A stretch of 37,208 nt of DNA from Acidimicrobiales bacterium (GTDB lineage Bacteria; Actinomycetota; Acidimicrobiia; Acidimicrobiales; VFJN01): the NCBI GenBank assembly GCA_046595835.1, contig JBKJSO010000084.1, forward strand, positions 1 through 37,208, written 5' to 3'. Of the stretch, positions 1-37,208 are shown one piece after another. The position numbers and the translations under genes are program-made. Every line of letters starts with the position of its first letter. Within the stretch, counting starts at the first letter, position 1. The notes under the pieces were generated by a model that was not told where the DNA came from, did not search any database, and saw only the letters and a list, made by a program, of their open reading frames with translations.

Positions 1-2
1 GT

Positions 3-680
3 GGGTTCGGGCCGGGAGCCAACGTCGGGTTCCGCCACATCCTCGCCCACCCCCACCCCGACGACGGCGAGTGGGTCGGCCTGGCCCCCCAGGACGCCGA
101 GCCGGCGGCCGACTGCCTCACCCGCATCATGGCCACGGTGGCCGAGCGACCGCGTGCGGGGCTGGCCTGTGCCGACTTCGGCGACGGCGCCACGCCGGTG
201 GTGGACCCCTACTTCGGGGGCATCCTCGCCGCTGCGACCGTGGAGGAGGGATGGGAGCCCGCCGGGCACCCGCACGGCACCCTCATGCTGGCCCGCCGTG
301 ACGTCCTCAACGAGGTGGGTCTCTTCGACGAGCGCTACTTCGCCTACTGCGAGGAGGCCGACCTCGCGCTGCGCGCCGCCGACGCAGGCTGGGAGACGGG
401 CCTGATCCGTGGCGCCATCGTGGTGAACCCCGACCTCGGCACGCGCATCGCCGTGATCGACTACCTCCAGCTCCGCAACACGCTGCTCCTCGTGCGCGAG
501 CACTCCGGTCGGTACCACGCCACGATCCGAGGCCTGCTCGCCGTGGGGCAGCTCGTGAGCGGCCTCGTGTCGCCGGCGCGCCGCGGTCCTTACTGGGACC
601 CGTGGGCCCGGGTGCGGGCGCTCGTCGACCACGCTCGCGGCCGCTACGGCCCACCGCCCGCGGCCCTGCTCCACCGATAG
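3..680 (+). CDS. Glycosyltransferase family 2 (GT-A fold, WbbL/rhamnosyltransferase-like), C-terminal part; 5' end lies outside the window
   Basis: Frame 3 is open from the window edge (GFGPGANVGFRHIL... precedes the listed ATG at 129). GFGxGxNxG and FDERYFAYCEEADLALRA motifs are typical of GT2 enzymes. Third codon positions are strongly G/C. Confidence 0.75.
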   Translation, partial: GFGPGANVGFRHILAHPHPDDGEWVGLAPQDAEPAADCLTRIMATVAERPRAGLACADFGDGATPVVDPYFGGILAAATVEEGWEPAGHPHGTLMLARRDVLNEVGLFDERYFAYCEEADLALRAADAGWETGLIRGAIVVNPDLGTRIAVIDYLQLRNTLLLVREHSGRYHATIRGLLAVGQLVSGLVSPARRGPYWDPWARVRALVDHARGRYGPPPAALLHR

Positions 681-689
681 CCCCCTCGC

Positions 690-950
690 TCAGGTGATTC
701 GGCCATCCTCCGCAGCCTGCACCTCGTGGCGGATCCGCAGGAGGTACCAGGTCGACACGATCATCCCGCCGAGGAGCGTGGCCGCCGCGAACATGATCCC
801 CGCCATCCACACCACCTGGCGGCGACCCGACAGCGACCACGCCCACTGCGGGCGCCGAGCTGCGTCGAGGAGGGCCCACAGGGTGAGCGACAGCGGGACG
901 GCGGCGAAGACCGCGAGCACGACGGCCACGGCGAGTCGGCTGAGATCCAC
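690..950 (-). CDS. Small two-TM membrane protein, PLD-nuclease-N-terminal-like (PLDc_N type)
   Basis: 86 aa with a GTG start. Two hydrophobic helices flank LWALLDAARRPQWAW...VVWMAGIMF, which resembles the small PLDc_N membrane family. High GC3. Confidence 0.5.
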   Translation of the reverse strand: MDLSRLAVAVVLAVFAAVPLSLTLWALLDAARRPQWAWSLSGRRQVVWMAGIMFAAATLLGGMIVSTWYLLRIRHEVQAAEDGRIT

Positions 951-1026
951 GCCGCGGTTCTAGCGCCAGTCGCCCCAGCGATCGAACGGCGCCGCTCGCT
1001 GGTGCGGGCGTCTACGGTCGGCGGCC

Positions 1027-1806
1027 ATGCCCCGCCTCAGCCAGCTCAGCCGGTCCATCGTCGGCAAGGTCGCCATCGTCACCGGCGCGGCCAGCGGGAT
1101 GGGGCGTGCCACCGCGCAGCTCTTCGCCGATGAGGGCGCCCTCGTGGCAGCCCTCGATCGCGATGCCGACGGCGTCGCTGCGGTGGTGGCGGAGATCGAA
1201 GGAGCGGGTGGGCGAGCCGTGGCGATCGGCGTCGACCTTGCCGACGGAGACGCCACCGACGCGGCGATCGCATCGGCTCGCGCCCGGCTCGGCGCCATCG
1301 ACATCCTCGTCAACAACGCCGGCGTGAGCATCCCGGCCCCGATCGAGATGGATGGGTTCGAGGCCGCGTGGGCCACCACGCTGGCCGTGAACCTCACCGC
1401 CTACACGCGCACCATCCGTGCTGCGGTGGCCGACCTGCGGCGCGAGGGCGCGGGACGGATCGTGAACATCGCCTCCACCGAGGGTCTCGGCGCCACCGCC
1501 TACATGGCCCCGTACACGGCGGCCAAGCACGGCGTGGTGGGCCTCACCCGCTCGCTCGCGGTGGAGCTCGGCCCAAGCGGGGTCACCGTCAACTGCATCT
1601 GCCCGGGCCCCATCCGAACCGGTATGACGGCCGCCATCCCTAACGACGCCAAGGTGAAGTTCGCCCGCCGGCGCGTCCCGATGCGGCGCTACGGGGAGCC
1701 GGAGGAGGTGGCCCAGATCACGCTCTCGCTGGTGCTCCCGGCCTCGTCGTTCCTCACAGGCGCAGTGATCCCGGTCGACGGCGGCCTCACCGTCCAGAAC
1801 ACCTGA
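1027..1806 (+). CDS. Classical short-chain dehydrogenase/reductase (FabG-like)
   Basis: Cofactor motif TGAASGMGRA, NNAGV, catalytic YTAAKHGVVGLTRSLA, and PGPIRT. Confidence 0.9.
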   Translation: MPRLSQLSRSIVGKVAIVTGAASGMGRATAQLFADEGALVAALDRDADGVAAVVAEIEGAGGRAVAIGVDLADGDATDAAIASARARLGAIDILVNNAGVSIPAPIEMDGFEAAWATTLAVNLTAYTRTIRAAVADLRREGAGRIVNIASTEGLGATAYMAPYTAAKHGVVGLTRSLAVELGPSGVTVNCICPGPIRTGMTAAIPNDAKVKFARRRVPMRRYGEPEEVAQITLSLVLPASSFLTGAVIPVDGGLTVQNT

Positions 1807-1827
1807 TCGACAACTAGGTTCAGCGCG

Positions 1828-2874
1828 ATGACGGTGCGGATCGGGTTCCTCGGGGCGGGTCTCATCGCCACCTACCACGGCAAGAGCCTCCGGCGATCGG
1901 GGGCCGACCACGTCATCGCGGCCGTGCACGATCCCGACGCGGCGCGCCGTGAGGCGTTCGCGGCCGCCTCCGGAGCCACGGCGATGGCGACCGAGGAGGC
2001 CGTGCTCGACGCGGTAGACGCGGTGTACGTGTGCACATGGACGAGCGAGCACCCCCGGCTGGTGGCCGCCGCAGTGGAGCGCCGACTGCCCATGTTCTGC
2101 GAGAAGCCCCTTGCGACCACGCTGGAGGGCGCGCGGGCGATGCGCGACGCGGTGGTGGCGGCCGGCGTGGTGAACCAGGTGGGTCTGGTGCTGCGGTCCA
2201 GCCCGTCGTTCCTCGAGCTCGAGCACCAGCTGGCCCAACCTGCGAATGGTCGCGTGCAGGCCGTCGTGCTGCGCGACGACCAGTTCCTCCCGGTGCAGGG
2301 CATGTACGGCTCCACCTGGCGCGGCGATGTGGCGCGCGCCGGCGCGGGCACGATGCTCGAGCACTCGATCCACGACGTCGACGCCCTCGAGTGGCTCCTC
2401 GGGCCCATCACCTCGGTCAGCGCCCGATCATCCACCTTCCACGACAACCCCGGCATCGAGGACACGGTCGTGGCGAGCATGGAGTTCGACGGCGGCGCGC
2501 AGGGCAGCCTCACCAGCGTGTGGCACCAGCTCCTCGAGCGGCCCAGCCTCCGTCGCCTCGAGGTGATCTGCGAGCGGGCCTTCTTCACGCTCGAGCATGA
2601 CGTCATGGGGCCCATCACCTGGACGCGGGCCGACGGCGAGTCAGGCTCGCTCGAGGGCGAGGCCCTCTTCACAGCGGTGGCCGAGCGCCACGACGGTCGC
2701 CTCCCGAACCAGGACCGCGGCTTCGTGGAAGCCGTGGCGTCCGGTCAGCCTGGCCCCCACCCCGACCTCAGCACGGCCGTGCGGGCTCACGAGGTCGTCG
2801 ACGCCGTCTACCGCTCGGCCGCCGAGGGCGGCTCACCCGTTCTGTGTGCTCTCAACCACGACATACGTGGCTGA
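1828..2874 (+). CDS. Gfo/Idh/MocA family NAD(P)-dependent oxidoreductase
   Basis: N-terminal Rossmann IGFLGAGLIATYH and the CEKPLA (EKP) motif. Length of 348 aa is typical for the family. Confidence 0.9.
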   Translation: MTVRIGFLGAGLIATYHGKSLRRSGADHVIAAVHDPDAARREAFAAASGATAMATEEAVLDAVDAVYVCTWTSEHPRLVAAAVERRLPMFCEKPLATTLEGARAMRDAVVAAGVVNQVGLVLRSSPSFLELEHQLAQPANGRVQAVVLRDDQFLPVQGMYGSTWRGDVARAGAGTMLEHSIHDVDALEWLLGPITSVSARSSTFHDNPGIEDTVVASMEFDGGAQGSLTSVWHQLLERPSLRRLEVICERAFFTLEHDVMGPITWTRADGESGSLEGEALFTAVAERHDGRLPNQDRGFVEAVASGQPGPHPDLSTAVRAHEVVDAVYRSAAEGGSPVLCALNHDIRG

Positions 2875-2890
2875 GGGTGCACAGAAGCTG

Positions 2891-3544
2891 TTAGTGGTTG
2901 GTCACTCGGCGGGTGAGGCGGTCGGCGCCGGCATCGAGGCCGGGGAGCTGGGCCTGGAGCGGGAGCCCGAGGCTGGCGACGCGGTCGAAGACGAGGGTCT
3001 CGGCCTCAGCCCAGCTGGTGGCGCGTGGCCCGTCGACATCGCGGTTGTAGGGAGCGTCGAACACGATCACGTGGTTGCCTGCCTGGCGCAGGGCGGCGAC
3101 GTTGTGCGACGCATCGTCGATGTAGGCGTCGGCCTCCACCTCGGGCTTGGCGCCGAGGAAGCAGATGTCGCGATAGGGGATGCCCTCGTCGTCGAGCCAG
3201 GCCACCGTGTCGGCCACCGCGATCGCATGCCCCCAGTTCACGCACAGCCGGTGGGTGATGATCCGGATCCACACGCCTGCGTCCGACAGCCGCCACAGGG
3301 CCTCCGCCACGCCGGCCATGGCTGGCATGTGGCGGAACATGCGGTGCTCGAGCACCGCCACCCGATGGAGGCGGTCGAACTCGTCGGGACCGTCGATGCC
3401 CCACTCGGCGAAGTCCCACGACCGGGCGTCGCCGAGCGTGTCGGGGTCGACGTCGCGGTCCTTGGCCACCACGCGTCGGAAGGCGGCCGTGTAGTCGCCG
3501 CACACGCCGTCGAGGTCGACCCCGAGGATGAAGTCGCGGCTCAT
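2891..3544 (-). CDS. HAD-superfamily 5'(3')-deoxyribonucleotidase-like phosphatase (NT5C family)
   Basis: I place the start at ATG 3544 (MSRDFILGVDLDGVCGDY). The 64-aa upstream extension of the listed ORF is P/R/S-rich and overlaps the next gene. HAD motif I is DLDGV; IITHR and YIDDASHN are the later HAD motifs. Confidence 0.8.
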   Translation of the reverse strand: MSRDFILGVDLDGVCGDYTAAFRRVVAKDRDVDPDTLGDARSWDFAEWGIDGPDEFDRLHRVAVLEHRMFRHMPAMAGVAEALWRLSDAGVWIRIITHRLCVNWGHAIAVADTVAWLDDEGIPYRDICFLGAKPEVEADAYIDDASHNVAALRQAGNHVIVFDAPYNRDVDGPRATSWAEAETLVFDRVASLGLPLQAQLPGLDAGADRLTRRVTNH

Positions 3545-3554
3545 GGGGCCATGC

Positions 3555-4229
3555 TCACAGGGCCGCGCCGAGGAAGTCGAGGGTGGCGTCGATGGCGCCG
3601 AAGTCCTTCGGCGTGGCGAAGTGGTCGACGTTGCGCAGCGTGACCAGCTCGGCCTGGGGTAGGGCCTCGGCCAGCGGCTCGCCCGGTCCGGCGAAGTCCT
3701 TGTCGCCGATGACGATGAGCACGGGCAGCTCCACACGAGCGAGGCGCTCGGGCGTGAGGGCGGGTCGCCGCGAGCGCAGGCAGGCGGCCAGCGCTTCGCG
3801 GTCGACGCCCGGCTGCTGGGCCAGGCCTGCGAAGTACTGCACGACTGGATTGGTGGGATCGCCGTCGCCTTCGATGGCGCGCAGGATCACGTCGCTGCCC
3901 TCGGAGCGAAGGAGGTTGGCGCCCACGCCGGTGAGCACGAGCCGACTGAAGCGCTCGGGCATCTCGGTGGCGAGGGTGAGCAGCACCCGGGCGCCCAATG
4001 AGAACCCGATGGCGTCGACCGGCTCGTCGGGGAGCTGCGCGGCGACGAGCGACTCCATGGCCTCGTAGGCCGACGGCTCATGCGGTTTGTCCGCGGTGCC
4101 GTGGCCGAGCAGGTCGATGGGGATCGTGGTGCGGCCGCTGTCAGCGAGGAGGTCGAGCCACCCGTTGTCGCCCCAGGTGCGGGCGCTAGAGGTGGCGAAG
4201 CCGTGGACGAGAGCGACAGGAGCGGGCAC
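3555..4229 (-). CDS. Alpha/beta-fold hydrolase (serine hydrolase)
   Basis: HGF oxyanion region, nucleophile elbow GFSLG, Asp in VIGDKD and His in NVDHF. GTG start lies 10 nt downstream of the AftD-like stop. Confidence 0.85.
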   Translation of the reverse strand: MPAPVALVHGFATSSARTWGDNGWLDLLADSGRTTIPIDLLGHGTADKPHEPSAYEAMESLVAAQLPDEPVDAIGFSLGARVLLTLATEMPERFSRLVLTGVGANLLRSEGSDVILRAIEGDGDPTNPVVQYFAGLAQQPGVDREALAACLRSRRPALTPERLARVELPVLIVIGDKDFAGPGEPLAEALPQAELVTLRNVDHFATPKDFGAIDATLDFLGAAL

Positions 4230-4239
4230 GGCGCGGACC

Positions 4240-7200
4240 CTATCGGCGCCTGGCGCCGCGGAGGGCGATCACGATCGCGTCCACGACGATGGCCAGGACC
4301 GCGAACCAGGCGATCGGGTGGGCGCGGTGAAGCTCGGCCGCCCAGTCCAGACCAGGGGCGATGTGGTGGCGCAGCACCGTCAACACGACGTAGCTGGCGC
4401 TGGCGCCCATGGCGGCGGGAGCCGCCAGCGCGGTGACGCGGCGAGGGAGTGCGCCGCGGGCGACGACGAGCGTGAGGAGTCCCACGAGGAGCGCGACGAC
4501 CGGGCTCACGAGCGCCGCGCCGAGCCCGGCCAGCGCGACGGCCACGGCCGCTGCCGCGGGGTAGGACAGGGGCGGTCCCGCAGTGTCGACCGAGGCCAGC
4601 GTTAGGGAGTCGGGCCCACCTGCCTCCCAGTCGCTCGCCGCGGGCCGCCGCGTGCGCTTGGATCCGGCCGGTCGCCGAACCGTGAGGCCAATGCAGACGA
4701 GCGCGGCGGCGAGCGACCCCCACAGCGCAAGGTCGACCCGATGCTGGGGCGTGAAGCGGAGCGACACCTGGAAGGAGGCGCGACGGGGGCTGATCTGCCA
4801 CCCGTTGGCGAACCCGTCCACGAGGGTCGGCGCGCCGAGATCCTTACCGTCGATGGTGGCGTGCCACCCGGTGTTCCAGCTCTGGCCGAAGGCGAGCCAG
4901 AACGGAGAGTCAGGCCGCGCCCCGCTGACGCGCAGGTCGACGGCGTCGGCGCTCTGGTGCACGACGGTGGTCGTCGGGGGCGGGCTCGAGGCTGACGCTC
5001 TGGCGGCGGCCCGGAGCGTGCTCGTCGGGTCGACGGTTGGAGCACCGCCTGCCCCAGAGCGCAGCACGAGGCGGTCGATGTCGACGCCCGTGTCAGAGCC
5101 CCGCGCGGCACGGAGCTCGTGGTCGCCGCTCGTCAGGTCCACCGGCGCCCCCGTGCAGGAGGTGAGCGGGAGCGGCGCTCCTGTGACCGCGTCGGCGGCC
5201 GTGCCCGTCACCTGAACGGGCAACGGGTGCCCGTCGAGCGTCACGAGGTCGGTGCGGCATCCGGTGGCAAAGGCGCCGCGCGGCGCCGGCCGCTCGAAGC
5301 CGGCCGCCCCGAGCTCGGCGACCGCCACAGGCATCGTGCGGAGCTTGTGGGTGCGCCAGTCCGGCGTGTCGATGCCGCGCACGGCCTCGATCGTCACCCG
5401 CAACCGGCTCGCGCTGACCGGGCCCGGGAGCGCGATGGACGCCGTCCTCGTTGTGCCGGGGCGCGCCCCATCGGCGATGGTGGGTACTGCCGCGGACGTC
5501 ATCCGCTGTCCGTCGACCTCGATCCCGAGCTGCGTGGGCACCGAATGGCGGCCGTCAGCTAGCAGCGTGAGGTCGAGGTGGTCCACGACGCGTGGCGACG
5601 GGCTCGTCACCTCGATCCACTGGCCGGCTTGCTCGCCGAACGCGGGGGTCCAAGCCGTCGCCCGATCGCCATCGAGAGCGGCGCTGGCCCGCGCCGCCGG
5701 TCCGGCCATCCGGCTCGAGGACGCGGCGATCGTGCCGGCGCTCGGATCGAGCTGGCGGTCGAGCAGGGCATCGGCGGCGCGGGGCGAGAGGCGGGCGGTG
5801 CCGCTCAGCGCGAAGCCGCGGGACGTCGGCAGATCGAGGAGGCGAACGAGCGCCGGCTCCTCGTCGAGGCGCTCGACATCGGTGGGCGCTGAGCGCAGGC
5901 GGGTGAGCACGACCGCGAGGGCATGGTCGGACGAGGCGGGCCCTGCTCGGCGCAGCAGGTCGACGGGTGGGCGGATGGCTTCGTCGAGGCGGAGGTCGCC
6001 GACGCGGACCTCGGCGAAGCCGGTGCTCGTGAGGCCCCCGGAGCGGGCGTGTCGGCCCGCGGTGTCGGCGAGCACCTCGATGGTGAGGCGCGAGAACGTG
6101 CGTCGGCCGATGTCGACGGTCTGGCCGGTTCCGCTGCGGGAGCGGTCGTTGAGGTCGACGGCGACCTGCGGCCCGCCGTCGAAGCGCAGCGCGACCCGGC
6201 TGACCCATCGGTTGATCGGCGGCGGGGGAGCGAGGAAGGTGAGCGTGCTCGTGGTGACCGGTCGCGTGGTGCGCAGCTCGAGCCGCTGACCTTCCACCGG
6301 GTCATCGCGCGAGGCGCGCCACGAGGTGGTGGGGTCGCCGTCGACCGCGTTGGCCGGGCGATCCTCGGGGAGGTACTCGTTGCGGCCGCCGTAGGACGTG
6401 GCGTTGGCGGTGATGCCGCCTCGGTGGATGGCGACGGTGCGGGCGTCATCGGTAGCCGTGAGGAACACGGGAAGGCGGGCGTCGCTGCGGTCGATGGCCA
6501 GCGGAGCGAGCCCGGCCGGCTCCGTGTAGCCGTTGGTGAAGCGGATCGTGCCCCACCGCTCGCCGCGGCGGCGGTTGCTGTCGGTGACGACGAGGATCGC
6601 ACCAGCGTCGAGGGCGGCGCGGACCTCGACGTCGGACATGGACGCGCTGTAGCGCAGCAGCTCGGTGCCGTCGATGAGACCAGCGGCGGCACTGTCGACG
6701 AGGCCGTCGCCGTCGCCGGCCACCACCACCGGCGCGGTCGTGGCCTTGGCGGTGACGATGGGCAGGGCGCGGGTGACGGGCAGGACGGTGACGGGGAAGG
6801 GCTCGGCACCGCCACGGGGCGAGCTCAGCTCGAGCTCATCGAGCATTGGTGCTGGTCGCTGGGCCACGTTGGCCGTCGGTGCGCCGAACTCCGTCGCCTC
6901 GCCGATGCCGGGCGCGCCGAGGAGGAAGCGCCACAGATCGCGCGGCCGCGGTGTGTCGTAGTGCTCGTACTGGAGGTCGTCGCGCACGAGGAGCTGGCCG
7001 GCGCGCATGGTTCGGGCCATCGGGGCGACCGTGCTCCGCTCGGCGATGTTGGCCTGGAGGCGCCCGTCGAAGGCCTTGAGCAGGTTCCACGCCGCGACCC
7101 CGCTCATGGGCTGCAGCTCACGGGCGACGATGGGGCGGTCGGTGAGGCCCGGCGTGACGGGATCGACGGTGGTGCCCCAGCGGTAGGACGTGAAGTCGGT

Positions 7201-8553
7201 GCCGGGCACCTCGAGCACACGCGTGCCATCGTCGGTGGCGTCGAGGTGGGCACCGGCCTCCACCCAGTAGCGCGGGATCGCCTCGGGTCGGCGCAGGTTC
7301 TCGGGCACGAAGGTCCGCTGCCACAGCGGCGGGAGGCTGAGGACCACGAGGCCGATCACCACGGCGCTGACGGGGAGCGCGGCCCTGGGCACCCGCCGGC
7401 CGAGCGCCTCTGCGCCGGCGCCGAGCATCACGCTCAGGGCGAGGATGACGAGGGGCGCGGCGCGCGGCATGCTCCGCATGGCCATGCCGACATCGCTGTG
7501 CAGGAACGAGCGCAGCCCGCGACCGAAGGGTGGTGGGTGGTCGTACGGGTACACGCCGACGGCCAGCGTCAAGCCGACGGCGGCGAGCAGCACCACGAAG
7601 GACCGCTCCCGCCAGCGAGCGAGGGCGCCACCGGTCAGCGCGAGCACTGGGATCGAGAACGTGGCCAGCAGCAGCCACACCGAGGTCTGGAACGGGCGGC
7701 TCGGTCCTACCCAAGGGCCGAGCGCGTCATCGCCATAGAAGAACCAGTAGCCCAGCCCGCGGAGCACCTCCTGCGCCGAGGATGCAGCTGCCGTCGTCTG
7801 CACCGACTCCGTGTAGCGGTGCACGTCGATGCCATTGGTGGCCTGCACCGAGAGCCCCACGATCCACCAGGCGCTGGTGGCCAGCGTGAGGACGCCGATG
7901 CGGGCGACGGCGGCGGTAGCGCGACCGACCGTCTGCTCCCGAGTGGCCAGGGCCCACAGCACCCACAGCGCAGGGCCGATGCCGACCAGCAGGATGGAGG
8001 TGGCGTTGCTGGTGCCCACCGTGGCGACGACGAGGGCGAAGGCCGCGGGGTGGCGCCAGCTCCTCGTGCGCAGGGCGCGAGCGGTGAGGGCGATCATCCA
8101 GGGCAGTGCGGCGAACGGGAGCAGGATCACCGAGATCCGCACCGCGATGGTGAGCAGGTACGGCGTGAGCGCGTAGGCGCACATCGCCACGCCCACGCCG
8201 TGCCCGCGCCACCCGTAGGTGCGCAGGAGATAGCGCATGCCGAGGCCGGCCGCCAGCATGATCGAGCCGAGCCACAGCCGCTGGGCCACCCAGTCGGGTG
8301 CGCCGGCGTGCTGGAACAGCCAGTAGTAGGGCCCCATCGGCCACAGGAAGCCGATGTTCTGGTGGGTGACCGTGCCCATCCCCACGTGGGGATCCCACAT
8401 CGACCAGGCGCGGGCCAACATCCGATCGGGATCGAGGTAGAGGTACGACTTGGTGTCGGCCACCACCTGGCCGGGTGAGGTGGCCAGCAGCGGGAGGTAG
8501 CAGAGCGCGCCGAACGCGAGGAGCGGGCTGGCCCGACGGAGGCGAGCGCTCAA
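4240..8553 (-). CDS. AftD-like alpha-(1->3)-arabinofuranosyltransferase family protein (DUF3367-type giant GT-C), paralog 1, 1437 aa
   Basis: N-terminal DTKSYLYLDP...WDPHVGMGTVTHQNIGFLWP...GAPDWVAQRLWLG block typical of the AftD family, followed by many TM helices. The large soluble region has two discoidin/CBM-like DGDxxTxW motifs, and there are C-terminal TM helices. TTG start overlaps the GT4 stop (TTGA). Confidence 0.85.
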   Translation of the reverse strand: MSARLRRASPLLAFGALCYLPLLATSPGQVVADTKSYLYLDPDRMLARAWSMWDPHVGMGTVTHQNIGFLWPMGPYYWLFQHAGAPDWVAQRLWLGSIMLAAGLGMRYLLRTYGWRGHGVGVAMCAYALTPYLLTIAVRISVILLPFAALPWMIALTARALRTRSWRHPAAFALVVATVGTSNATSILLVGIGPALWVLWALATREQTVGRATAAVARIGVLTLATSAWWIVGLSVQATNGIDVHRYTESVQTTAAASSAQEVLRGLGYWFFYGDDALGPWVGPSRPFQTSVWLLLATFSIPVLALTGGALARWRERSFVVLLAAVGLTLAVGVYPYDHPPPFGRGLRSFLHSDVGMAMRSMPRAAPLVILALSVMLGAGAEALGRRVPRAALPVSAVVIGLVVLSLPPLWQRTFVPENLRRPEAIPRYWVEAGAHLDATDDGTRVLEVPGTDFTSYRWGTTVDPVTPGLTDRPIVARELQPMSGVAAWNLLKAFDGRLQANIAERSTVAPMARTMRAGQLLVRDDLQYEHYDTPRPRDLWRFLLGAPGIGEATEFGAPTANVAQRPAPMLDELELSSPRGGAEPFPVTVLPVTRALPIVTAKATTAPVVVAGDGDGLVDSAAAGLIDGTELLRYSASMSDVEVRAALDAGAILVVTDSNRRRGERWGTIRFTNGYTEPAGLAPLAIDRSDARLPVFLTATDDARTVAIHRGGITANATSYGGRNEYLPEDRPANAVDGDPTTSWRASRDDPVEGQRLELRTTRPVTTSTLTFLAPPPPINRWVSRVALRFDGGPQVAVDLNDRSRSGTGQTVDIGRRTFSRLTIEVLADTAGRHARSGGLTSTGFAEVRVGDLRLDEAIRPPVDLLRRAGPASSDHALAVVLTRLRSAPTDVERLDEEPALVRLLDLPTSRGFALSGTARLSPRAADALLDRQLDPSAGTIAASSSRMAGPAARASAALDGDRATAWTPAFGEQAGQWIEVTSPSPRVVDHLDLTLLADGRHSVPTQLGIEVDGQRMTSAAVPTIADGARPGTTRTASIALPGPVSASRLRVTIEAVRGIDTPDWRTHKLRTMPVAVAELGAAGFERPAPRGAFATGCRTDLVTLDGHPLPVQVTGTAADAVTGAPLPLTSCTGAPVDLTSGDHELRAARGSDTGVDIDRLVLRSGAGGAPTVDPTSTLRAAARASASSPPPTTTVVHQSADAVDLRVSGARPDSPFWLAFGQSWNTGWHATIDGKDLGAPTLVDGFANGWQISPRRASFQVSLRFTPQHRVDLALWGSLAAALVCIGLTVRRPAGSKRTRRPAASDWEAGGPDSLTLASVDTAGPPLSYPAAAAVAVALAGLGAALVSPVVALLVGLLTLVVARGALPRRVTALAAPAAMGASASYVVLTVLRHHIAPGLDWAAELHRAHPIAWFAVLAIVVDAIVIALRGARRR

Positions 8554-9737
8554 CGGCGGTGGCGGGCGGCCTGCCCGGCCAGCGTGCGCATGACGCCGAG
8601 GGCGGTCGTCTCCCAGGAGAGGGCGGCGGCGCGTGCGATGCCGCCGGCTGACAGTCGCTCACGGAGTGCTCCATCGGTGAGGACCAGCGCGAGCGCGGCG
8701 CCCAGCTCGTCGGCCGTCCCGGGAACGAGCAGCCCGCTCACCTCGTGGCGAACCGCATCGGTGTGGCCGGCGATGCGGGTGGCCACGGCCGGCGTGCCAC
8801 ACGCGGCCGCCTCGGTGAGCGAGAGCCCCCAACCCTCCCGGGCCGACGCCGATGACGCCACCCAGGCCCCTCGGTAGAGCCGCACGAGCCCGGGCTCGTC
8901 GACGCGACCCGTGAGGTGCACCCAGCTCTCCGCATCGAGGCGGCGGATGACGGCGTCGAGGCGCTCTCGCTCGTAGCCCTCGCCGACGATGGTCAGCGTG
9001 AGGCCCGGCACGGACGCGCGGGCGACGGCGGCCGCTTCGATGAGGAGGTCATGGCGCTTCACGGGCACGAGGCGGCCGACCGCGACGATGCTCGGGTGGG
9101 AGGTCTTGGTGCCCCCCGGCGTGAACGCCGTGCCGAGGCCGTTGTGCACCACGTCGATCTGGCGGGACGGGATGTGCAGCAGCGACACGATCTCGTCGCG
9201 GGCCGACTCGGACGGGGTGATGATCCGCGAGCGGCGATAGACGGTGGGTGCGATGCGCCGTTCGATCGTGTCGCCGATGCGGGCCAGTGTGGGGTTGTCG
9301 TCGCCGAGCACCATCTGCCACATCTCGGCGTGCACGTGGTGGAGCATCACGGCTCGAGGACCTCGGTACCAGAGCGGCGAGAAGAACGGCATCCCGTTCC
9401 AGATCTCGAGAAGCGCGTCGGAGGGGCCGTGGCGACCTGCGAGCTCGGCCAGGGCGGCCCGGGGGAACACGAGGTAGCGACCTGCTCTGCGGATCACCCG
9501 GTAGCCGTCGCGTGTCACCGTGTGGGGGTGCCCTGAGGCGAACGAGGAGCGCCAGGTGACCTCGATCCCGGCGGCTGCCCAGTGGCGAGCCAGCTCGGCT
9601 GCGTGCACCTCGGAGCCGCCCGCCTCCACATCCTCGAGGTCGCGCCAGGACAGCAGGTGCACCCTGTGGAGGCCGGCGGCGGCGGCGAGGTCCCCGATCT
9701 TCGCGAGCCCGTCGGAGCTCGGAGACGACGCAGGCAT
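8550..9737 (-). CDS. Glycosyltransferase family 4 (GT-B fold, Glycos_transf_1 type)
   Basis: C-terminal EGWGLSLTEAAACGTPAVATRIAGHTDAV (EX7E region). 395 aa. Confidence 0.9.
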   Translation of the reverse strand: MPASSPSSDGLAKIGDLAAAAGLHRVHLLSWRDLEDVEAGGSEVHAAELARHWAAAGIEVTWRSSFASGHPHTVTRDGYRVIRRAGRYLVFPRAALAELAGRHGPSDALLEIWNGMPFFSPLWYRGPRAVMLHHVHAEMWQMVLGDDNPTLARIGDTIERRIAPTVYRRSRIITPSESARDEIVSLLHIPSRQIDVVHNGLGTAFTPGGTKTSHPSIVAVGRLVPVKRHDLLIEAAAVARASVPGLTLTIVGEGYERERLDAVIRRLDAESWVHLTGRVDEPGLVRLYRGAWVASSASAREGWGLSLTEAAACGTPAVATRIAGHTDAVRHEVSGLLVPGTADELGAALALVLTDGALRERLSAGGIARAAALSWETTALGVMRTLAGQAARHRR

Positions 9738-9779
9738 CGGTTCGACGTTAGCCGAGCGGCCGCGCGGTCCCGGGGCGGC

Positions 9780-10520
9780 TCAGGCGGTGCGGCGGCCCCG
9801 GCCGACGAGCCGCTTCGCTCGGTCTCGCACGCCCCACCACGTGACGAGGCCGAGCTCCTCGACCATCACTGCCATCGACATCTTCGACGCGCCCCGCACG
9901 CGATCGGTGAAGATGATCGGCACCTCGGCGAGGGGTCGACCCGTACGTGAGATCCGATACGCCGTCTCGATCTGAAAGCCGTAGCCCTTGGCCCGAGTGC
10001 TGAAGACGTCGATCTCGGACAAGGTGGACGCGTCGTACGCACGAAAGCCTGCCGTGGCATCGTGCACGGACATGCCCAGCGCCGCGCAGGCGTAGCGGTT
10101 GCCCCACTTGGACAGGGCCCGGCGGTGCCAGGGCCAGTGGGGGATCGACCCTCCGGGCACGTAGCGCGAACCGATGACGGCCGCCGAGCCGGCATCGAGG
10201 GCCGCGAGCAGCGACGGCAGGGCGGCCGGGTCGTGCGACAGGTCGGCGTCCATCTGCACGAGGCGGTCATAGCCTCGGTCGAGTCCCACCCGGAACCCGT
10301 CTCGGTACGCGTTGCCCAGACCGTCCTTCTTCGGGCGCACCAGCACGTCGATCTGACCGAGGTCGGCGGCTGCTGCTCGGGCCAGTGCGGCGGTGCCGTC
10401 TGGGCTGCTGTCGTCGACGACCAGCACGTCGACGTCCGGGGCGGCCGCTCGCACGCGCGTGAGCACCTCGACGACGTTGGCGGCTTCCTCGTAGGTCGGC
10501 ATGACCACCAGCGTGCGCAC
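9780..10520 (-). CDS. ppm1: Polyprenol monophosphomannose synthase (Ppm1 catalytic-domain-like, DPM1-type GT2)
   Basis: PTYEEAANV, VVDDSSPDGT, QMDADLSHDP, GSRYVPGGSIPHWPW, GFRAY and KGYGFQIE follow the Ppm1/DPM1 pattern closely. It is a stand-alone 246-aa catalytic domain. Confidence 0.8.
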   Translation of the reverse strand: MRTLVVMPTYEEAANVVEVLTRVRAAAPDVDVLVVDDSSPDGTAALARAAAADLGQIDVLVRPKKDGLGNAYRDGFRVGLDRGYDRLVQMDADLSHDPAALPSLLAALDAGSAAVIGSRYVPGGSIPHWPWHRRALSKWGNRYACAALGMSVHDATAGFRAYDASTLSEIDVFSTRAKGYGFQIETAYRISRTGRPLAEVPIIFTDRVRGASKMSMAVMVEELGLVTWWGVRDRAKRLVGRGRRTA

Positions 10521-10572
10521 CTCGGCGACACTACTCAGGGGTCGGTACCGGCTCTGATCTCCGAGGCAGTGG

Positions 10573-12255
10573 TCAGCACCGCGTGTAGAGCTCGTACAAG
10601 CCGCGCTTCGGGTCGAAGCGGTCCACGCCGAACCGACGCACCAGGCAGAAGCTCCGCGCCAAGACCCGGTTGGGCTCGTCGGGTCCGAACAGCAACGAGT
10701 CGTTCGGCTCGTTCCAGTCGTCGCGGATCGTGGAGAGGATCACGACGTCGGCTCGGCGCAGCTCGTCGGCCAGCCCCGAGTCCGGGTCGTTGGCCACGCC
10801 GGGATCCATCTCGATGAAGCGGGTGCCGGGCACGAGGTGAGGGAGGAGGTAGTAGAGGAACGCCTCGCTGTAGGGGGTCTTGCGCAGATCGCCTGGCCCG
10901 ACGATCAAGCGGTCACCCGGGTGGGTGACCTGCTCGACCACCGGGAGCATCTCGTTGACAGCCGCCACCGCGTCGCTGCGCTTGTAGGGGAAGGTGCGCC
11001 CGTCGTGCTCGATGATGCCCTCGGTGCGACGATGCCCCAGCGACTGTGCGGTGGCCTCCGCATAGCTCCGGTAGGTGAAGAACGGCGCCACCACCAGGAG
11101 GAGAAGCGCCGGTAGGGCCACGACGGCCAGGCCCGCTCGCCAACCCGTCGGCCCAACTTCGGAGGGAGCGCGCCCCCGGGCGCGCCACAGCTCCACGACC
11201 GCGGCCGGGAGCACCGCGAAGGCCACGCAGCTCACCCATGCGAGGTGCGTGGAGTCGGGGCGCTGGACGGCCTGCGGGAACAGGCCGACTGCGAACGCGG
11301 CGATGGCGAGCAGGCGCCGCTCACCGGTGCGACGCCTTGCGATCACCCCGGCGATGATCAGCACCACGCCCACCACGAGCAGCGCGAAGAACCACAGCCA
11401 GAGCTGCCGCGGCCCGCTGGGCGCCGGCAAGGGCCACGGAGGCTGGTCGAGCGCGCCCGCGCCCTGGAGGAAGCCGTCGAAGTGCCCCGGGTGGGGAGGG
11501 ATGGGCAGCTGGCGCCCCCCGCGCAGGGCAAAGACGGGCTCGAGCACGAGACCGTTCAGTGACGCCCACGGTCCGGCCATGACCACCTGAACGAGGTAGG
11601 GGGAGCAGCCCACCGCGAACCCGAGTGCCAGTCGACGGCGAGCCGAGCGATCGAGGGCCAGCCACACCACGAGACCAGCCGCGCCGAGCGCGAGCACCAG
11701 GTCGAGTCGATAGAGGAGTGCGGCGCCGGCGAGGAGGCCAGCCAGCAGGGCCCGCCGCCCTCGACGGGACGAACCGCCCTCGGCCTCGACCGCCTCCGCG
11801 GCGCTGCACAGCGCCCACAGACCGAGGGCCACGCCGCCCACCCAGGCCATGGCGCTCAGTCCTGAGGGGGTGATCACCATCATGGCGCCGAGGCACGCGC
11901 CCCCGATGGCCACCCACGGTCCCCACGGCCGCAGCAGCCGGTACAGGCCGAAGGCGACGCCGACGTGCTGCAGGTAGCCGACGGCCCGCTCTGCGCCGAG
12001 GCTCACACCGAACACGGCGAACACACCGGCGAGCACCCAGAGGCTCCCGGGGCCGTAGAGGTGGAGGAAGTCGCGGTTGGGCACCTTTCCCGCGAGGACC
12101 ATCTCGGGGAAGGTGAGCATGAACCCCTCCTCCATCGGGGTTCCCTGCGTCAGCCAGAGGCCGCGAAGCGGCGGCAGGGTGGCGAGGAGCACGATGGACG
12201 GGCCCACCCAGGCGACGAGGCCGGTCGCGCGCGGAGGGGGCACCGGGCGCGTCAT
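10573..12255 (-). CDS. Polytopic membrane protein with C-terminal soluble domain; family not recognised; GT-C-like candidate
   Basis: Only the C-terminal part of the listed 888-aa ORF is credible, because the upstream part is antisense to the UbiA gene. Start is either ATG 12255 (MTRPVPPP) or ATG 12300 (MVATVARG). There are 10 or more hydrophobic segments, an acidic first-loop motif PMEEGFMLTFPE, and a soluble tail of about 140 aa. Confidence 0.6.
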   Translation of the reverse strand: MTRPVPPPRATGLVAWVGPSIVLLATLPPLRGLWLTQGTPMEEGFMLTFPEMVLAGKVPNRDFLHLYGPGSLWVLAGVFAVFGVSLGAERAVGYLQHVGVAFGLYRLLRPWGPWVAIGGACLGAMMVITPSGLSAMAWVGGVALGLWALCSAAEAVEAEGGSSRRGRRALLAGLLAGAALLYRLDLVLALGAAGLVVWLALDRSARRRLALGFAVGCSPYLVQVVMAGPWASLNGLVLEPVFALRGGRQLPIPPHPGHFDGFLQGAGALDQPPWPLPAPSGPRQLWLWFFALLVVGVVLIIAGVIARRRTGERRLLAIAAFAVGLFPQAVQRPDSTHLAWVSCVAFAVLPAAVVELWRARGRAPSEVGPTGWRAGLAVVALPALLLLVVAPFFTYRSYAEATAQSLGHRRTEGIIEHDGRTFPYKRSDAVAAVNEMLPVVEQVTHPGDRLIVGPGDLRKTPYSEAFLYYLLPHLVPGTRFIEMDPGVANDPDSGLADELRRADVVILSTIRDDWNEPNDSLLFGPDEPNRVLARSFCLVRRFGVDRFDPKRGLYELYTRC

Positions 12256-12294
12256 CGGCAGGAGGGTAGTCAAGGCGCCGCGCGCGACCGTGGC

Positions 12295-12300
12295 TACCAT
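12295..12300 (+). promoter_or_regulatory. -10-like hexamer TACCAT (TANNNT), exactly 6 nt upstream of the GTG of the UbiA gene; candidate leaderless promoter
   Basis: Sequence reads tggcTACCATcgcgccGTG and there is no Shine-Dalgarno. The hexamer also contains the alternative ATG (12300) of the divergent gene, so the call is ambiguous. Confidence 0.25.
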
Positions 12301-12306
12301 CGCGCC

Positions 12307-13260
12307 GTGACGGACGAGACCCGGGCCCCTGCTGTCGAGCGTCCGTCGCTCGGCAGCAGCGCTCCAGCCGGCGGGCTGCGTCCGCTGATCCGCCTCCTGC
12401 GCCCTCGCCAGTGGATCAAGAACGGGCTCGTGCTCGCGGCGCCGGCCGCGGCAGGCGTGCTCGACCAGGGTCACTACCTCGGTCGGGCCCTCATCGTGCT
12501 GGTGTCCTTCTGCCTCGCCGCCAGTGGCACCTACTGCCTGAACGACGCCGCGGATGTCGAGGCCGACCGCGCCCACCCCACCAAGCGGAACCGACCCGTG
12601 GCGGCCGGCGAGGTGAGCGTCGGCAGAGCCCGGGCCGTGGGCGGGGGGCTCCTCGTGCTCGGCGTCGGGCTCGGCATCGCGGTCGGGTCGTGGGAGGCCA
12701 GTGCCATCACCGCCGTCTACGTCGCCCTCACCACCGCCTACACGATCTGGCTCAAGCACGTGCCCGTGGTCGACATCGTCATGATCACGGCGTTCTTCGT
12801 CATCCGGGCCGTGGCGGGTGTGGTGGGCACCGACATCCCGCTGTCCGACTGGTACCTGATCGTGGCCTCGTTTGGCGCGCTGTTCATCGTGGCCGGCAAG
12901 CGAAGCATCGAGCTGCGCCTGGAGGATGCCGTGGGACACCGCGCCGCGCTGGCCGGGTACACGCCTGGCTTCCTGCTGTACGTCCGGTCGGTGGCCTCTG
13001 GCGTGGCGATGCTGGCCTACTGCCTGTGGGCATTCGAGAAGGCGCACCTCTCGGACAGCTCCGTGCCCTGGTTCCAGCTCTCGATCGTCCCGTTCGTCCT
13101 GATCATCCTGCGCTACGCGCTGGTCCTCGAGACCGAGGAGCGCCGAGGCCCCGAGGAGATCGTGCTCGAGGACCGCCAGCTGCAGGTGCTCGGGGTGCTG
13201 TGGGCGGCCGTGTTCGCCGCCGGTGTGTACCTCGGCCATGCCCCGCCGCTCGTCAGCTAG
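12307..13260 (+). CDS. UbiA-family decaprenyl-phosphate 5-phosphoribosyltransferase-like enzyme (Rv3806c type)
   Basis: I place the start at in-frame GTG 12307 (MTDETRAP...). RPRQWIKNGLVLAAP and NDAADVEADRAHPTKRNRPVAAG are the hallmark motifs of the Rv3806c subfamily. About 8 TM helices. Confidence 0.85.
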   Translation: MTDETRAPAVERPSLGSSAPAGGLRPLIRLLRPRQWIKNGLVLAAPAAAGVLDQGHYLGRALIVLVSFCLAASGTYCLNDAADVEADRAHPTKRNRPVAAGEVSVGRARAVGGGLLVLGVGLGIAVGSWEASAITAVYVALTTAYTIWLKHVPVVDIVMITAFFVIRAVAGVVGTDIPLSDWYLIVASFGALFIVAGKRSIELRLEDAVGHRAALAGYTPGFLLYVRSVASGVAMLAYCLWAFEKAHLSDSSVPWFQLSIVPFVLIILRYALVLETEERRGPEEIVLEDRQLQVLGVLWAAVFAAGVYLGHAPPLVS

Positions 13261-13298
13261 CAGTCCCCGCTTTGCTCAACATGCGGCTTCGGGCGTCG

Positions 13299-13335
13299 CT
13301 GCGCTCCTGCCTACGCCTGGGCGGCGGGAGCGCAG
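13299..13335 (+). repeat. Inverted repeat forming a 13-bp GC-rich stem (one G-U pair) with an 11-nt loop, in the UbiA-to-downstream-operon spacer
   Basis: ctgcgctcctgcc (13299-13311) pairs with ggcgggagcgcag (13323-13335). No U-tract follows. A TAGCAT -10-like hexamer sits at 13355-13360. Confidence 0.35.
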
Positions 13336-13369
13336 TCCCGCTAGCTCCCGCCGGTAGCATCGCTTCTTC

Positions 13370-13675
13370 ATGCTGATGTTCGAGCGCCGCGTCGTGGCAG
13401 AGCTGACCACCTCCGCCGATCCTCAGCTCCGGGGGCAGGTCGAGCAGTGGGTCGACGGCACGCTGCAGGAGATGTCCGACGTGCTCCGCCTCGGCGTCGT
13501 CCTGGAGTCGCTGCTGCTCACCGCCTGGGCGGGCGTGCGCCGACCACCCGATCTCCACGGGCTCCTCGGCTGGCTCGACCGCAGCCCGATCTCGCTGCTG
13601 CGCTCCTACCCCCGTCTCTTTCGGTCGCTGGTGCTGTTCGGCGAGCTCGAGCTGGCCGACGCGGACCGCCGATGA
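13370..13675 (+). CDS. Small hypothetical protein (101 aa) translationally coupled to the GMC oxidoreductase
   Basis: Very high GC3 across the ORF. Its stop overlaps the GMC start (ATGA at 13672-13675). One hydrophobic stretch (LRLGVVLESLLLTAWAGV). No motif recognised. Confidence 0.6.
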   Translation: MLMFERRVVAELTTSADPQLRGQVEQWVDGTLQEMSDVLRLGVVLESLLLTAWAGVRRPPDLHGLLGWLDRSPISLLRSYPRLFRSLVLFGELELADADRR

Positions 13676-15096
13676 CCTCCCTCCACACAGAGGTGCTCGT
13701 GATCGGATCGGGAGCCGGCGGGGCCACCACCGCGATGGTGCTCGCAGAGGCGGGCCGGAGCGTGCTCGTGGTGGAGGAGGGCCCCGAGATCGAGCCCGGG
13801 TCACTCACCCCGTTCAGCCTGCGGGAGATGGAGCAGGCCTATCGCCACCACGGTTCGTCGGCCGCCCTCGGCAGCCCGCCGATCGCCTACGCCGAAGGGC
13901 GCTGCGTAGGAGGCAGCACCGAGGTGAACAGCGGGCTCTGGCATCGCCTGCCGGGCGCCCTGGCCGAGGAGTGGCGGATCCGCTTCGGCCTCGACGACTT
14001 CACCCCGGAGGCGCTCGACCGCTACGCCGCCCGCATCGAGGCCCTGGTGCCCGTGCACCCCGTGCCCGGCGCGCCGCCCCGCTCGTCGGCCATCCTCGAG
14101 GAGGGAGCGACCAAGCTCGGCTGGCGGGCCGTCGAGTTCCCCCGCGCCTTCACCTACGACGTCAACGGTCGGGGCACGAAGCAGACGATGAGCCGCACGC
14201 TGCTGCCGCGCGCACGCGCTGCCGGCGCCACCGTGCTGGCCGACACGGCGGTGCGGAAGCTTCGCATCCAGGGCGACCGTGTCTTGGGAGCGACGTGCTC
14301 CCGGCGCCGAGCCGACGGAACGTCGGAGCAGATCCACATCCGGGCCGACCACGTGGTGGTGTGCGGGGGCGCCGTGCAGAGCCCCGCCCTCCTGCAGCGC
14401 AGCGGTGTGCGGCGGGGGATCGGCCACGGGCTCAAGATGCACCCCACGATCAAGATCGCGGCGCGCTTTCCGGGCCCGGTCGACCACGACGACGTGCCGA
14501 TGCACCGCATCACGGAGTTCTCGCCGCACCTCGCCATTGGCGGTTCGGCCAGCCGTCGTGGGCACGTGGCCCTCGCCTTGGCGGACAGCGGCGCTGACAT
14601 CGCCGACGCGCTCGCCGACTGGGAGCACGTGTTCGTGTACTACGCGGCGATCCGCAGTGACCTCGGCGGCCGCGTCCTCGCCGTGCCCGGGATGCGAGCC
14701 CCGCTCGTCACCTACCGCCTCACCGACTCCGATCTCAGCCGCCTGGCCCGGGGGCTGGTGCACCTGGGCGAAGCGCTGCTGGCGGCCGGAGCCACCGAGC
14801 TGTACCCGTCGATCGAAGGCGGCCAGGTCGTGCGCCGCCCCGAGGAGCTGGTGGGCTGGTGGGATGCTGTCGACCGCTCCCGCACCAACCTGATGACCGT
14901 GCACCTCACCTCGAGCATCCGCATGAGCAGCGATCGCTCCAAAGCGGGCACCGACGGCTTCGGGCGCGTGTGGGGCGTCCCCAACCTCCGGGTGAACGAC
15001 GCCTCGCTCCTTGCCGACGCGCCGGGCGTCAACCCGCAGGCCGCCATCATGACCATCGCCCTGCGCAACGCCGAGCACCTCCTCGCCACCACCTGA
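13672..15096 (+). CDS. GMC-family FAD-dependent oxidoreductase
   Basis: I place the start at ATG 13672 (MTSLHTEVLVIGSGAGGATTA). It has the GxGxxG FAD fold, EEG, CVGGSTEVNSG and VVVCGGAVQSPALLQRSG. The C-terminal catalytic region has LMTVHLTSS and NDASLLADAPGVNPQAAIMTIALRNAE. Confidence 0.9.
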   Translation: MTSLHTEVLVIGSGAGGATTAMVLAEAGRSVLVVEEGPEIEPGSLTPFSLREMEQAYRHHGSSAALGSPPIAYAEGRCVGGSTEVNSGLWHRLPGALAEEWRIRFGLDDFTPEALDRYAARIEALVPVHPVPGAPPRSSAILEEGATKLGWRAVEFPRAFTYDVNGRGTKQTMSRTLLPRARAAGATVLADTAVRKLRIQGDRVLGATCSRRRADGTSEQIHIRADHVVVCGGAVQSPALLQRSGVRRGIGHGLKMHPTIKIAARFPGPVDHDDVPMHRITEFSPHLAIGGSASRRGHVALALADSGADIADALADWEHVFVYYAAIRSDLGGRVLAVPGMRAPLVTYRLTDSDLSRLARGLVHLGEALLAAGATELYPSIEGGQVVRRPEELVGWWDAVDRSRTNLMTVHLTSSIRMSSDRSKAGTDGFGRVWGVPNLRVNDASLLADAPGVNPQAAIMTIALRNAEHLLATT

Positions 15097-15109
15097 GACC
15101 CGGAGCACG

Positions 15110-16150
15110 ATGACCGACCTGAACGACCAACCGCGCCCGCGCACCATCGTCATCACGGGCGCCGCAGGCTGGCTGGGCCAGAACCTCGTGCGCGAGGTGG
15201 CGCCCGAGCGCGACGCCGTGCGCTGCCTCGTGCAGAGCCACGAGGAGGCCACGCTGCTCGCCCTCATCTCCCCGGCCGTCCAGCCGGTGGTGGGCGACGT
15301 GCGCGACCCGACGGCCCTCGATGCGCTCTTCGAGGGAGCAACCGGCGCCACCGTCGTGCACGCGGCCGCGATCATCCACCCCCTGCGCCGCGTGCAGGAG
15401 CTCCACGACGTGAACGTGGGCGGCACCCAGCTGGTGCTCGATCGGGCCCGTCGGGCCGGCGCCGGCCGGGTGGTGCACATCTCGTCGAACTCTCCCTTCG
15501 GTGCCAACCCCACGCCGACGCACCGGTTCACGGAGGACTCGCCCCTCAACCCGTACCTCGGTTACGGGCGGTCCAAGGCCGACGCCGAAGGGCTCGTGGC
15601 CACGGCCCAGGAGCGGGGCGACCTGCAGACGGTGGTGCTGCGGCCACCGTGGTTCTACGGACCCTTCCAGCCGGCCCGGCAGACGCAGTGGTTTCGGGCC
15701 GTGCGCCGCGGCCGGTTCCCGCTGGTGGGCGACGGCACGAACCGCCGCTCCATGGTGTTCACGGGCAACCTGGTGCACGGCGTGCTCCGAGCCGAGGTGG
15801 CGGCCCAGGCGGTGGGCAACGCCTACTGGATCGCCGATGGCGACCCGCTCGACATGCGCTCGATCCTGATGACCGTGCGGGAGGCGCTCATCGCCGAGGG
15901 GCTCCCGGTCTCGGGCGGGCAACCGCGCATGCCGCGCCTGGCCGGCGTGGTCGCCGAGCACCTCGACACCGTCCTGCAGGGGCGGGGCCGCTACGTGCAG
16001 GCCCTGCACGTCCTCGGGGAGCTGAAGGACACGATCGCCTGCGACATCTCGCGGGCCCGCGCGGAGATCGGCTACGACCCGCCTACCGATCTGCTCGCCG
16101 GCATGCGGGCCAGCATCCGCTGGTGCCTCGAGCGGGGGCAGGACCTGTGA
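15110..16150 (+). CDS. Extended SDR, NAD-dependent epimerase/dehydratase family (copy 1)
   Basis: ITGAAGWLGQNLV Rossmann motif, HISSNS, and catalytic YGRSKADAE (YxxxK). 346 aa. Confidence 0.9.
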   Translation: MTDLNDQPRPRTIVITGAAGWLGQNLVREVAPERDAVRCLVQSHEEATLLALISPAVQPVVGDVRDPTALDALFEGATGATVVHAAAIIHPLRRVQELHDVNVGGTQLVLDRARRAGAGRVVHISSNSPFGANPTPTHRFTEDSPLNPYLGYGRSKADAEGLVATAQERGDLQTVVLRPPWFYGPFQPARQTQWFRAVRRGRFPLVGDGTNRRSMVFTGNLVHGVLRAEVAAQAVGNAYWIADGDPLDMRSILMTVREALIAEGLPVSGGQPRMPRLAGVVAEHLDTVLQGRGRYVQALHVLGELKDTIACDISRARAEIGYDPPTDLLAGMRASIRWCLERGQDL

Positions 16151-17181
16151 GCCGGACGGTTCTCATCACCGGTGGCAGCGGGTACTTCGGTTCGATCCTG
16201 GTCGATCGGGCCCTGGCCCTCGGTGATCGCGTTCGGATCCTCGACGTCAACCCGTCCGACCCCCGCCCGGGCGCCTCCGTGGAAGCGATCGTGGGCGACG
16301 TGCGCGACGACGCCGTCGTGCGCGATGCCAGCCGCGGGGTCGACGTGGTGCTCCACAACGTCGCACAGGTGCCCCTCGCCAAGGACCGCGACCTCTTCTG
16401 GTCGGTGAACGTGGTGGGTACCGCCAACGTCTTGCTGGCCGCACGCGAGGCAGGCGTCGGCAAGGTGGTGCACACCTCGTCGAGCGCGATCTTCGGCATC
16501 CCGGAGCACAACCCTGTGGTAGAGGAGACGCCCCCCCACCCGCTCGAGGCCTACGGGCGGGCCAAGCTCGAAGCGGAGGTGCTGTGCCGGGAGGCGCTGG
16601 CCACGGGGCTCGACGTGTCGATCGTTCGTCCCCGCACGATCCTCGGCCACGGGCGGCTGGGCATCATGGCCATCCTGTTCGAGTTCGTGGCCGAGGGTGC
16701 TCCGGTCTACGTGCTCGACGGGGGCCACAACCGCTACCAGTTCGTGCACGCCGAAGACCTCGCGGATGCCTGCTTGCTGGCTGGCGCTCGCGTCGGTGCG
16801 TCGACCTACAACATCGGCACCACCGACTTCGGCACGATGCGCGAGACGTTGCAGGCGCTGGTCGACCATGCGGGCACCGGGTCCCGTGTCCGGTCGCTGC
16901 CGTCGGCGCCGGCGAGGGTGGGGATGCAGGCGGTATCGAAGCTCGGGCAGGCACCGTTCGCGCCCTACCACTGGCTCCTCTACGGCGAGTCGCTGTGGTT
17001 CGACACGACCCGGGCGCGCGAGGAGCTGGGCTGGGAGCCGACCCACTCGAACGCCTCGATGGTCATCGAGTCGTATGAGTGGTTCCTGGCGCATCGATCC
17101 GAGCTGGGCGCCCAGGGCAAGTCGCACCACCAGTCGCCGGCGCGCCTCGGGCTCCTCAAGCTCCTGAAGCGCCTGCCCTAG
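16147..17181 (+). CDS. Extended SDR, NAD-dependent epimerase/dehydratase family (copy 2)
   Basis: GTG start at 16147 overlaps the stop of copy 1 (GTGA). ITGGSGYFGSILV, HTSSSA, catalytic YGRAKLEAE, and a basic amphipathic C-terminus LGLLKLLKRLP. Confidence 0.9.
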   Translation: MSRTVLITGGSGYFGSILVDRALALGDRVRILDVNPSDPRPGASVEAIVGDVRDDAVVRDASRGVDVVLHNVAQVPLAKDRDLFWSVNVVGTANVLLAAREAGVGKVVHTSSSAIFGIPEHNPVVEETPPHPLEAYGRAKLEAEVLCREALATGLDVSIVRPRTILGHGRLGIMAILFEFVAEGAPVYVLDGGHNRYQFVHAEDLADACLLAGARVGASTYNIGTTDFGTMRETLQALVDHAGTGSRVRSLPSAPARVGMQAVSKLGQAPFAPYHWLLYGESLWFDTTRAREELGWEPTHSNASMVIESYEWFLAHRSELGAQGKSHHQSPARLGLLKLLKRLP

Positions 17182-17191
17182 GCTGGCCTCC

Positions 17192-19084
17192 GTGGTGGTC
17201 TCCTCGGTGGCTGAGACGCCGCGCCCCGACCCGGTCGACGCCGACGCCGACCTGTCCGCGGCGCAGCGCGGGCCCCGCTGGACCGTGGGGGCGTGCCTTG
17301 CTGCCCTCTGCGTGCCGCTCGTGGTAGCGCTGGCCGGGTTCCGGCGCCACACATGGGCCCCCGTGCTCGACCTCGCCATGACGGAGCTGCGCGTGCGCGA
17401 CGTCGGAGGTCGGCACACACCGCTCATCGGGCTCCCGGGCCGGATCGGCACGATCGGGCAGCAGGGGAGCCATCCCGGGCCGGTGAGCTTCTACGCGCTG
17501 GCGCCCACGTACCGCGCCCTGGGCGCCACCGCATGGGCGCTGCAGGTCGCCACCTTCGTGATCCACGCCGTCGCCATGGGGACGGCCCTGCTCATCGCCC
17601 GTCGCCGAGGCGGGGCTCGCCTCGTGCTCGGCGTGGCCGTGCTCCTCGCCGTGCTCACCGCGGGCTACGGCGGGGGCGCGCTCACCGAGCCGTGGAACCC
17701 CTATCTGCCGGTCATGTGGTGGGTGGTCGTGCTCCTGGCGGTGTGGTCGGTGCTCTGCGGCGACGTGGCCATGCTCCCGGTCGCCGTGGTGGCGGCCTCG
17801 TTCTGCGCGCAGACGCACGTGCCCTATCTCGGGCTGGCGCTGGGCATGGGCGGGCTCGCCACCGCGGCAGTGGCGGCGCGGTGGTGGCGTCATCGCGAGG
17901 AACGGCGTGTGGTCCTTCGGTGGAGCCTCCTAGCGCTCGGCCTCGGCGTGCTGCTGTGGCTGCCCCCCTCGATCGACCAGGTGCGACACGATCCGGGCAA
18001 CTTCCGTCAGCTGATCGACCACTTCTCGGATCCCTCCGAGCAACCCAAGGGGCTGGCCTACGGCGTACAGGAAGGGGTGCGCCACTTCGACATCGCCCAC
18101 CTGGTCCGTGCCGATGTGATCGATCCGGGACGCCTTGTCACGAGAGCCCCCGGGAACCGACCCACGTCGTCGCGCGGCATCGTGCTCGTCGGCATCTGGG
18201 CCCTCGCCGCGGTCGTCGCCACCCGGCGCCGCCGGGCATCCCTCATGCGTCTGCACCTCGTGGTCGGGGCGGGCCTGGTGCTCATGGTGCTCGCCATCAG
18301 CCGCATCTTCGGGACGGTCTGGTACTACCTGACGCTGTGGGGCTGGGCTATTGGCCTCCTGGCGGCCCTCGCGGTCGTCTGGACGGCACTCGACCTGCTG
18401 GACGAGCGCTGGCCGCCCGCCCGGCGGACGGCGCTGGCCACGGTCGGCACCGCCGCGCTGGCTGCCCTCGGGATGGCCATCGTGATCAGGTTCTCCGTGG
18501 ACGCGTGGAACAGCCCCCACGCCGACGCCTCGGTGGCGGCTGAGCTGGCGGCGGTGGTCGACGACGTCGCCGCCGGGCTCGACGGCGGCGCGGGGGTGGC
18601 GACGGGTCACACGGGTCGGTACCTCATCGCGTGGGACGACACGTTCCACATCGGCTCACAGGGCTTCGGTCTGCTCAGCGAGCTCGAGCGACGTGGCTTC
18701 GACGTTGGCGTCGACTACGGGAAGCGGGTGCCGGCCACGAGCCACCGCGTGCTCGACGCTCACCTGGCGACCGCAAGGATCGAGCTTGCGACCGGCACGC
18801 ACGTGGCTCGTTGGCGAGATGTCACCGGTGCCGTCGAGGTCGCCACCTTCGACCCTCGCGACGGGTCCGCTCGAGCCGAACAGGCTCGGCTTCGGCGGGA
18901 GGTGATCGGCACCCTTCGGCGCCTCGGCCTCGACGAGCTCGTGCACGAGGTCGACGACAACCTCTTCGGCGCCGCGATCGACGAGCGAGTCCCGGAGGCG
19001 ACGCAGCAGCAGATGGGACGCATGCTCGAGCTGGGCACGCCGATCGCGGTCTTCGTGCTCCCCCCCGACGCCGTCGATCCATGA
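17192..19084 (+). CDS. Large polytopic membrane protein, unrecognised family, tandem paralog A (630 aa)
   Basis: About 10 or more TM segments plus a soluble C-terminal domain of about 190 aa. It shares the blocks DLAMTELRVRDVGGRHTPLIGL, SHPGPxSFY, LTEPWNPxLP, CAQTHVPYL and HDPGN with the next gene. Confidence 0.75.
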   Translation: MVVSSVAETPRPDPVDADADLSAAQRGPRWTVGACLAALCVPLVVALAGFRRHTWAPVLDLAMTELRVRDVGGRHTPLIGLPGRIGTIGQQGSHPGPVSFYALAPTYRALGATAWALQVATFVIHAVAMGTALLIARRRGGARLVLGVAVLLAVLTAGYGGGALTEPWNPYLPVMWWVVVLLAVWSVLCGDVAMLPVAVVAASFCAQTHVPYLGLALGMGGLATAAVAARWWRHREERRVVLRWSLLALGLGVLLWLPPSIDQVRHDPGNFRQLIDHFSDPSEQPKGLAYGVQEGVRHFDIAHLVRADVIDPGRLVTRAPGNRPTSSRGIVLVGIWALAAVVATRRRRASLMRLHLVVGAGLVLMVLAISRIFGTVWYYLTLWGWAIGLLAALAVVWTALDLLDERWPPARRTALATVGTAALAALGMAIVIRFSVDAWNSPHADASVAAELAAVVDDVAAGLDGGAGVATGHTGRYLIAWDDTFHIGSQGFGLLSELERRGFDVGVDYGKRVPATSHRVLDAHLATARIELATGTHVARWRDVTGAVEVATFDPRDGSARAEQARLRREVIGTLRRLGLDELVHEVDDNLFGAAIDERVPEATQQQMGRMLELGTPIAVFVLPPDAVDP

Positions 19085-20904
19085 CGGTGTCGCGCTGGAT
19101 GCCTCGTTGGCTGCTCCCCATGGTCTCAGCCGCGGTGCTGGCCCCGCTCGCGGTGGCCGTCGTGGTGCAGCGCAACGCCCACTGGCATCCCGTCTACGAC
19201 CTCGCCATGACGGAGATGCGGGTACGAGACGTCGGCGGGCGTCACACGCCCCTCATCGGCCTCCAGGGGCGCATCGGACCCACGGGGAGCCACCCGGGTC
19301 CGCTCTCGTTCTACCTGTTGGCCCCGGTGTACCGACTGCTCGGGTCGTCGGCCTACGCCCTGCAGGTGTCCACCGCCGCCTTCCACGGCCTGGCCGCGAT
19401 GACCGCCCTGCTCATCGCCCGACGGCGCGGCGATGGCCGCGTGCTCATCGGCGTCGGGATGATCCTGCTCCTGCTCATGCAGGGCTACGGGCTGGGCCCG
19501 CTCACCGAGCCGTGGAACCCGCATCTGCCTCTGCTGTGGTTCGTGGCGTTCCTGCTGGCCGCCTGGGCCGTGCTGGAGGGGGATCTGGTGATGCTGCTCC
19601 CCGCCGTGGCGGCGGCGTCCCTCTGCGCGCAGACCCATGTGCCGTACCTGGCCGTCACCGTCGGCCTGGGCGGCGGCCTGGCCGTGGTGGCGACGGCCTA
19701 CGCGTGGAGAGCCCGCTCCCGTCCCGGACGGCCGGGCTGGCGCTGGCTGGTGGGTGCGGCGGCACTCGGTGTGGTGCTCTGGATCCCGCCGCTGATCGAC
19801 GAGGTCGTCCACGACCCCGGCAACCTCAGTCAGATCGTCGATCACCTCGGCAGCCCCACCGACGCTCCCATCGGCGTCCGGGCCGCGGCCAAGATCATCG
19901 TTGAACGCCTCGATGCCTGGCAGCTCGTCGTGGGTGAGACCCGGCACCCGGGCACCTATGTCCGCACCCTCAGCGGGCCGGGGCCCACCCGGGATCGGGG
20001 CTTCGTGACCCTGGCCGCGTGGCTTGGCTGCGTTGTGGCGTCCGTGGTGCTCCGTCACCGTCGGCTCCTCGCCCTGCACCTGCTCGTGGGCAGCGCGTGG
20101 GCTGTCGGCATCGCAGCCGTCTCGCGGATCTACGGCGTGCCCTGGCCCTACCTGACGCTGTGGGGGTTCGGGATCGGGGCCCTCATGGCGCTGTCGATCG
20201 CGGCCACCGCCGTAGCGCTGCTGCTGCGGTGGTGGCCCCGCCTGGCCGTCGTGTCCGGCGCTCGCCCGTGGAGCGTGGCCGGTGTCGTGGTGCTGGGCGC
20301 GCTGTCGGCAAGGATGCTGGTCATCGCCCCTGACGCCACCACCGACACACCCGACCAGACGGAGCAGCTCGGTCGGTTGCTGCCCGACACGCTGGCCGCC
20401 CTCGACCGCGGCGTCGGGGCGGCGACTGGTCACGACGGTCGCTACTACGTGTACTGGGACGATGCCACGAACGGCGGCTCGGAGGGGATCGGACTCGTGA
20501 ACGAGCTCGTCCGGCACGGCTACGACGTCGGTGTCGATGCCCGGAACGGGCTGCAGATCTCGCCGTACCGCGTCCGTCGGCCAGCCGACTCGACCGCCCG
20601 GATCGTCGTCGCGAGCGGGGGGTGGATCGAACGGTGGGCCGCGGAGCCCGACGCCACGATGGTGGCCAGCGACGATCCCCGAAGCCCCGCCGAGCGGCAG
20701 GAGTTCGAGCACGTGCGGGCTGAGGCGGTCGCCGACCTGCGCGCCATGGGGCGCGACGACCTGGTCAACCGGATCGACACCGATCTGTTCGATGTGGCGC
20801 TGAACGGGGGAGTCCCGCCGGGCGTCGGGCTGCTCCTCGGGCGCATGATCGGCATCGGCGTGCCCGCCGCCGTGTTCGTCCTGCCGAAGGCGGCGGCCGC
20901 GTGA
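19081..20904 (+). CDS. Large polytopic membrane protein, unrecognised family, tandem paralog B (607 aa)
   Basis: ATG 19081 overlaps the stop of paralog A (ATGA). It has the same conserved blocks as paralog A. The listed longer ORF (from 18631) runs through the paralog A coding region and was trimmed. Confidence 0.75.
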   Translation: MTVSRWMPRWLLPMVSAAVLAPLAVAVVVQRNAHWHPVYDLAMTEMRVRDVGGRHTPLIGLQGRIGPTGSHPGPLSFYLLAPVYRLLGSSAYALQVSTAAFHGLAAMTALLIARRRGDGRVLIGVGMILLLLMQGYGLGPLTEPWNPHLPLLWFVAFLLAAWAVLEGDLVMLLPAVAAASLCAQTHVPYLAVTVGLGGGLAVVATAYAWRARSRPGRPGWRWLVGAAALGVVLWIPPLIDEVVHDPGNLSQIVDHLGSPTDAPIGVRAAAKIIVERLDAWQLVVGETRHPGTYVRTLSGPGPTRDRGFVTLAAWLGCVVASVVLRHRRLLALHLLVGSAWAVGIAAVSRIYGVPWPYLTLWGFGIGALMALSIAATAVALLLRWWPRLAVVSGARPWSVAGVVVLGALSARMLVIAPDATTDTPDQTEQLGRLLPDTLAALDRGVGAATGHDGRYYVYWDDATNGGSEGIGLVNELVRHGYDVGVDARNGLQISPYRVRRPADSTARIVVASGGWIERWAAEPDATMVASDDPRSPAERQEFEHVRAEAVADLRAMGRDDLVNRIDTDLFDVALNGGVPPGVGLLLGRMIGIGVPAAVFVLPKAAAA

Positions 20905-22271
20905 CAGCCCACCGATCGAACGCGGCGACCCCGGCGAGGTCGGCGCGCGTGGAGCTGACCGCCGGACAGCGGCGCTACCTGATCGCCACGGTCGCGACCG
21001 CGTTCGGCCTGCGGATGGCCTGGGCCCTGTACGCCCGGGGAGCCGCTCCCGTCGAGTGGTTCCACTCCGGCGACCAGTACTCCTACTACCACTACGGCAG
21101 CGAGATGGCCCGGGGGCGTGGGTACATCAGCTACTTCACCGGCAGCGCCAGCGCGTACTACCCGATCGGGTACCCGGGGCTGCTGGCGGCGCTCTACTTC
21201 GTGGTGCTGCACACCCCCATCCCGGACCACCTCATGATGGCGACCGCCCTGCTCCACGTCGTGGCCGGCACGGCCTCCGTGTGGTTCGTGTTCCTGATCG
21301 GTCGGAGCATGTCCAGCGTCCGCACCGGCCTGGTGGCGGCCACCCTCCTCGCGGTGTTCCCCAACGTCATCTACCAGGTGTCCACGGTGCAGCTCGAGAC
21401 CGTGTTCATCGCGGCGGTCTCGGGTGCGCTTGCCGTCATCGTCACCCACGACTGGGTCGCCGGCCCGCCCAGCACGCGCCGCCTGCTGGCCTTCGGGGTG
21501 GCGCTGGGTGCCGCCATCCTGGTGCGGCCCTTTGCCGCCGTGCTCCTGGTGGGTCTGGCTGGCGCGCTGCTCGTCACCCGCGTCGGGTGGCGGCGGACCG
21601 CGCTCGGCGTGGCGCTGCCCCTTGCTGTCGTCATTGCGATGTCGGTGCCCTGGACCATCCGCAACGCCGTCGAGATGCACGCGTTCATCCCGTCGTCCAC
21701 GAACATGGGCGACACGCTCTGCCTCGACCGCAACCTCGACGCGCAGGGCGGCTTCCGCTTCGCGGATCACGACGGGTGCGTCGACCCGGGGCTGCCCGAG
21801 GTGGAGCGCAATGCCGGCAACACGAAGAAGGCGATCCACTTCGTGATCGATCACCCCGGCCGGGAGCTGCTCCAGATCGGGCGGCGGGGCCGGTTGATGT
21901 TCATCGACGACCATGACGGCATCGAGGCGGTCCAGACCCTCGGCGGCGGCCTGGTGCTCTCCCCCCGGGCGGCCAGCGACGCGTCGAGCGTCGGCGACCG
22001 GTACTTCTACGGCATCGTGGGCCTGGCGGTGCTCGGCCTGCTGAGCTTCTTCCGACGAGACCGCCGGCCGCAGCGGCTGCTTGTGCTGTCGGGGCTCGTC
22101 GGGCTGCTCGTGATCCCGCTGCTGCTCTGGGGCAACCCGCGGTTCCACCTGCCGCTCGTGCCGTTCATCGCGCTGTCAGCGGCGTCGCCGATCGTCGCCG
22201 TCTGGGATCGGCTCCGACCCGTCCGGGTCACCGCGGATCCCGCAACCCCGGTGGAATGCGTGTCGGCCTGA
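20901..22271 (+). CDS. GT-C membrane glycosyltransferase, ArnT/PMT-like (PMT_2 / GT39-GT83 type)
   Basis: GTG 20901 overlaps the upstream stop (GTGA). The first-loop motif SGDQYSYYHYGSEMARGRGY resembles the acidic/aromatic loop of ArnT/PMT-like enzymes. About 11 TM helices. Confidence 0.7.
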   Translation: MTAHRSNAATPARSARVELTAGQRRYLIATVATAFGLRMAWALYARGAAPVEWFHSGDQYSYYHYGSEMARGRGYISYFTGSASAYYPIGYPGLLAALYFVVLHTPIPDHLMMATALLHVVAGTASVWFVFLIGRSMSSVRTGLVAATLLAVFPNVIYQVSTVQLETVFIAAVSGALAVIVTHDWVAGPPSTRRLLAFGVALGAAILVRPFAAVLLVGLAGALLVTRVGWRRTALGVALPLAVVIAMSVPWTIRNAVEMHAFIPSSTNMGDTLCLDRNLDAQGGFRFADHDGCVDPGLPEVERNAGNTKKAIHFVIDHPGRELLQIGRRGRLMFIDDHDGIEAVQTLGGGLVLSPRAASDASSVGDRYFYGIVGLAVLGLLSFFRRDRRPQRLLVLSGLVGLLVIPLLLWGNPRFHLPLVPFIALSAASPIVAVWDRLRPVRVTADPATPVECVSA

Positions 22272-23840
22272 TCAAGGGTCGGAGCTGAGCGCCTTCGGAA
22301 GGATCGGTGCGTCGCGCCCGGTGCCGCTCGTCCCGCCCGAGGTCCCGGTGGCCTCCTCGTGGTACTCCTCCTCGACGTTGACCTCCCAGATGTCGTGGGA
22401 CGCCCCGTAGAGGTTGTCGACGGTGAGCATGGCCGTGAACATCGAGTGGTCCTGGTTGTTGTACCGGTGCATCCCGTTGCGCCCGATCGGGTGGACGTTG
22501 CGGGTGTGGTCGGCCAGCCAGGCCCGCAGAACGTCGACGTTGGCCTTGTAGTCCTCATCGTAGGTTGGGTACGCCTTGGGCATCCGCACGACGTAGCCGG
22601 CCTCCACGTCCGAGACTCCCATGAGGCCCAGGGACACCAGCTCGGCGGTGCCCTTGGCGATCAGCTCCTCATCGCTGGCCGTCCACCACTCGTCACCCTC
22701 GACGACGGTGTACTCGAGGCCCAATACGTTGCGGTCGCCGTGCACCATGTACGGCGACCAGGACCCGAAGTTCTGGACCCGCATCGTCTTGACCTCCGGA
22801 TCATGGATGTAGATCCAGTTGTCAGTCCAGGCGACCTTGTCCTCGGGCACGACGAGGGCCACCGACAGGAAGTCTCGGAAGGAGAGTGCGTCGGCGGCGG
22901 CCAGGACCGACGCCGGCGCAGGCGGGTCCATGGCCCGGAGCAGGGCCGGGAAGGGCATGGAGGAGATGACATGGTCGGCCGGGAGGGTGCTCTCGGCCCC
23001 AGAGGCGTCGGTGGAGGTGACCGACACCGCGCGACCGTCGCGGTGGGCGATTCGGGTGACCTTGGCACGGAACGCCACTTTGGAGCCCTGAGCCTCCACC
23101 ATCTCGTGGCAGCGCTCCCACATCATCCCGGGGCCGTACTTTGGGTACTGGAACTGCTCGATGAGGCTGGTGACCTGCTTCGAGCTGTCCCGGCGCCTGC
23201 CGGACAGCTGAGCCCGCAGCGGCTCCCAGACAGCGCTCCAGAGCGACATGCCCTTGATGCGCTGGGCGCCCCAGTCGGCGGACATGGCGGAGGGCGGGAC
23301 CCCCCACACCTTCTCGCTGTAGGTCTTGAAGAAGTGCTGGTAGAGCCGCCAGCCGTAGTTGGTGGCGATGTAGCCCTCGAGGGTGGACTGGTCCTTCGGT
23401 GGGTGCACCCGCACCCAGAGGAACGACAGCACGCAACGCGCCGCCTCGACGGGCCCGAGGTTGGTCAGTGCGTTCATGACCTTGATCGGGTAGTCGTAGA
23501 ACTTGCCCTGGTAGTAGATGCGACTCGCTCGGGGTCGCAGCAGGAAGTCCTCGTCGGGCAGGATCTCGTGCCACAGCGCCTCCACCTCGGGCACCTTGGT
23601 GAAGAAGCGGTGACCGCCGATGTCGAAGCGGTAGCCGTCGCGCACAACGGTGCGGCTGATGCCGCCGACGACGTCGTCGGCCTCCAGCACGGTCGCTGTG
23701 GCGCCTCGCTTGCCGAGCTCGTACGCGGCCGTGAGGCCGGCCGGGCCCGCACCGATGACGACGACGTCACCTGGGTTCGCCGTTGGTGCGGGGGGTGCGG
23801 CGGCCGCGGTGACCGCTGGATCTGCAGGGGAGGTGGTCAT
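22272..23840 (-). CDS. FAD/NAD(P)-binding oxidoreductase, UDP-galactopyranose-mutase-like / amine-oxidase fold
   Basis: VVIGAGPAGLTAAYEL dinucleotide fold, GGISRT, DIGGHRFFTK and KTYSEKVWG. The last two resemble the HIFHT and YTEKQWG blocks of bacterial Glf. Confidence 0.8.
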   Translation of the reverse strand: MTTSPADPAVTAAAAPPAPTANPGDVVVIGAGPAGLTAAYELGKRGATATVLEADDVVGGISRTVVRDGYRFDIGGHRFFTKVPEVEALWHEILPDEDFLLRPRASRIYYQGKFYDYPIKVMNALTNLGPVEAARCVLSFLWVRVHPPKDQSTLEGYIATNYGWRLYQHFFKTYSEKVWGVPPSAMSADWGAQRIKGMSLWSAVWEPLRAQLSGRRRDSSKQVTSLIEQFQYPKYGPGMMWERCHEMVEAQGSKVAFRAKVTRIAHRDGRAVSVTSTDASGAESTLPADHVISSMPFPALLRAMDPPAPASVLAAADALSFRDFLSVALVVPEDKVAWTDNWIYIHDPEVKTMRVQNFGSWSPYMVHGDRNVLGLEYTVVEGDEWWTASDEELIAKGTAELVSLGLMGVSDVEAGYVVRMPKAYPTYDEDYKANVDVLRAWLADHTRNVHPIGRNGMHRYNNQDHSMFTAMLTVDNLYGASHDIWEVNVEEEYHEEATGTSGGTSGTGRDAPILPKALSSDP

Positions 23841-23925
23841 TGCGGCGCAGGGCTTTCGACGAGGTGCGGCGGGCGCGGAGCAAGCAGCAGTCTAGGAAGC
23901 CGTCCCGCGGATCCACCGCATCGCT

Positions 23926-23932
23926 GAGGGAG
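23926..23932 (+). promoter_or_regulatory. Shine-Dalgarno-like GAGGGAG, 5 nt upstream of the GTG start of AftD-like paralog 2
   Basis: Sequence reads gctGAGGGAGcgccgGTG. It lies in the 97-bp divergent spacer 23841-23937. Confidence 0.4.
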
Positions 23933-23937
23933 CGCCG

Positions 23938-26900
23938 GTGTGGCCGCTACCGTGGGCCGTCGTGCGCCTCCAGAGCAAGACGGAGCTGGCAGGCCTGGCG
24001 GCGCTGGCGTACGGCCCCTTCCTGCTCTCCTCGCCGGGGAAGGTGAGCGTCGACAGCAAGCAGGACCTCTACCTGGACCCGGGTCGGTTCCTCGGCCGGG
24101 TGCTGGATCTCTGGGACCCGCACGTGGGTGCGGGAACCGTGCCTCACCAGAACCTGGGGTACCTCTTCCCCACGGGCCCGTGGTTCTGGCTGCTCGAACG
24201 CCTCGGCGCACCGGACTGGGTGGCTCAGCGCCTGTGGCTGGGCACGATCTCGCTGTTCGCCGCGCTCGGAGCCCGGTGGCTGTTTCAGCAGCTCGGCACC
24301 GGACGCGTCGGCGCTCTCGCCGGCGCGCTCGTGTACCTGCTCACGCCCTACCAGCTGGCCTTCACGGCTCGGACGTCGGTGCTGCTGCTGCCCTGGGCTG
24401 CCCTTCCCTGGTTGGTCGGCTGCACGATGCGCTCGACGCGGACCCGCGACTGGCGCGCGCCGTGCCTGCTCGCGCTTGTGCTGCTCGGCGCCGGCGGGAT
24501 CAACGCGTCGTCGCTGCTGCTCGTTGCCGTAGGCCCCGCCCTGTGGCTCGTCATGGAGGTCGGCCGATCTCGTCGCGCCGCGGGCCAGACCCTCGCGGCG
24601 GCCGGCCGCATCGCCCTCGTGGGTGCGGGGATCTCGCTGTGGTGGGCGGTTGGTCTGCGGGTGCAGGGAACCCATGGCCTCCCGGTGCTCCAGCTCACCG
24701 AGAACGTGCGCACGGTGGCGGATGCCTCGACGCCCAGCGACATCCTGCGCGGCCTCGGCAACTGGTTCTTCTACGGGCACGACCGGCGCGGCTACTCCGT
24801 CGACCAGGCCGCCGCCTACGCAGGCGATAGCGACCTCGTCGTGGTGCTCAGCTACTTGGTGCCGATGGTCGCGCTCGCGGCGGCCTTCCTACTTCGCTGG
24901 GCCCACCGCGCCTACTTCGCGCTGCTCGTGGTCGTGGGAACGATCGTGGGGGTCGGGTCGTGGCCCTACGACCACCCCAGCCCGTACGGCTCGCTCTGGA
25001 AGGCCTTCACCACCAACACGTCGTTGGGGTTGGCGTTCCGCAACAGCCCGCGGGTCGTACCGATCGTCGTGCTCGGGTTCGCGGGGCTGGTGGCCGGCGC
25101 GGTCGGGGCGCTGCCGGCGCCGACCTGGCGACGCCTGGCGGGTGGTGCCACTGCGGTCCTGGCCGGGGCGGCGCTGCTCCCCGTCTGGCAGCACGGCTAC
25201 CTCACCGACGGCATGCAGCGCCCCGAGCGCATCCCGCAGTACTGGCTCGACGCGACCCGAGCCATGGACGCCGGCGACCACGGCACCCGTGTGCTCGAGG
25301 TGCCGGGGTCGAGCTTCGCGGCCTACCGGTGGGGCACCACCGTCGACCCGATCACGCCCGGTCTGATCACGCGGCCGTACCTGGCCCGCGAGGTGCTTCC
25401 CTCGGGCACCGCGGCGAGCGCCAACCTCCTCGAGGCGCTCGACCGGCGCATGCAGGCTGGCGTCTTCGAGGGCGGCTCCCTCGCGCCGCTCGCCCGGCTC
25501 CTCGGTGTCGGCACCATCGCGCTGCGGGCCGACCTCGACAGCTCCGGTCGATTCGACACGCCCACCCCGGGGCCGCTGTGGACGTCGCTGGTCCGCGCCG
25601 AGGGTCTCGGACCTCCTCGGCGCTTCGGTCCCCCTGGTGGTGACGGCACCGACCCCTCTCTGCCCTCGGTGGCCCTCTTCGACGTCGAGCAGTCGCTGCG
25701 CATCGTGCGACTGGCTCCGGTGCACAGGCCCGTGGTGCTGGCGGGCGACGGCGATGGCCTCGTGGACGCCGCCGCCGCTGGCATCATCGATGGGTCGGCG
25801 CTGGTGCTGGAGTCAGCAGGGCTGGACGCAGGCTCCCTGGCGGCGGCGCTCGATGCGGACGCCCATCTCGTGGTCACCGACTCCAACCGGCGACGGGTGC
25901 AGACGTGGTTCTACGGGCTGCGCGACACGCGGGGGGAGACCGAGCGCGCTGGTGCCACCGCTCCAGACCCCACTGGCTACGACTTCCGTCTCGACCTGTT
26001 CCCGGGTTCCAGCGACGACAGCCGCACGCTTGTGGAGCAGGTCGGCGGGCGCGTGGAGGCCAGCAGCGCCGGCGGCCCGGAGCGTCCCGAGGATCGCGCC
26101 GGCCATGTCATCGACGGCGACCCCAGCACGGCGTGGCGAGTCGGCGGCTCGGACCCCCGGGGCCAGGCCATCGTGATCGATCCCACCCACCTGGTGCGCA
26201 CCGTCGAGATCCGCCTCGTCCAGCCCACGGTGCCTCCCGGTGGACGCTCCCTGGCACGCGTCCGCATCGAGGGCATCGCCCCCGCCCCTGTCGACGTCGA
26301 TCTCGGGCCGGCCTCCCTCACCGCGGCGGGCCAGGCCGTTCCGGTCGCGTCCGGCGCTGTCGGCCGGTTGCGCATCGAGGTGCTCGAGACGAGCCCGCCA
26401 GCGGGCGGGCCACCCGATGCCACGCCGGTGGGCCTGGCGGAGGTGCGCGTCGGCGCCCTGCGCATCACCGAGACCGTCCGTCCACCAGTGGACCTCCTCG
26501 GGCGCGCTGGGGCTGACCTGGCCGGCCACAGCCTCGACATCGTGCTCACCCGGCTCCGCCGTGGCACCGTCGCCGCGGATCGCCACGACGAGGAGGCACT
26601 TCTCGACCGCAGCCTCGATCTCCCCATCGGCCGCACCTTCGCCCTCACGGGCACGGCCCGGCCCGGCGCTGGTGTCAACCAGGTGTCGATCGATTCCTTG
26701 AGCTGCCGCGCCGACCTGCTGGCCCTCGACGGGGCACCCCTACCCGTGCGCCTTCAGGTCGTCGGGGACGCGTTCGGTCTCACGGAGTGCGCACCCGTGT
26801 CGCTCGCTCCTGGGCGCCACCGGCTCACCTCCGTGCCCGGCAGTGAGAGCGGGATCGATGTCGATCGGGTCGTGCTCGCATCGGCGGCCGACGGTGCGCC

Positions 26901-27612
26901 CGCCAGGGCCGCTCCACGAGGCGACGGAGGGGCGGCCGGTTCGACGGTCGTGGTTCGTCACAATCGCGCTGCGCACCTCGACCTCGACGTCACCACTGAT
27001 GGCCGCCCGTTCTGGCTGGTGCTCGGTCAGAGCCACGACGATGGGTGGTCGCCATCCGTCGACGGGGCGACCGTGGGCGCGCTCCAGCTCGTTGACGGGT
27101 ACGCCAACGGGTGGCTCGTGACCCCCGACGGCCCCGGCACGCTGTCGATCGCCCTGCGGTGGGGCCCGCAGCGCCTGCTCTGGATCGGGCTGACGACCAG
27201 CGCCCTCAGCCTCCTCGGCTGCCTCGTGGTCCTCTGGCGTGGGCGCGGCAGGGCCCTGCCGCCCGACCCCCCGCTCGTCGCCTGTCCCACGCTCCTACTC
27301 GCCACACCGAGCGCCGCACCGCGCCCGCCTGCTGCGATCGCTGGGCTGCTGGCGGCGGGCGGTCTCGCCCTACTGGTGGCGCCCCCGGTCGTCGCGGCGG
27401 CCGCGACCATCCTGCTCGGAGCAGCCCGGCTGATTCGGCGGGGCCCGGTGCTCCTCGCCGCCGCCGTGCCCGCGGTGCTGCTCGTCAGCCGCGTCGCCCA
27501 CCGCCCGTCGCTGGCGTGGGTGGTGGTCATCCTCCTCGCGGCCGATCTGCAGCGCCCACCCCTGGCGGGCGCACGGGGACCCCAATCCTCGGGCGGGGTC
27601 ACGGCATCGTGA
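23938..27612 (+). CDS. AftD-like alpha-(1->3)-arabinofuranosyltransferase family protein (DUF3367-type giant GT-C), paralog 2, 1224 aa
   Basis: DSKQDLYLDP...WDPHVGAGTVPHQNLGYLFP...GAPDWVAQRLWLG aligns with paralog 1. It has one DGDxxTxW motif (HVIDGDPSTAWRVG) and C-terminal TM helices. Confidence 0.85.
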   Translation: MWPLPWAVVRLQSKTELAGLAALAYGPFLLSSPGKVSVDSKQDLYLDPGRFLGRVLDLWDPHVGAGTVPHQNLGYLFPTGPWFWLLERLGAPDWVAQRLWLGTISLFAALGARWLFQQLGTGRVGALAGALVYLLTPYQLAFTARTSVLLLPWAALPWLVGCTMRSTRTRDWRAPCLLALVLLGAGGINASSLLLVAVGPALWLVMEVGRSRRAAGQTLAAAGRIALVGAGISLWWAVGLRVQGTHGLPVLQLTENVRTVADASTPSDILRGLGNWFFYGHDRRGYSVDQAAAYAGDSDLVVVLSYLVPMVALAAAFLLRWAHRAYFALLVVVGTIVGVGSWPYDHPSPYGSLWKAFTTNTSLGLAFRNSPRVVPIVVLGFAGLVAGAVGALPAPTWRRLAGGATAVLAGAALLPVWQHGYLTDGMQRPERIPQYWLDATRAMDAGDHGTRVLEVPGSSFAAYRWGTTVDPITPGLITRPYLAREVLPSGTAASANLLEALDRRMQAGVFEGGSLAPLARLLGVGTIALRADLDSSGRFDTPTPGPLWTSLVRAEGLGPPRRFGPPGGDGTDPSLPSVALFDVEQSLRIVRLAPVHRPVVLAGDGDGLVDAAAAGIIDGSALVLESAGLDAGSLAAALDADAHLVVTDSNRRRVQTWFYGLRDTRGETERAGATAPDPTGYDFRLDLFPGSSDDSRTLVEQVGGRVEASSAGGPERPEDRAGHVIDGDPSTAWRVGGSDPRGQAIVIDPTHLVRTVEIRLVQPTVPPGGRSLARVRIEGIAPAPVDVDLGPASLTAAGQAVPVASGAVGRLRIEVLETSPPAGGPPDATPVGLAEVRVGALRITETVRPPVDLLGRAGADLAGHSLDIVLTRLRRGTVAADRHDEEALLDRSLDLPIGRTFALTGTARPGAGVNQVSIDSLSCRADLLALDGAPLPVRLQVVGDAFGLTECAPVSLAPGRHRLTSVPGSESGIDVDRVVLASAADGAPARAAPRGDGGAAGSTVVVRHNRAAHLDLDVTTDGRPFWLVLGQSHDDGWSPSVDGATVGALQLVDGYANGWLVTPDGPGTLSIALRWGPQRLLWIGLTTSALSLLGCLVVLWRGRGRALPPDPPLVACPTLLLATPSAAPRPPAAIAGLLAAGGLALLVAPPVVAAAATILLGAARLIRRGPVLLAAAVPAVLLVSRVAHRPSLAWVVVILLAADLQRPPLAGARGPQSSGGVTAS

Positions 27613-29503
27613 CGGCGACCCCGAGGTGGCGCAACGTGAGCGCTCGGCGCCACTGGTAGGTGCCGTCGACGAGCACGCGGTGCAGGCGGGCCTCCGGGAG
27701 GAGGACCTCGATGGTGCGGTCGACGACGCGGTAGACGAGATCGATGCGCTCGACCGACGAGCCAGCGGTGCGAGTGATCGAGATCGTCCCACGGGGTGCG
27801 AGGGTGAGATCGCCGTCCCCGCCGGGTTGTACGAGGGTGAGTGATGTCGCCGCGCCGTCAGCCGGGATGCTCCGTGTGAGGGCGCCCGCGCTGGTGGTGA
27901 CGTCGATCCGTGCCCCGGACGCACGAGTCGACGGAGCCGCTCGCACGGCGAGGGTGATCGTCGGTCCGCGCCGTACCTTCACGGGGGTGAGGTGCACCTC
28001 CACGTGCTGTGGGTTCTCGCGCGGTCCGATGTCCTGGGCCGCCACCGACGCCTGCTGCACGAAGGGCCGCCGGTCGGGGCTGTGAGCGATGAGGTCGAGC
28101 ATCGCTGGTCCATTGTCCGCTGCGTAGAGGATGCGATCGTCCAGCTCGCCCTCGTTCGACGAGAAGGGGTTGAGGTACAAGAGGTAGGGAGCAGTGTCGG
28201 CCACGAACACGAGCGCCTGACCGTCGATCCCGGCCACGCTGCTGCGCCACGGCACCTGCTGGAGGCTGATCTCTCGGTTCACCGCGAAGCGGGTGATGGA
28301 CGCGGGCAGCGTGCCGACGACCAGCGCTGCCACCAGCCCAACGGCGAGGCGTCGCCGGTGCTCCCACCAGCGCAGGATCACGGTGGCGATCAGGAGGCAG
28401 ATCGGCGGGTAGAGCGGCAGGTAGTAGATCGGACCGCTGATGCGGGCCGCCATCGACGAGAGGTGGTTGCCCCAGAAGACGAAGTAGCCGAGCGGGAACG
28501 CGGCGCTGAGGAGGACGAGTGCCGCGGTGGATGGCTCACGGCGGCGATGCCACAGGCCCAGCCCTGCGGTGAGCAGCCCCACGTAGCTGCCGACCAGGAA
28601 CCAGGGGAGCAGGAAGGCGTTCTTGGCGGTGGCGCGCAGAGCCGTCGAGACCTTGTAGTCGACGATCTCGAAGGTGGGCATGAGCCGCTTCGTGCCGAAC
28701 CCGAACGTGTCCATCGGATCGGCCGCGGTGATCGGGAAGCTGAGCCAACCACCCGTGACGTGTCGGTTGTAGGCGAGGGTGGCCGCCACGAGGGGAACGG
28801 CGCCGACACCGCAGATCACCAGCGAGCGCACCACCCGGGGCCAGCGGGCCCGCTCGCGGTACAGGGCGAAGGCCGCGAAGGCGGCCCCCCAGAGCACCGC
28901 GTCGTAGGGGCGGGTCATGAAGATCCACCCCAACAGGATCCCCGCGCCCAGGATGCGCAGGGGGCGGCTGCGGCGGAGCCCGCTGAGCAGCAGCGCACCA
29001 ACGAAGAGGCCGAGCCCGAGCGTGAAGAGGTAGCTGAGGTAGGCGCCACCCTGGATGGGCAGGATCGGCGACGCCACCATCAGGGCGGCGCCCAGGGTGG
29101 CGATGCGATGGTCGCCGAACAGCTCGAGGCCGATGGCGTAGGTGCCGAGGACGGCCAGCGCCGCGCCGAGGAGCAGGGCGTTGCCCGCTGAGCCGGTCAC
29201 GACCGCGGCGGCCAGGAGCACGAGGGGCCAGCCCAACGTGTACTGGGTGAAGAACGTCCCCCCGGTGCCGCGGGCGGAGAGCCAGGGCTGGAACAGATCG
29301 GGGTAGCCACCGTCGGCGGCCGTGAGATGGCCGGCTCGAAGGGCATCGACCTGCCAGAGGTACACGGGCTCGTCCCGGTTCCACGAGTAGCCGGGGAACA
29401 GGGCGTGGCGGGCCCAGAGCGCGAGTAGCGCGGCCGCGAGCGCGAGCACCGCCGCCGGCCAGTGGTCCCGCCATCGGTACGTGGGGACGGTCGGCTCGGG
29501 CAT
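27599..29503 (-). CDS. GT-C membrane glycosyltransferase, ArnT/PMT-like, with a C-terminal soluble domain of about 190 aa
   Basis: I place the start at ATG 29503 (MPEPTVPTYRW). The first-loop motif is WNRDEPVYLWQVDAL (a DE motif). About 11-12 TM helices. The 3' end overlaps AftD-like paralog 2 by 14 nt. Confidence 0.7.
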   Translation of the reverse strand: MPEPTVPTYRWRDHWPAAVLALAAALLALWARHALFPGYSWNRDEPVYLWQVDALRAGHLTAADGGYPDLFQPWLSARGTGGTFFTQYTLGWPLVLLAAAVVTGSAGNALLLGAALAVLGTYAIGLELFGDHRIATLGAALMVASPILPIQGGAYLSYLFTLGLGLFVGALLLSGLRRSRPLRILGAGILLGWIFMTRPYDAVLWGAAFAAFALYRERARWPRVVRSLVICGVGAVPLVAATLAYNRHVTGGWLSFPITAADPMDTFGFGTKRLMPTFEIVDYKVSTALRATAKNAFLLPWFLVGSYVGLLTAGLGLWHRRREPSTAALVLLSAAFPLGYFVFWGNHLSSMAARISGPIYYLPLYPPICLLIATVILRWWEHRRRLAVGLVAALVVGTLPASITRFAVNREISLQQVPWRSSVAGIDGQALVFVADTAPYLLYLNPFSSNEGELDDRILYAADNGPAMLDLIAHSPDRRPFVQQASVAAQDIGPRENPQHVEVHLTPVKVRRGPTITLAVRAAPSTRASGARIDVTTSAGALTRSIPADGAATSLTLVQPGGDGDLTLAPRGTISITRTAGSSVERIDLVYRVVDRTIEVLLPEARLHRVLVDGTYQWRRALTLRHLGVAVTMP

Positions 29504-29542
29504 GGCGCGCGAACCTACCCGTGGCGCGCGATCCTGGGTCGC

Positions 29543-29722
29543 ATGCCGTTCACCTGCCCTCGCTGCGCCCAGCCCGTCGAGGCTCGTTTCTACGGTCCCT
29601 GCACGGATTGCCGCGGCCAGCTCCGACGCACGCTCGGCAGCGAGGCCCGGCACGTGGAGCGCGGCGCGTTCGAGCCCGCCATGCACGTCACCCCGAACGC
29701 GGTCGCCCTCAAAGACGACTGA
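29543..29722 (+). CDS. Small Cys4 zinc-ribbon-like protein (59 aa)
   Basis: MPFTCPRCAQPVEARFYGPCTDCRG contains a CPxC...CxxC pair. GC3 is mostly high. I chose the internal ATG 29543 because the longer listed ORF would overlap the divergent GT-C gene. Confidence 0.45.
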   Translation: MPFTCPRCAQPVEARFYGPCTDCRGQLRRTLGSEARHVERGAFEPAMHVTPNAVALKDD

Positions 29723-29734
29723 CCCGCAAGCCGA

Positions 29735-30631
29735 CTAGCGCTCGGCGATGGGCTGGATGCGCTGGCGGGGGCCGTACTTGGGGGCGGTGATCCCGGCCGA
29801 CTCGAGCAGCGTGCACACTCGGCCGCGGTGCCCCAGGTAGGGCTCGAGGAGCTGGAGCATCCGGTCGTCGGTGCCGCGCGGCTCCGAGGCCAGAACCCAC
29901 GACACCAGGTGCTTGAGGTGGAAGTCGCCGACGCTCACTGCGTCAGCGTCGCCGAGGACCACGCGAGCCACCTCCGCAGAGGTCCACGGACCCACCCCTG
30001 CAATGGCCTCGAGCCGGGACCGGAGCAGCTCGGGCGTTGTCGCGCCCACCATCTCGAGGCGAGTGGCGTGGGCGCACACCCGCATGAGGGCGTCGGCGCG
30101 CTTCTTCTCCACCCCGATCACGTGCAGGTCGTAGTACCCGAGCTCGGCGATGGCCTCCGGAAGCGGGGCGAGCAGGAGGCCTGTCGGACCCGGTGCGGCA
30201 CGTCCCCAGCGCTCGATGAGCTGGCGGTAGGACCGTTTGGCCTCGAACCCGGTCACTCGCTGGCTGAGCACAGCTGGGATGAGGGCGTCGAGGACCCGGC
30301 CGGTGCGAGGGAGTCGGAGCCCGTCGGCCTCCCGGTGAAGGCGACGCACCACCGGATCGACAGGATCGAACCCGGCCCGGTCGTCGAGGCACCCGAGCAG
30401 CCCCGGGGCGGTGGCGAGCGCCCACTCGGCGCCGTCGCCCCATGCCTCCACCTCGAAGCAGTCGGCCTGGAGCTGGGCGACGAGTGCGGCATCGCCCTCG
30501 GGGGTGTGCATGGCGAGCGCGGCGCCCGTGCTGGTCACGGAGATCCCGGGGTCGTGGCGACCCAGCCGGAGCGCCTGGAGCGACCGCCGCAGGTCGATGG
30601 CGAACGGCAGTGGGATCGTTCGGCGCGCCAT
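29735..30631 (-). CDS. DNA-3-methyladenine glycosylase II-like (AlkA type, HhH-GPD superfamily)
   Basis: Helix-hairpin-helix IAGVGPWTSAEVARV followed by the Asp-containing VGDFHLKH. About 300 aa, with an AlkA-like N-terminal domain. Confidence 0.75.
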   Translation of the reverse strand: MARRTIPLPFAIDLRRSLQALRLGRHDPGISVTSTGAALAMHTPEGDAALVAQLQADCFEVEAWGDGAEWALATAPGLLGCLDDRAGFDPVDPVVRRLHREADGLRLPRTGRVLDALIPAVLSQRVTGFEAKRSYRQLIERWGRAAPGPTGLLLAPLPEAIAELGYYDLHVIGVEKKRADALMRVCAHATRLEMVGATTPELLRSRLEAIAGVGPWTSAEVARVVLGDADAVSVGDFHLKHLVSWVLASEPRGTDDRMLQLLEPYLGHRGRVCTLLESAGITAPKYGPRQRIQPIAER

Positions 30632-30686
30632 GGTCGTGACGACGCTATGGGTGGATCGGCGACGTCACCAACTCACCGGATGGGCG

Positions 30687-32318
30687 TCACTCGGTGGTGA
30701 CGGTCACGGCCCATCGGTAATCGGGCTTGCCGCTGGGGCTGCGCTCGATCTGTGGGACCCGCACGAACGCCTTGGGGAGCTTGTACCGAGCGAGGTGCGG
30801 CGCGGCGGCCGCTCGCAGGTCGTCGTCCGTCGGGTCGGCGTGACCGCCACGGAGCTGGATCACGCCCACCACCTCCTGCCCCCATCGCTCGCTCGGCCGA
30901 CCGACCACCACCGCATCGAACACGGCCGGGTGGCGCTTGAGCGCCTGCTCCACCTCCTCGGCGAACACCTTCTCGCCGCCGGTGTTGATGGTGACGGAGT
31001 CGCGTCCGTGGAGCTCGAGGGAGCCGTCCGGGAGGATGCGGGCCCGATCACCGGCCACCGCGTGGCGGAGGCCGTCCACGAGGGGGAACGTGCGCTCGGT
31101 CTTGGCCGGGTCTCCGAGGTAGCCGAGGGGCACGCGGCCGGTCTGAGCCAACCACCCGAGCTCGGGGTCCCCCGCCTCGAGGCGCCGAGAGAGGTCCTCG
31201 CTCAGCACCACCGAGGTGGGCGAGCGGTCGAAGGTCCCCGTGGACGCGCCGCGAGCCGTCGTAGAACGGTGCACGCCCTGACGCCCGGTCTCGGAGGAGC
31301 CGAGCACGTCGACGATGTGCAGGGCGGGGAGCTGCTGGAGGAGATCCTCCTTCACCGACGCCGACAACAGGGCGCCACCCGTGAGCAGGAAGCGAAGTCG
31401 CGACGCGTCGTGCGACCCCGTGCGCAGCGCGTCCACGATCGGGCGGGCGAAGGCGTCACCGACGATGAGCAGTGAGGTGACGTGCTCTCGGTCGACCGTG
31501 TCGAGGAGGTCGCCGGCGTCGAGGCGCTCGGGGTCGTCCTGGATCACCACGGTGCCACCGGCGAGCCAGGCGCTCAGCGCGTTCCAGTGGGCCGCCCCGT
31601 GCATGAACGGGGGAGCGGGGAGCGCGCGGAGCGAACCGGCCGGAGCGGCGGCGGCCAGCTCCGCCGTCGTCTGGGCGACGCCGAGGCAGGCGGCCAGGAA
31701 GTCAGCCTGCCGCCACAGGACGCCCTTGGGCATCCCGGTGGTGCCGCCGGTGTAGAGGATGTAGAGGTCATCGGGCGAGAGCTGCCGGGGCGCTCGGGGG
31801 GACGCGCCGGCCAGGGCCGCCTCGTAGTCGATGGCGCCGGGCAGGAGCGGGTTGCCGCTGCCGTCGTCGACCTGCAGGAGAAGGCGCAGGTGGGGGAGCG
31901 ACGGGAGCACCTCGGCCAGGGTGGGTGCGAACGCGGCGTGGTACACGACGGCTCGCGCATCGCTGTCGACGAGAACATAGCGGAGCTCGTCGGCCACGTA
32001 GCGGTAGTTGATGTTGACGCCCACCGCGCGGGCCTTGGCGGCACCGAGGAGGGCCTCGAGGTACTCGTTGCCGTTGTGCAGGTAGAGCGCGACGTGGTCG
32101 TGGGGCGACTCCCACGGCTGGCACGCATCGAGGGCGCAGCGCACCCCGAGGCCGTGGTCGTCGAGCACGGCGGCGAACCGGCGGGTGCGGTCGGTGACCT
32201 CGGCCCACGTGAGGCGCCGGTCGCGCCAGACGATGCACTCTCGCTCAGGGATGACGGCTGCGATCGCCTCGTGGGCGGCGGCGAGGTTCAGCTCTTCGGG
32301 CACCGCCGGCACAGCCAT
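30687..32318 (-). CDS. Acyl-CoA synthetase / AMP-dependent ligase (FadD-like)
   Basis: AMP-binding motif YTGGTTGMPKGV, plus GSSETG, NTGGEKVFAEEVE and a C-terminal PSGKPDY. Confidence 0.9.
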   Translation of the reverse strand: MAVPAVPEELNLAAAHEAIAAVIPERECIVWRDRRLTWAEVTDRTRRFAAVLDDHGLGVRCALDACQPWESPHDHVALYLHNGNEYLEALLGAAKARAVGVNINYRYVADELRYVLVDSDARAVVYHAAFAPTLAEVLPSLPHLRLLLQVDDGSGNPLLPGAIDYEAALAGASPRAPRQLSPDDLYILYTGGTTGMPKGVLWRQADFLAACLGVAQTTAELAAAAPAGSLRALPAPPFMHGAAHWNALSAWLAGGTVVIQDDPERLDAGDLLDTVDREHVTSLLIVGDAFARPIVDALRTGSHDASRLRFLLTGGALLSASVKEDLLQQLPALHIVDVLGSSETGRQGVHRSTTARGASTGTFDRSPTSVVLSEDLSRRLEAGDPELGWLAQTGRVPLGYLGDPAKTERTFPLVDGLRHAVAGDRARILPDGSLELHGRDSVTINTGGEKVFAEEVEQALKRHPAVFDAVVVGRPSERWGQEVVGVIQLRGGHADPTDDDLRAAAAPHLARYKLPKAFVRVPQIERSPSGKPDYRWAVTVTTE

Positions 32319-32338
32319 GAGGAGCGACCGCCGCGAGG

Positions 32339-32821
32339 TCAGGTGGAGGGCGTGGAGGTGTCGACCACGGACACGGTGGTCATCGTGTCGCCGACGGCGA
32401 TGGCCTGGGCGATCTCGATGCCGGAGGTGACGTAGCCGAAGAGGTTGTACAGGGGCTGGAGCTTGTCCTGGCAGTCCTCGATGCAGATGAAGAACTGCGA
32501 TCCGTTGGTGTTGGGCCCGGCGTTGGCCATGGCCACGGCGCCGAGCGTGTAGGCGCCTTGCACGGGCTCATCGGCAAACTTGTAGCCAGGACCGCCGCGG
32601 CCGGTGCCCTCGGGATCGCCACCCTGGATCACGAAGCTGGGCACGACACGGTGGAACGTGAGCCCGTCGTAGAAGCCGCTGCGGGCGTTCACGACGAAGT
32701 GGTTGACGGTCGTGGGCGCCAGCTTGGCGTCGAGCGCCATCACGATGTCGCCCTTGGCGGTGGCGATGGTGACCTCGAAGGTGGCGGCGGGGTCGATCTC
32801 GAAGGTGGGTGCGGAAGGCAT
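32339..32821 (-). CDS. Cyclophilin-type peptidyl-prolyl cis-trans isomerase
   Basis: FHRVVPSFVIQGGDPEGTGRGGPGYKFADE and NTNGSQFFI. Confidence 0.95.
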   Translation of the reverse strand: MPSAPTFEIDPAATFEVTIATAKGDIVMALDAKLAPTTVNHFVVNARSGFYDGLTFHRVVPSFVIQGGDPEGTGRGGPGYKFADEPVQGAYTLGAVAMANAGPNTNGSQFFICIEDCQDKLQPLYNLFGYVTSGIEIAQAIAVGDTMTTVSVVDTSTPST

Positions 32822-32841
32822 GGGGACCTACGCTACCCGCC

Positions 32842-33474
32842 GTGCCCGAACCACTTGACGCCCGTGAGCGACGGGAGCTCTGCGACCTCTTCGAGGAGCT
32901 CGGCCCCGACGCGGCCACCCTGTGCGAGGGCTGGGCCACGCTCGACCTCGCCGCCCACCTCGTCATCCGCGAGCGGGATCCTCGCGCGGGCCTCGGGATC
33001 GTGATCGGGGGCAGGTTCGAGCCCCTCCTCGATCGGCTGATGGCGAAGGCCGAGAAGCGAGGATACGACCGCCTCGTCGAGCAGGTACGCAACGGCCCGC
33101 CCTTCGGGCCCTTTGCGGTGCCAGGGCTGCGGAGGCTCCTCAACCTCAACGAGTACGTCGTGCACCACGAGGATGTGCGGAGGGCCAACGGTCTCGGACC
33201 GCGCACCGACCGGCCTGATCTACAGGACGACCTGTGGCGCCTCCTCGGCAAGGGCGCTCGCCTGATGCTGCGCAAGGTCAAGGGCACGAGCGTGCGGCTC
33301 CGGCGCCCCGATGGGCAGGCCATCACGGTGGGCTCCGGTCCCGAGGTGGTGATCGCCGGCGACCCGGTCGATCTGCTGCTCTACCTCCAGGGCCGCCGCG
33401 GTGCGGCCCAGGTCGAGATCACTGGCACCCCAGCGGCCACCCTGGCGTTGGCGAGCGCCCAGCCCGGCATCTAG
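32842..33474 (+). CDS. TIGR03085-like / mycothiol-dependent maleylpyruvate isomerase N-terminal (DinB-like) domain protein
   Basis: ERRELCDLFEELGPDAATLCEGWATLDLAAHLVIRE and NEYVVHHEDVRRAN are typical of this actinobacterial family. The start is uncertain: GTG 32842 is preferred, because GTG 32809 would overlap the divergent PPIase start. Confidence 0.7.
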   Translation: MPEPLDARERRELCDLFEELGPDAATLCEGWATLDLAAHLVIRERDPRAGLGIVIGGRFEPLLDRLMAKAEKRGYDRLVEQVRNGPPFGPFAVPGLRRLLNLNEYVVHHEDVRRANGLGPRTDRPDLQDDLWRLLGKGARLMLRKVKGTSVRLRRPDGQAITVGSGPEVVIAGDPVDLLLYLQGRRGAAQVEITGTPAATLALASAQPGI

Positions 33475-34080
33475 TCAGCTCACAGCGAGGATGCCACGAG
33501 CCTGGAGACCGGCGAGGCCCTCCCACAGCACCGCGAGAAGGATGTTCGTGGCTCGCTCGATCCCGCAGTCTCGGTAGTCGACCCAGTCCTGGGCCCCAGC
33601 CTCGAGGAGGCCCACCACACCACGGGCGATGAGGCGGGCCGCCGGCTCGTCGGCCCACGCGCTGGCGATCCGCTCGATTCGGGCCCGACGAGCACCCTGG
33701 ATGGCGGGGTGTTGCAGCGCGCCGGCCGCGGCCATGAGGTTCCACGACGGCTGGTTGTCGCGCGCGAAGAGCAGGTAGCGCCGGATCAATCGGCGGAGCC
33801 GAACCTCATCGGGCAGTCGATCATCGAGCGCGCGCCCCAACTCGGCGTCGAGGTGCTCCAGGTTGTGGAGGTAGACCGCGGCGATCAGGCCACCGCGATC
33901 GCCGAAGTAGGCGTAGACCAACGAGCGCGAGACCCCGGCGGCCTCGGCCACTTCCTCGAAGGAGACCTCCGACGGATCTCGGCCGCGGAACACGTCGGCT
34001 GCCGCGCCCACCAGGAGCGCCCGTCGTGTCACGGGGTCGAGACGGAGATGGGGCTTGATCTCCTTGACCGGGCGGCTCAC
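33475..34080 (-). CDS. TetR-family transcriptional regulator
   Basis: N-terminal HTH SFEEVAEAAGVSRSLVYAYFGDRGGL. 201 aa. Confidence 0.9.
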   Translation of the reverse strand: MSRPVKEIKPHLRLDPVTRRALLVGAAADVFRGRDPSEVSFEEVAEAAGVSRSLVYAYFGDRGGLIAAVYLHNLEHLDAELGRALDDRLPDEVRLRRLIRRYLLFARDNQPSWNLMAAAGALQHPAIQGARRARIERIASAWADEPAARLIARGVVGLLEAGAQDWVDYRDCGIERATNILLAVLWEGLAGLQARGILAVS

Positions 34081-34134
34081 TGTCCCTCTTCGTCAGGCTG
34101 GGTGTGGTGGTTGTGCGTACGGATGCGTTCGGGG

Positions 34135-35178
34135 TCAGACGGCAGGCTGGGCGACAGCGACGGGCATCTCATCGGAGGGAGCGGGCGTGCCAAGGATCGG
34201 GAAGTGGCAGGCCACGAAGTGGTCGTCCCCCACCGCACGCACCTGGGGCTCCTCGAGCGCACATCGCTCCTGGGCGATCGGGCAGCGTGTGCGGAAGCGA
34301 CAGCCCGACGGCGGGTCGATAGGCGAGGGCAGATCCCCGGTGAGGAGGCCTGACTGCACGGGAGGCACCGTGGGGTCGGGCACCGGGATCGATCGCAGAA
34401 GGGCGGCCGTGTAGGGGTGAGCGGGCGTCTTGTAGAGGTCGTCCGGCGACCCCACCTCGCAGATCTTGCCCAGGTACATCACCGCCACGCGATCGCTGAT
34501 GTTCTTCACCACCGCCAGGTCGTGGGCGATGAAGATGAGCGTGAGCCCGTACCGGGCCTTCATGTCCTCGAGCAGGTTGAGGATCTGCGCTTGCACCGAC
34601 ACGTCGAGGGCCGACACGGGCTCGTCGCAGATGATCAGCTCAGGGTCGAGCACGAGCGAGCGAGCGATGGAGATGCGCTGGCACTGCCCGCCCGAGAACT
34701 GATGGGGGCGCTTGTCGGCGGCCACCTCGGGATCGAGACCGACGGCGTCGAGGACCTCCGCCACACGCGCCTTCTGCTCGGCGTCGGTGCCGCGCTTCCA
34801 GATCCGCAGCGGCTCGGCCACGATGTCCTTGACCCGGCGGCGGGGGTTCAAGGACGAGATCGGGTCCTGGAAGATGAACTGCAGCCGGGTGCGCACCTGG
34901 CGCAGCTCCTGCCCGCCGAGCGCCGAGAGGTCGGAGCCCTCGAACAGCACCCGGCCGCGCGTGGGCGGAGGCAGCTGCATGATCGCCCGGCCAGTGGTGG
35001 ACTTTCCGCACCCTGACTCCCCGACGAGACCGAGGGTCTCGCCCTTGCGCACGTCGAGGCTGATGCCCGACACGGCGTACACCGTGCCGGAGGAGGTGTG
35101 GAACTCCACCTCCAGGTCTTCGATGCGCAGCAGGACGTCATCGGTGCTTCGCAGGTGTGCGGTGCCGGTGCCAGCCAT
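34135..35178 (-). CDS. Oligopeptide/dipeptide ABC transporter ATP-binding protein (OppF/DppF-like)
   Basis: I place the start at ATG 35178 (MAGTGTAHL). Walker A GESGCGKST, signature FSGGQCQRISIARSL, Walker B LIICDEPVSALD, and a C-terminal GCRFRTRCPIAQERC domain. Confidence 0.9.
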   Translation of the reverse strand: MAGTGTAHLRSTDDVLLRIEDLEVEFHTSSGTVYAVSGISLDVRKGETLGLVGESGCGKSTTGRAIMQLPPPTRGRVLFEGSDLSALGGQELRQVRTRLQFIFQDPISSLNPRRRVKDIVAEPLRIWKRGTDAEQKARVAEVLDAVGLDPEVAADKRPHQFSGGQCQRISIARSLVLDPELIICDEPVSALDVSVQAQILNLLEDMKARYGLTLIFIAHDLAVVKNISDRVAVMYLGKICEVGSPDDLYKTPAHPYTAALLRSIPVPDPTVPPVQSGLLTGDLPSPIDPPSGCRFRTRCPIAQERCALEEPQVRAVGDDHFVACHFPILGTPAPSDEMPVAVAQPAV

Positions 35179-36335
35179 CAGGCCTCCCCACCCACGAGTG
35201 CGGCGGTCTCGACAGCGGCCGCGGCGGCGGAGTCCCCGGTGACGGCCGCTTCGGCGGCAGGGAGGTGGTGAGCGAGGTTGCGCTCGAGCGCTTCGCGTCC
35301 GGCGTCGGTGCCCACGGGGAACCAGCAGCGGTAGAGGTGGCCTGGGGTCTCGGCCTCCACGAGGGGGGGCATCTCGGTGTGGCACTTGGGCTGCGCGTAG
35401 GGACAGCGCGGTGCGAAGCGGCAGCCCGGCGGTGGGTTGATGAGATCAGGCGGTCGACCCCCGATGATCTGCAGCCGGGTGTGGCTTGGCGACTCGAGCT
35501 TGGGGATGGAGCGCAGGAGCGCCTCCGTGTAGGGCATGCGCACGCTCGCAAACAGGGCCCGCGTGGGTGCCTTCTCCACGATCTGCCCGGCGTACATCAC
35601 GGCGATCTCGTCGGTGCGACCGGCCACCACGCCGAGGTCGTGGGTGACGAGCACCATGGCCATGTTCCGCTCGCGCTGCTGCTGGTTGAGCAGGTTGAGG
35701 ATCTGCGCCTGCACCGTCACGTCGAGGGCGGTGGTGGGCTCGTCGGCGAAGAGCAGCTTCGGGCCACAGGCGAGCGCGATGGCGATCGTCACGCGCTGTC
35801 GCATGCCCCCGGACAGCTCGTGGGGGTACTGGGAGACGCGCCGCTTCGGATCGGGGATGCCGACGGAGTCGAGCAGCTGCAGGGCCTGTTGTCTGGCCTC
35901 GTCCTTGGGAACGTCGAGGTGGTAGCGAAGTCCCTCAGTGATCTGGCGACCGATCCTCATGACCGGGTTGAGCGACGTCATCGGATCCTGGAAGACCATC
36001 GCCATCTCGGTGCCCCAGAGGGCCCGCAGCTGCTGCTTCCCGGCTCCCACGAGCTCCTGACCGTTGTACTTGGCCGAGCCGGACCGGTGGACGTTGCGCG
36101 CGGTGAGCAGGCCCATCATCGAGCGTGCCAGCACCGTCTTGCCCGAGCCCGACTCACCGACGACGCCGAGCGTCTTGCCCCGTTCGAGGGCGAAGCTCAC
36201 GCCGTCGACCGCCTTCACCATCCCGGCAGGGGTATCGAACTGGGTGCGAAAGCCGTCGACCTCGAGGAGGACCGCCGCCTGTGGGGTCGGTGCGAGGATC
36301 CGTCGGGTGCTGCGCGGCTCGCCTCGCTCGCTCAC
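35178..36335 (-). CDS. Oligopeptide/dipeptide ABC transporter ATP-binding protein (OppD/DppD-like)
   Basis: Walker A GESGSGKTV, signature LSGGMRQRVTIAIAL, Walker B LLFADEPTTALD, and GCRFAPRCPYAQPKC. GTG start overlaps the permease stop (GTGA). Confidence 0.9.
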   Translation of the reverse strand: MSERGEPRSTRRILAPTPQAAVLLEVDGFRTQFDTPAGMVKAVDGVSFALERGKTLGVVGESGSGKTVLARSMMGLLTARNVHRSGSAKYNGQELVGAGKQQLRALWGTEMAMVFQDPMTSLNPVMRIGRQITEGLRYHLDVPKDEARQQALQLLDSVGIPDPKRRVSQYPHELSGGMRQRVTIAIALACGPKLLFADEPTTALDVTVQAQILNLLNQQQRERNMAMVLVTHDLGVVAGRTDEIAVMYAGQIVEKAPTRALFASVRMPYTEALLRSIPKLESPSHTRLQIIGGRPPDLINPPPGCRFAPRCPYAQPKCHTEMPPLVEAETPGHLYRCWFPVGTDAGREALERNLAHHLPAAEAAVTGDSAAAAAVETAALVGGEA

Positions 36336-37208
36336 AGCGACGAGTCCTTGACGTCGAAGGCGGCCCGGAAGCGGTCGCCGAGCATGTTGACGGCCAGGAC
36401 CGTGAGGAACATCACGAAGGCTGGGATCATCGAGGTGTGGGCGATGTTCTCCTGTTGGAGGGCCCGCTTGCCGCCGTTGATCATCGCCCCCCAGCTGATC
36501 GTCTCCTGCGAGGTGAGCCCGAGGAACGCCAGGCTGCCCTCCGCCACGATGGCGATGCCCACCACCAGCAGGCCGAAGGCCAGCAGGGGCAGCACGACGT
36601 TGGGGAGGATCTCCCGCAGCAGGATCCGGCGCTTGGTGGCCCCGGCCGCCTCGGCTGCGAGCACGAACTCACGCTGCGAGAACGTGAGCGTGGTGGCTCG
36701 GGCGATGCGTGCGAACGCGGGGATCGACACCAGCGAGATGCCGATCACGACGTTCTTCAGATCAGCGCCCAGGAAGGCGACGATGGCGATCAGGAGGATC
36801 AGCGCCGGGAAGGCCAGGAAGACGTCGATGATCGACATGAGCAAGGTCTCGATGCGACCCCGCATGAACCCGGCGATGAGGCCGATGCCGCCCCCGACCA
36901 CCATGCCGATGGTCAGCACGCCCAGCGCCACCACCAGCGACACGCGACCACCCCAGATGATGCGAGAGAAGATGTCGAAGCTGTTCTGCTCGGTGCCGAG
37001 GAGGAAGCCCGGGGTACCTGGCGGCTTGTTGGGGAGCTGGTTGAGGTTGGCGAAGTCGATGTGCGATGGATCCTTGATCGGCAGCCAGGGAGCGAGGATC
37101 GCCGAGACGCCGATCAGGATCAGCCAGATGGCGCTGAGCCACCCTCCCAGCCCCAGCACGCCGAAGCGGCTGCGCTTACGAGGAACTGGGGAGTCCGTGT
37201 TGGGAGTC
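36332..37208 (-). CDS. Oligopeptide/dipeptide ABC transporter permease (OppC/DppC-like); the 5' end probably lies outside the window
   Basis: EAA-type loop AAEAAGATKRRILLREILPN and 6 TM segments. The frame stays open upstream of the listed GTG 37159 to the window edge (..TPNTDSPVPRKRSRFG..), so the true start is uncertain. Confidence 0.85.
   Translation of the reverse strand, partial: TPNTDSPVPRKRSRFGVLGLGGWLSAIWLILIGVSAILAPWLPIKDPSHIDFANLNQLPNKPPGTPGFLLGTEQNSFDIFSRIIWGGRVSLVVALGVLTIGMVVGGGIGLIAGFMRGRIETLLMSIIDVFLAFPALILLIAIVAFLGADLKNVVIGISLVSIPAFARIARATTLTFSQREFVLAAEAAGATKRRILLREILPNVVLPLLAFGLLVVGIAIVAEGSLAFLGLTSQETISWGAMINGGKRALQQENIAHTSMIPAFVMFLTVLAVNMLGDRFRAAFDVKDSSL

Follow-up and report, generated by a model that had tools for sequence, protein, structure and literature searches.

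In mycobacteria, DprE1/DprE2 follow an oxidise/re-reduce logic, and residue D41 of AftD is essential. AftD homologs outside the mycolata are already known from 11 other orders of the class Actinobacteria (bioRxiv 10.1101/2019.12.22.885152), and AftD presence alone need not mean arabinan. There is also experimental precedent for a set that combines a UbiA-type synthase and a HAD phosphatase with an SDR epimerase of GalE-like type and a GT-C enzyme (PMC11127046). Here we analysed a 37,208-nucleotide stretch (the window) of an Acidimicrobiales MAG contig, in which 17 tightly packed genes fill a 26.6 kb locus (2891-29503), as called using third-codon-position GC together with Pfam and NCBIfam (Table 1). 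With moderate confidence, we propose that this conserved chromosomal locus is an extracytoplasmic envelope-glycan assembly line with polyprenyl-P-pentofuranose and polyprenyl-P-hexose as its donors, and its product is most likely a cell-envelope glycan, either a wall polysaccharide or a lipoglycan, built largely on the outside of the cytoplasmic membrane.

Table 1. Features of the locus, with positions in the window.
Feature	Position	Strand	Assignment	Supporting evidence
A	2891..3544	-	NT5C-type HAD phosphatase, 217 aa	PF06941 1.1e-35
B	3555..4229	-	alpha/beta-fold hydrolase, 224 aa	Abhydrolase_1, Abhydrolase_6
C	4240..8553	-	AftD-type GT-C, 1437 aa	PF11847 E 1.7e-88
D	8550..9737	-	GT4 cytoplasmic (Leloir) glycosyltransferase	Glycos_transf_1 4e-32, Glyco_transf_4
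E	9780..10520	-	soluble GT2, polyprenyl-phosphate hexose synthase-like, 246 aa	PF00535 1e-26
F	10573..12240	-	GT-C-fold membrane glycosyltransferase, 555 aa	AF2/Foldseek; no Pfam/NCBIfam model
Divergent intergenic region	12241..12306		66 bp	leftward F-E-D-C-B-A versus rightward G-Q-H-I-J-K-L-M operon
G	12307..13260	+	UbiA-family polyprenyl-phosphate 5-phosphoribosyltransferase, Rv3806c-like	NF008978, PF01040
Q	13370..13675	+	101-aa protein, no known family	third-position GC 0.90
H	13672..15096	+	FAD-dependent GMC oxidoreductase, 474 aa	GMC_oxred_N 2.5e-30, GMC_oxred_C 3.4e-17
I	15110..16150	+	extended GalE-type NAD-dependent SDR epimerase/reductase	PF01370 3.9e-33
J	16147..17181	+	extended SDR, the second of two; 31% identity with I	PF01370 3.5e-39
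K	17192..19084	+	GT-C-fold glycosyltransferase, 630 aa	AF2/Foldseek; C-terminal extracytoplasmic alpha/beta domain
L	19078..20904	+	K paralog, 608 aa	blastp 1.8e-153 versus K, 46% identity
M	20901..22271	+	ArnT/PMT-like GT-C, 456 aa	PF13231 PMT_2 1.3e-8
N	22272..23840	-	FAD flavoprotein, PRK07208 family	NF005548 at 743 bits
O	23938..27612	+	second AftD-type GT-C, 1224 aa	PF11847 E 6.6e-82
P	27599..29503	-	polytopic membrane protein, 634 aa	weak NF047440 match 2.4e-5

The ends of this interval are exact, as the HAD gene A stops at 2891 and P, the last of the membrane-protein genes, starts at 29503, and intergenic gaps range from -14 to 109 bp. Overlaps of 4 bp occur at Q/H, I/J, L/M and C/D and one of 7 bp at K/L, while gaps of 10 bp separate A/B, B/C and J/K; the divergent region may have a promoter role. 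All seven large polytopic membrane proteins of the original prediction (C, F, K, L, M, O and P) were present in our gene calls, and profile and PDB matches supported its accessory set of UbiA, GT2, GT4, UGM-like flavoprotein, alpha/beta hydrolase and HAD phosphatase; every gene that it named was found, but four inside the interval (Q, H, I and J) had been missed. GT-C genes account for 63% of the bases in the interval, and 24 Acidimicrobiia genome loci show the arrangement again, so it is not due to chance. No flippase gene of the MATE, SMR or GtrA type was present among the genes of the window, and family profile searches matched no window gene to the Emb, AftA/B/C, GlfT or mycolyltransferase families, in agreement with their reported absence.

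All close relatives are from Acidimicrobiia, a deep class of Actinomycetota outside the mycolata, and on this placement of the contig the organism is not a mycolate producer, as had been suggested. The core, AftD-GT4-GT2-F / (UbiA)-Q-GMC-SDR-SDR-K...PMT_2...N, is the arrangement shared by those 24 genome loci, and exact protein look-up located it in contigs of four further relatives, including the cultured Actinospongicola halichondriae. The locus had also been labelled an "island", which is misleading: composition is uniform, tRNAs are absent, and relatives from across the class keep the locus and the flanks on either side in the same order, so it is not a mobile island.

Two AftD-like giants had been claimed, and both C and O match PF11847, the Pfam GT-C_AftD model, and align end-to-end with mycobacterial AftD. 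M. abscessus AftD (6W98) aligned to residues 14-1340 of C with an E-value of 1e-33, compared with 2.8e-23 for O, and O and C share 44% identity across their N-terminal 920 residues. C also contains F5/8-type-C and AftD carbohydrate-binding modules (PF00754, PF24607) and C-terminal TM helices. At the D41 position the two proteins differ: O is of an "Asp" subtype that keeps K39, D41, E251 and D474, with K361 replaced by Arg, whereas C and all of its orthologs carry a Tyr ("Tyr" subtype), and the chemistry of C may therefore differ from that of AftD. The pairing of D with C is kept in related loci.

Of the two ArnT/PMT-like enzymes that had been proposed, M passes the PMT_2 cutoff (35.7 bits against 26.1) and weakly matches DUF2142 and archaeal STT3 models, while the case for P comes through weak profile matches. 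P has 11 hydrophobic segments and a C-terminal extracytoplasmic domain, and matches nothing in its own right beyond NF047440; among 36 members of its family, however, 24 match this LA_3751 putative-GT model, 20 match DUF7846 and four match ArnT, and an S-x-N-R-D-E first-loop motif (D44, E45) is invariant. P is probably a distant ArnT-like GT-C. In the neighbourhoods examined a PMT_2-type GT-C always adjoins N, which does not match the GLF Pfam model but is distantly related to the eukaryote-type UDP-galactopyranose mutases (UGMs), its best PDB matches being those of T. cruzi and A. fumigatus (1e-22, full length).

Three further membrane proteins had been described as of unrecognised family with acidic first loops. 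These acidic residues are invariant in each family (E37, E38, E46 and D57 in F; D60, E65 and D70 in K) and alignment shows that L carries the same D/E/R motif as K; however, since L is a paralog of K with 46% identity, the three proteins represent two families. F, K and L gave zero Pfam matches even at E<=10 and matched no NCBIfam model, while F has >2000 homologs and the K family 5625 cluster representatives at E<=1e-3. The length of F is 575 residues in the public gene call and 555 in ours. AF2 models of F (pLDDT 84, pTM 0.87) and K (pLDDT 86, pTM 0.87) were confident, and Foldseek matched F to AglB (2.7e-7), ArnT (TM 0.51-0.53), AftB, AftA, AftD, PimE and also STT3, and K to ArnT (2.4e-6; TM 0.48/0.55), AftA, PglB, STT3, AftD and Emb. 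GT-C enzymes alone reached a probability of 1.0 for both proteins, with transporters at <=0.25, and on these models K and F are GT-C enzymes and not transporters, as had been suggested. F and K/L thus constitute two GT-C families absent from the Pfam and NCBIfam catalogues.

Both lipid-linked donor routes that had been claimed are encoded, one by the UbiA phosphoribosyltransferase G and the other by the DPM-synthase-like GT2 E. G scored 352 bits against NF008978 (decaprenyl-phosphate phosphoribosyltransferase; cutoff 207) and contains an NDAADVEAD motif (NDxxDxxxD). A, which has an intact DLDGV motif, is a candidate 5-phosphatase for polyprenyl-P-5-phosphoribose, a role suggested by the phosphoribose phosphatase domain of HAD type in the experimental precedent (PMC11127046); it also lies beside B in one relative (L030), and B is kept in close relatives. 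E falls under every NCBIfam cutoff, contains a DAD motif, and has as its best PDB match the P. furiosus Dol-P-Man synthase (5MLZ; 1e-27, residues 1-235), and the hexose that it would place on lipid is probably mannose. F is the conserved partner of E.

Between G and the K-type GT-C sits the Q-H-I-J module, the most conserved portion of the locus. Q, which has no Pfam or NCBIfam match, is translationally coupled to H through an ATGA overlap. Each of the 24 Acidimicrobiia genome loci retrieved with H carries Q directly in front of that gene (35-84% identity), and in loci L028-L031 it is present as a small ORF without a name; it is a candidate small subunit of H. H has no signal peptide, carries a GSGAGG motif and the C-terminal His/Asn signature, and has pyranose oxidases, cellobiose dehydrogenase and 6'''-hydroxyparomomycin oxidase as its best PDB matches. 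These nearest solved relatives are sugar-hydroxyl oxidisers, and H is a candidate oxidase that would act on a hydroxyl of a lipid-linked sugar. I and J have intact NAD (GxxGxxG) and YxxxK catalytic motifs, with UDP-glucose 4-epimerase-type SDRs as the best PDB matches of J (1e-23), and I scores under every NCBIfam equivalog cutoff. Q-H-I-J is the obvious candidate remodeller of a lipid-linked sugar, and its chemistry would resemble that of DprE1/DprE2 or of the Citrobacter ORF13 epimerase, although the protein families differ from both.

In our proposed assembly line, G would move 5-phosphoribose from PRPP to polyprenyl phosphate on the cytoplasmic face and A would strip the 5-phosphate to give polyprenyl-P-ribofuranose, after which the co-transcribed Q-H-I-J may act on a ring hydroxyl, either of this lipid-linked sugar or of another one, by oxidation followed by re-reduction. 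E would make polyprenyl-P-hexose, probably carrying mannose, as a second donor, while priming steps in the cytoplasm would come from the GT4 D and from a nucleotide sugar in furanose form made by the UGM-like N. Once flipped, the donors would be used by the seven GT-C enzymes for sugar transfer, and conserved gene pairs suggest working modules of D+C, E+F, Q-H-I-J+K/L, N+M and O+P.

It is possible, but unlikely, that the redox module is unrelated to lipid-linked pentose, with H, I and J acting on nucleotide sugars, the transferred glycan, lipid or polyprenol, and the locus transferring only unmodified ribofuranose and mannose. UbiA is beside Q-H-I-J in only 12 of the 24 genome loci, and is missing within +-10 kb in L009-L018, L020-L021, L028 and L029, so the link between the module and polyprenyl-P-ribose is lineage-specific and could be coincidental. 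Moreover, L028 keeps Q-H without the SDR pair, the likeness of I and J to UDP-sugar 4-epimerases and to enzymes of the 3-beta-HSD/HpnA type is generic only, and the cultured carrier shows ribose, mannose and galactose with no epimeric pentose. However, a K-family GT-C is almost always directly after or beside Q-H-I-J, which counts against a nucleotide-sugar role because GT-C enzymes use lipid-linked and not nucleotide donors; in addition, neither SDR reaches an NCBIfam nucleotide-sugar equivalog cutoff, and the genes follow UbiA in this lineage with translational coupling.

A true arabinan pathway, in which Q-H-I-J replaces DprE1/DprE2 and polyprenyl-P-arabinofuranose is polymerised into arabinan or arabinomannan as in mycolata, we consider quite improbable. 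G passes the DPPR-synthase model and heads the operon carrying Q-H-I-J, there are two AftD-family proteins with carbohydrate-binding modules, and an FAD oxidase closest to sugar-hydroxyl oxidising enzymes together with NAD(P) reductases follows DprE1/DprE2 chemical logic. Nevertheless, AftD homologs occur in many non-mycolate orders, C has no D41 equivalent, and the redox module does not always have UbiA beside it. In A. halichondriae, the sole cultured carrier of a syntenic locus, whole-cell sugars are rhamnose, ribose, mannose and galactose, with arabinose and xylose absent (PMC12263773), although whole-cell ribose may derive from RNA and TLC would overlook minor or unusual sugars. This profile fits the three predicted routes (ribose with UbiA, mannose with GT2 and galactose with the UGM-like enzyme) and, with neither DprE1 nor DprE2 found within the window, makes the "arabino-" part of the earlier claim doubtful: the sugar is probably not arabinose, and for the pentose, ribofuranose or an epimer not yet recognised is likelier than arabinofuranose.

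Protein O-glycosylation, with PMT/ArnT/STT3-like GT-Cs placing mannose and pentofuranose on secreted or S-layer proteins as in actinobacterial Pmt or Pseudomonas TfpW pilin arabinosylation, is very unlikely. In its favour, M matches PMT_2 and, at a weak score, an STT3 model from archaea, the oligosaccharyltransferases AglB and STT3 are among the best structural matches of F, and the locus has a Dol-P-Man-synthase-like GT2. Against it, Foldseek likeness between GT-C families cannot resolve acceptor type, and the presence of seven GT-Cs, two of which bear carbohydrate-binding modules of AftD type, suggests that polymers are built on glycan acceptors; the GT4 and UGM-like enzyme suggest a primer or backbone, and the locus has no obvious acceptor-protein gene.

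Under the envelope-glycan assembly line that we favour, Q-H-I-J would be an unstudied flavoprotein/reductase set at the place where mycobacteria use the drug target DprE1/DprE2.

The window has a GC content of 72% throughout, so raw ORF lists are mostly spurious frames, and genes were resolved using third-codon-position GC together with Pfam and NCBIfam scans. This gave 17 genes that fill an interval ending exactly at the stop of the HAD phosphatase gene A and the start of the polytopic membrane protein gene P, with intergenic spacing of -14 to +109 bp and with 63% of the interval taken up by GT-C genes. Two divergent operons flank a 66-bp intergenic region, the leftward one running F-E-D-C-B-A (from the GT-C gene F, through GT2 gene E and AftD-type gene C, to A) and the rightward one G-Q-H-I-J-K-L-M (UbiA gene G, a 101-aa protein Q, GMC flavoprotein H, extended SDRs I and J, paralogous GT-C genes K and L, and PMT_2-like GT-C M), followed by the UGM-like flavoprotein N (-), a second AftD-type gene O (+) and P (-). 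An 888-aa ORF spanning the start of the leftward operon was rejected as a single gene, with its N-terminal third lying antisense to UbiA and having no homologs; the real gene within it is F, divergent from G. Public gene calls on the same NCBI contig include 630-aa and 634-aa proteins that cluster with the nearest relatives of K and P, which supports the starts chosen for these two genes. All seven large polytopic proteins of the original prediction are present, and each of the soluble genes it named (UbiA G, GT2 E, GT4 D, flavoprotein N, hydrolase B and HAD A) was recovered, although it had overlooked the four genes Q, H, I and J between UbiA and K. No structured RNAs were found in the window.

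Features of the glycan locus and its flanks
Feature	Position	Strand	Remark
Truncated GT2-like gene	3-680	+	Left flank
89-aa protein	690-959	-	
FabG-like classical SDR and Gfo/Idh/MocA oxidoreductase	1027-2874	+	Directly left of HAD gene A; classical SDR at 1027-1806
Glycan locus	2891-29503		
B			Alpha/beta hydrolase
D			GT4
Rejected ORF, 888 aa	10573-13239	-	
F	10573-12240	-	GT-C
Intergenic region	12241-12306		
G	12307-13260	+	UbiA
N with adjoining PMT_2/STT3-type GT-C	20901-23840		UGM-like flavoprotein
Right flank	29735-37208		HhH-GPD DNA glycosylase, AMP-dependent ligase, cyclophilin, mycothiol-maleylpyruvate-isomerase-like protein, TetR, Opp-type ABC ATPases and permease

The functional locus may reach further left than gene A, since the SDR and oxidoreductase genes (the latter inositol-dehydrogenase- or UDP-GlcNAc-3-dehydrogenase-like) and the truncated GT2-like gene are collinear in the related locus L030. 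Between them lies the 89-aa protein, which has two hydrophobic helices and a weak DUF2516 match, and L030 carries an unnamed 89-aa ORF at the matching position; this protein might serve the locus as a small membrane component, but nothing links it to flipping. The right flank, which is collinear in the relative L026, seems to have no connection with the glycan locus.

Of the seven large proteins, C, O and M are of GT-C type by Pfam, K and F by structural models and L by its identity to K; P has weak profile matches. M passes the PMT_2 threshold. For F, K and L, relaxing the E-value limit to 10 still gave no match to any Pfam or NCBIfam model. K and L are paralogs with 46% identity, and their family is large: the K family has more than 1,600 word-indexed homologs, and an exhaustive profile search with an E-value limit of 1e-3 returned 5,625 50%-identity cluster representatives, of which 1,539 reach E ≤ 1e-30. 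None of 120 listed K homologs contains a Pfam domain and, where named by their source, they are called 'hypothetical protein', save for one JGI 'MFS family permease' label. The F family likewise has more than 2,000 homologs. Pairwise hhalign comparisons among K, F and P reached probabilities of no more than 22% (0.7, 1.9 and 22%) and revealed no relationship, so we treat them as separate families. Profile searches of PDB sequences with the K and P family alignments gave nothing meaningful, and neither K nor F has a sequence-level match to any Pfam, NCBIfam or PDB entry.

With profile searches empty, the GT-C fold of K and F was revealed by structure comparison only. Confident AlphaFold2 models built on 36-sequence alignments (K: pLDDT 86, pTM 0.87; F: pLDDT 84, pTM 0.87) were compared with the PDB using Foldseek. 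The top matches for K were ArnT (E 2.4e-6, TM 0.48/0.55), AftA, PglB, STT3, AftD and EmbA/B/C, and those for F were AglB (2.7e-7), ArnT (TM 0.51/0.53), STT3, ALG3, AftB, AftA, AftD, DPY19 and PimE, all of them GT-C enzymes with a probability of 1.0, at 10–17% sequence identity over the structural alignments. In both models, as in ArnT, a helical bundle forms the N-terminal part and an alpha/beta extracytoplasmic domain the C-terminal part, and both families have invariant acidic D/E residues directly after TM1. Transporter folds, MFS and MATE among them, reached a Foldseek probability of 0.25 or less against 1.0 for GT-C, which bears out for K, L and F the expectation that the unrecognised membrane proteins are not transporters. 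As modelled, K and F are thus GT-C-fold proteins, with L included through its identity to K. P itself has no family match, and its relatives repeatedly match a putative-GT model, ArnT (weakly) and DUF7846; from these weak profile matches P is probably also a GT-C.

AftD-family proteins have an N-terminal TM region, a long extracytoplasmic region with CBMs and a shorter C-terminal TM region, in ~1400 aa. Both C and O match PF11847 GT-C_AftD (DUF3367) far above its cutoff of 26 (C: 297.7 bits, E 1.7e-88; O: 275.9 bits, E 6.6e-82) and have hydrophobic segments at both ends. C (1437 aa) also matches F5/8-type-C and CBM_AftD modules and aligns over residues 14–1340 with the solved M. abscessus AftD (6W98), while O is shorter (1224 aa) and matched no Pfam CBM model. 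In mycobacteria, AftD residues K39, D41, E251, K361 and D474 are essential, and, besides Corynebacteriales, 11 other orders of class Actinobacteria are reported to have AftD homologs (bioRxiv 10.1101/2019.12.22.885152). In HMMER alignments, O has K, D, E, R and D at these positions, K361R being the sole change, and C has K, Y, E, R and D. All C-type orthologs have this Tyr in place of D41, within the motif ADTK[S/Q/T]YLYLDP, whereas O-type orthologs retain DSKQDLYLDP, and C and O therefore represent two conserved AftD subtypes. Neither a donor nor a linkage can be inferred for C or O from family membership.

On the donor side, G scores well above the curated decaprenyl-phosphate phosphoribosyltransferase cutoff (NF008978, 351.8 bits against 207) and has the UbiA Asp-rich motif NDAADVEAD at residues 79–87. 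The HAD phosphatase A, of the NT5C type, has kept its DxDGV motif intact and had no match in the PDB. For E the best PDB match was the Pyrococcus Dol-P-Man synthase 5MLZ (9.7e-28, residues 1–235), the DAD motif lies at residues 91–93, and all NCBIfam equivalogs scored under their cutoffs; GT2 homology and the DAD motif indicate a putative polyprenyl-phosphate mannose synthase (Ppm1/DPM1-like), with mannose specificity as a prediction. N is a member of PRK07208, an NCBIfam 'hypothetical protein' family (743 bits), and aligns over its full length with eukaryote-type UDP-galactopyranose mutases, its nearest solved relatives, at only ~1e-22, with no match to Pfam GLF. N always adjoins a PMT_2/STT3-type GT-C, in the window and in L013, L026, L028 and L029, which raises the question of whether its substrate is a lipid-linked instead of a nucleotide sugar. 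No window ORF matched a MATE, SMR or GtrA flippase. The small protein Q was considered as a GtrA/SMR-type flippase and rejected, as it has a single weakly hydrophobic stretch, matches no family, is translationally coupled to H and is not a polytopic membrane protein.

Between UbiA and K lies a redox module of four genes, Q-H-I-J. Q has a strong coding signal and its stop overlaps the start of H (ATGA). H is a GMC-family FAD oxidoreductase; among solved structures it is closest to enzymes that oxidise hydroxyl groups of sugars, namely pyranose oxidases, cellobiose dehydrogenase and 6'''-hydroxyparomomycin oxidase. I and J are extended GalE-type SDRs of 344–346 aa with intact GxxGxxG and YxxxK motifs, which from sequence look catalytically competent. 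It is a reasonable hypothesis, by analogy and because of these properties of H, I and J, that the module performs a DprE1/DprE2-like oxidase-plus-reductase epimerisation using unrelated protein families. DprE1 is a VAO-type FAD_binding_4 flavoprotein and DprE2 a classical short SDR of ~250 aa; no window gene matches FAD_binding_4 or ALO, and a DprE2-type protein is likewise missing from the window genes. The upstream classical SDR, considered as DprE2, scores as generic FabG-like. All Acidimicrobiia loci that were retrieved with H have Q directly upstream of H, including those where identity falls to ~35%. UbiA is adjacent in only 12 genome loci, the closer ones, which makes the tie between the module and the UbiA product less firm: F lies right against Q-H in L009 and L010, leaving no space for UbiA, and L028 and L029 have no UbiA within ±10 kb, L028 also having no SDRs. 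The module may be an alternative lipid-linked sugar epimerase, a reading drawn entirely from gene context. In L028 (JGI 3300044737, Acidimicrobiaceae-type), a variant module architecture was seen in which a 499-aa protein with no Pfam match replaces both SDRs after Q-GMC, and this locus ends with a Mannosyl_trans2 (GPI-mannosyltransferase-II-like) GT-C.

Scanning species-representative genomes with H identified 24 related loci. All but one come from Acidimicrobiia, with MAG labels of Microthrixaceae, Iamiaceae or Acidimicrobiales, or from bins with a label at phylum or class level only, and near-identical partial proteins (99%), clustering at ≥90% identity with proteins of the lengths called for K and P, carry the name 'Acidimicrobiales bacterium'. 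These place the host in a deep, non-mycolate class of Actinomycetota, in agreement with the earlier suggestion that the organism is not a mycolate producer. The exception, L014 (CAMBEL010000016.1), is titled a 'Bifidobacterium breve' MAG and carries AftD, GT4, the K family, a GMC of 65% identity and two SDRs; this bin is probably mislabelled or contaminated. The only cultured species among the 24 is Actinospongicola halichondriae Hal317, whose locus has two AftD, GT4, GT2, F, UbiA, Q, GMC, two SDRs, K, a K-like protein and a DUF2142 membrane protein.

Synteny was assessed by mapping every window protein on the 24 loci, together with four neighbourhood look-ups. The nearest relatives are collinear over the whole interval and both flanks (NT5C, Gfo/Idh/MocA, SDR, small ORF and GT2 on the left; HhH-GPD, AMP-ligase, cyclophilin, TetR and Opp-type ABC on the right). 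Across the class a core recurs of AftD-GT4-GT2-F and Q-GMC-(SDR-SDR)-K, often with K paralogs, then a PMT_2-type GT-C and N, and the conserved neighbours are D with C, E with F, Q-H-I-J with K, and N with PMT_2. With collinear flanks, a uniform GC of 0.68–0.74 and no tRNAs, this is a stable chromosomal locus and not a mobile genomic island. In the long-read MFD01275 MAGs L007 and L022, the C, D, F, K and L orthologs appeared as many short split tblastn pieces, which is typical of frameshift-type assembly errors and not of real pseudogenes. A GT2-methyltransferase fusion in the A. halichondriae locus (L031, CP171622.1) and in L029, together with an Acyl_transf_3/SGNH O-acyltransferase and a DUF2142-type membrane protein in L031, are absent from the window, and these extra genes suggest methylated or acylated glycan variants in other lineages.

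The mycobacterial and corynebacterial arabinan pathway proceeds through the Rv3806c UbiA, the Rv3807c phosphatase, DprE1/DprE2 and Rv3789, followed by AftA-D and EmbA-C, with mannan assembly being Ppm1-dependent. The locus shares with it a UbiA-family phosphoribosyltransferase passing the same curated model, AftD-family GT-C with CBMs and C-terminal TM helices, a DPM-synthase-like GT2, many GT-C acting outside the membrane, and a flavoprotein with NAD(P)-dependent reductases placed where the epimerase is expected. However, in the window a GMC flavoprotein, its 101-aa partner and two extended SDRs stand in place of DprE1/DprE2, the phosphatase is an NT5C-type HAD where Rv3807c is of a different family, and one AftD paralog (C) has Tyr at the essential D41 position. 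As originally noted, no Emb, AftA, AftB, AftC or GlfT was matched among the window genes, nor was a GtrA-type Rv3789. The host class also differs in being non-mycolate, and the cultured carrier showed no arabinose. Compared with the GT-C_A class, ArnT (GT83), PMT (GT39) and STT3-PglB-AglB (GT66), M passes PMT_2 and P relatives weakly match ArnT; on superposition with ArnT, the K and F models reach TM ~0.5 and share the TM bundle, the acidic first extracytoplasmic loop and the C-terminal extracytoplasmic domain, a likeness in fold with no sequence-level match.

A second comparison is with the three-component systems for extracytoplasmic pentofuranose addition of Citrobacter youngae O1/O2, in which undecaprenyl-P-ribofuranose is made by a fusion of a UbiA-like synthase and a HAD phosphoribose phosphatase, one GalE-like SDR turns this ribofuranose donor into a xylofuranose donor, a MATE protein is the proposed flippase and a GT-C of family GT136 transfers the pentofuranose (Kelly et al., PNAS 2024, PMC11127046). 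Common to both are a polyprenyl phosphoribose synthase of the UbiA type, a phosphatase of the HAD family, GT-C with extracytoplasmic domains and GalE-like SDRs, a kind of enzyme able to alter the pentose. However, phosphatase A is unfused, a separate gene ~9 kb from synthase G at the far end of the divergent operon; there is no MATE flippase at the locus; two SDRs and a GMC oxidase stand against one SDR, and seven GT-C against one side-chain transferase, with K, F and P lacking detectable sequence kinship to each other or to any solved GT-C; and the host belongs to Actinomycetota, whereas the Citrobacter systems serve a Gram-negative O-antigen.

TLC of whole-cell sugars of A. halichondriae Hal317 is reported to show rhamnose, ribose, mannose and galactose but neither arabinose nor xylose (PMC12263773). 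This composition argues against an abundant arabinan or xylan, and against arabinofuranosyl transfer from decaprenyl-P-arabinose by the AftD-type proteins; it fits the three predicted supply routes of ribose/UbiA, mannose/GT2 and galactose/UGM-like enzyme, bearing in mind that RNA is a possible source of ribose and that TLC misses minor or non-standard sugars. By analogy with the mycobacterial arabinan pathway and the Citrobacter systems (PMC11127046), G and A would produce polyprenyl-P-ribofuranose and E would produce a polyprenyl-P-hexose, and the GT-C enzymes would spend these polyprenyl-P donors outside the membrane. Much more speculatively, and in our judgement rather unlikely in full, Q-H-I-J might be a hitherto unrecognised, non-orthologous DprE1/DprE2 counterpart acting on polyprenyl-P furanoses, with inversion at C2 and C3 possible because there is an oxidase and two distinct reductases/epimerases; it would feed the K family with a pentofuranose that is neither ribose nor arabinose, conceivably lyxofuranose, and K/L and F would be new GT-C (CAZy) families building a class-specific Acidimicrobiia envelope polymer. 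Lyxofuranose, according to PMC11127046, has never been found in a glycan.

We found no literature joining Acidimicrobiia with arabinofuranosyltransferases, none on the function of AftD homologs outside the mycolata and none linking GMC oxidoreductases to decaprenylphosphoryl sugars. Lipid-linked donors used by GT-C enzymes are a known kind of system; the combination in this locus is new in its host class, in two GT-C families with no Pfam or NCBIfam model, in two AftD subtypes and in the Q-GMC-SDR-SDR module. Soils, oceans, sponges and activated sludge all harbour abundant Acidimicrobiia, whose cell envelope, to our knowledge, is essentially uncharacterised. With A. halichondriae DSM 114536 as a cultured carrier, the predictions on envelope furanosyl pentose, donor lipids and enzyme activities are directly checkable. 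Most knowledge of lipid-linked pentofuranose and GT-C machinery comes from the arabinogalactan and lipoarabinomannan of mycobacteria, which ethambutol and benzothiazinones target; this locus shows that such machinery is not confined to mycolate producers, with a deep-branching sister class having a version built from different parts. Two large glycosyltransferase families lacking a Pfam or NCBIfam model are defined by the locus, and its conserved flavoprotein/SDR module may be an alternative route to lipid-linked sugar epimerisation.

Follow-up and report, generated by a model that had tools for sequence, protein, structure and literature searches.

In the stretch of 37,208 nucleotides analysed here (the window), which comes from an uncultured Acidimicrobiia MAG, five genes follow one another on the plus strand: those for a UbiA-family protein (12307–13260), a small protein of 101 aa (13370–13675), a GMC-family FAD oxidoreductase of 474 aa (13672–15096) and two extended SDRs, SDR1 (15110–16150) and SDR2 (16147–17181). 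An earlier sequence-only reading had described this same-strand order and a tight packing of the genes, and both were recovered: the small and GMC genes overlap by 4 nt (ATGA), as do the SDR1 and SDR2 genes (GTGA), with 13 nt between GMC and SDR1 and 109 nt between UbiA and the small gene. UbiA, the GMC protein and both SDRs passed family models in the HMM search (NCBIfam/Pfam) which that reading had suggested. No FAD_binding_4 domain was found by Pfam scans of the 29 called ORFs of the 37 kb, in agreement with its statement that nothing DprE1-like is present; its implicit Corynebacterineae frame does not apply to this host, whose GMC protein shows 100% identity to one from an NCBI 'Acidimicrobiales bacterium' MAG. 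A generic FabG-like classical SDR at 1027–1806, which it did not mention, showed no conservation alongside the small/GMC/SDR1/SDR2 module in related loci.

The UbiA gene has a GTG start and encodes 317 aa. Its product scored 351.8 bits against NCBIfam NF008978 (decaprenyl-phosphate phosphoribosyltransferase; cutoff 207), matched the Mycobacterium tuberculosis enzyme structure 8j8j (1.7e-60) and contains LLRPRQWIKNG and CLNDAADVEADRAHPTKRNRPVAAG, the RPRQWIKN and second subfamily motifs noted before. By the curated cutoff and these motifs, it is a member of the DPPRS family, a predicted polyprenyl-phosphate 5-phosphoribosyltransferase of the Rv3806c/DPPRS type.

The 101-aa ORF, previously left unexplained, is a real gene whose product belongs to the GMC enzyme as a subunit or domain. 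Its GC3 is 0.90, in 72 of 77 related loci the GMC gene comes straight after it, and the protein aligns with the N-terminal extension of GMC relatives of about 600 aa (hhalign probability 98.15%, E 6.6e-14). In Verrucomicrobiota the small domain is fused to the GMC enzyme, and the N-domain of the fused form is a five-helix bundle in an AF2 model. By hhalign, synteny and AF2 the 101-aa protein is a split-off N-terminal helical domain, with neither a Pfam family nor a Tat signal. The GMC protein itself (Pfam GMC_oxred_N 1.8e-30, GMC_oxred_C 2.6e-17) has the catalytic His/Asn pair invariant (H411, N454-P-Q) and is the putative oxidase of a sugar hydroxyl on lipid-linked ribose. Its closest solved structure by sequence is a sugar oxidase at only 2.8e-12, and no unrelated substrate, an outcome for which the earlier reading had allowed, is established for close homologues. 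Among the fold neighbours are oxidases and dehydrogenases that act on secondary alcohols in sugars and sterols, cholesterol oxidase included, with fructose 5-dehydrogenase, C-glycoside 3-oxidase and pyranose oxidase, all secondary-alcohol enzymes, at the top; primary-alcohol oxidases (choline oxidase, HMF oxidase and an alcohol oxidase) are also present.

SDR1 and SDR2 (Pfam Epimerase 3.9e-33 and 1.3e-39, respectively) share 31% identity and are, as had been read, paralogues with intact YxxxK sites. They carry TGAAGWLG/YGRSK (SDR1) and TGGSGYFG/YGRAK (SDR2); the motifs of SDR1 are kept across 53 homologues, and both proteins retain full GalE-type motifs. The closest models are lipid-related (OleD, HpnA and SdmB), with scores far under any family cutoff (139 bits for SDR2 against HpnA, under its cutoff); both SDRs matched sterol-4-alpha-carboxylate 3-dehydrogenase (6jkg), and SDR2 also matched UDP-glucuronate decarboxylases. 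SDR2, which is HpnA/GalE-like and might act as a second epimerase or reductase, has a conserved amphipathic C-terminal tail ('ShHQSpvrlGlL..lkrLP') that fits a membrane-bound substrate. SDR1 is the putative keto-reductase partner and is of the type fused to GMC elsewhere: P0249, P0309 and P0380 are GMC–SDR1 fusions, each with an SDR1-type C-terminus (47% identity, 5e-105, in P0249).

The cassette is embedded in a glycan cluster. On the minus strand lie genes for an NT5C-family phosphatase of the HAD superfamily (2891–3544, the last gene of its operon; Pfam NT5C 5e-36), a 1437-aa AftD-type GT-C with carbohydrate-binding modules (4240–8553; Pfam GT-C_AftD 1.7e-88, CBM_AftD and F5_F8_type_C), a GT4 glycosyltransferase (8550–9737; Pfam Glycos_transf_1 4.3e-32), a GT2 that resembles polyprenyl-phosphate-sugar synthases (9780–10520; Pfam Glycos_transf_2 1e-26, with weak NCBIfam matches to AglJ, PpgS and ArnC-type enzymes) and memA, a 560-aa polytopic membrane protein and probably a distant PMT_2-type GT-C (10573–12255; hhalign to the PMT_2 family 91.7%; start near 12255 by GC3 frame plot). 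On the plus strand the SDR2 gene is followed by those for mem1, a 630-aa polytopic membrane protein with about nine TM segments and a putative GT-C (17192–19084; hhalign to memA 94.7%, to the PMT_2 family 79%), its paralogue mem2 (19081–20904; start at 19081, in an ATGA overlap with mem1, or at 19120) and a PMT_2-type GT-C (20901–22271; Pfam PMT_2 1.3e-08). Then come a flavoprotein like eukaryote-type UDP-galactopyranose mutase, a candidate supplier of NDP-furanose (22272–23840, minus strand; NF005548 743 bits; PDB 4dsg 1.5e-22 over residues 25–482), and a second AftD-type GT-C of 1224 aa (23938–27612, plus strand; Pfam GT-C_AftD 6.6e-82). Whether memB (27599–29503, minus strand), a 634-aa polytopic membrane protein with about nine TM segments and possibly a further GT-C, belongs to the system is uncertain: it matched only weakly the NCBIfam LA_3751/2 putative glycosyltransferase family and was not found in related loci. 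The cluster has two AftD-type and four or five more putative GT-Cs. Of 78 GMC loci, 31 have an AftD-family gene; the mem1 family is represented in 52 GMC loci and the mutase-like flavoprotein in 23, and GT4 in 27 of the 41 with full flanks. The NT5C protein may be the 5-phosphatase for polyprenyl-phosphate-ribose-5-phosphate; it recurs beside the cluster in some of six Acidimicrobiia UbiA contexts that we looked up, and a pairwise comparison with the HAD domain of the Opitutus UbiA fusion described below showed no similarity.

Among 41 fully flanked Acidimicrobiia GMC loci, 37 had the small gene and 36 each had SDR1 and SDR2, with GT2 in 20 and memA in 23. A constant partnership with UbiA is not supported in Acidimicrobiia: just 5/41 loci had UbiA and GMC no more than 10 kb apart. 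In the six UbiA contexts, the memA–GT2 operon was joined to UbiA in every case, with memA divergent from it as in the window, and AftD was joined too in most; the GMC module lay directly 3′ of UbiA in four, and no FAD_binding_4 neighbour was seen in any. At about 10 loci the module follows genes of lipid type (fatty-acyl reductase-HAD, PlsC acyltransferase, Zn-ADH and a LarA-like gene); this context is limited to one sub-lineage that also has an unrelated glutamate synthase neighbour, which points to inherited synteny.

The module is not limited to Acidimicrobiia but is also found in Verrucomicrobiota and Cyanobacteria, including an Opitutus MAG and Lyngbya; at the Lyngbya locus UbiA is missing from the 10 kb around. 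In a distant clade with Verrucomicrobiota among its members (80 metagenome loci), conservation around the GMC gene was limited to the two SDRs and a UbiA-family gene; GT2 was not conserved. Of 44 loci with upstream sequence, 37 had the UbiA-family ORF, as did 21 of the 24 flanked on both sides, a linkage kept in two different gene orders, so that the co-occurrence analysis proposed earlier came out positive and wider than expected. The UbiA-family gene of this clade is typically a HAD-phosphatase–UbiA fusion; that of Opitutus has an N-terminal HAD domain followed by a DPPRS-like domain with NDVxDxEADRxHPxKxxRPxAAG.

We favour, with moderate confidence, the reading that the small protein, GMC, SDR1 and SDR2 tailor polyprenyl-phosphate-ribofuranose to another pentose by oxidation and reduction, without DprE1/DprE2 enzymes. 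From the gene content, family memberships, conservation, fusions and linkage observed, we infer substrate, regiochemistry, product and order of steps as follows. UbiA, as its family membership suggests, would move ribose-5-phosphate from PRPP onto polyprenyl phosphate, and a phosphatase (the UbiA-fused domain in the Verrucomicrobial version, perhaps the NT5C/HAD protein here) would strip the 5-phosphate. The two-piece GMC flavoprotein, at the cytoplasmic face of the membrane, would oxidise a ring hydroxyl of polyprenyl-phosphate-ribofuranose to a ketone, which SDR1 would reduce with inverted stereochemistry, the chemical logic of DprE1/DprE2 in protein families unrelated to them; SDR2 might then epimerise once more in the manner of GalE/ORF13, or reduce at a different carbon. 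The resulting polyprenyl-phosphate-pentofuranose, in which the pentose may be arabino, xylo, lyxo or other, would be flipped across the membrane and used as donor by the AftD-type and PMT_2-like GT-Cs to build a furanose-rich envelope glycan. The earlier idea of epimerisation by a GMC enzyme plus SDRs is thereby supported in part, by the recurrence of the cassette, the GMC–SDR1 fusions and the GT-C-rich cluster with its two AftD proteins, and is weakened by the 5/41 linkage to UbiA in Acidimicrobiia.

The module resembles DprE1/DprE2 of Corynebacterineae in three ways: a UbiA-type phosphoribosyltransferase of the same kind precedes it, its flavoprotein has an NAD(P)H-dependent reductase as partner, and it would supply a donor for GT-Cs including AftD homologues. 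It differs in its enzymes, a GMC flavoprotein plus an additional helical subunit and two extended SDRs, whereas DprE1 is of the VAO/FAD_binding_4 type and DprE2 is one classical SDR, and in its hosts (Acidimicrobiia, Verrucomicrobiota and Cyanobacteria). DprE1/DprE2-like relatives include NoeH/NoeO of Azorhizobium and the Pseudomonas PA7 pilin system. Oxidase and reductase are coupled in both cases, by the fusion proteins that some relatives of the module have and as a physical complex in mycobacteria (PMC9993113). The best structural matches share the GMC fold and are enzymes that act on a sugar secondary alcohol, as proposed here (Gluconobacter fructose dehydrogenase, the Burkholderia FAD-glucose dehydrogenase gamma–alpha complex, C-glycoside 3-oxidase and pyranose 2-oxidase), although identity is only 15–20%. 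Some membrane FAD sugar dehydrogenases have a small-subunit gene immediately upstream of the catalytic subunit; unlike in these systems, the small protein of the window is a Pfam-less five-helix bundle lacking a Tat signal, the module has no cytochrome subunit, and its genomic context is one of biosynthesis, not of respiration or catabolism.

The Citrobacter youngae O-antigen system, one of the Gram-negative pentofuranose systems with three components, comprises the characterised ORF15 (PRP-PPPRS), the SDR epimerase ORF13, a MATE flippase and the GT-C ORF12, and ORF13, a single GalE-like extended SDR, converts undecaprenyl-phosphate-ribofuranose to a xylofuranose donor (Kelly et al., PNAS 2024; PMC11127046). 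Likewise, in our reading polyprenyl-phosphate-ribofuranose would be made from PRPP and tailored by GalE-like extended SDRs, with a GT-C as the last transferase, and ORF15 shares the HAD-phosphatase–UbiA architecture of the Verrucomicrobial/Opitutus cassette (PMC11127046). However, ORF13 acts alone, whereas the GMC enzyme, the small subunit and a second SDR are near-universally present here; the 7–8 GT-C-like proteins suggest a polymer over side-chain decoration; and neither a MATE nor a GtrA flippase was recognised in the window. The claim that no characterised example is known has to be qualified: ORF13 is a precedent for the SDR half (PMC11127046), and the GMC half has none. The GMC-based module, so far uncharacterised, would be analogous to both DprE1/DprE2 and ORF13. 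As ORF13 epimerises such a substrate by itself, the need for a flavoprotein is left unexplained, and one epimerisation needs fewer than three redox enzymes. The sparse Acidimicrobiia UbiA linkage, the lipid-context loci, the Lyngbya locus and the lack of a recognised flippase also count against our reading, as do the whole-cell sugars reported without arabinose or xylose for one cultured Iamiaceae strain, which may or may not carry the module.

A substrate different from what UbiA makes (a GT2-made polyprenyl-phosphate-hexose, the polyprenol carrier itself or a glycolipid anchor), with UbiA a mere neighbour in the same envelope-glycan regulon, is unlikely for the module. The greater frequency of GT2 and memA than of UbiA in Acidimicrobiia, the lipid-type genes, the lipid-related SDR models and the cholesterol oxidase fold neighbour fit such a substrate, but the distant clade conserves UbiA-family genes, typically HAD–UbiA, and not GT2, as the sole non-SDR partners through two gene orders, and the lipid context has the pattern of inherited synteny. 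It is similarly improbable that the same polyprenyl-phosphate-ribofuranose undergoes other chemistry, in which GMC would turn the primary hydroxyl at C5 into an aldehyde or acid and the SDRs would either serve as decarboxylating 3-dehydrogenase and keto-reductase, much as in UDP-xylose synthase or sterol C4-demethylation, or enable C4 inversion, giving a tetrofuranose, L-series pentofuranose or uronic donor instead of a C2/C3 epimer. This would account for the constant company of three redox enzymes and is in line with the 6jkg and UDP-glucuronate decarboxylase matches and the primary-alcohol oxidase neighbours; yet we know of no such lipid-linked sugars, the top fold neighbours are secondary-alcohol enzymes, and the SDR matches are generic for extended SDRs and far under family cutoffs. 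That both SDRs tailor the donor alone as self-contained epimerases, as ORF13 and their full GalE-type motifs might suggest, with GMC and the small protein as accessories (for example, re-oxidising a stalled intermediate or in salvage), is very unlikely, since the GMC–SDR1 fusions and the near-universal co-occurrence of the four parts argue for an obligatory joint function.

The G+C content of the window is 72%, and the real reading frames were chosen by third-position G+C. The sequence-only reading had placed a UbiA gene, a 101-aa ORF, a GMC flavoprotein gene and two SDR genes in close succession, and this arrangement was borne out, with UbiA at 12307-13260, the 101-aa ORF at 13370-13675, the GMC gene at 13672-15096, SDR1 at 15110-16150 and SDR2 at 16147-17181. 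The genes are indeed tightly packed or overlapping: the ATG of the GMC gene overlaps the stop codon of the 101-aa ORF, and SDR1 and SDR2 share a GTGA overlap. We refer to the last four genes as the module and, with UbiA, as the cassette. From sequence, the conserved unit is predicted to combine a polyprenyl-P-ribofuranose synthase with a single flavin oxidase and a pair of extended SDRs that depend on NAD(P). The host is an Acidimicrobiia and not a mycolic-acid actinobacterium, its GMC protein being 100% identical to one from an NCBI 'Acidimicrobiales bacterium' MAG.

The UbiA protein scored 351.8 bits against the NCBIfam equivalog NF008978 (decaprenyl-phosphate phosphoribosyltransferase; cutoff 207) and matched the solved Mycobacterium tuberculosis enzyme 8j8j over residues 19-309 (1.7e-60). 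Its sequence holds RPRQWIKN and NDAADVEADRAHPTKRNRPVAAG, and both subfamily motifs, RPxQWxKN and NDxxDxEADRxHPxKxxRPxAAG, are present. The score, the motifs and the match to the solved enzyme all uphold the proposal that this is an Rv3806c-type UbiA; the protein is assigned to the decaprenyl/polyprenyl-phosphate 5-phosphoribosyltransferase (PPPRS or DPPRS) family, with PRPP-dependent transfer as the predicted reaction. The divergent starts of UbiA and of memA, a gene for a polytopic membrane protein, lie about 50 bp apart (12256-12306), and a consensus scan of 12100-22400 revealed no sigma-70-like promoter.

The flavoprotein passed the Pfam cutoffs for both GMC domains (GMC_oxred_N, 106.9 bits, cutoff 23; GMC_oxred_C, 64.1 bits, cutoff 24.6) and has an intact N-terminal GxGxxG-type FAD motif (VIGSGAGG, residues 10-17), confirming it as a GMC-family FAD oxidoreductase. 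By analogy with cholesterol and pyranose oxidases, H411 and N454 are taken to be the catalytic pair. Both are invariant in alignment A1, and no variation occurs at the equivalent H555 and N598 in 88 sequences spanning three phyla. The structural neighbours include the FAD subunit of membrane-bound fructose dehydrogenase, C-glycoside 3-oxidase, pyranose oxidase and cholesterol oxidase, and secondary alcohols are the substrate class of all four. Searching 1.8 billion representative proteins at E<1e-30 recovered 722 cluster representatives that belong to this GMC subfamily. A set of members of about 600 aa bears an N-terminal extension of 125-170 residues, with which a profile built from 66 small-ORF sequences aligned at an hhalign probability of 98.15% (E 6.6e-14), while shuffled controls gave no score. 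In the AlphaFold model of a fused member (pLDDT 89, pTM 0.91) the extension forms a five-helix bundle before a standard GMC fold; the first model of the flavoprotein from the window was discarded (shallow alignment, pLDDT 57). Of 77 related loci, 72 have the small ORF immediately before the GMC gene; as judged by homology, the product of this ORF is part of the flavoprotein. This product has no Pfam match even at E=1 and contains a single weakly hydrophobic segment. The idea that it is a Tat 'hitch-hiker' small subunit, as in the FAD-glucose dehydrogenase type, was dropped because no twin-arginine signal peptide is present and homology to the fused N-domain explains the ORF instead.

SDR1 and SDR2 are 344-346 aa in length, share 31% identity and match Pfam Epimerase and 3Beta_HSD. 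Both have the Epimerase domain with TGxxGxxG, Ser/Thr and YxxxK, and conservation of these motifs extends to 53 homologues of SDR1 and 56 of SDR2, in agreement with the initial description of two paralogous extended SDRs with intact YxxxK sites. Four GMC-SDR fusion proteins occur among the GMC cluster representatives, three of which have an SDR1-type C-terminal half (fusion P0249 is 47% identical to SDR1 at 5e-105 versus 28% to SDR2). The flavoprotein is predicted to work with SDR1, and the fusions mirror the physical coupling of the mycobacterial epimerase pair DprE1/DprE2. SDR2 carries a conserved amphipathic C-terminal tail, which would fit a membrane-bound substrate. The best PDB match of SDR1 is a dTDP-glucose 4,6-dehydratase, an assignment that was rejected because SNS stands in place of the TDE catalytic triplet, which is important in RmlB.

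Few tuberculosis drug targets have been pursued as intensively as DprE1, and to our knowledge DprE1/DprE2 is regarded as the bacterial way to arabinofuranose donors. The chemical logic proposed here is the same, but neither family is encoded in the window, as had been noticed at the outset. FAD_binding_4, the DprE1-type (VAO) domain, is absent from all 29 scanned ORFs of the window and from the precomputed Pfam lists of neighbours in the UbiA and GMC contexts that were looked up, and SDR1 and SDR2 are extended, whereas DprE2 is a classical SDR of about 250 aa. A classical SDR at 1027-1806 was considered as a hidden DprE2 and rejected, given that FabG-like models match it best and that it is absent from related loci. 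The most economical, and most likely, reading of the module is that the GMC enzyme would oxidise a ring hydroxyl of lipid-linked ribose, that SDR1 would reduce the resulting product with stereo-inversion, that SDR2 would carry out a further epimerisation or reduction, and that the final product would be used by the GT-C transferases of the cluster.

The GMC relatives outside Acidimicrobiia are 43-50% identical, N-fused in Verrucomicrobiota and unfused in Cyanobacteria. The gene order is UbiA-GMC-SDR1-SDR2 in an Opitutus MAG and small-GMC-SDR-SDR, with no nearby UbiA, in Lyngbya, where a 73-aa ORF was called between the two SDR genes (12560-12781 of locus L087). Across 80 metagenome loci, the GMC gene of this distant clade was accompanied by no conserved families other than a pair of SDRs in each locus and a UbiA-family gene. 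Of the 44 loci reaching 2 kb or more upstream, 37 contain a UbiA-family ORF, as do 21 of the 24 that have both flanks; the counts are approximate since genes were called as simple ORFs. This ORF is positioned before the GMC gene in some loci and after the SDRs in others. The RPxQWxKN-type motif is present in 38 of 51 such ORFs, the remainder being truncated or variant. The distant UbiA is typically about 480 aa, with an N-terminal HAD domain (PF12710, 2.1e-5) and a C-terminal DPPRS-like domain that retains the diagnostic Asp-rich motif and matches the mycobacterial enzyme at 1.1e-32. The same HAD and PPPRS architecture is found in ORF15 of Citrobacter youngae, a biochemically characterised enzyme that joins a phosphatase to a polyprenyl-phosphoribose synthase (PMC11127046). 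The co-occurrence of UbiA with the GMC-SDR module is thus positive in the distant clade and, because the linkage is kept in two gene orders and two phyla, there is good evidence from gene context that the UbiA product would be what the module processes. Directly upstream of one distant cassette is a Polysacc_synt/MatE-type transporter (L152, 7927-9474). Most other distant cassettes are flanked by polytopic proteins of 500-600 aa without a Pfam family, and Pfam gave few matches for ten polytopic membrane proteins beside distant cassettes. The Citrobacter three-component system uses a MATE-class flippase (PMC11127046); in the window, no Pfam match to a MATE or GtrA/SMR-type flippase was found.

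Within Acidimicrobiia the picture is more divided. Scanning one genome per species revealed GMC relatives in 366 species, and nearly all of the best 80 of these 366 bear an Acidimicrobiia or unclassified Actinomycetota label. The two exceptions, L081 and L074, are from MAGs bearing the names Bifidobacterium breve and Burkholderiales; their module is typically Acidimicrobiia-like (65-67% identity), L081 additionally holds AftD, GT4 and both SDRs, and the contigs are probably mis-binned. Among the best 80, 41 loci had full 10-kb flanks, and the partners found in these were small (37), SDR1 and SDR2 (36 each), mem1/mem2 (29), GT4 (27), AftD (26), memA (23), GT2 (20) and UbiA (5); unbiased clustering of all neighbour genes gave the same ranking. 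In all six contexts looked up for UbiA homologues with 63-70% identity, UbiA is divergent from a memA-GT2 operon, and AftD adjoins in most. UbiA is then followed by small-GMC-SDR-SDR in four and by only a mem1-like protein in two, and none of the six has a DprE1-type neighbour. The UbiA contexts and the partner counts together indicate that the Acidimicrobiia system is one network of genes, often divided among two or three loci. The weak UbiA linkage in this class is also what would be seen if the module acted on another lipid-linked substrate, as it could. In about 10 Acidimicrobiia loci (e.g., L044 2925-9608, L053 and L032) the module immediately follows a set of lipid-type genes of the same orientation, namely a fatty-acyl reductase (NAD_binding_4)-HAD fusion, Zn-ADH, SnoaL-like, LarA-like (Lar_N) and PlsC-type acyltransferase genes, a context left unexplained by the main reading. 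The sub-lineage concerned shares an unrelated glutamate synthase neighbour, and inherited synteny is possible.

If lipid-linked ribose is the substrate, sequence alone cannot fix the carbon attacked, so the product could be arabino-, xylo- or lyxofuranose or another sugar; the GMC enzyme could also attack C5, with the SDRs decarboxylating and reducing. In the study of Kelly et al. (2024), arabinofuranose glycans go with DprE1/E2 homologues and xylofuranose glycans with ORF13, a single SDR, and lyxofuranose is noted as not known (PMC11127046). Going by its published description, ORF13 of C. youngae O2 has GalE-type motifs in common with SDR1/SDR2 (PMC11127046), and the SDRs could epimerise alone in the same manner, a reading opposed by the GMC-SDR fusions and the strict four-part conservation. 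The module is likewise in keeping with the 'auxiliary epimerase' idea put forward in that study (Kelly et al., 2024; PMC11127046), and no GMC enzyme tied to this pathway was found in the literature searched. With both an oxidase-reductase pair and a further epimerase-type SDR, the cassette may invert two centres. The donor may be, for example, polyprenyl-P-D-lyxofuranose, never seen in a solved glycan, or alternatively D-arabinofuranose for AftD-type transferases in bacteria without DprE1/DprE2. We tentatively propose, while regarding it as rather doubtful, that the cassette is a third independent route varying lipid-linked pentofuranose donors, present in at least three phyla and with a lyxo or D-arabino outcome.

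A widespread solution with an unrelated flavoprotein and SDRs would, if true, be a clear non-orthologous displacement in envelope biosynthesis, would explain the donor source for AftD homologues outside Corynebacteriales and would broaden the 'auxiliary epimerase' concept introduced in 2024 for pentofuranose donors. A lyxo or arabino outcome would imply arabinogalactan-like furanose polymers in Acidimicrobiia envelopes. The cassette would also point to unknown furanose glycans in the abundant, little-cultured Acidimicrobiia and Verrucomicrobiota of soil and water and in filamentous cyanobacteria, and would give a role to a 100-aa protein family and a GMC subfamily that both lack annotation. 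It provides four soluble or peripheral enzymes for which synthetic farnesyl-P-pentofuranose compounds exist as candidate substrates.

The window encodes a PPPRS (UbiA) together with GT-Cs, two AftD-type and one PMT_2-type. memA (10573-12255, minus strand) belongs to an operon divergent from UbiA, the further members of which encode a GT2 resembling polyprenyl-phosphate-sugar synthases, a GT4, an AftD-type GT-C, a hydrolase and an NT5C/HAD phosphatase. The AftD-type GT-C of this operon (4240-8553, minus strand; 1437 aa, Pfam GT-C_AftD 1.7e-88) also carries CBM_AftD and F5/8 type C (discoidin) domains, and a second one lies at 23938-27612 on the plus strand; the two score 297.7 and 275.9 bits against GT-C_AftD (cutoff 26). 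Two very large AftD-type GT-Cs are thus encoded by a non-mycolate actinobacterium. Earlier work had already noted AftD homologues from further actinobacterial orders, an Acidimicrobiales species among them, without giving a donor pathway. Downstream of SDR2 on the plus strand are genes for the paralogous polytopic membrane proteins mem1 and mem2 and for the PMT_2-type GT-C; profile comparison gave 94.7% for mem1-memA and 91.7% for memA and the PMT_2 family. At 22272-23840 (minus strand) lies a mutase-like flavoprotein of 522 aa (PRK07208 family, NF005548 743 bits), found in 23 related loci. Its nearest structures are UDP-galactopyranose mutases of the eukaryote type (Trypanosoma, Aspergillus; 1.5e-22, full length) and not of the bacterial Glf type, and it may supply an NDP-furanose for the same glycan. 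The AftD homologues and this flavoprotein suggest an arabinogalactan-like furanose polymer, a reading tempered by the donor promiscuity of GT-C among pentofuranoses that has already been shown. The last gene of the glycan operon, an NT5C-family (HAD) 5'-nucleotidase-like gene (2891-3544, minus strand), recurs beside the cluster in other MAGs; its product has no similarity to the HAD domain of the Opitutus UbiA and could be a candidate polyprenyl-P-ribose-5-P phosphatase. In chemotaxonomic data, the whole-cell sugars of one Iamiaceae strain are rhamnose, ribose, mannose and galactose.

Follow-up and report, generated by a model that had tools for sequence, protein, structure and literature searches.

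At a probability of about 0.7, two adjacent genes, A and B, in the analysed window (the whole stretch of 37,208 nucleotides from an Acidimicrobiales bacterium) encode two members of a previously unnamed GT-C family that has so far been found only in Acidimicrobiia, and with the same probability we consider them extracytoplasmic glycosyltransferases using a lipid-phosphate sugar. If this reading is true, A and B are probably previously undescribed enzymes for the attachment of lipid-carried sugars on the outer side of the cell membrane. A GT-C-type transferase had already been proposed in the sequence-only reading of this DNA, and the proposal is supported here by the fold match, the outward acidic loop and the glycan-locus context. 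The two genes and their parts are as follows.

17192..19084, + strand: gene A, an ORF call with a GTG start, 630 aa, polytopic membrane protein
19081..20904, + strand: gene B, ATG start, 607 aa, paralog of A; fold predicted as GT-C, with 11 TM helices followed by a soluble C-terminal domain
19081..19084, + strand: ATGA overlap of 4 nt, read from the sequence, containing both the B start codon and the A stop codon
17369..17434, + strand: loop-1 motif of gene A, DLAMTELRVRDVGGRHTPLIGL (D60, E65, R67, R69, D70), in the first extracytoplasmic loop; equivalent positions invariant in 53 relatives
19198..19263, + strand: loop-1 motif of gene B, DLAMTEMRVRDVGGRHTPLIGL (D40, T44, E45, R47, R49, D50), a short helix right after TM1; invariant columns
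18506..19081, + strand: C-terminal soluble domain of gene A, about 190 aa, after the 11th TM helix, predicted extracytoplasmic, aligning with the B domain
20338..20901, + strand: C-terminal alpha/beta domain of gene B, residues 420-607, predicted extracytoplasmic, domain model pLDDT 92.4

The exact A and B proteins are present among the gene products called on the NCBI contig. The junction reads ...gatccATGAcg, an arrangement consistent with translational coupling, and gene calls in 16 of 80 related loci show the same 4-nt overlap where the A-type gene meets the following paralog. BLASTP aligns A with B over 601 residues with 4 gaps (46% identity, 60% positives; E 2e-153), and they share the blocks DLAMTE(L/M)RVRDVGGRHTPLIGL, SHPGP(V/L)SFY, LIARRRG, LTEPWNP(Y/H)LP, CAQTHVPYL, LW(L/I)PP(S/L)ID, HDPGN, GRY(L/Y)..WDD and R(R/H)G(F/Y)DVGVD. 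The ORFs, the junction and every block quoted earlier for a tandem overlapping paralog pair were thus recovered, and the conserved blocks do differ mostly synonymously, with 9 synonymous and 1 non-synonymous differences between 17369-17434 and 19198-19263 (Nei-Gojobori pS 0.50, pN 0.02). For the whole genes, pS is 0.55 and pN 0.39, the nucleotide identity is 57%, and different codons are used at 135 of the 275 identical residues. Judged by sequence, the pair is an old duplication under purifying selection rather than a recent repeat.

The fold was assessed with an AlphaFold2 model of B (pLDDT 91.2, pTM 0.91). When this model was searched against the PDB with Foldseek, the top 29 matches were all GT-C enzymes, which were matched at a probability of 1.0; the best was ArnT (5ezm; E 1.7e-6, TM 0.47 query-normalised and 0.52 target-normalised), followed by ALG9, PglB, ALG12, STT3, AftA, EmbA/B/C, Pmt4, AftD, DPY19 and AftB, and the TM-scores against solved GT-Cs were moderate (0.3-0.5). 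On this modelling, A and B very probably have a GT-C fold. With many TM helices and no family annotation, they could instead be membrane transporters or permeases whose position in a glycan locus is incidental, but MFS and other transporter structures were matched only at a probability below 0.25 and a TM of about 0.1, and the conserved residues lie in extracytoplasmic loops, not within TM helices. The transporter reading is therefore disfavoured and seems extremely improbable; the fold check returned GT-C structures and no transporter fold.

A and B each have 11 TM helices, and the N-terminus is predicted to be cytoplasmic. Among 53 family members, K+R per residue is 0.29-0.46 in the predicted cytoplasmic loops versus 0-0.08 in the predicted outward loops, and because of these positive-inside statistics the N-terminus is predicted to be inside, and the acidic loop after TM1 (DLAMTE..RVRD) and the C-terminal domain outside, the location that the sequence-only reading had proposed to test for both. 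In the B model, a helix at residues 39-50 comes after TM1 (helix 11-33), and the first outward loop, which has two short helices, carries the invariant family motif D-x3-T-E-x-R-x-R-D. Other invariant outward-loop motifs are HPGP, EPWNP, QTHxPY, WxPP..D..PGN and R..G..W.Y. When the alignment of 53 relatives, the B model and the topology prediction were combined, 50 of 60 invariant columns of the membrane domain fell in the five outward loops, which make up 39% of the region, and only 2 in cytoplasmic loops. After the addition of paralogs of about 30% identity, R47, D50, H186 and N248 were still invariant and D40 nearly so, and A and B both retain all these residues. The loop-1 residues of A include a candidate catalytic acid and candidate substrate-binding residues.

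A GT-C-like fold could also serve another role, such as a scaffold or chaperone for other GT-Cs, a flippase for lipid-linked sugars, or a polymerase or ligase acting on diphosphate-linked glycans. WaaL and RodA are found far down the Foldseek list (ranks 40-41, probability 0.44-0.51, TM about 0.2), and within the window no flippase was identified for a lipid-linked donor. However, the strong fold matches are all transferases using monophosphate-lipid sugars, and the dense polar and charged invariance in the outward loops, kept by all paralog groups, fits an active site and not a scaffold; we consider such roles improbable. For the preferred reading as glycosyltransferases, solved GT-C enzymes suggest by analogy that a polyprenyl-phosphate-linked sugar would be made at the cytoplasmic face and then flipped outwards, where the groove that separates loop 1 from the membrane domain would bind it. 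The loop-1 acid (D40 or D50 in B; D60 or D70 in A) would activate the acceptor hydroxyl, and the sugar would then be added to a lengthening envelope glycan, which the C-terminal domain may hold. D40 and D50 are candidates for this catalytic role by position and conservation only. As for the soluble C-terminal domain of about 190 aa described earlier, residues 420-607 of B do model as a compact alpha/beta domain; in Foldseek against the PDB, this domain alone gave no structural relative (best E 0.11, probability below 0.25, TM below 0.3) and matched no known carbohydrate-binding module.

The family itself is unrecognised, as had been claimed. Neither A nor B passed the threshold of any model in Pfam or NCBIfam, no match to PDB sequences was obtained even by profile, all named database relatives are annotated as 'hypothetical protein', and profile-profile comparison gave no relationship to the PMT_2-like and AftD-like families of the same locus (probability <=13%). 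The sole sequence family giving any signal, and a weak one, is PF10131 (PTPS_related, function unknown), which belongs to the GT-C clan CL0111 (PMC7801869). It matched weakly in 18 of 53 family members at about residues 73-253 (best E 1.8e-5), and membership was rejected by Pfam's own criterion, as B scored 15 bits against a gathering cutoff of 26.4 and A gave no match. The family comprises 1,632 clusters (50% identity, E<=1e-30) and is restricted to Acidimicrobiia as far as sampled. A-type orthologs were found in 80 of 80 related loci, and B-type orthologs only in loci L002-L008 and L019 among them.

The neighbouring genes bear on the possible donor.

4243..8658 (stop-to-stop frame), - strand: AftD-like GT-C with carbohydrate-binding modules (Pfam GT-C_AftD, E 1.8e-88; CBM_AftD; F5_F8_type_C)
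9783..10739, - strand: GT2 glycosyltransferase, polyprenyl-phosphate hexose synthase-like (Pfam Glycos_transf_2)
10576..12255, - strand: 560-aa conserved membrane protein, divergent from UbiA, with a weak PMT_2 match (E 0.012), in most related loci
12300..13260 (start approximate), + strand: UbiA-family polyprenyl-phosphate phosphoribosyltransferase (Pfam UbiA), first of the same-strand run
13370..13675, + strand: small conserved ORF, about 100 aa, GC3 0.90, ATGA-coupled to the GMC gene and conserved in >25 related loci
13672..15096, + strand: GMC-family FAD oxidoreductase (Pfam GMC_oxred_N and GMC_oxred_C), adjoining SDR genes in related loci
15110..16150, + strand: extended SDR (NAD-dependent epimerase/dehydratase family), copy 1 (Pfam Epimerase, E 3.9e-33)
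16147..17181, + strand: extended SDR, copy 2 (Pfam Epimerase, E 1.4e-39), with a GTGA overlap with copy 1 and its end 10 nt upstream of gene A
20901..22271, + strand: PMT_2/ArnT-like GT-C gene (Pfam PMT_2, 35.7 bits, cutoff 26.1), GTGA-coupled to B and closing the same-strand run
23896..27612 (stop-to-stop frame), + strand: second AftD-like GT-C (Pfam GT-C_AftD, E 6.8e-82)

The run is co-directional in the order UbiA, small ORF, GMC, SDR, SDR, A, B and PMT_2; its junctions from the small ORF onwards are ATGA or GTGA overlaps or gaps of 10-13 nt, and about 110 nt lie between the end of UbiA and the start of the small ORF, which has no Pfam or NCBIfam match. UbiA scored 352.6 bits (cutoff 207) with the NCBIfam model NF008978, 'decaprenyl-phosphate phosphoribosyltransferase'. 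High GC3 extends to about 12285, covering the 560-aa gene, whose product is probably yet another GT-C. These neighbours are found again at 80 related loci of Acidimicrobiia genomes, a conserved type of locus for cell-envelope sugar polymers whose contents are the phosphoribosyltransferase-type UbiA, GMC, two SDRs, GT2, GT4, a PMT_2-like gene and AftD-like genes. The family gene is almost always among glycan-synthesis genes in these loci, in keeping with the context expected earlier.

The donor of A and B is likeliest a polyprenyl-phospho-pentofuranose, because the two genes lie in a tightly packed same-strand run starting with a decaprenyl-phosphate phosphoribosyltransferase-type UbiA, and we hold this assignment tentatively, at a little under even odds. 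The pentofuranose would be ribofuranose itself or a product of its conversion by the GMC flavoenzyme and the two SDRs. It is less likely, yet possible, that the donor is a polyprenyl-phosphate hexose (e.g. mannose, galactose or glucose) from the GT2 of the locus, with the AftD-like enzymes using the pentofuranose. This GT2 gave sub-threshold NCBIfam matches to AglJ, dolichyl-phosphate hexose transferase, PpgS and ArnC-type models and could supply a second lipid-linked donor; the A-type gene is directly downstream of the same-strand GT2 ortholog in about 18 related loci; and the AftD-like genes are available as consumers of the pentofuranose donor, mycobacterial AftD relatives using decaprenyl-phospho-arabinose. 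Chemotaxonomic data are published for one cultured carrier, Actinospongicola halichondriae; its whole-cell sugars include rhamnose, ribose, mannose and galactose but neither arabinose nor xylose, which also suits a hexose. Against a hexose, the A-type gene comes right after the UbiA/GMC/SDR genes, on the same strand and with minimal spacing, in about 27 related loci as well as in the window, and a hexose donor could equally well be used by the PMT_2-like GT-C. No donor is singled out by gene order, because in many related loci the A-type gene follows the GT2, GT4 or 560-aa gene and not the SDR genes. As separate observations that count against a pentofuranose, at least three other GT-C genes in the locus could use such a donor instead, and the locus also has a GT2 resembling polyprenyl-phosphate hexose synthases.

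Compared with known systems, A and B resemble ArnT (CAZy GT83; PDB 5ezm/5f15), the undecaprenyl-phosphate-L-Ara4N:lipid A transferase and best structural match of B, in being polytopic GT-C proteins in which loop 1, after TM1, and a C-terminal domain are both extracytoplasmic. The donor of ArnT is a polyprenyl-monophosphate sugar. However, only 12-14% of residues are identical in the structural alignment with B, the PMT, PMT_2 and ArnT models of Pfam and NCBIfam do not match A or B, and the C-terminal domain of B, folded alone, finds no PDB relative, ArnT included. In the GT136 system, pentofuranoses are added outside the membrane through the joint action of a polyprenyl-phosphoribose synthase, a new GT-C with 11 TM helices and, optionally, epimerases (PMC11127046). 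GT136 (Citrobacter youngae ORF12; Kelly et al. 2024) has an essential catalytic Asp just after TM1 and was founded for want of similarity to existing GT families (PMC11127046). Compared by system description, the A/B locus follows the same logic: a UbiA-type polyprenyl-phosphoribose synthase, one or more optional SDR epimerases, and a GT-C of 11 TM helices in which TM1 is followed by a small helical domain and a further extracytoplasmic domain lies at the C-terminus. In contrast, this domain is a beta-rich CBM in GT136 and a matchless alpha/beta domain in the A/B type; Pfam shows no phosphatase domain fused to the synthase of the A/B locus; in place of one SDR or DprE1/E2, the A/B locus has two SDRs and a GMC flavoenzyme; a MATE flippase was not found in the window; and GT136 modifies O-antigen side chains in Gram-negative bacteria.

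The mycobacterial enzymes EmbA/B/C, AftA, AftB and AftD (GT53, GT85, GT89 and others) share the GT-C fold with B (Foldseek E 5e-4 to 4e-2), and as in the mycobacterial DPA pathway (UbiA Rv3806c, DprE1/DprE2) the same kind of phosphoribosyltransferase starts the donor pathway and, as with the arabinofuranosyltransferases, several paralogous GT-Cs are found in one locus. A and B, at about 610-630 aa, are far shorter than the Emb and Aft enzymes, and no CBM can be recognised in them. Pfam Arabinose_trans and GT-C_AftD do not match them, hhalign against the AftD-like family of the locus gave a probability of <=12%, no DprE1/DprE2-type genes were recognised in the window, and, unlike in mycobacterial arabinan systems, arabinose is not detected in the cultured carrier. 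The tandem arrangement resembles that of the Emb proteins, which form a heterodimer (EmbA-EmbB, PDB 7bvf). The paralogs A and B probably make different linkages or use different acceptors, and a heterodimer like the hetero-oligomers EmbA-EmbB or Pmt1-Pmt2 is rather unlikely; an obligate one is disfavoured because 4 of the 36 loci with a full +-10 kb view have a single copy. At least two family members are found in the other 32, and a directly adjacent same-strand pair occurs in 33 of the 80 loci.

The two genes analysed here are adjacent on the same strand:

17192-19084, plus strand: gene A, GTG start, 630 aa
19081-20904, plus strand: gene B, ATG start at 19081, 607 aa

At their junction (gatccATGAcg) the start codon of B lies over the stop codon of A in a 4-base overlap. 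The window has 72% G+C, and the exact A and B sequences are both among the gene products recorded for an NCBI contig. BLASTP aligned the two proteins over 601 residues with 46% identity and 4 gaps (E 2e-153). The tandem, ATGA-overlapping pair of paralogs described in the sequence-only reading was thus found in all its parts, and every motif block quoted there was recovered in the A/B alignment. The example block chosen to show that conserved blocks differ mostly at synonymous sites (17369-17434 in A and 19198-19263 in B) contains 9 synonymous differences and 1 non-synonymous difference. Whole-gene values are pS 0.55 and pN 0.39, and different codons are used at 135 of the 275 residues identical between A and B. 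As had been suggested, the pair is an old duplication maintained by purifying selection rather than a recent repeat.

Using sequence and profile searches, A and B could not be assigned to any Pfam or NCBIfam family, which bears out the earlier description of an unrecognised family. A has no Pfam match, and B matched PF10131 (PTPS_related), one family of the Pfam GT-C clan CL0111 (PMC7801869), with 15 bits (E 0.0089), below the 26.4-bit gathering threshold. Weak PF10131 matches occur in 18 of the 53 aligned relatives (best E 1.8e-5 in the Pfam scan), and no other Pfam match recurs in this set. By score, A and B are not members of PF10131, and these matches suggest at most a faint sequence link to GT-C. 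NCBIfam gave noise-level matches to A and B; those of A to a SLATT domain (E 0.0085) and NepR (E 0.23), as well as a Pfam match of B to Phage_gene29 (E 0.057), were isolated, far under cutoff and absent in the relatives, and were taken as chance. The ArnT/PMT/PMT_2 profiles (GT83, GT39; PF02366, PF13231) were matched neither by A or B at E ≤ 1 nor by the 53 relatives at E ≤ 0.1 in Pfam, and the Emb/AftA-D profiles (PF04602, PF12250, PF11847) had no Pfam match in A, B or the relatives; A and B also differ from Emb and AftA-D in being much smaller and in having no recognisable carbohydrate-binding module. When family profiles were compared by hhalign, the probability was 2-3% against 28 PMT_2-like orthologs and at most 12% against the AftD-like family of related loci, and the 711-aa ORF (27602-29734) and the PMT_2-like gene of the window were unrelated. 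No meaningful match came from PDB sequence searches with a single protein or with the 53-sequence profile (best E ~1). More than 1,400 relatives were obtained from 5.8 billion proteins; all that have names are called 'hypothetical protein', with Acidimicrobiales, Microthrixaceae, Ilumatobacteraceae or related MAGs as their sources. When a profile was run against 1.84 billion cluster representatives, 5,834 clusters scored E ≤ 1e-3; at E ≤ 1e-30 the family comprises 1,632 clusters of 50% identity. With the ~30%-identical paralogs added to the profile, another large protein search found nothing past 'hypothetical proteins' of the Acidimicrobiia type.

The fold was approached with an AlphaFold2 model of B, a predicted structure built from the 53-sequence alignment (mean pLDDT 91.2, pTM 0.91). 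The first 29 Foldseek matches of this model in the PDB were all GT-C enzymes, with probability 1.0 for matches 1-15 and no value under 0.85 among the rest; those listed comprise ArnT, ALG9, PglB, ALG12, STT3, AftA, EmbA/B/C, Pmt4, AftD, DPY19 and AftB. The closest structure was ArnT (E 1.7e-6, TM 0.47/0.52). A transporter was rejected as a reading of the model, since MFS and other transporters appeared only at probability <0.25 with TM ~0.1. On the strength of this model, A and B very probably adopt the GT-C fold proposed earlier, and they form a new sequence family inside this known fold class.

The predicted topology and the conserved residues agree with such an assignment. The B model has 11 long helices, which we read as membrane-spanning in agreement with the hydropathy of A and B, and this number lies within the ~7-13 transmembrane (TM) helices of GT-C proteins. 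In the model, the loop after TM1 contains two short helices (39-50 and 75-86), TM7 is joined to TM8 by a helical loop of ~70 residues, and from residue 420 onwards there is a soluble domain. Across the 53 relatives, K+R per residue is 0.29-0.46 in the loops expected to be cytoplasmic if the N-terminus is inside and 0-0.08 in the opposite loops, and by this clear positive-inside signal the DLAMTE..RVRD loop and the C-terminal domain are predicted to face outside, as the fold proposal had required of the acidic loop. The five outward loops account for 39% of the membrane domain and hold 50 of its 60 invariant columns; cytoplasmic loops hold only two, R115 and D168. The DLAMTE and SHPGP blocks map to loop 1, LTEPWNP to loop 2, CAQTHVPYL to loop 3 and LWxPPxID..DPGN to loop 4, and LIARRRG is the sole motif block in a cytoplasmic loop. 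D40, E45 and D50 (B numbering) are invariant in the 53 sequences; with the ~30%-identity paralogs added, R47, D50, H186 and N248 are still invariant and D40 nearly so, and the equivalents of these five residues are kept in both A and B. The family thus has the predicted extracytoplasmic loop 1, short helices and conserved acidic residue of GT-C proteins, and in solved GT-Cs and GT136 the proposed catalytic Asp also lies just after TM1 (PMC11127046). The residue pattern of the outward loops is what an outward-facing GT-C active site would show, and an acidic residue just after TM1 would be its putative catalytic group.

When the C-terminal domain (B residues 420-607) was modelled alone, it formed an alpha/beta domain of 5 strands and 8 helices (pLDDT 92.4), for which Foldseek found nothing significant in the PDB (best E 0.11, probability <0.25); methyltransferases and thiolases were among the matches, at E>0.1 and TM<0.3. 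Since no solved structure matched at E ≤ 0.1, no solved carbohydrate-binding module (CBM) did either. No CBM can be recognised in the domain, and at this sensitivity it does not correspond to the periplasmic domain of ArnT or PglB either. From its position we would guess that it is an acceptor-binding module. From its description in PMC11127046, CAZy GT136 (C. youngae ORF12) resembles the A/B family in architecture, which is no sign of membership, with 11 TM helices, a helical domain and the Asp after TM1, but its C-terminal part is a CBM rich in beta strands.

As the most likely function, we propose that A and B belong to a new GT-C family and would transfer sugars outside the cell membrane from a polyprenyl-phosphate-linked donor. 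We put the probability of glycosyltransferase activity with a lipid-phosphate sugar at roughly 0.7. Indications of the donor come from the neighbouring genes:

2894-3886, minus strand: NT5C-type 5'-nucleotidase gene, near an AftD-like gene
4243-8658, minus strand: AftD-like GT-C no. 1, Pfam GT-C_AftD (E 1.8e-88), with CBM_AftD and F5/8 type C modules
10576-12255, minus strand: 560-aa polytopic membrane protein divergent from UbiA, weak PMT_2 match (E 0.012), no family above threshold
12300-17181, plus strand: UbiA, GMC FAD oxidoreductase and two extended SDRs, an arrangement conserved across Acidimicrobiia loci
22272-23840, minus strand: FAD amine-oxidase-like gene, 743 bits to NCBIfam NF005548, an equivalog model named 'hypothetical protein'
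23896-27612, plus strand: AftD-like GT-C no. 2, Pfam GT-C_AftD (E 6.8e-82)
27602-29734, minus strand: 711-aa ORF, membrane protein without Pfam family, weak match to the NCBIfam putative glycosyltransferase LA_3751/LA_3752 (E 5.9e-5)

A and B lie in a tightly packed same-strand run in the order UbiA, small ORF, GMC, SDR, SDR, A, B and a PMT_2-type GT-C. ATGA or GTGA overlaps join small ORF/GMC, SDR1/SDR2, A/B and B/PMT_2, the gaps GMC/SDR1 and SDR2/A are 10-13 nt, and ~110 nt separate the end of UbiA from the small ORF. The UbiA protein scores 352.6 bits (cutoff 207) against the NCBIfam equivalog model for decaprenyl-phosphate phosphoribosyltransferase. Because A and B share one compact run with this phosphoribosyltransferase, the GMC and the SDRs, the favoured donor would be polyprenyl-phospho-ribofuranose, either as such or after redox tailoring. 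The closest known systems, with parallel logic, are jointly the mycobacterial DPA/Emb/Aft pathway and the GT136 systems of three components with their undP-Ribf pathway (Kelly et al., PMC11127046). Our preference for a pentofuranose donor is tentative, at slightly under even odds. A GT2 and a GT4 gene also lie around the run; the GT2 resembles polyprenyl-phosphate hexose synthases and could provide a hexose donor instead, and several other GT-Cs in the locus could use up the pentofuranose. We found no literature linking Acidimicrobiia with an arabinofuranosyltransferase, or DPPR synthase with a GMC oxidoreductase.

With a pentofuranose as donor, UbiA, GMC and the two SDRs may form an alternative redox route tailoring the lipid-linked sugar without DprE1/DprE2-type genes; DprE2 was also sought in the classical SDR at 964-1803, which gave generic FabG-like matches only. 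Since no PAP2 phosphatase was seen within the window, the NT5C-type gene is a candidate for dephosphorylating polyprenyl-phospho-ribose-5-phosphate, a speculation from its position and family. The small ORF (~100 aa, 13370-13675, plus strand, GC3 0.90) is ATGA-coupled to GMC, recurs in over 25 related loci and matches no Pfam or NCBIfam model; it may be a partner subunit of the GMC flavoenzyme. The 560-aa protein, found in most of 80 related loci, is probably another unclassified GT-C, and hhalign at most hints at a link to the A/B family, with just 61% probability and in the C-terminal soluble domain only. The 711-aa ORF is kept in the closest related loci, and the amine-oxidase-like gene adjoins GT-C genes in many. 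AftD is known from mycolate actinobacteria, and the two large AftD-like genes sit here in an Acidimicrobiia genome, outside that group.

The related loci were obtained by scanning 185,579 species genomes, which yielded 435 stretches encoding relatives, of which the best 80 were kept. Among these best 80 of 435, all titles below phylum name Acidimicrobiia lineages except one MAG (uncultured Bifidobacterium), and the remaining titles read only Actinomycetota, Actinomycetes, Actinobacteria or uncultured bacterium. By tblastn, the 560-aa protein, GT2, GT4, UbiA, the small ORF, GMC, both SDRs, PMT_2, the amine-oxidase-like gene and AftD-like genes accompany the family nearly everywhere in the 80 loci, so its homologs do lie inside glycan loci, as expected earlier. 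The order of these partner genes differs between loci, which speaks against a donor deduced from position. One carrier, the cultured Actinospongicola halichondriae Hal317 (locus L013), encodes on its chromosome an A-type protein at 48% identity, a C-type paralog, UbiA, GMC and both SDRs, and is a usable experimental system. Chemotaxonomic data exist for this carrier only: its published whole-cell sugars comprise rhamnose, ribose, mannose and galactose, with neither arabinose nor xylose, a caveat to the favoured donor.

An A-type gene is present in 80/80 loci, and B-type orthologs are limited to the closest relatives of the window (L002-L008 and L019 of the 80). In a neighbour-joining tree, the B-types diverge close to the base of the A clade and not beside the A genes of their own genomes, which is consistent with an old duplication. 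Most other loci carry instead a C-type paralog (~30% identity, hhalign 99% to the family profile), often directly after A. At least two family members occur in 32 of the 36 loci seen at full ±10 kb, a directly adjacent same-strand pair in 33/80 and an exact 4-nt overlap in 16/80, so that an A-type gene with a second member is the rule. Such pairing would fit sequential, linkage-specific action or a hetero-oligomer like EmbA-EmbB or Pmt1-Pmt2; an A-B heterodimer in particular seems to us rather unlikely.

GT-C enzymes make outer glycan layers of cells, and Acidimicrobiia are abundant, poorly cultured actinobacteria of soil, freshwater and sea, of whose envelope chemistry almost nothing is known to our knowledge. 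The A/B family marks a conserved class-wide locus in this group. What is new is the sequence family, its unmatched extracytoplasmic domain and the conserved class-specific locus; the GT-C fold class is known, and the family extends a known enzyme class and brings no new principle. Defining it would add a glycosyltransferase family to the classification, and GT136 was reportedly founded in 2024, as a new GT-C sequence family, in exactly such a way. A genomic marker would also be gained for an envelope polymer, likely with pentofuranose, outside the mycolate actinobacteria, and a possible non-DprE1/DprE2 tailoring route for lipid-linked pentoses would come to light. The widest proposal, which we regard as doubtful, is that Acidimicrobiia share a new envelope polysaccharide made from polyprenyl-phosphate pentofuranose, in which GMC and SDRs would replace DprE1/DprE2, and which co-translated GT-C pairs (A with B or with a C-type, compare EmbA-EmbB) carrying a new extracytoplasmic acceptor-binding domain would assemble outside the membrane.

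In some related genomes, a single locus holds three or four members of the family. Locus L001 contains an A-type gene and two C-type paralogs (13352-15100 and 15090-16787), with a GT2-methyltransferase fusion gene between, and locus L054 contains four family members.
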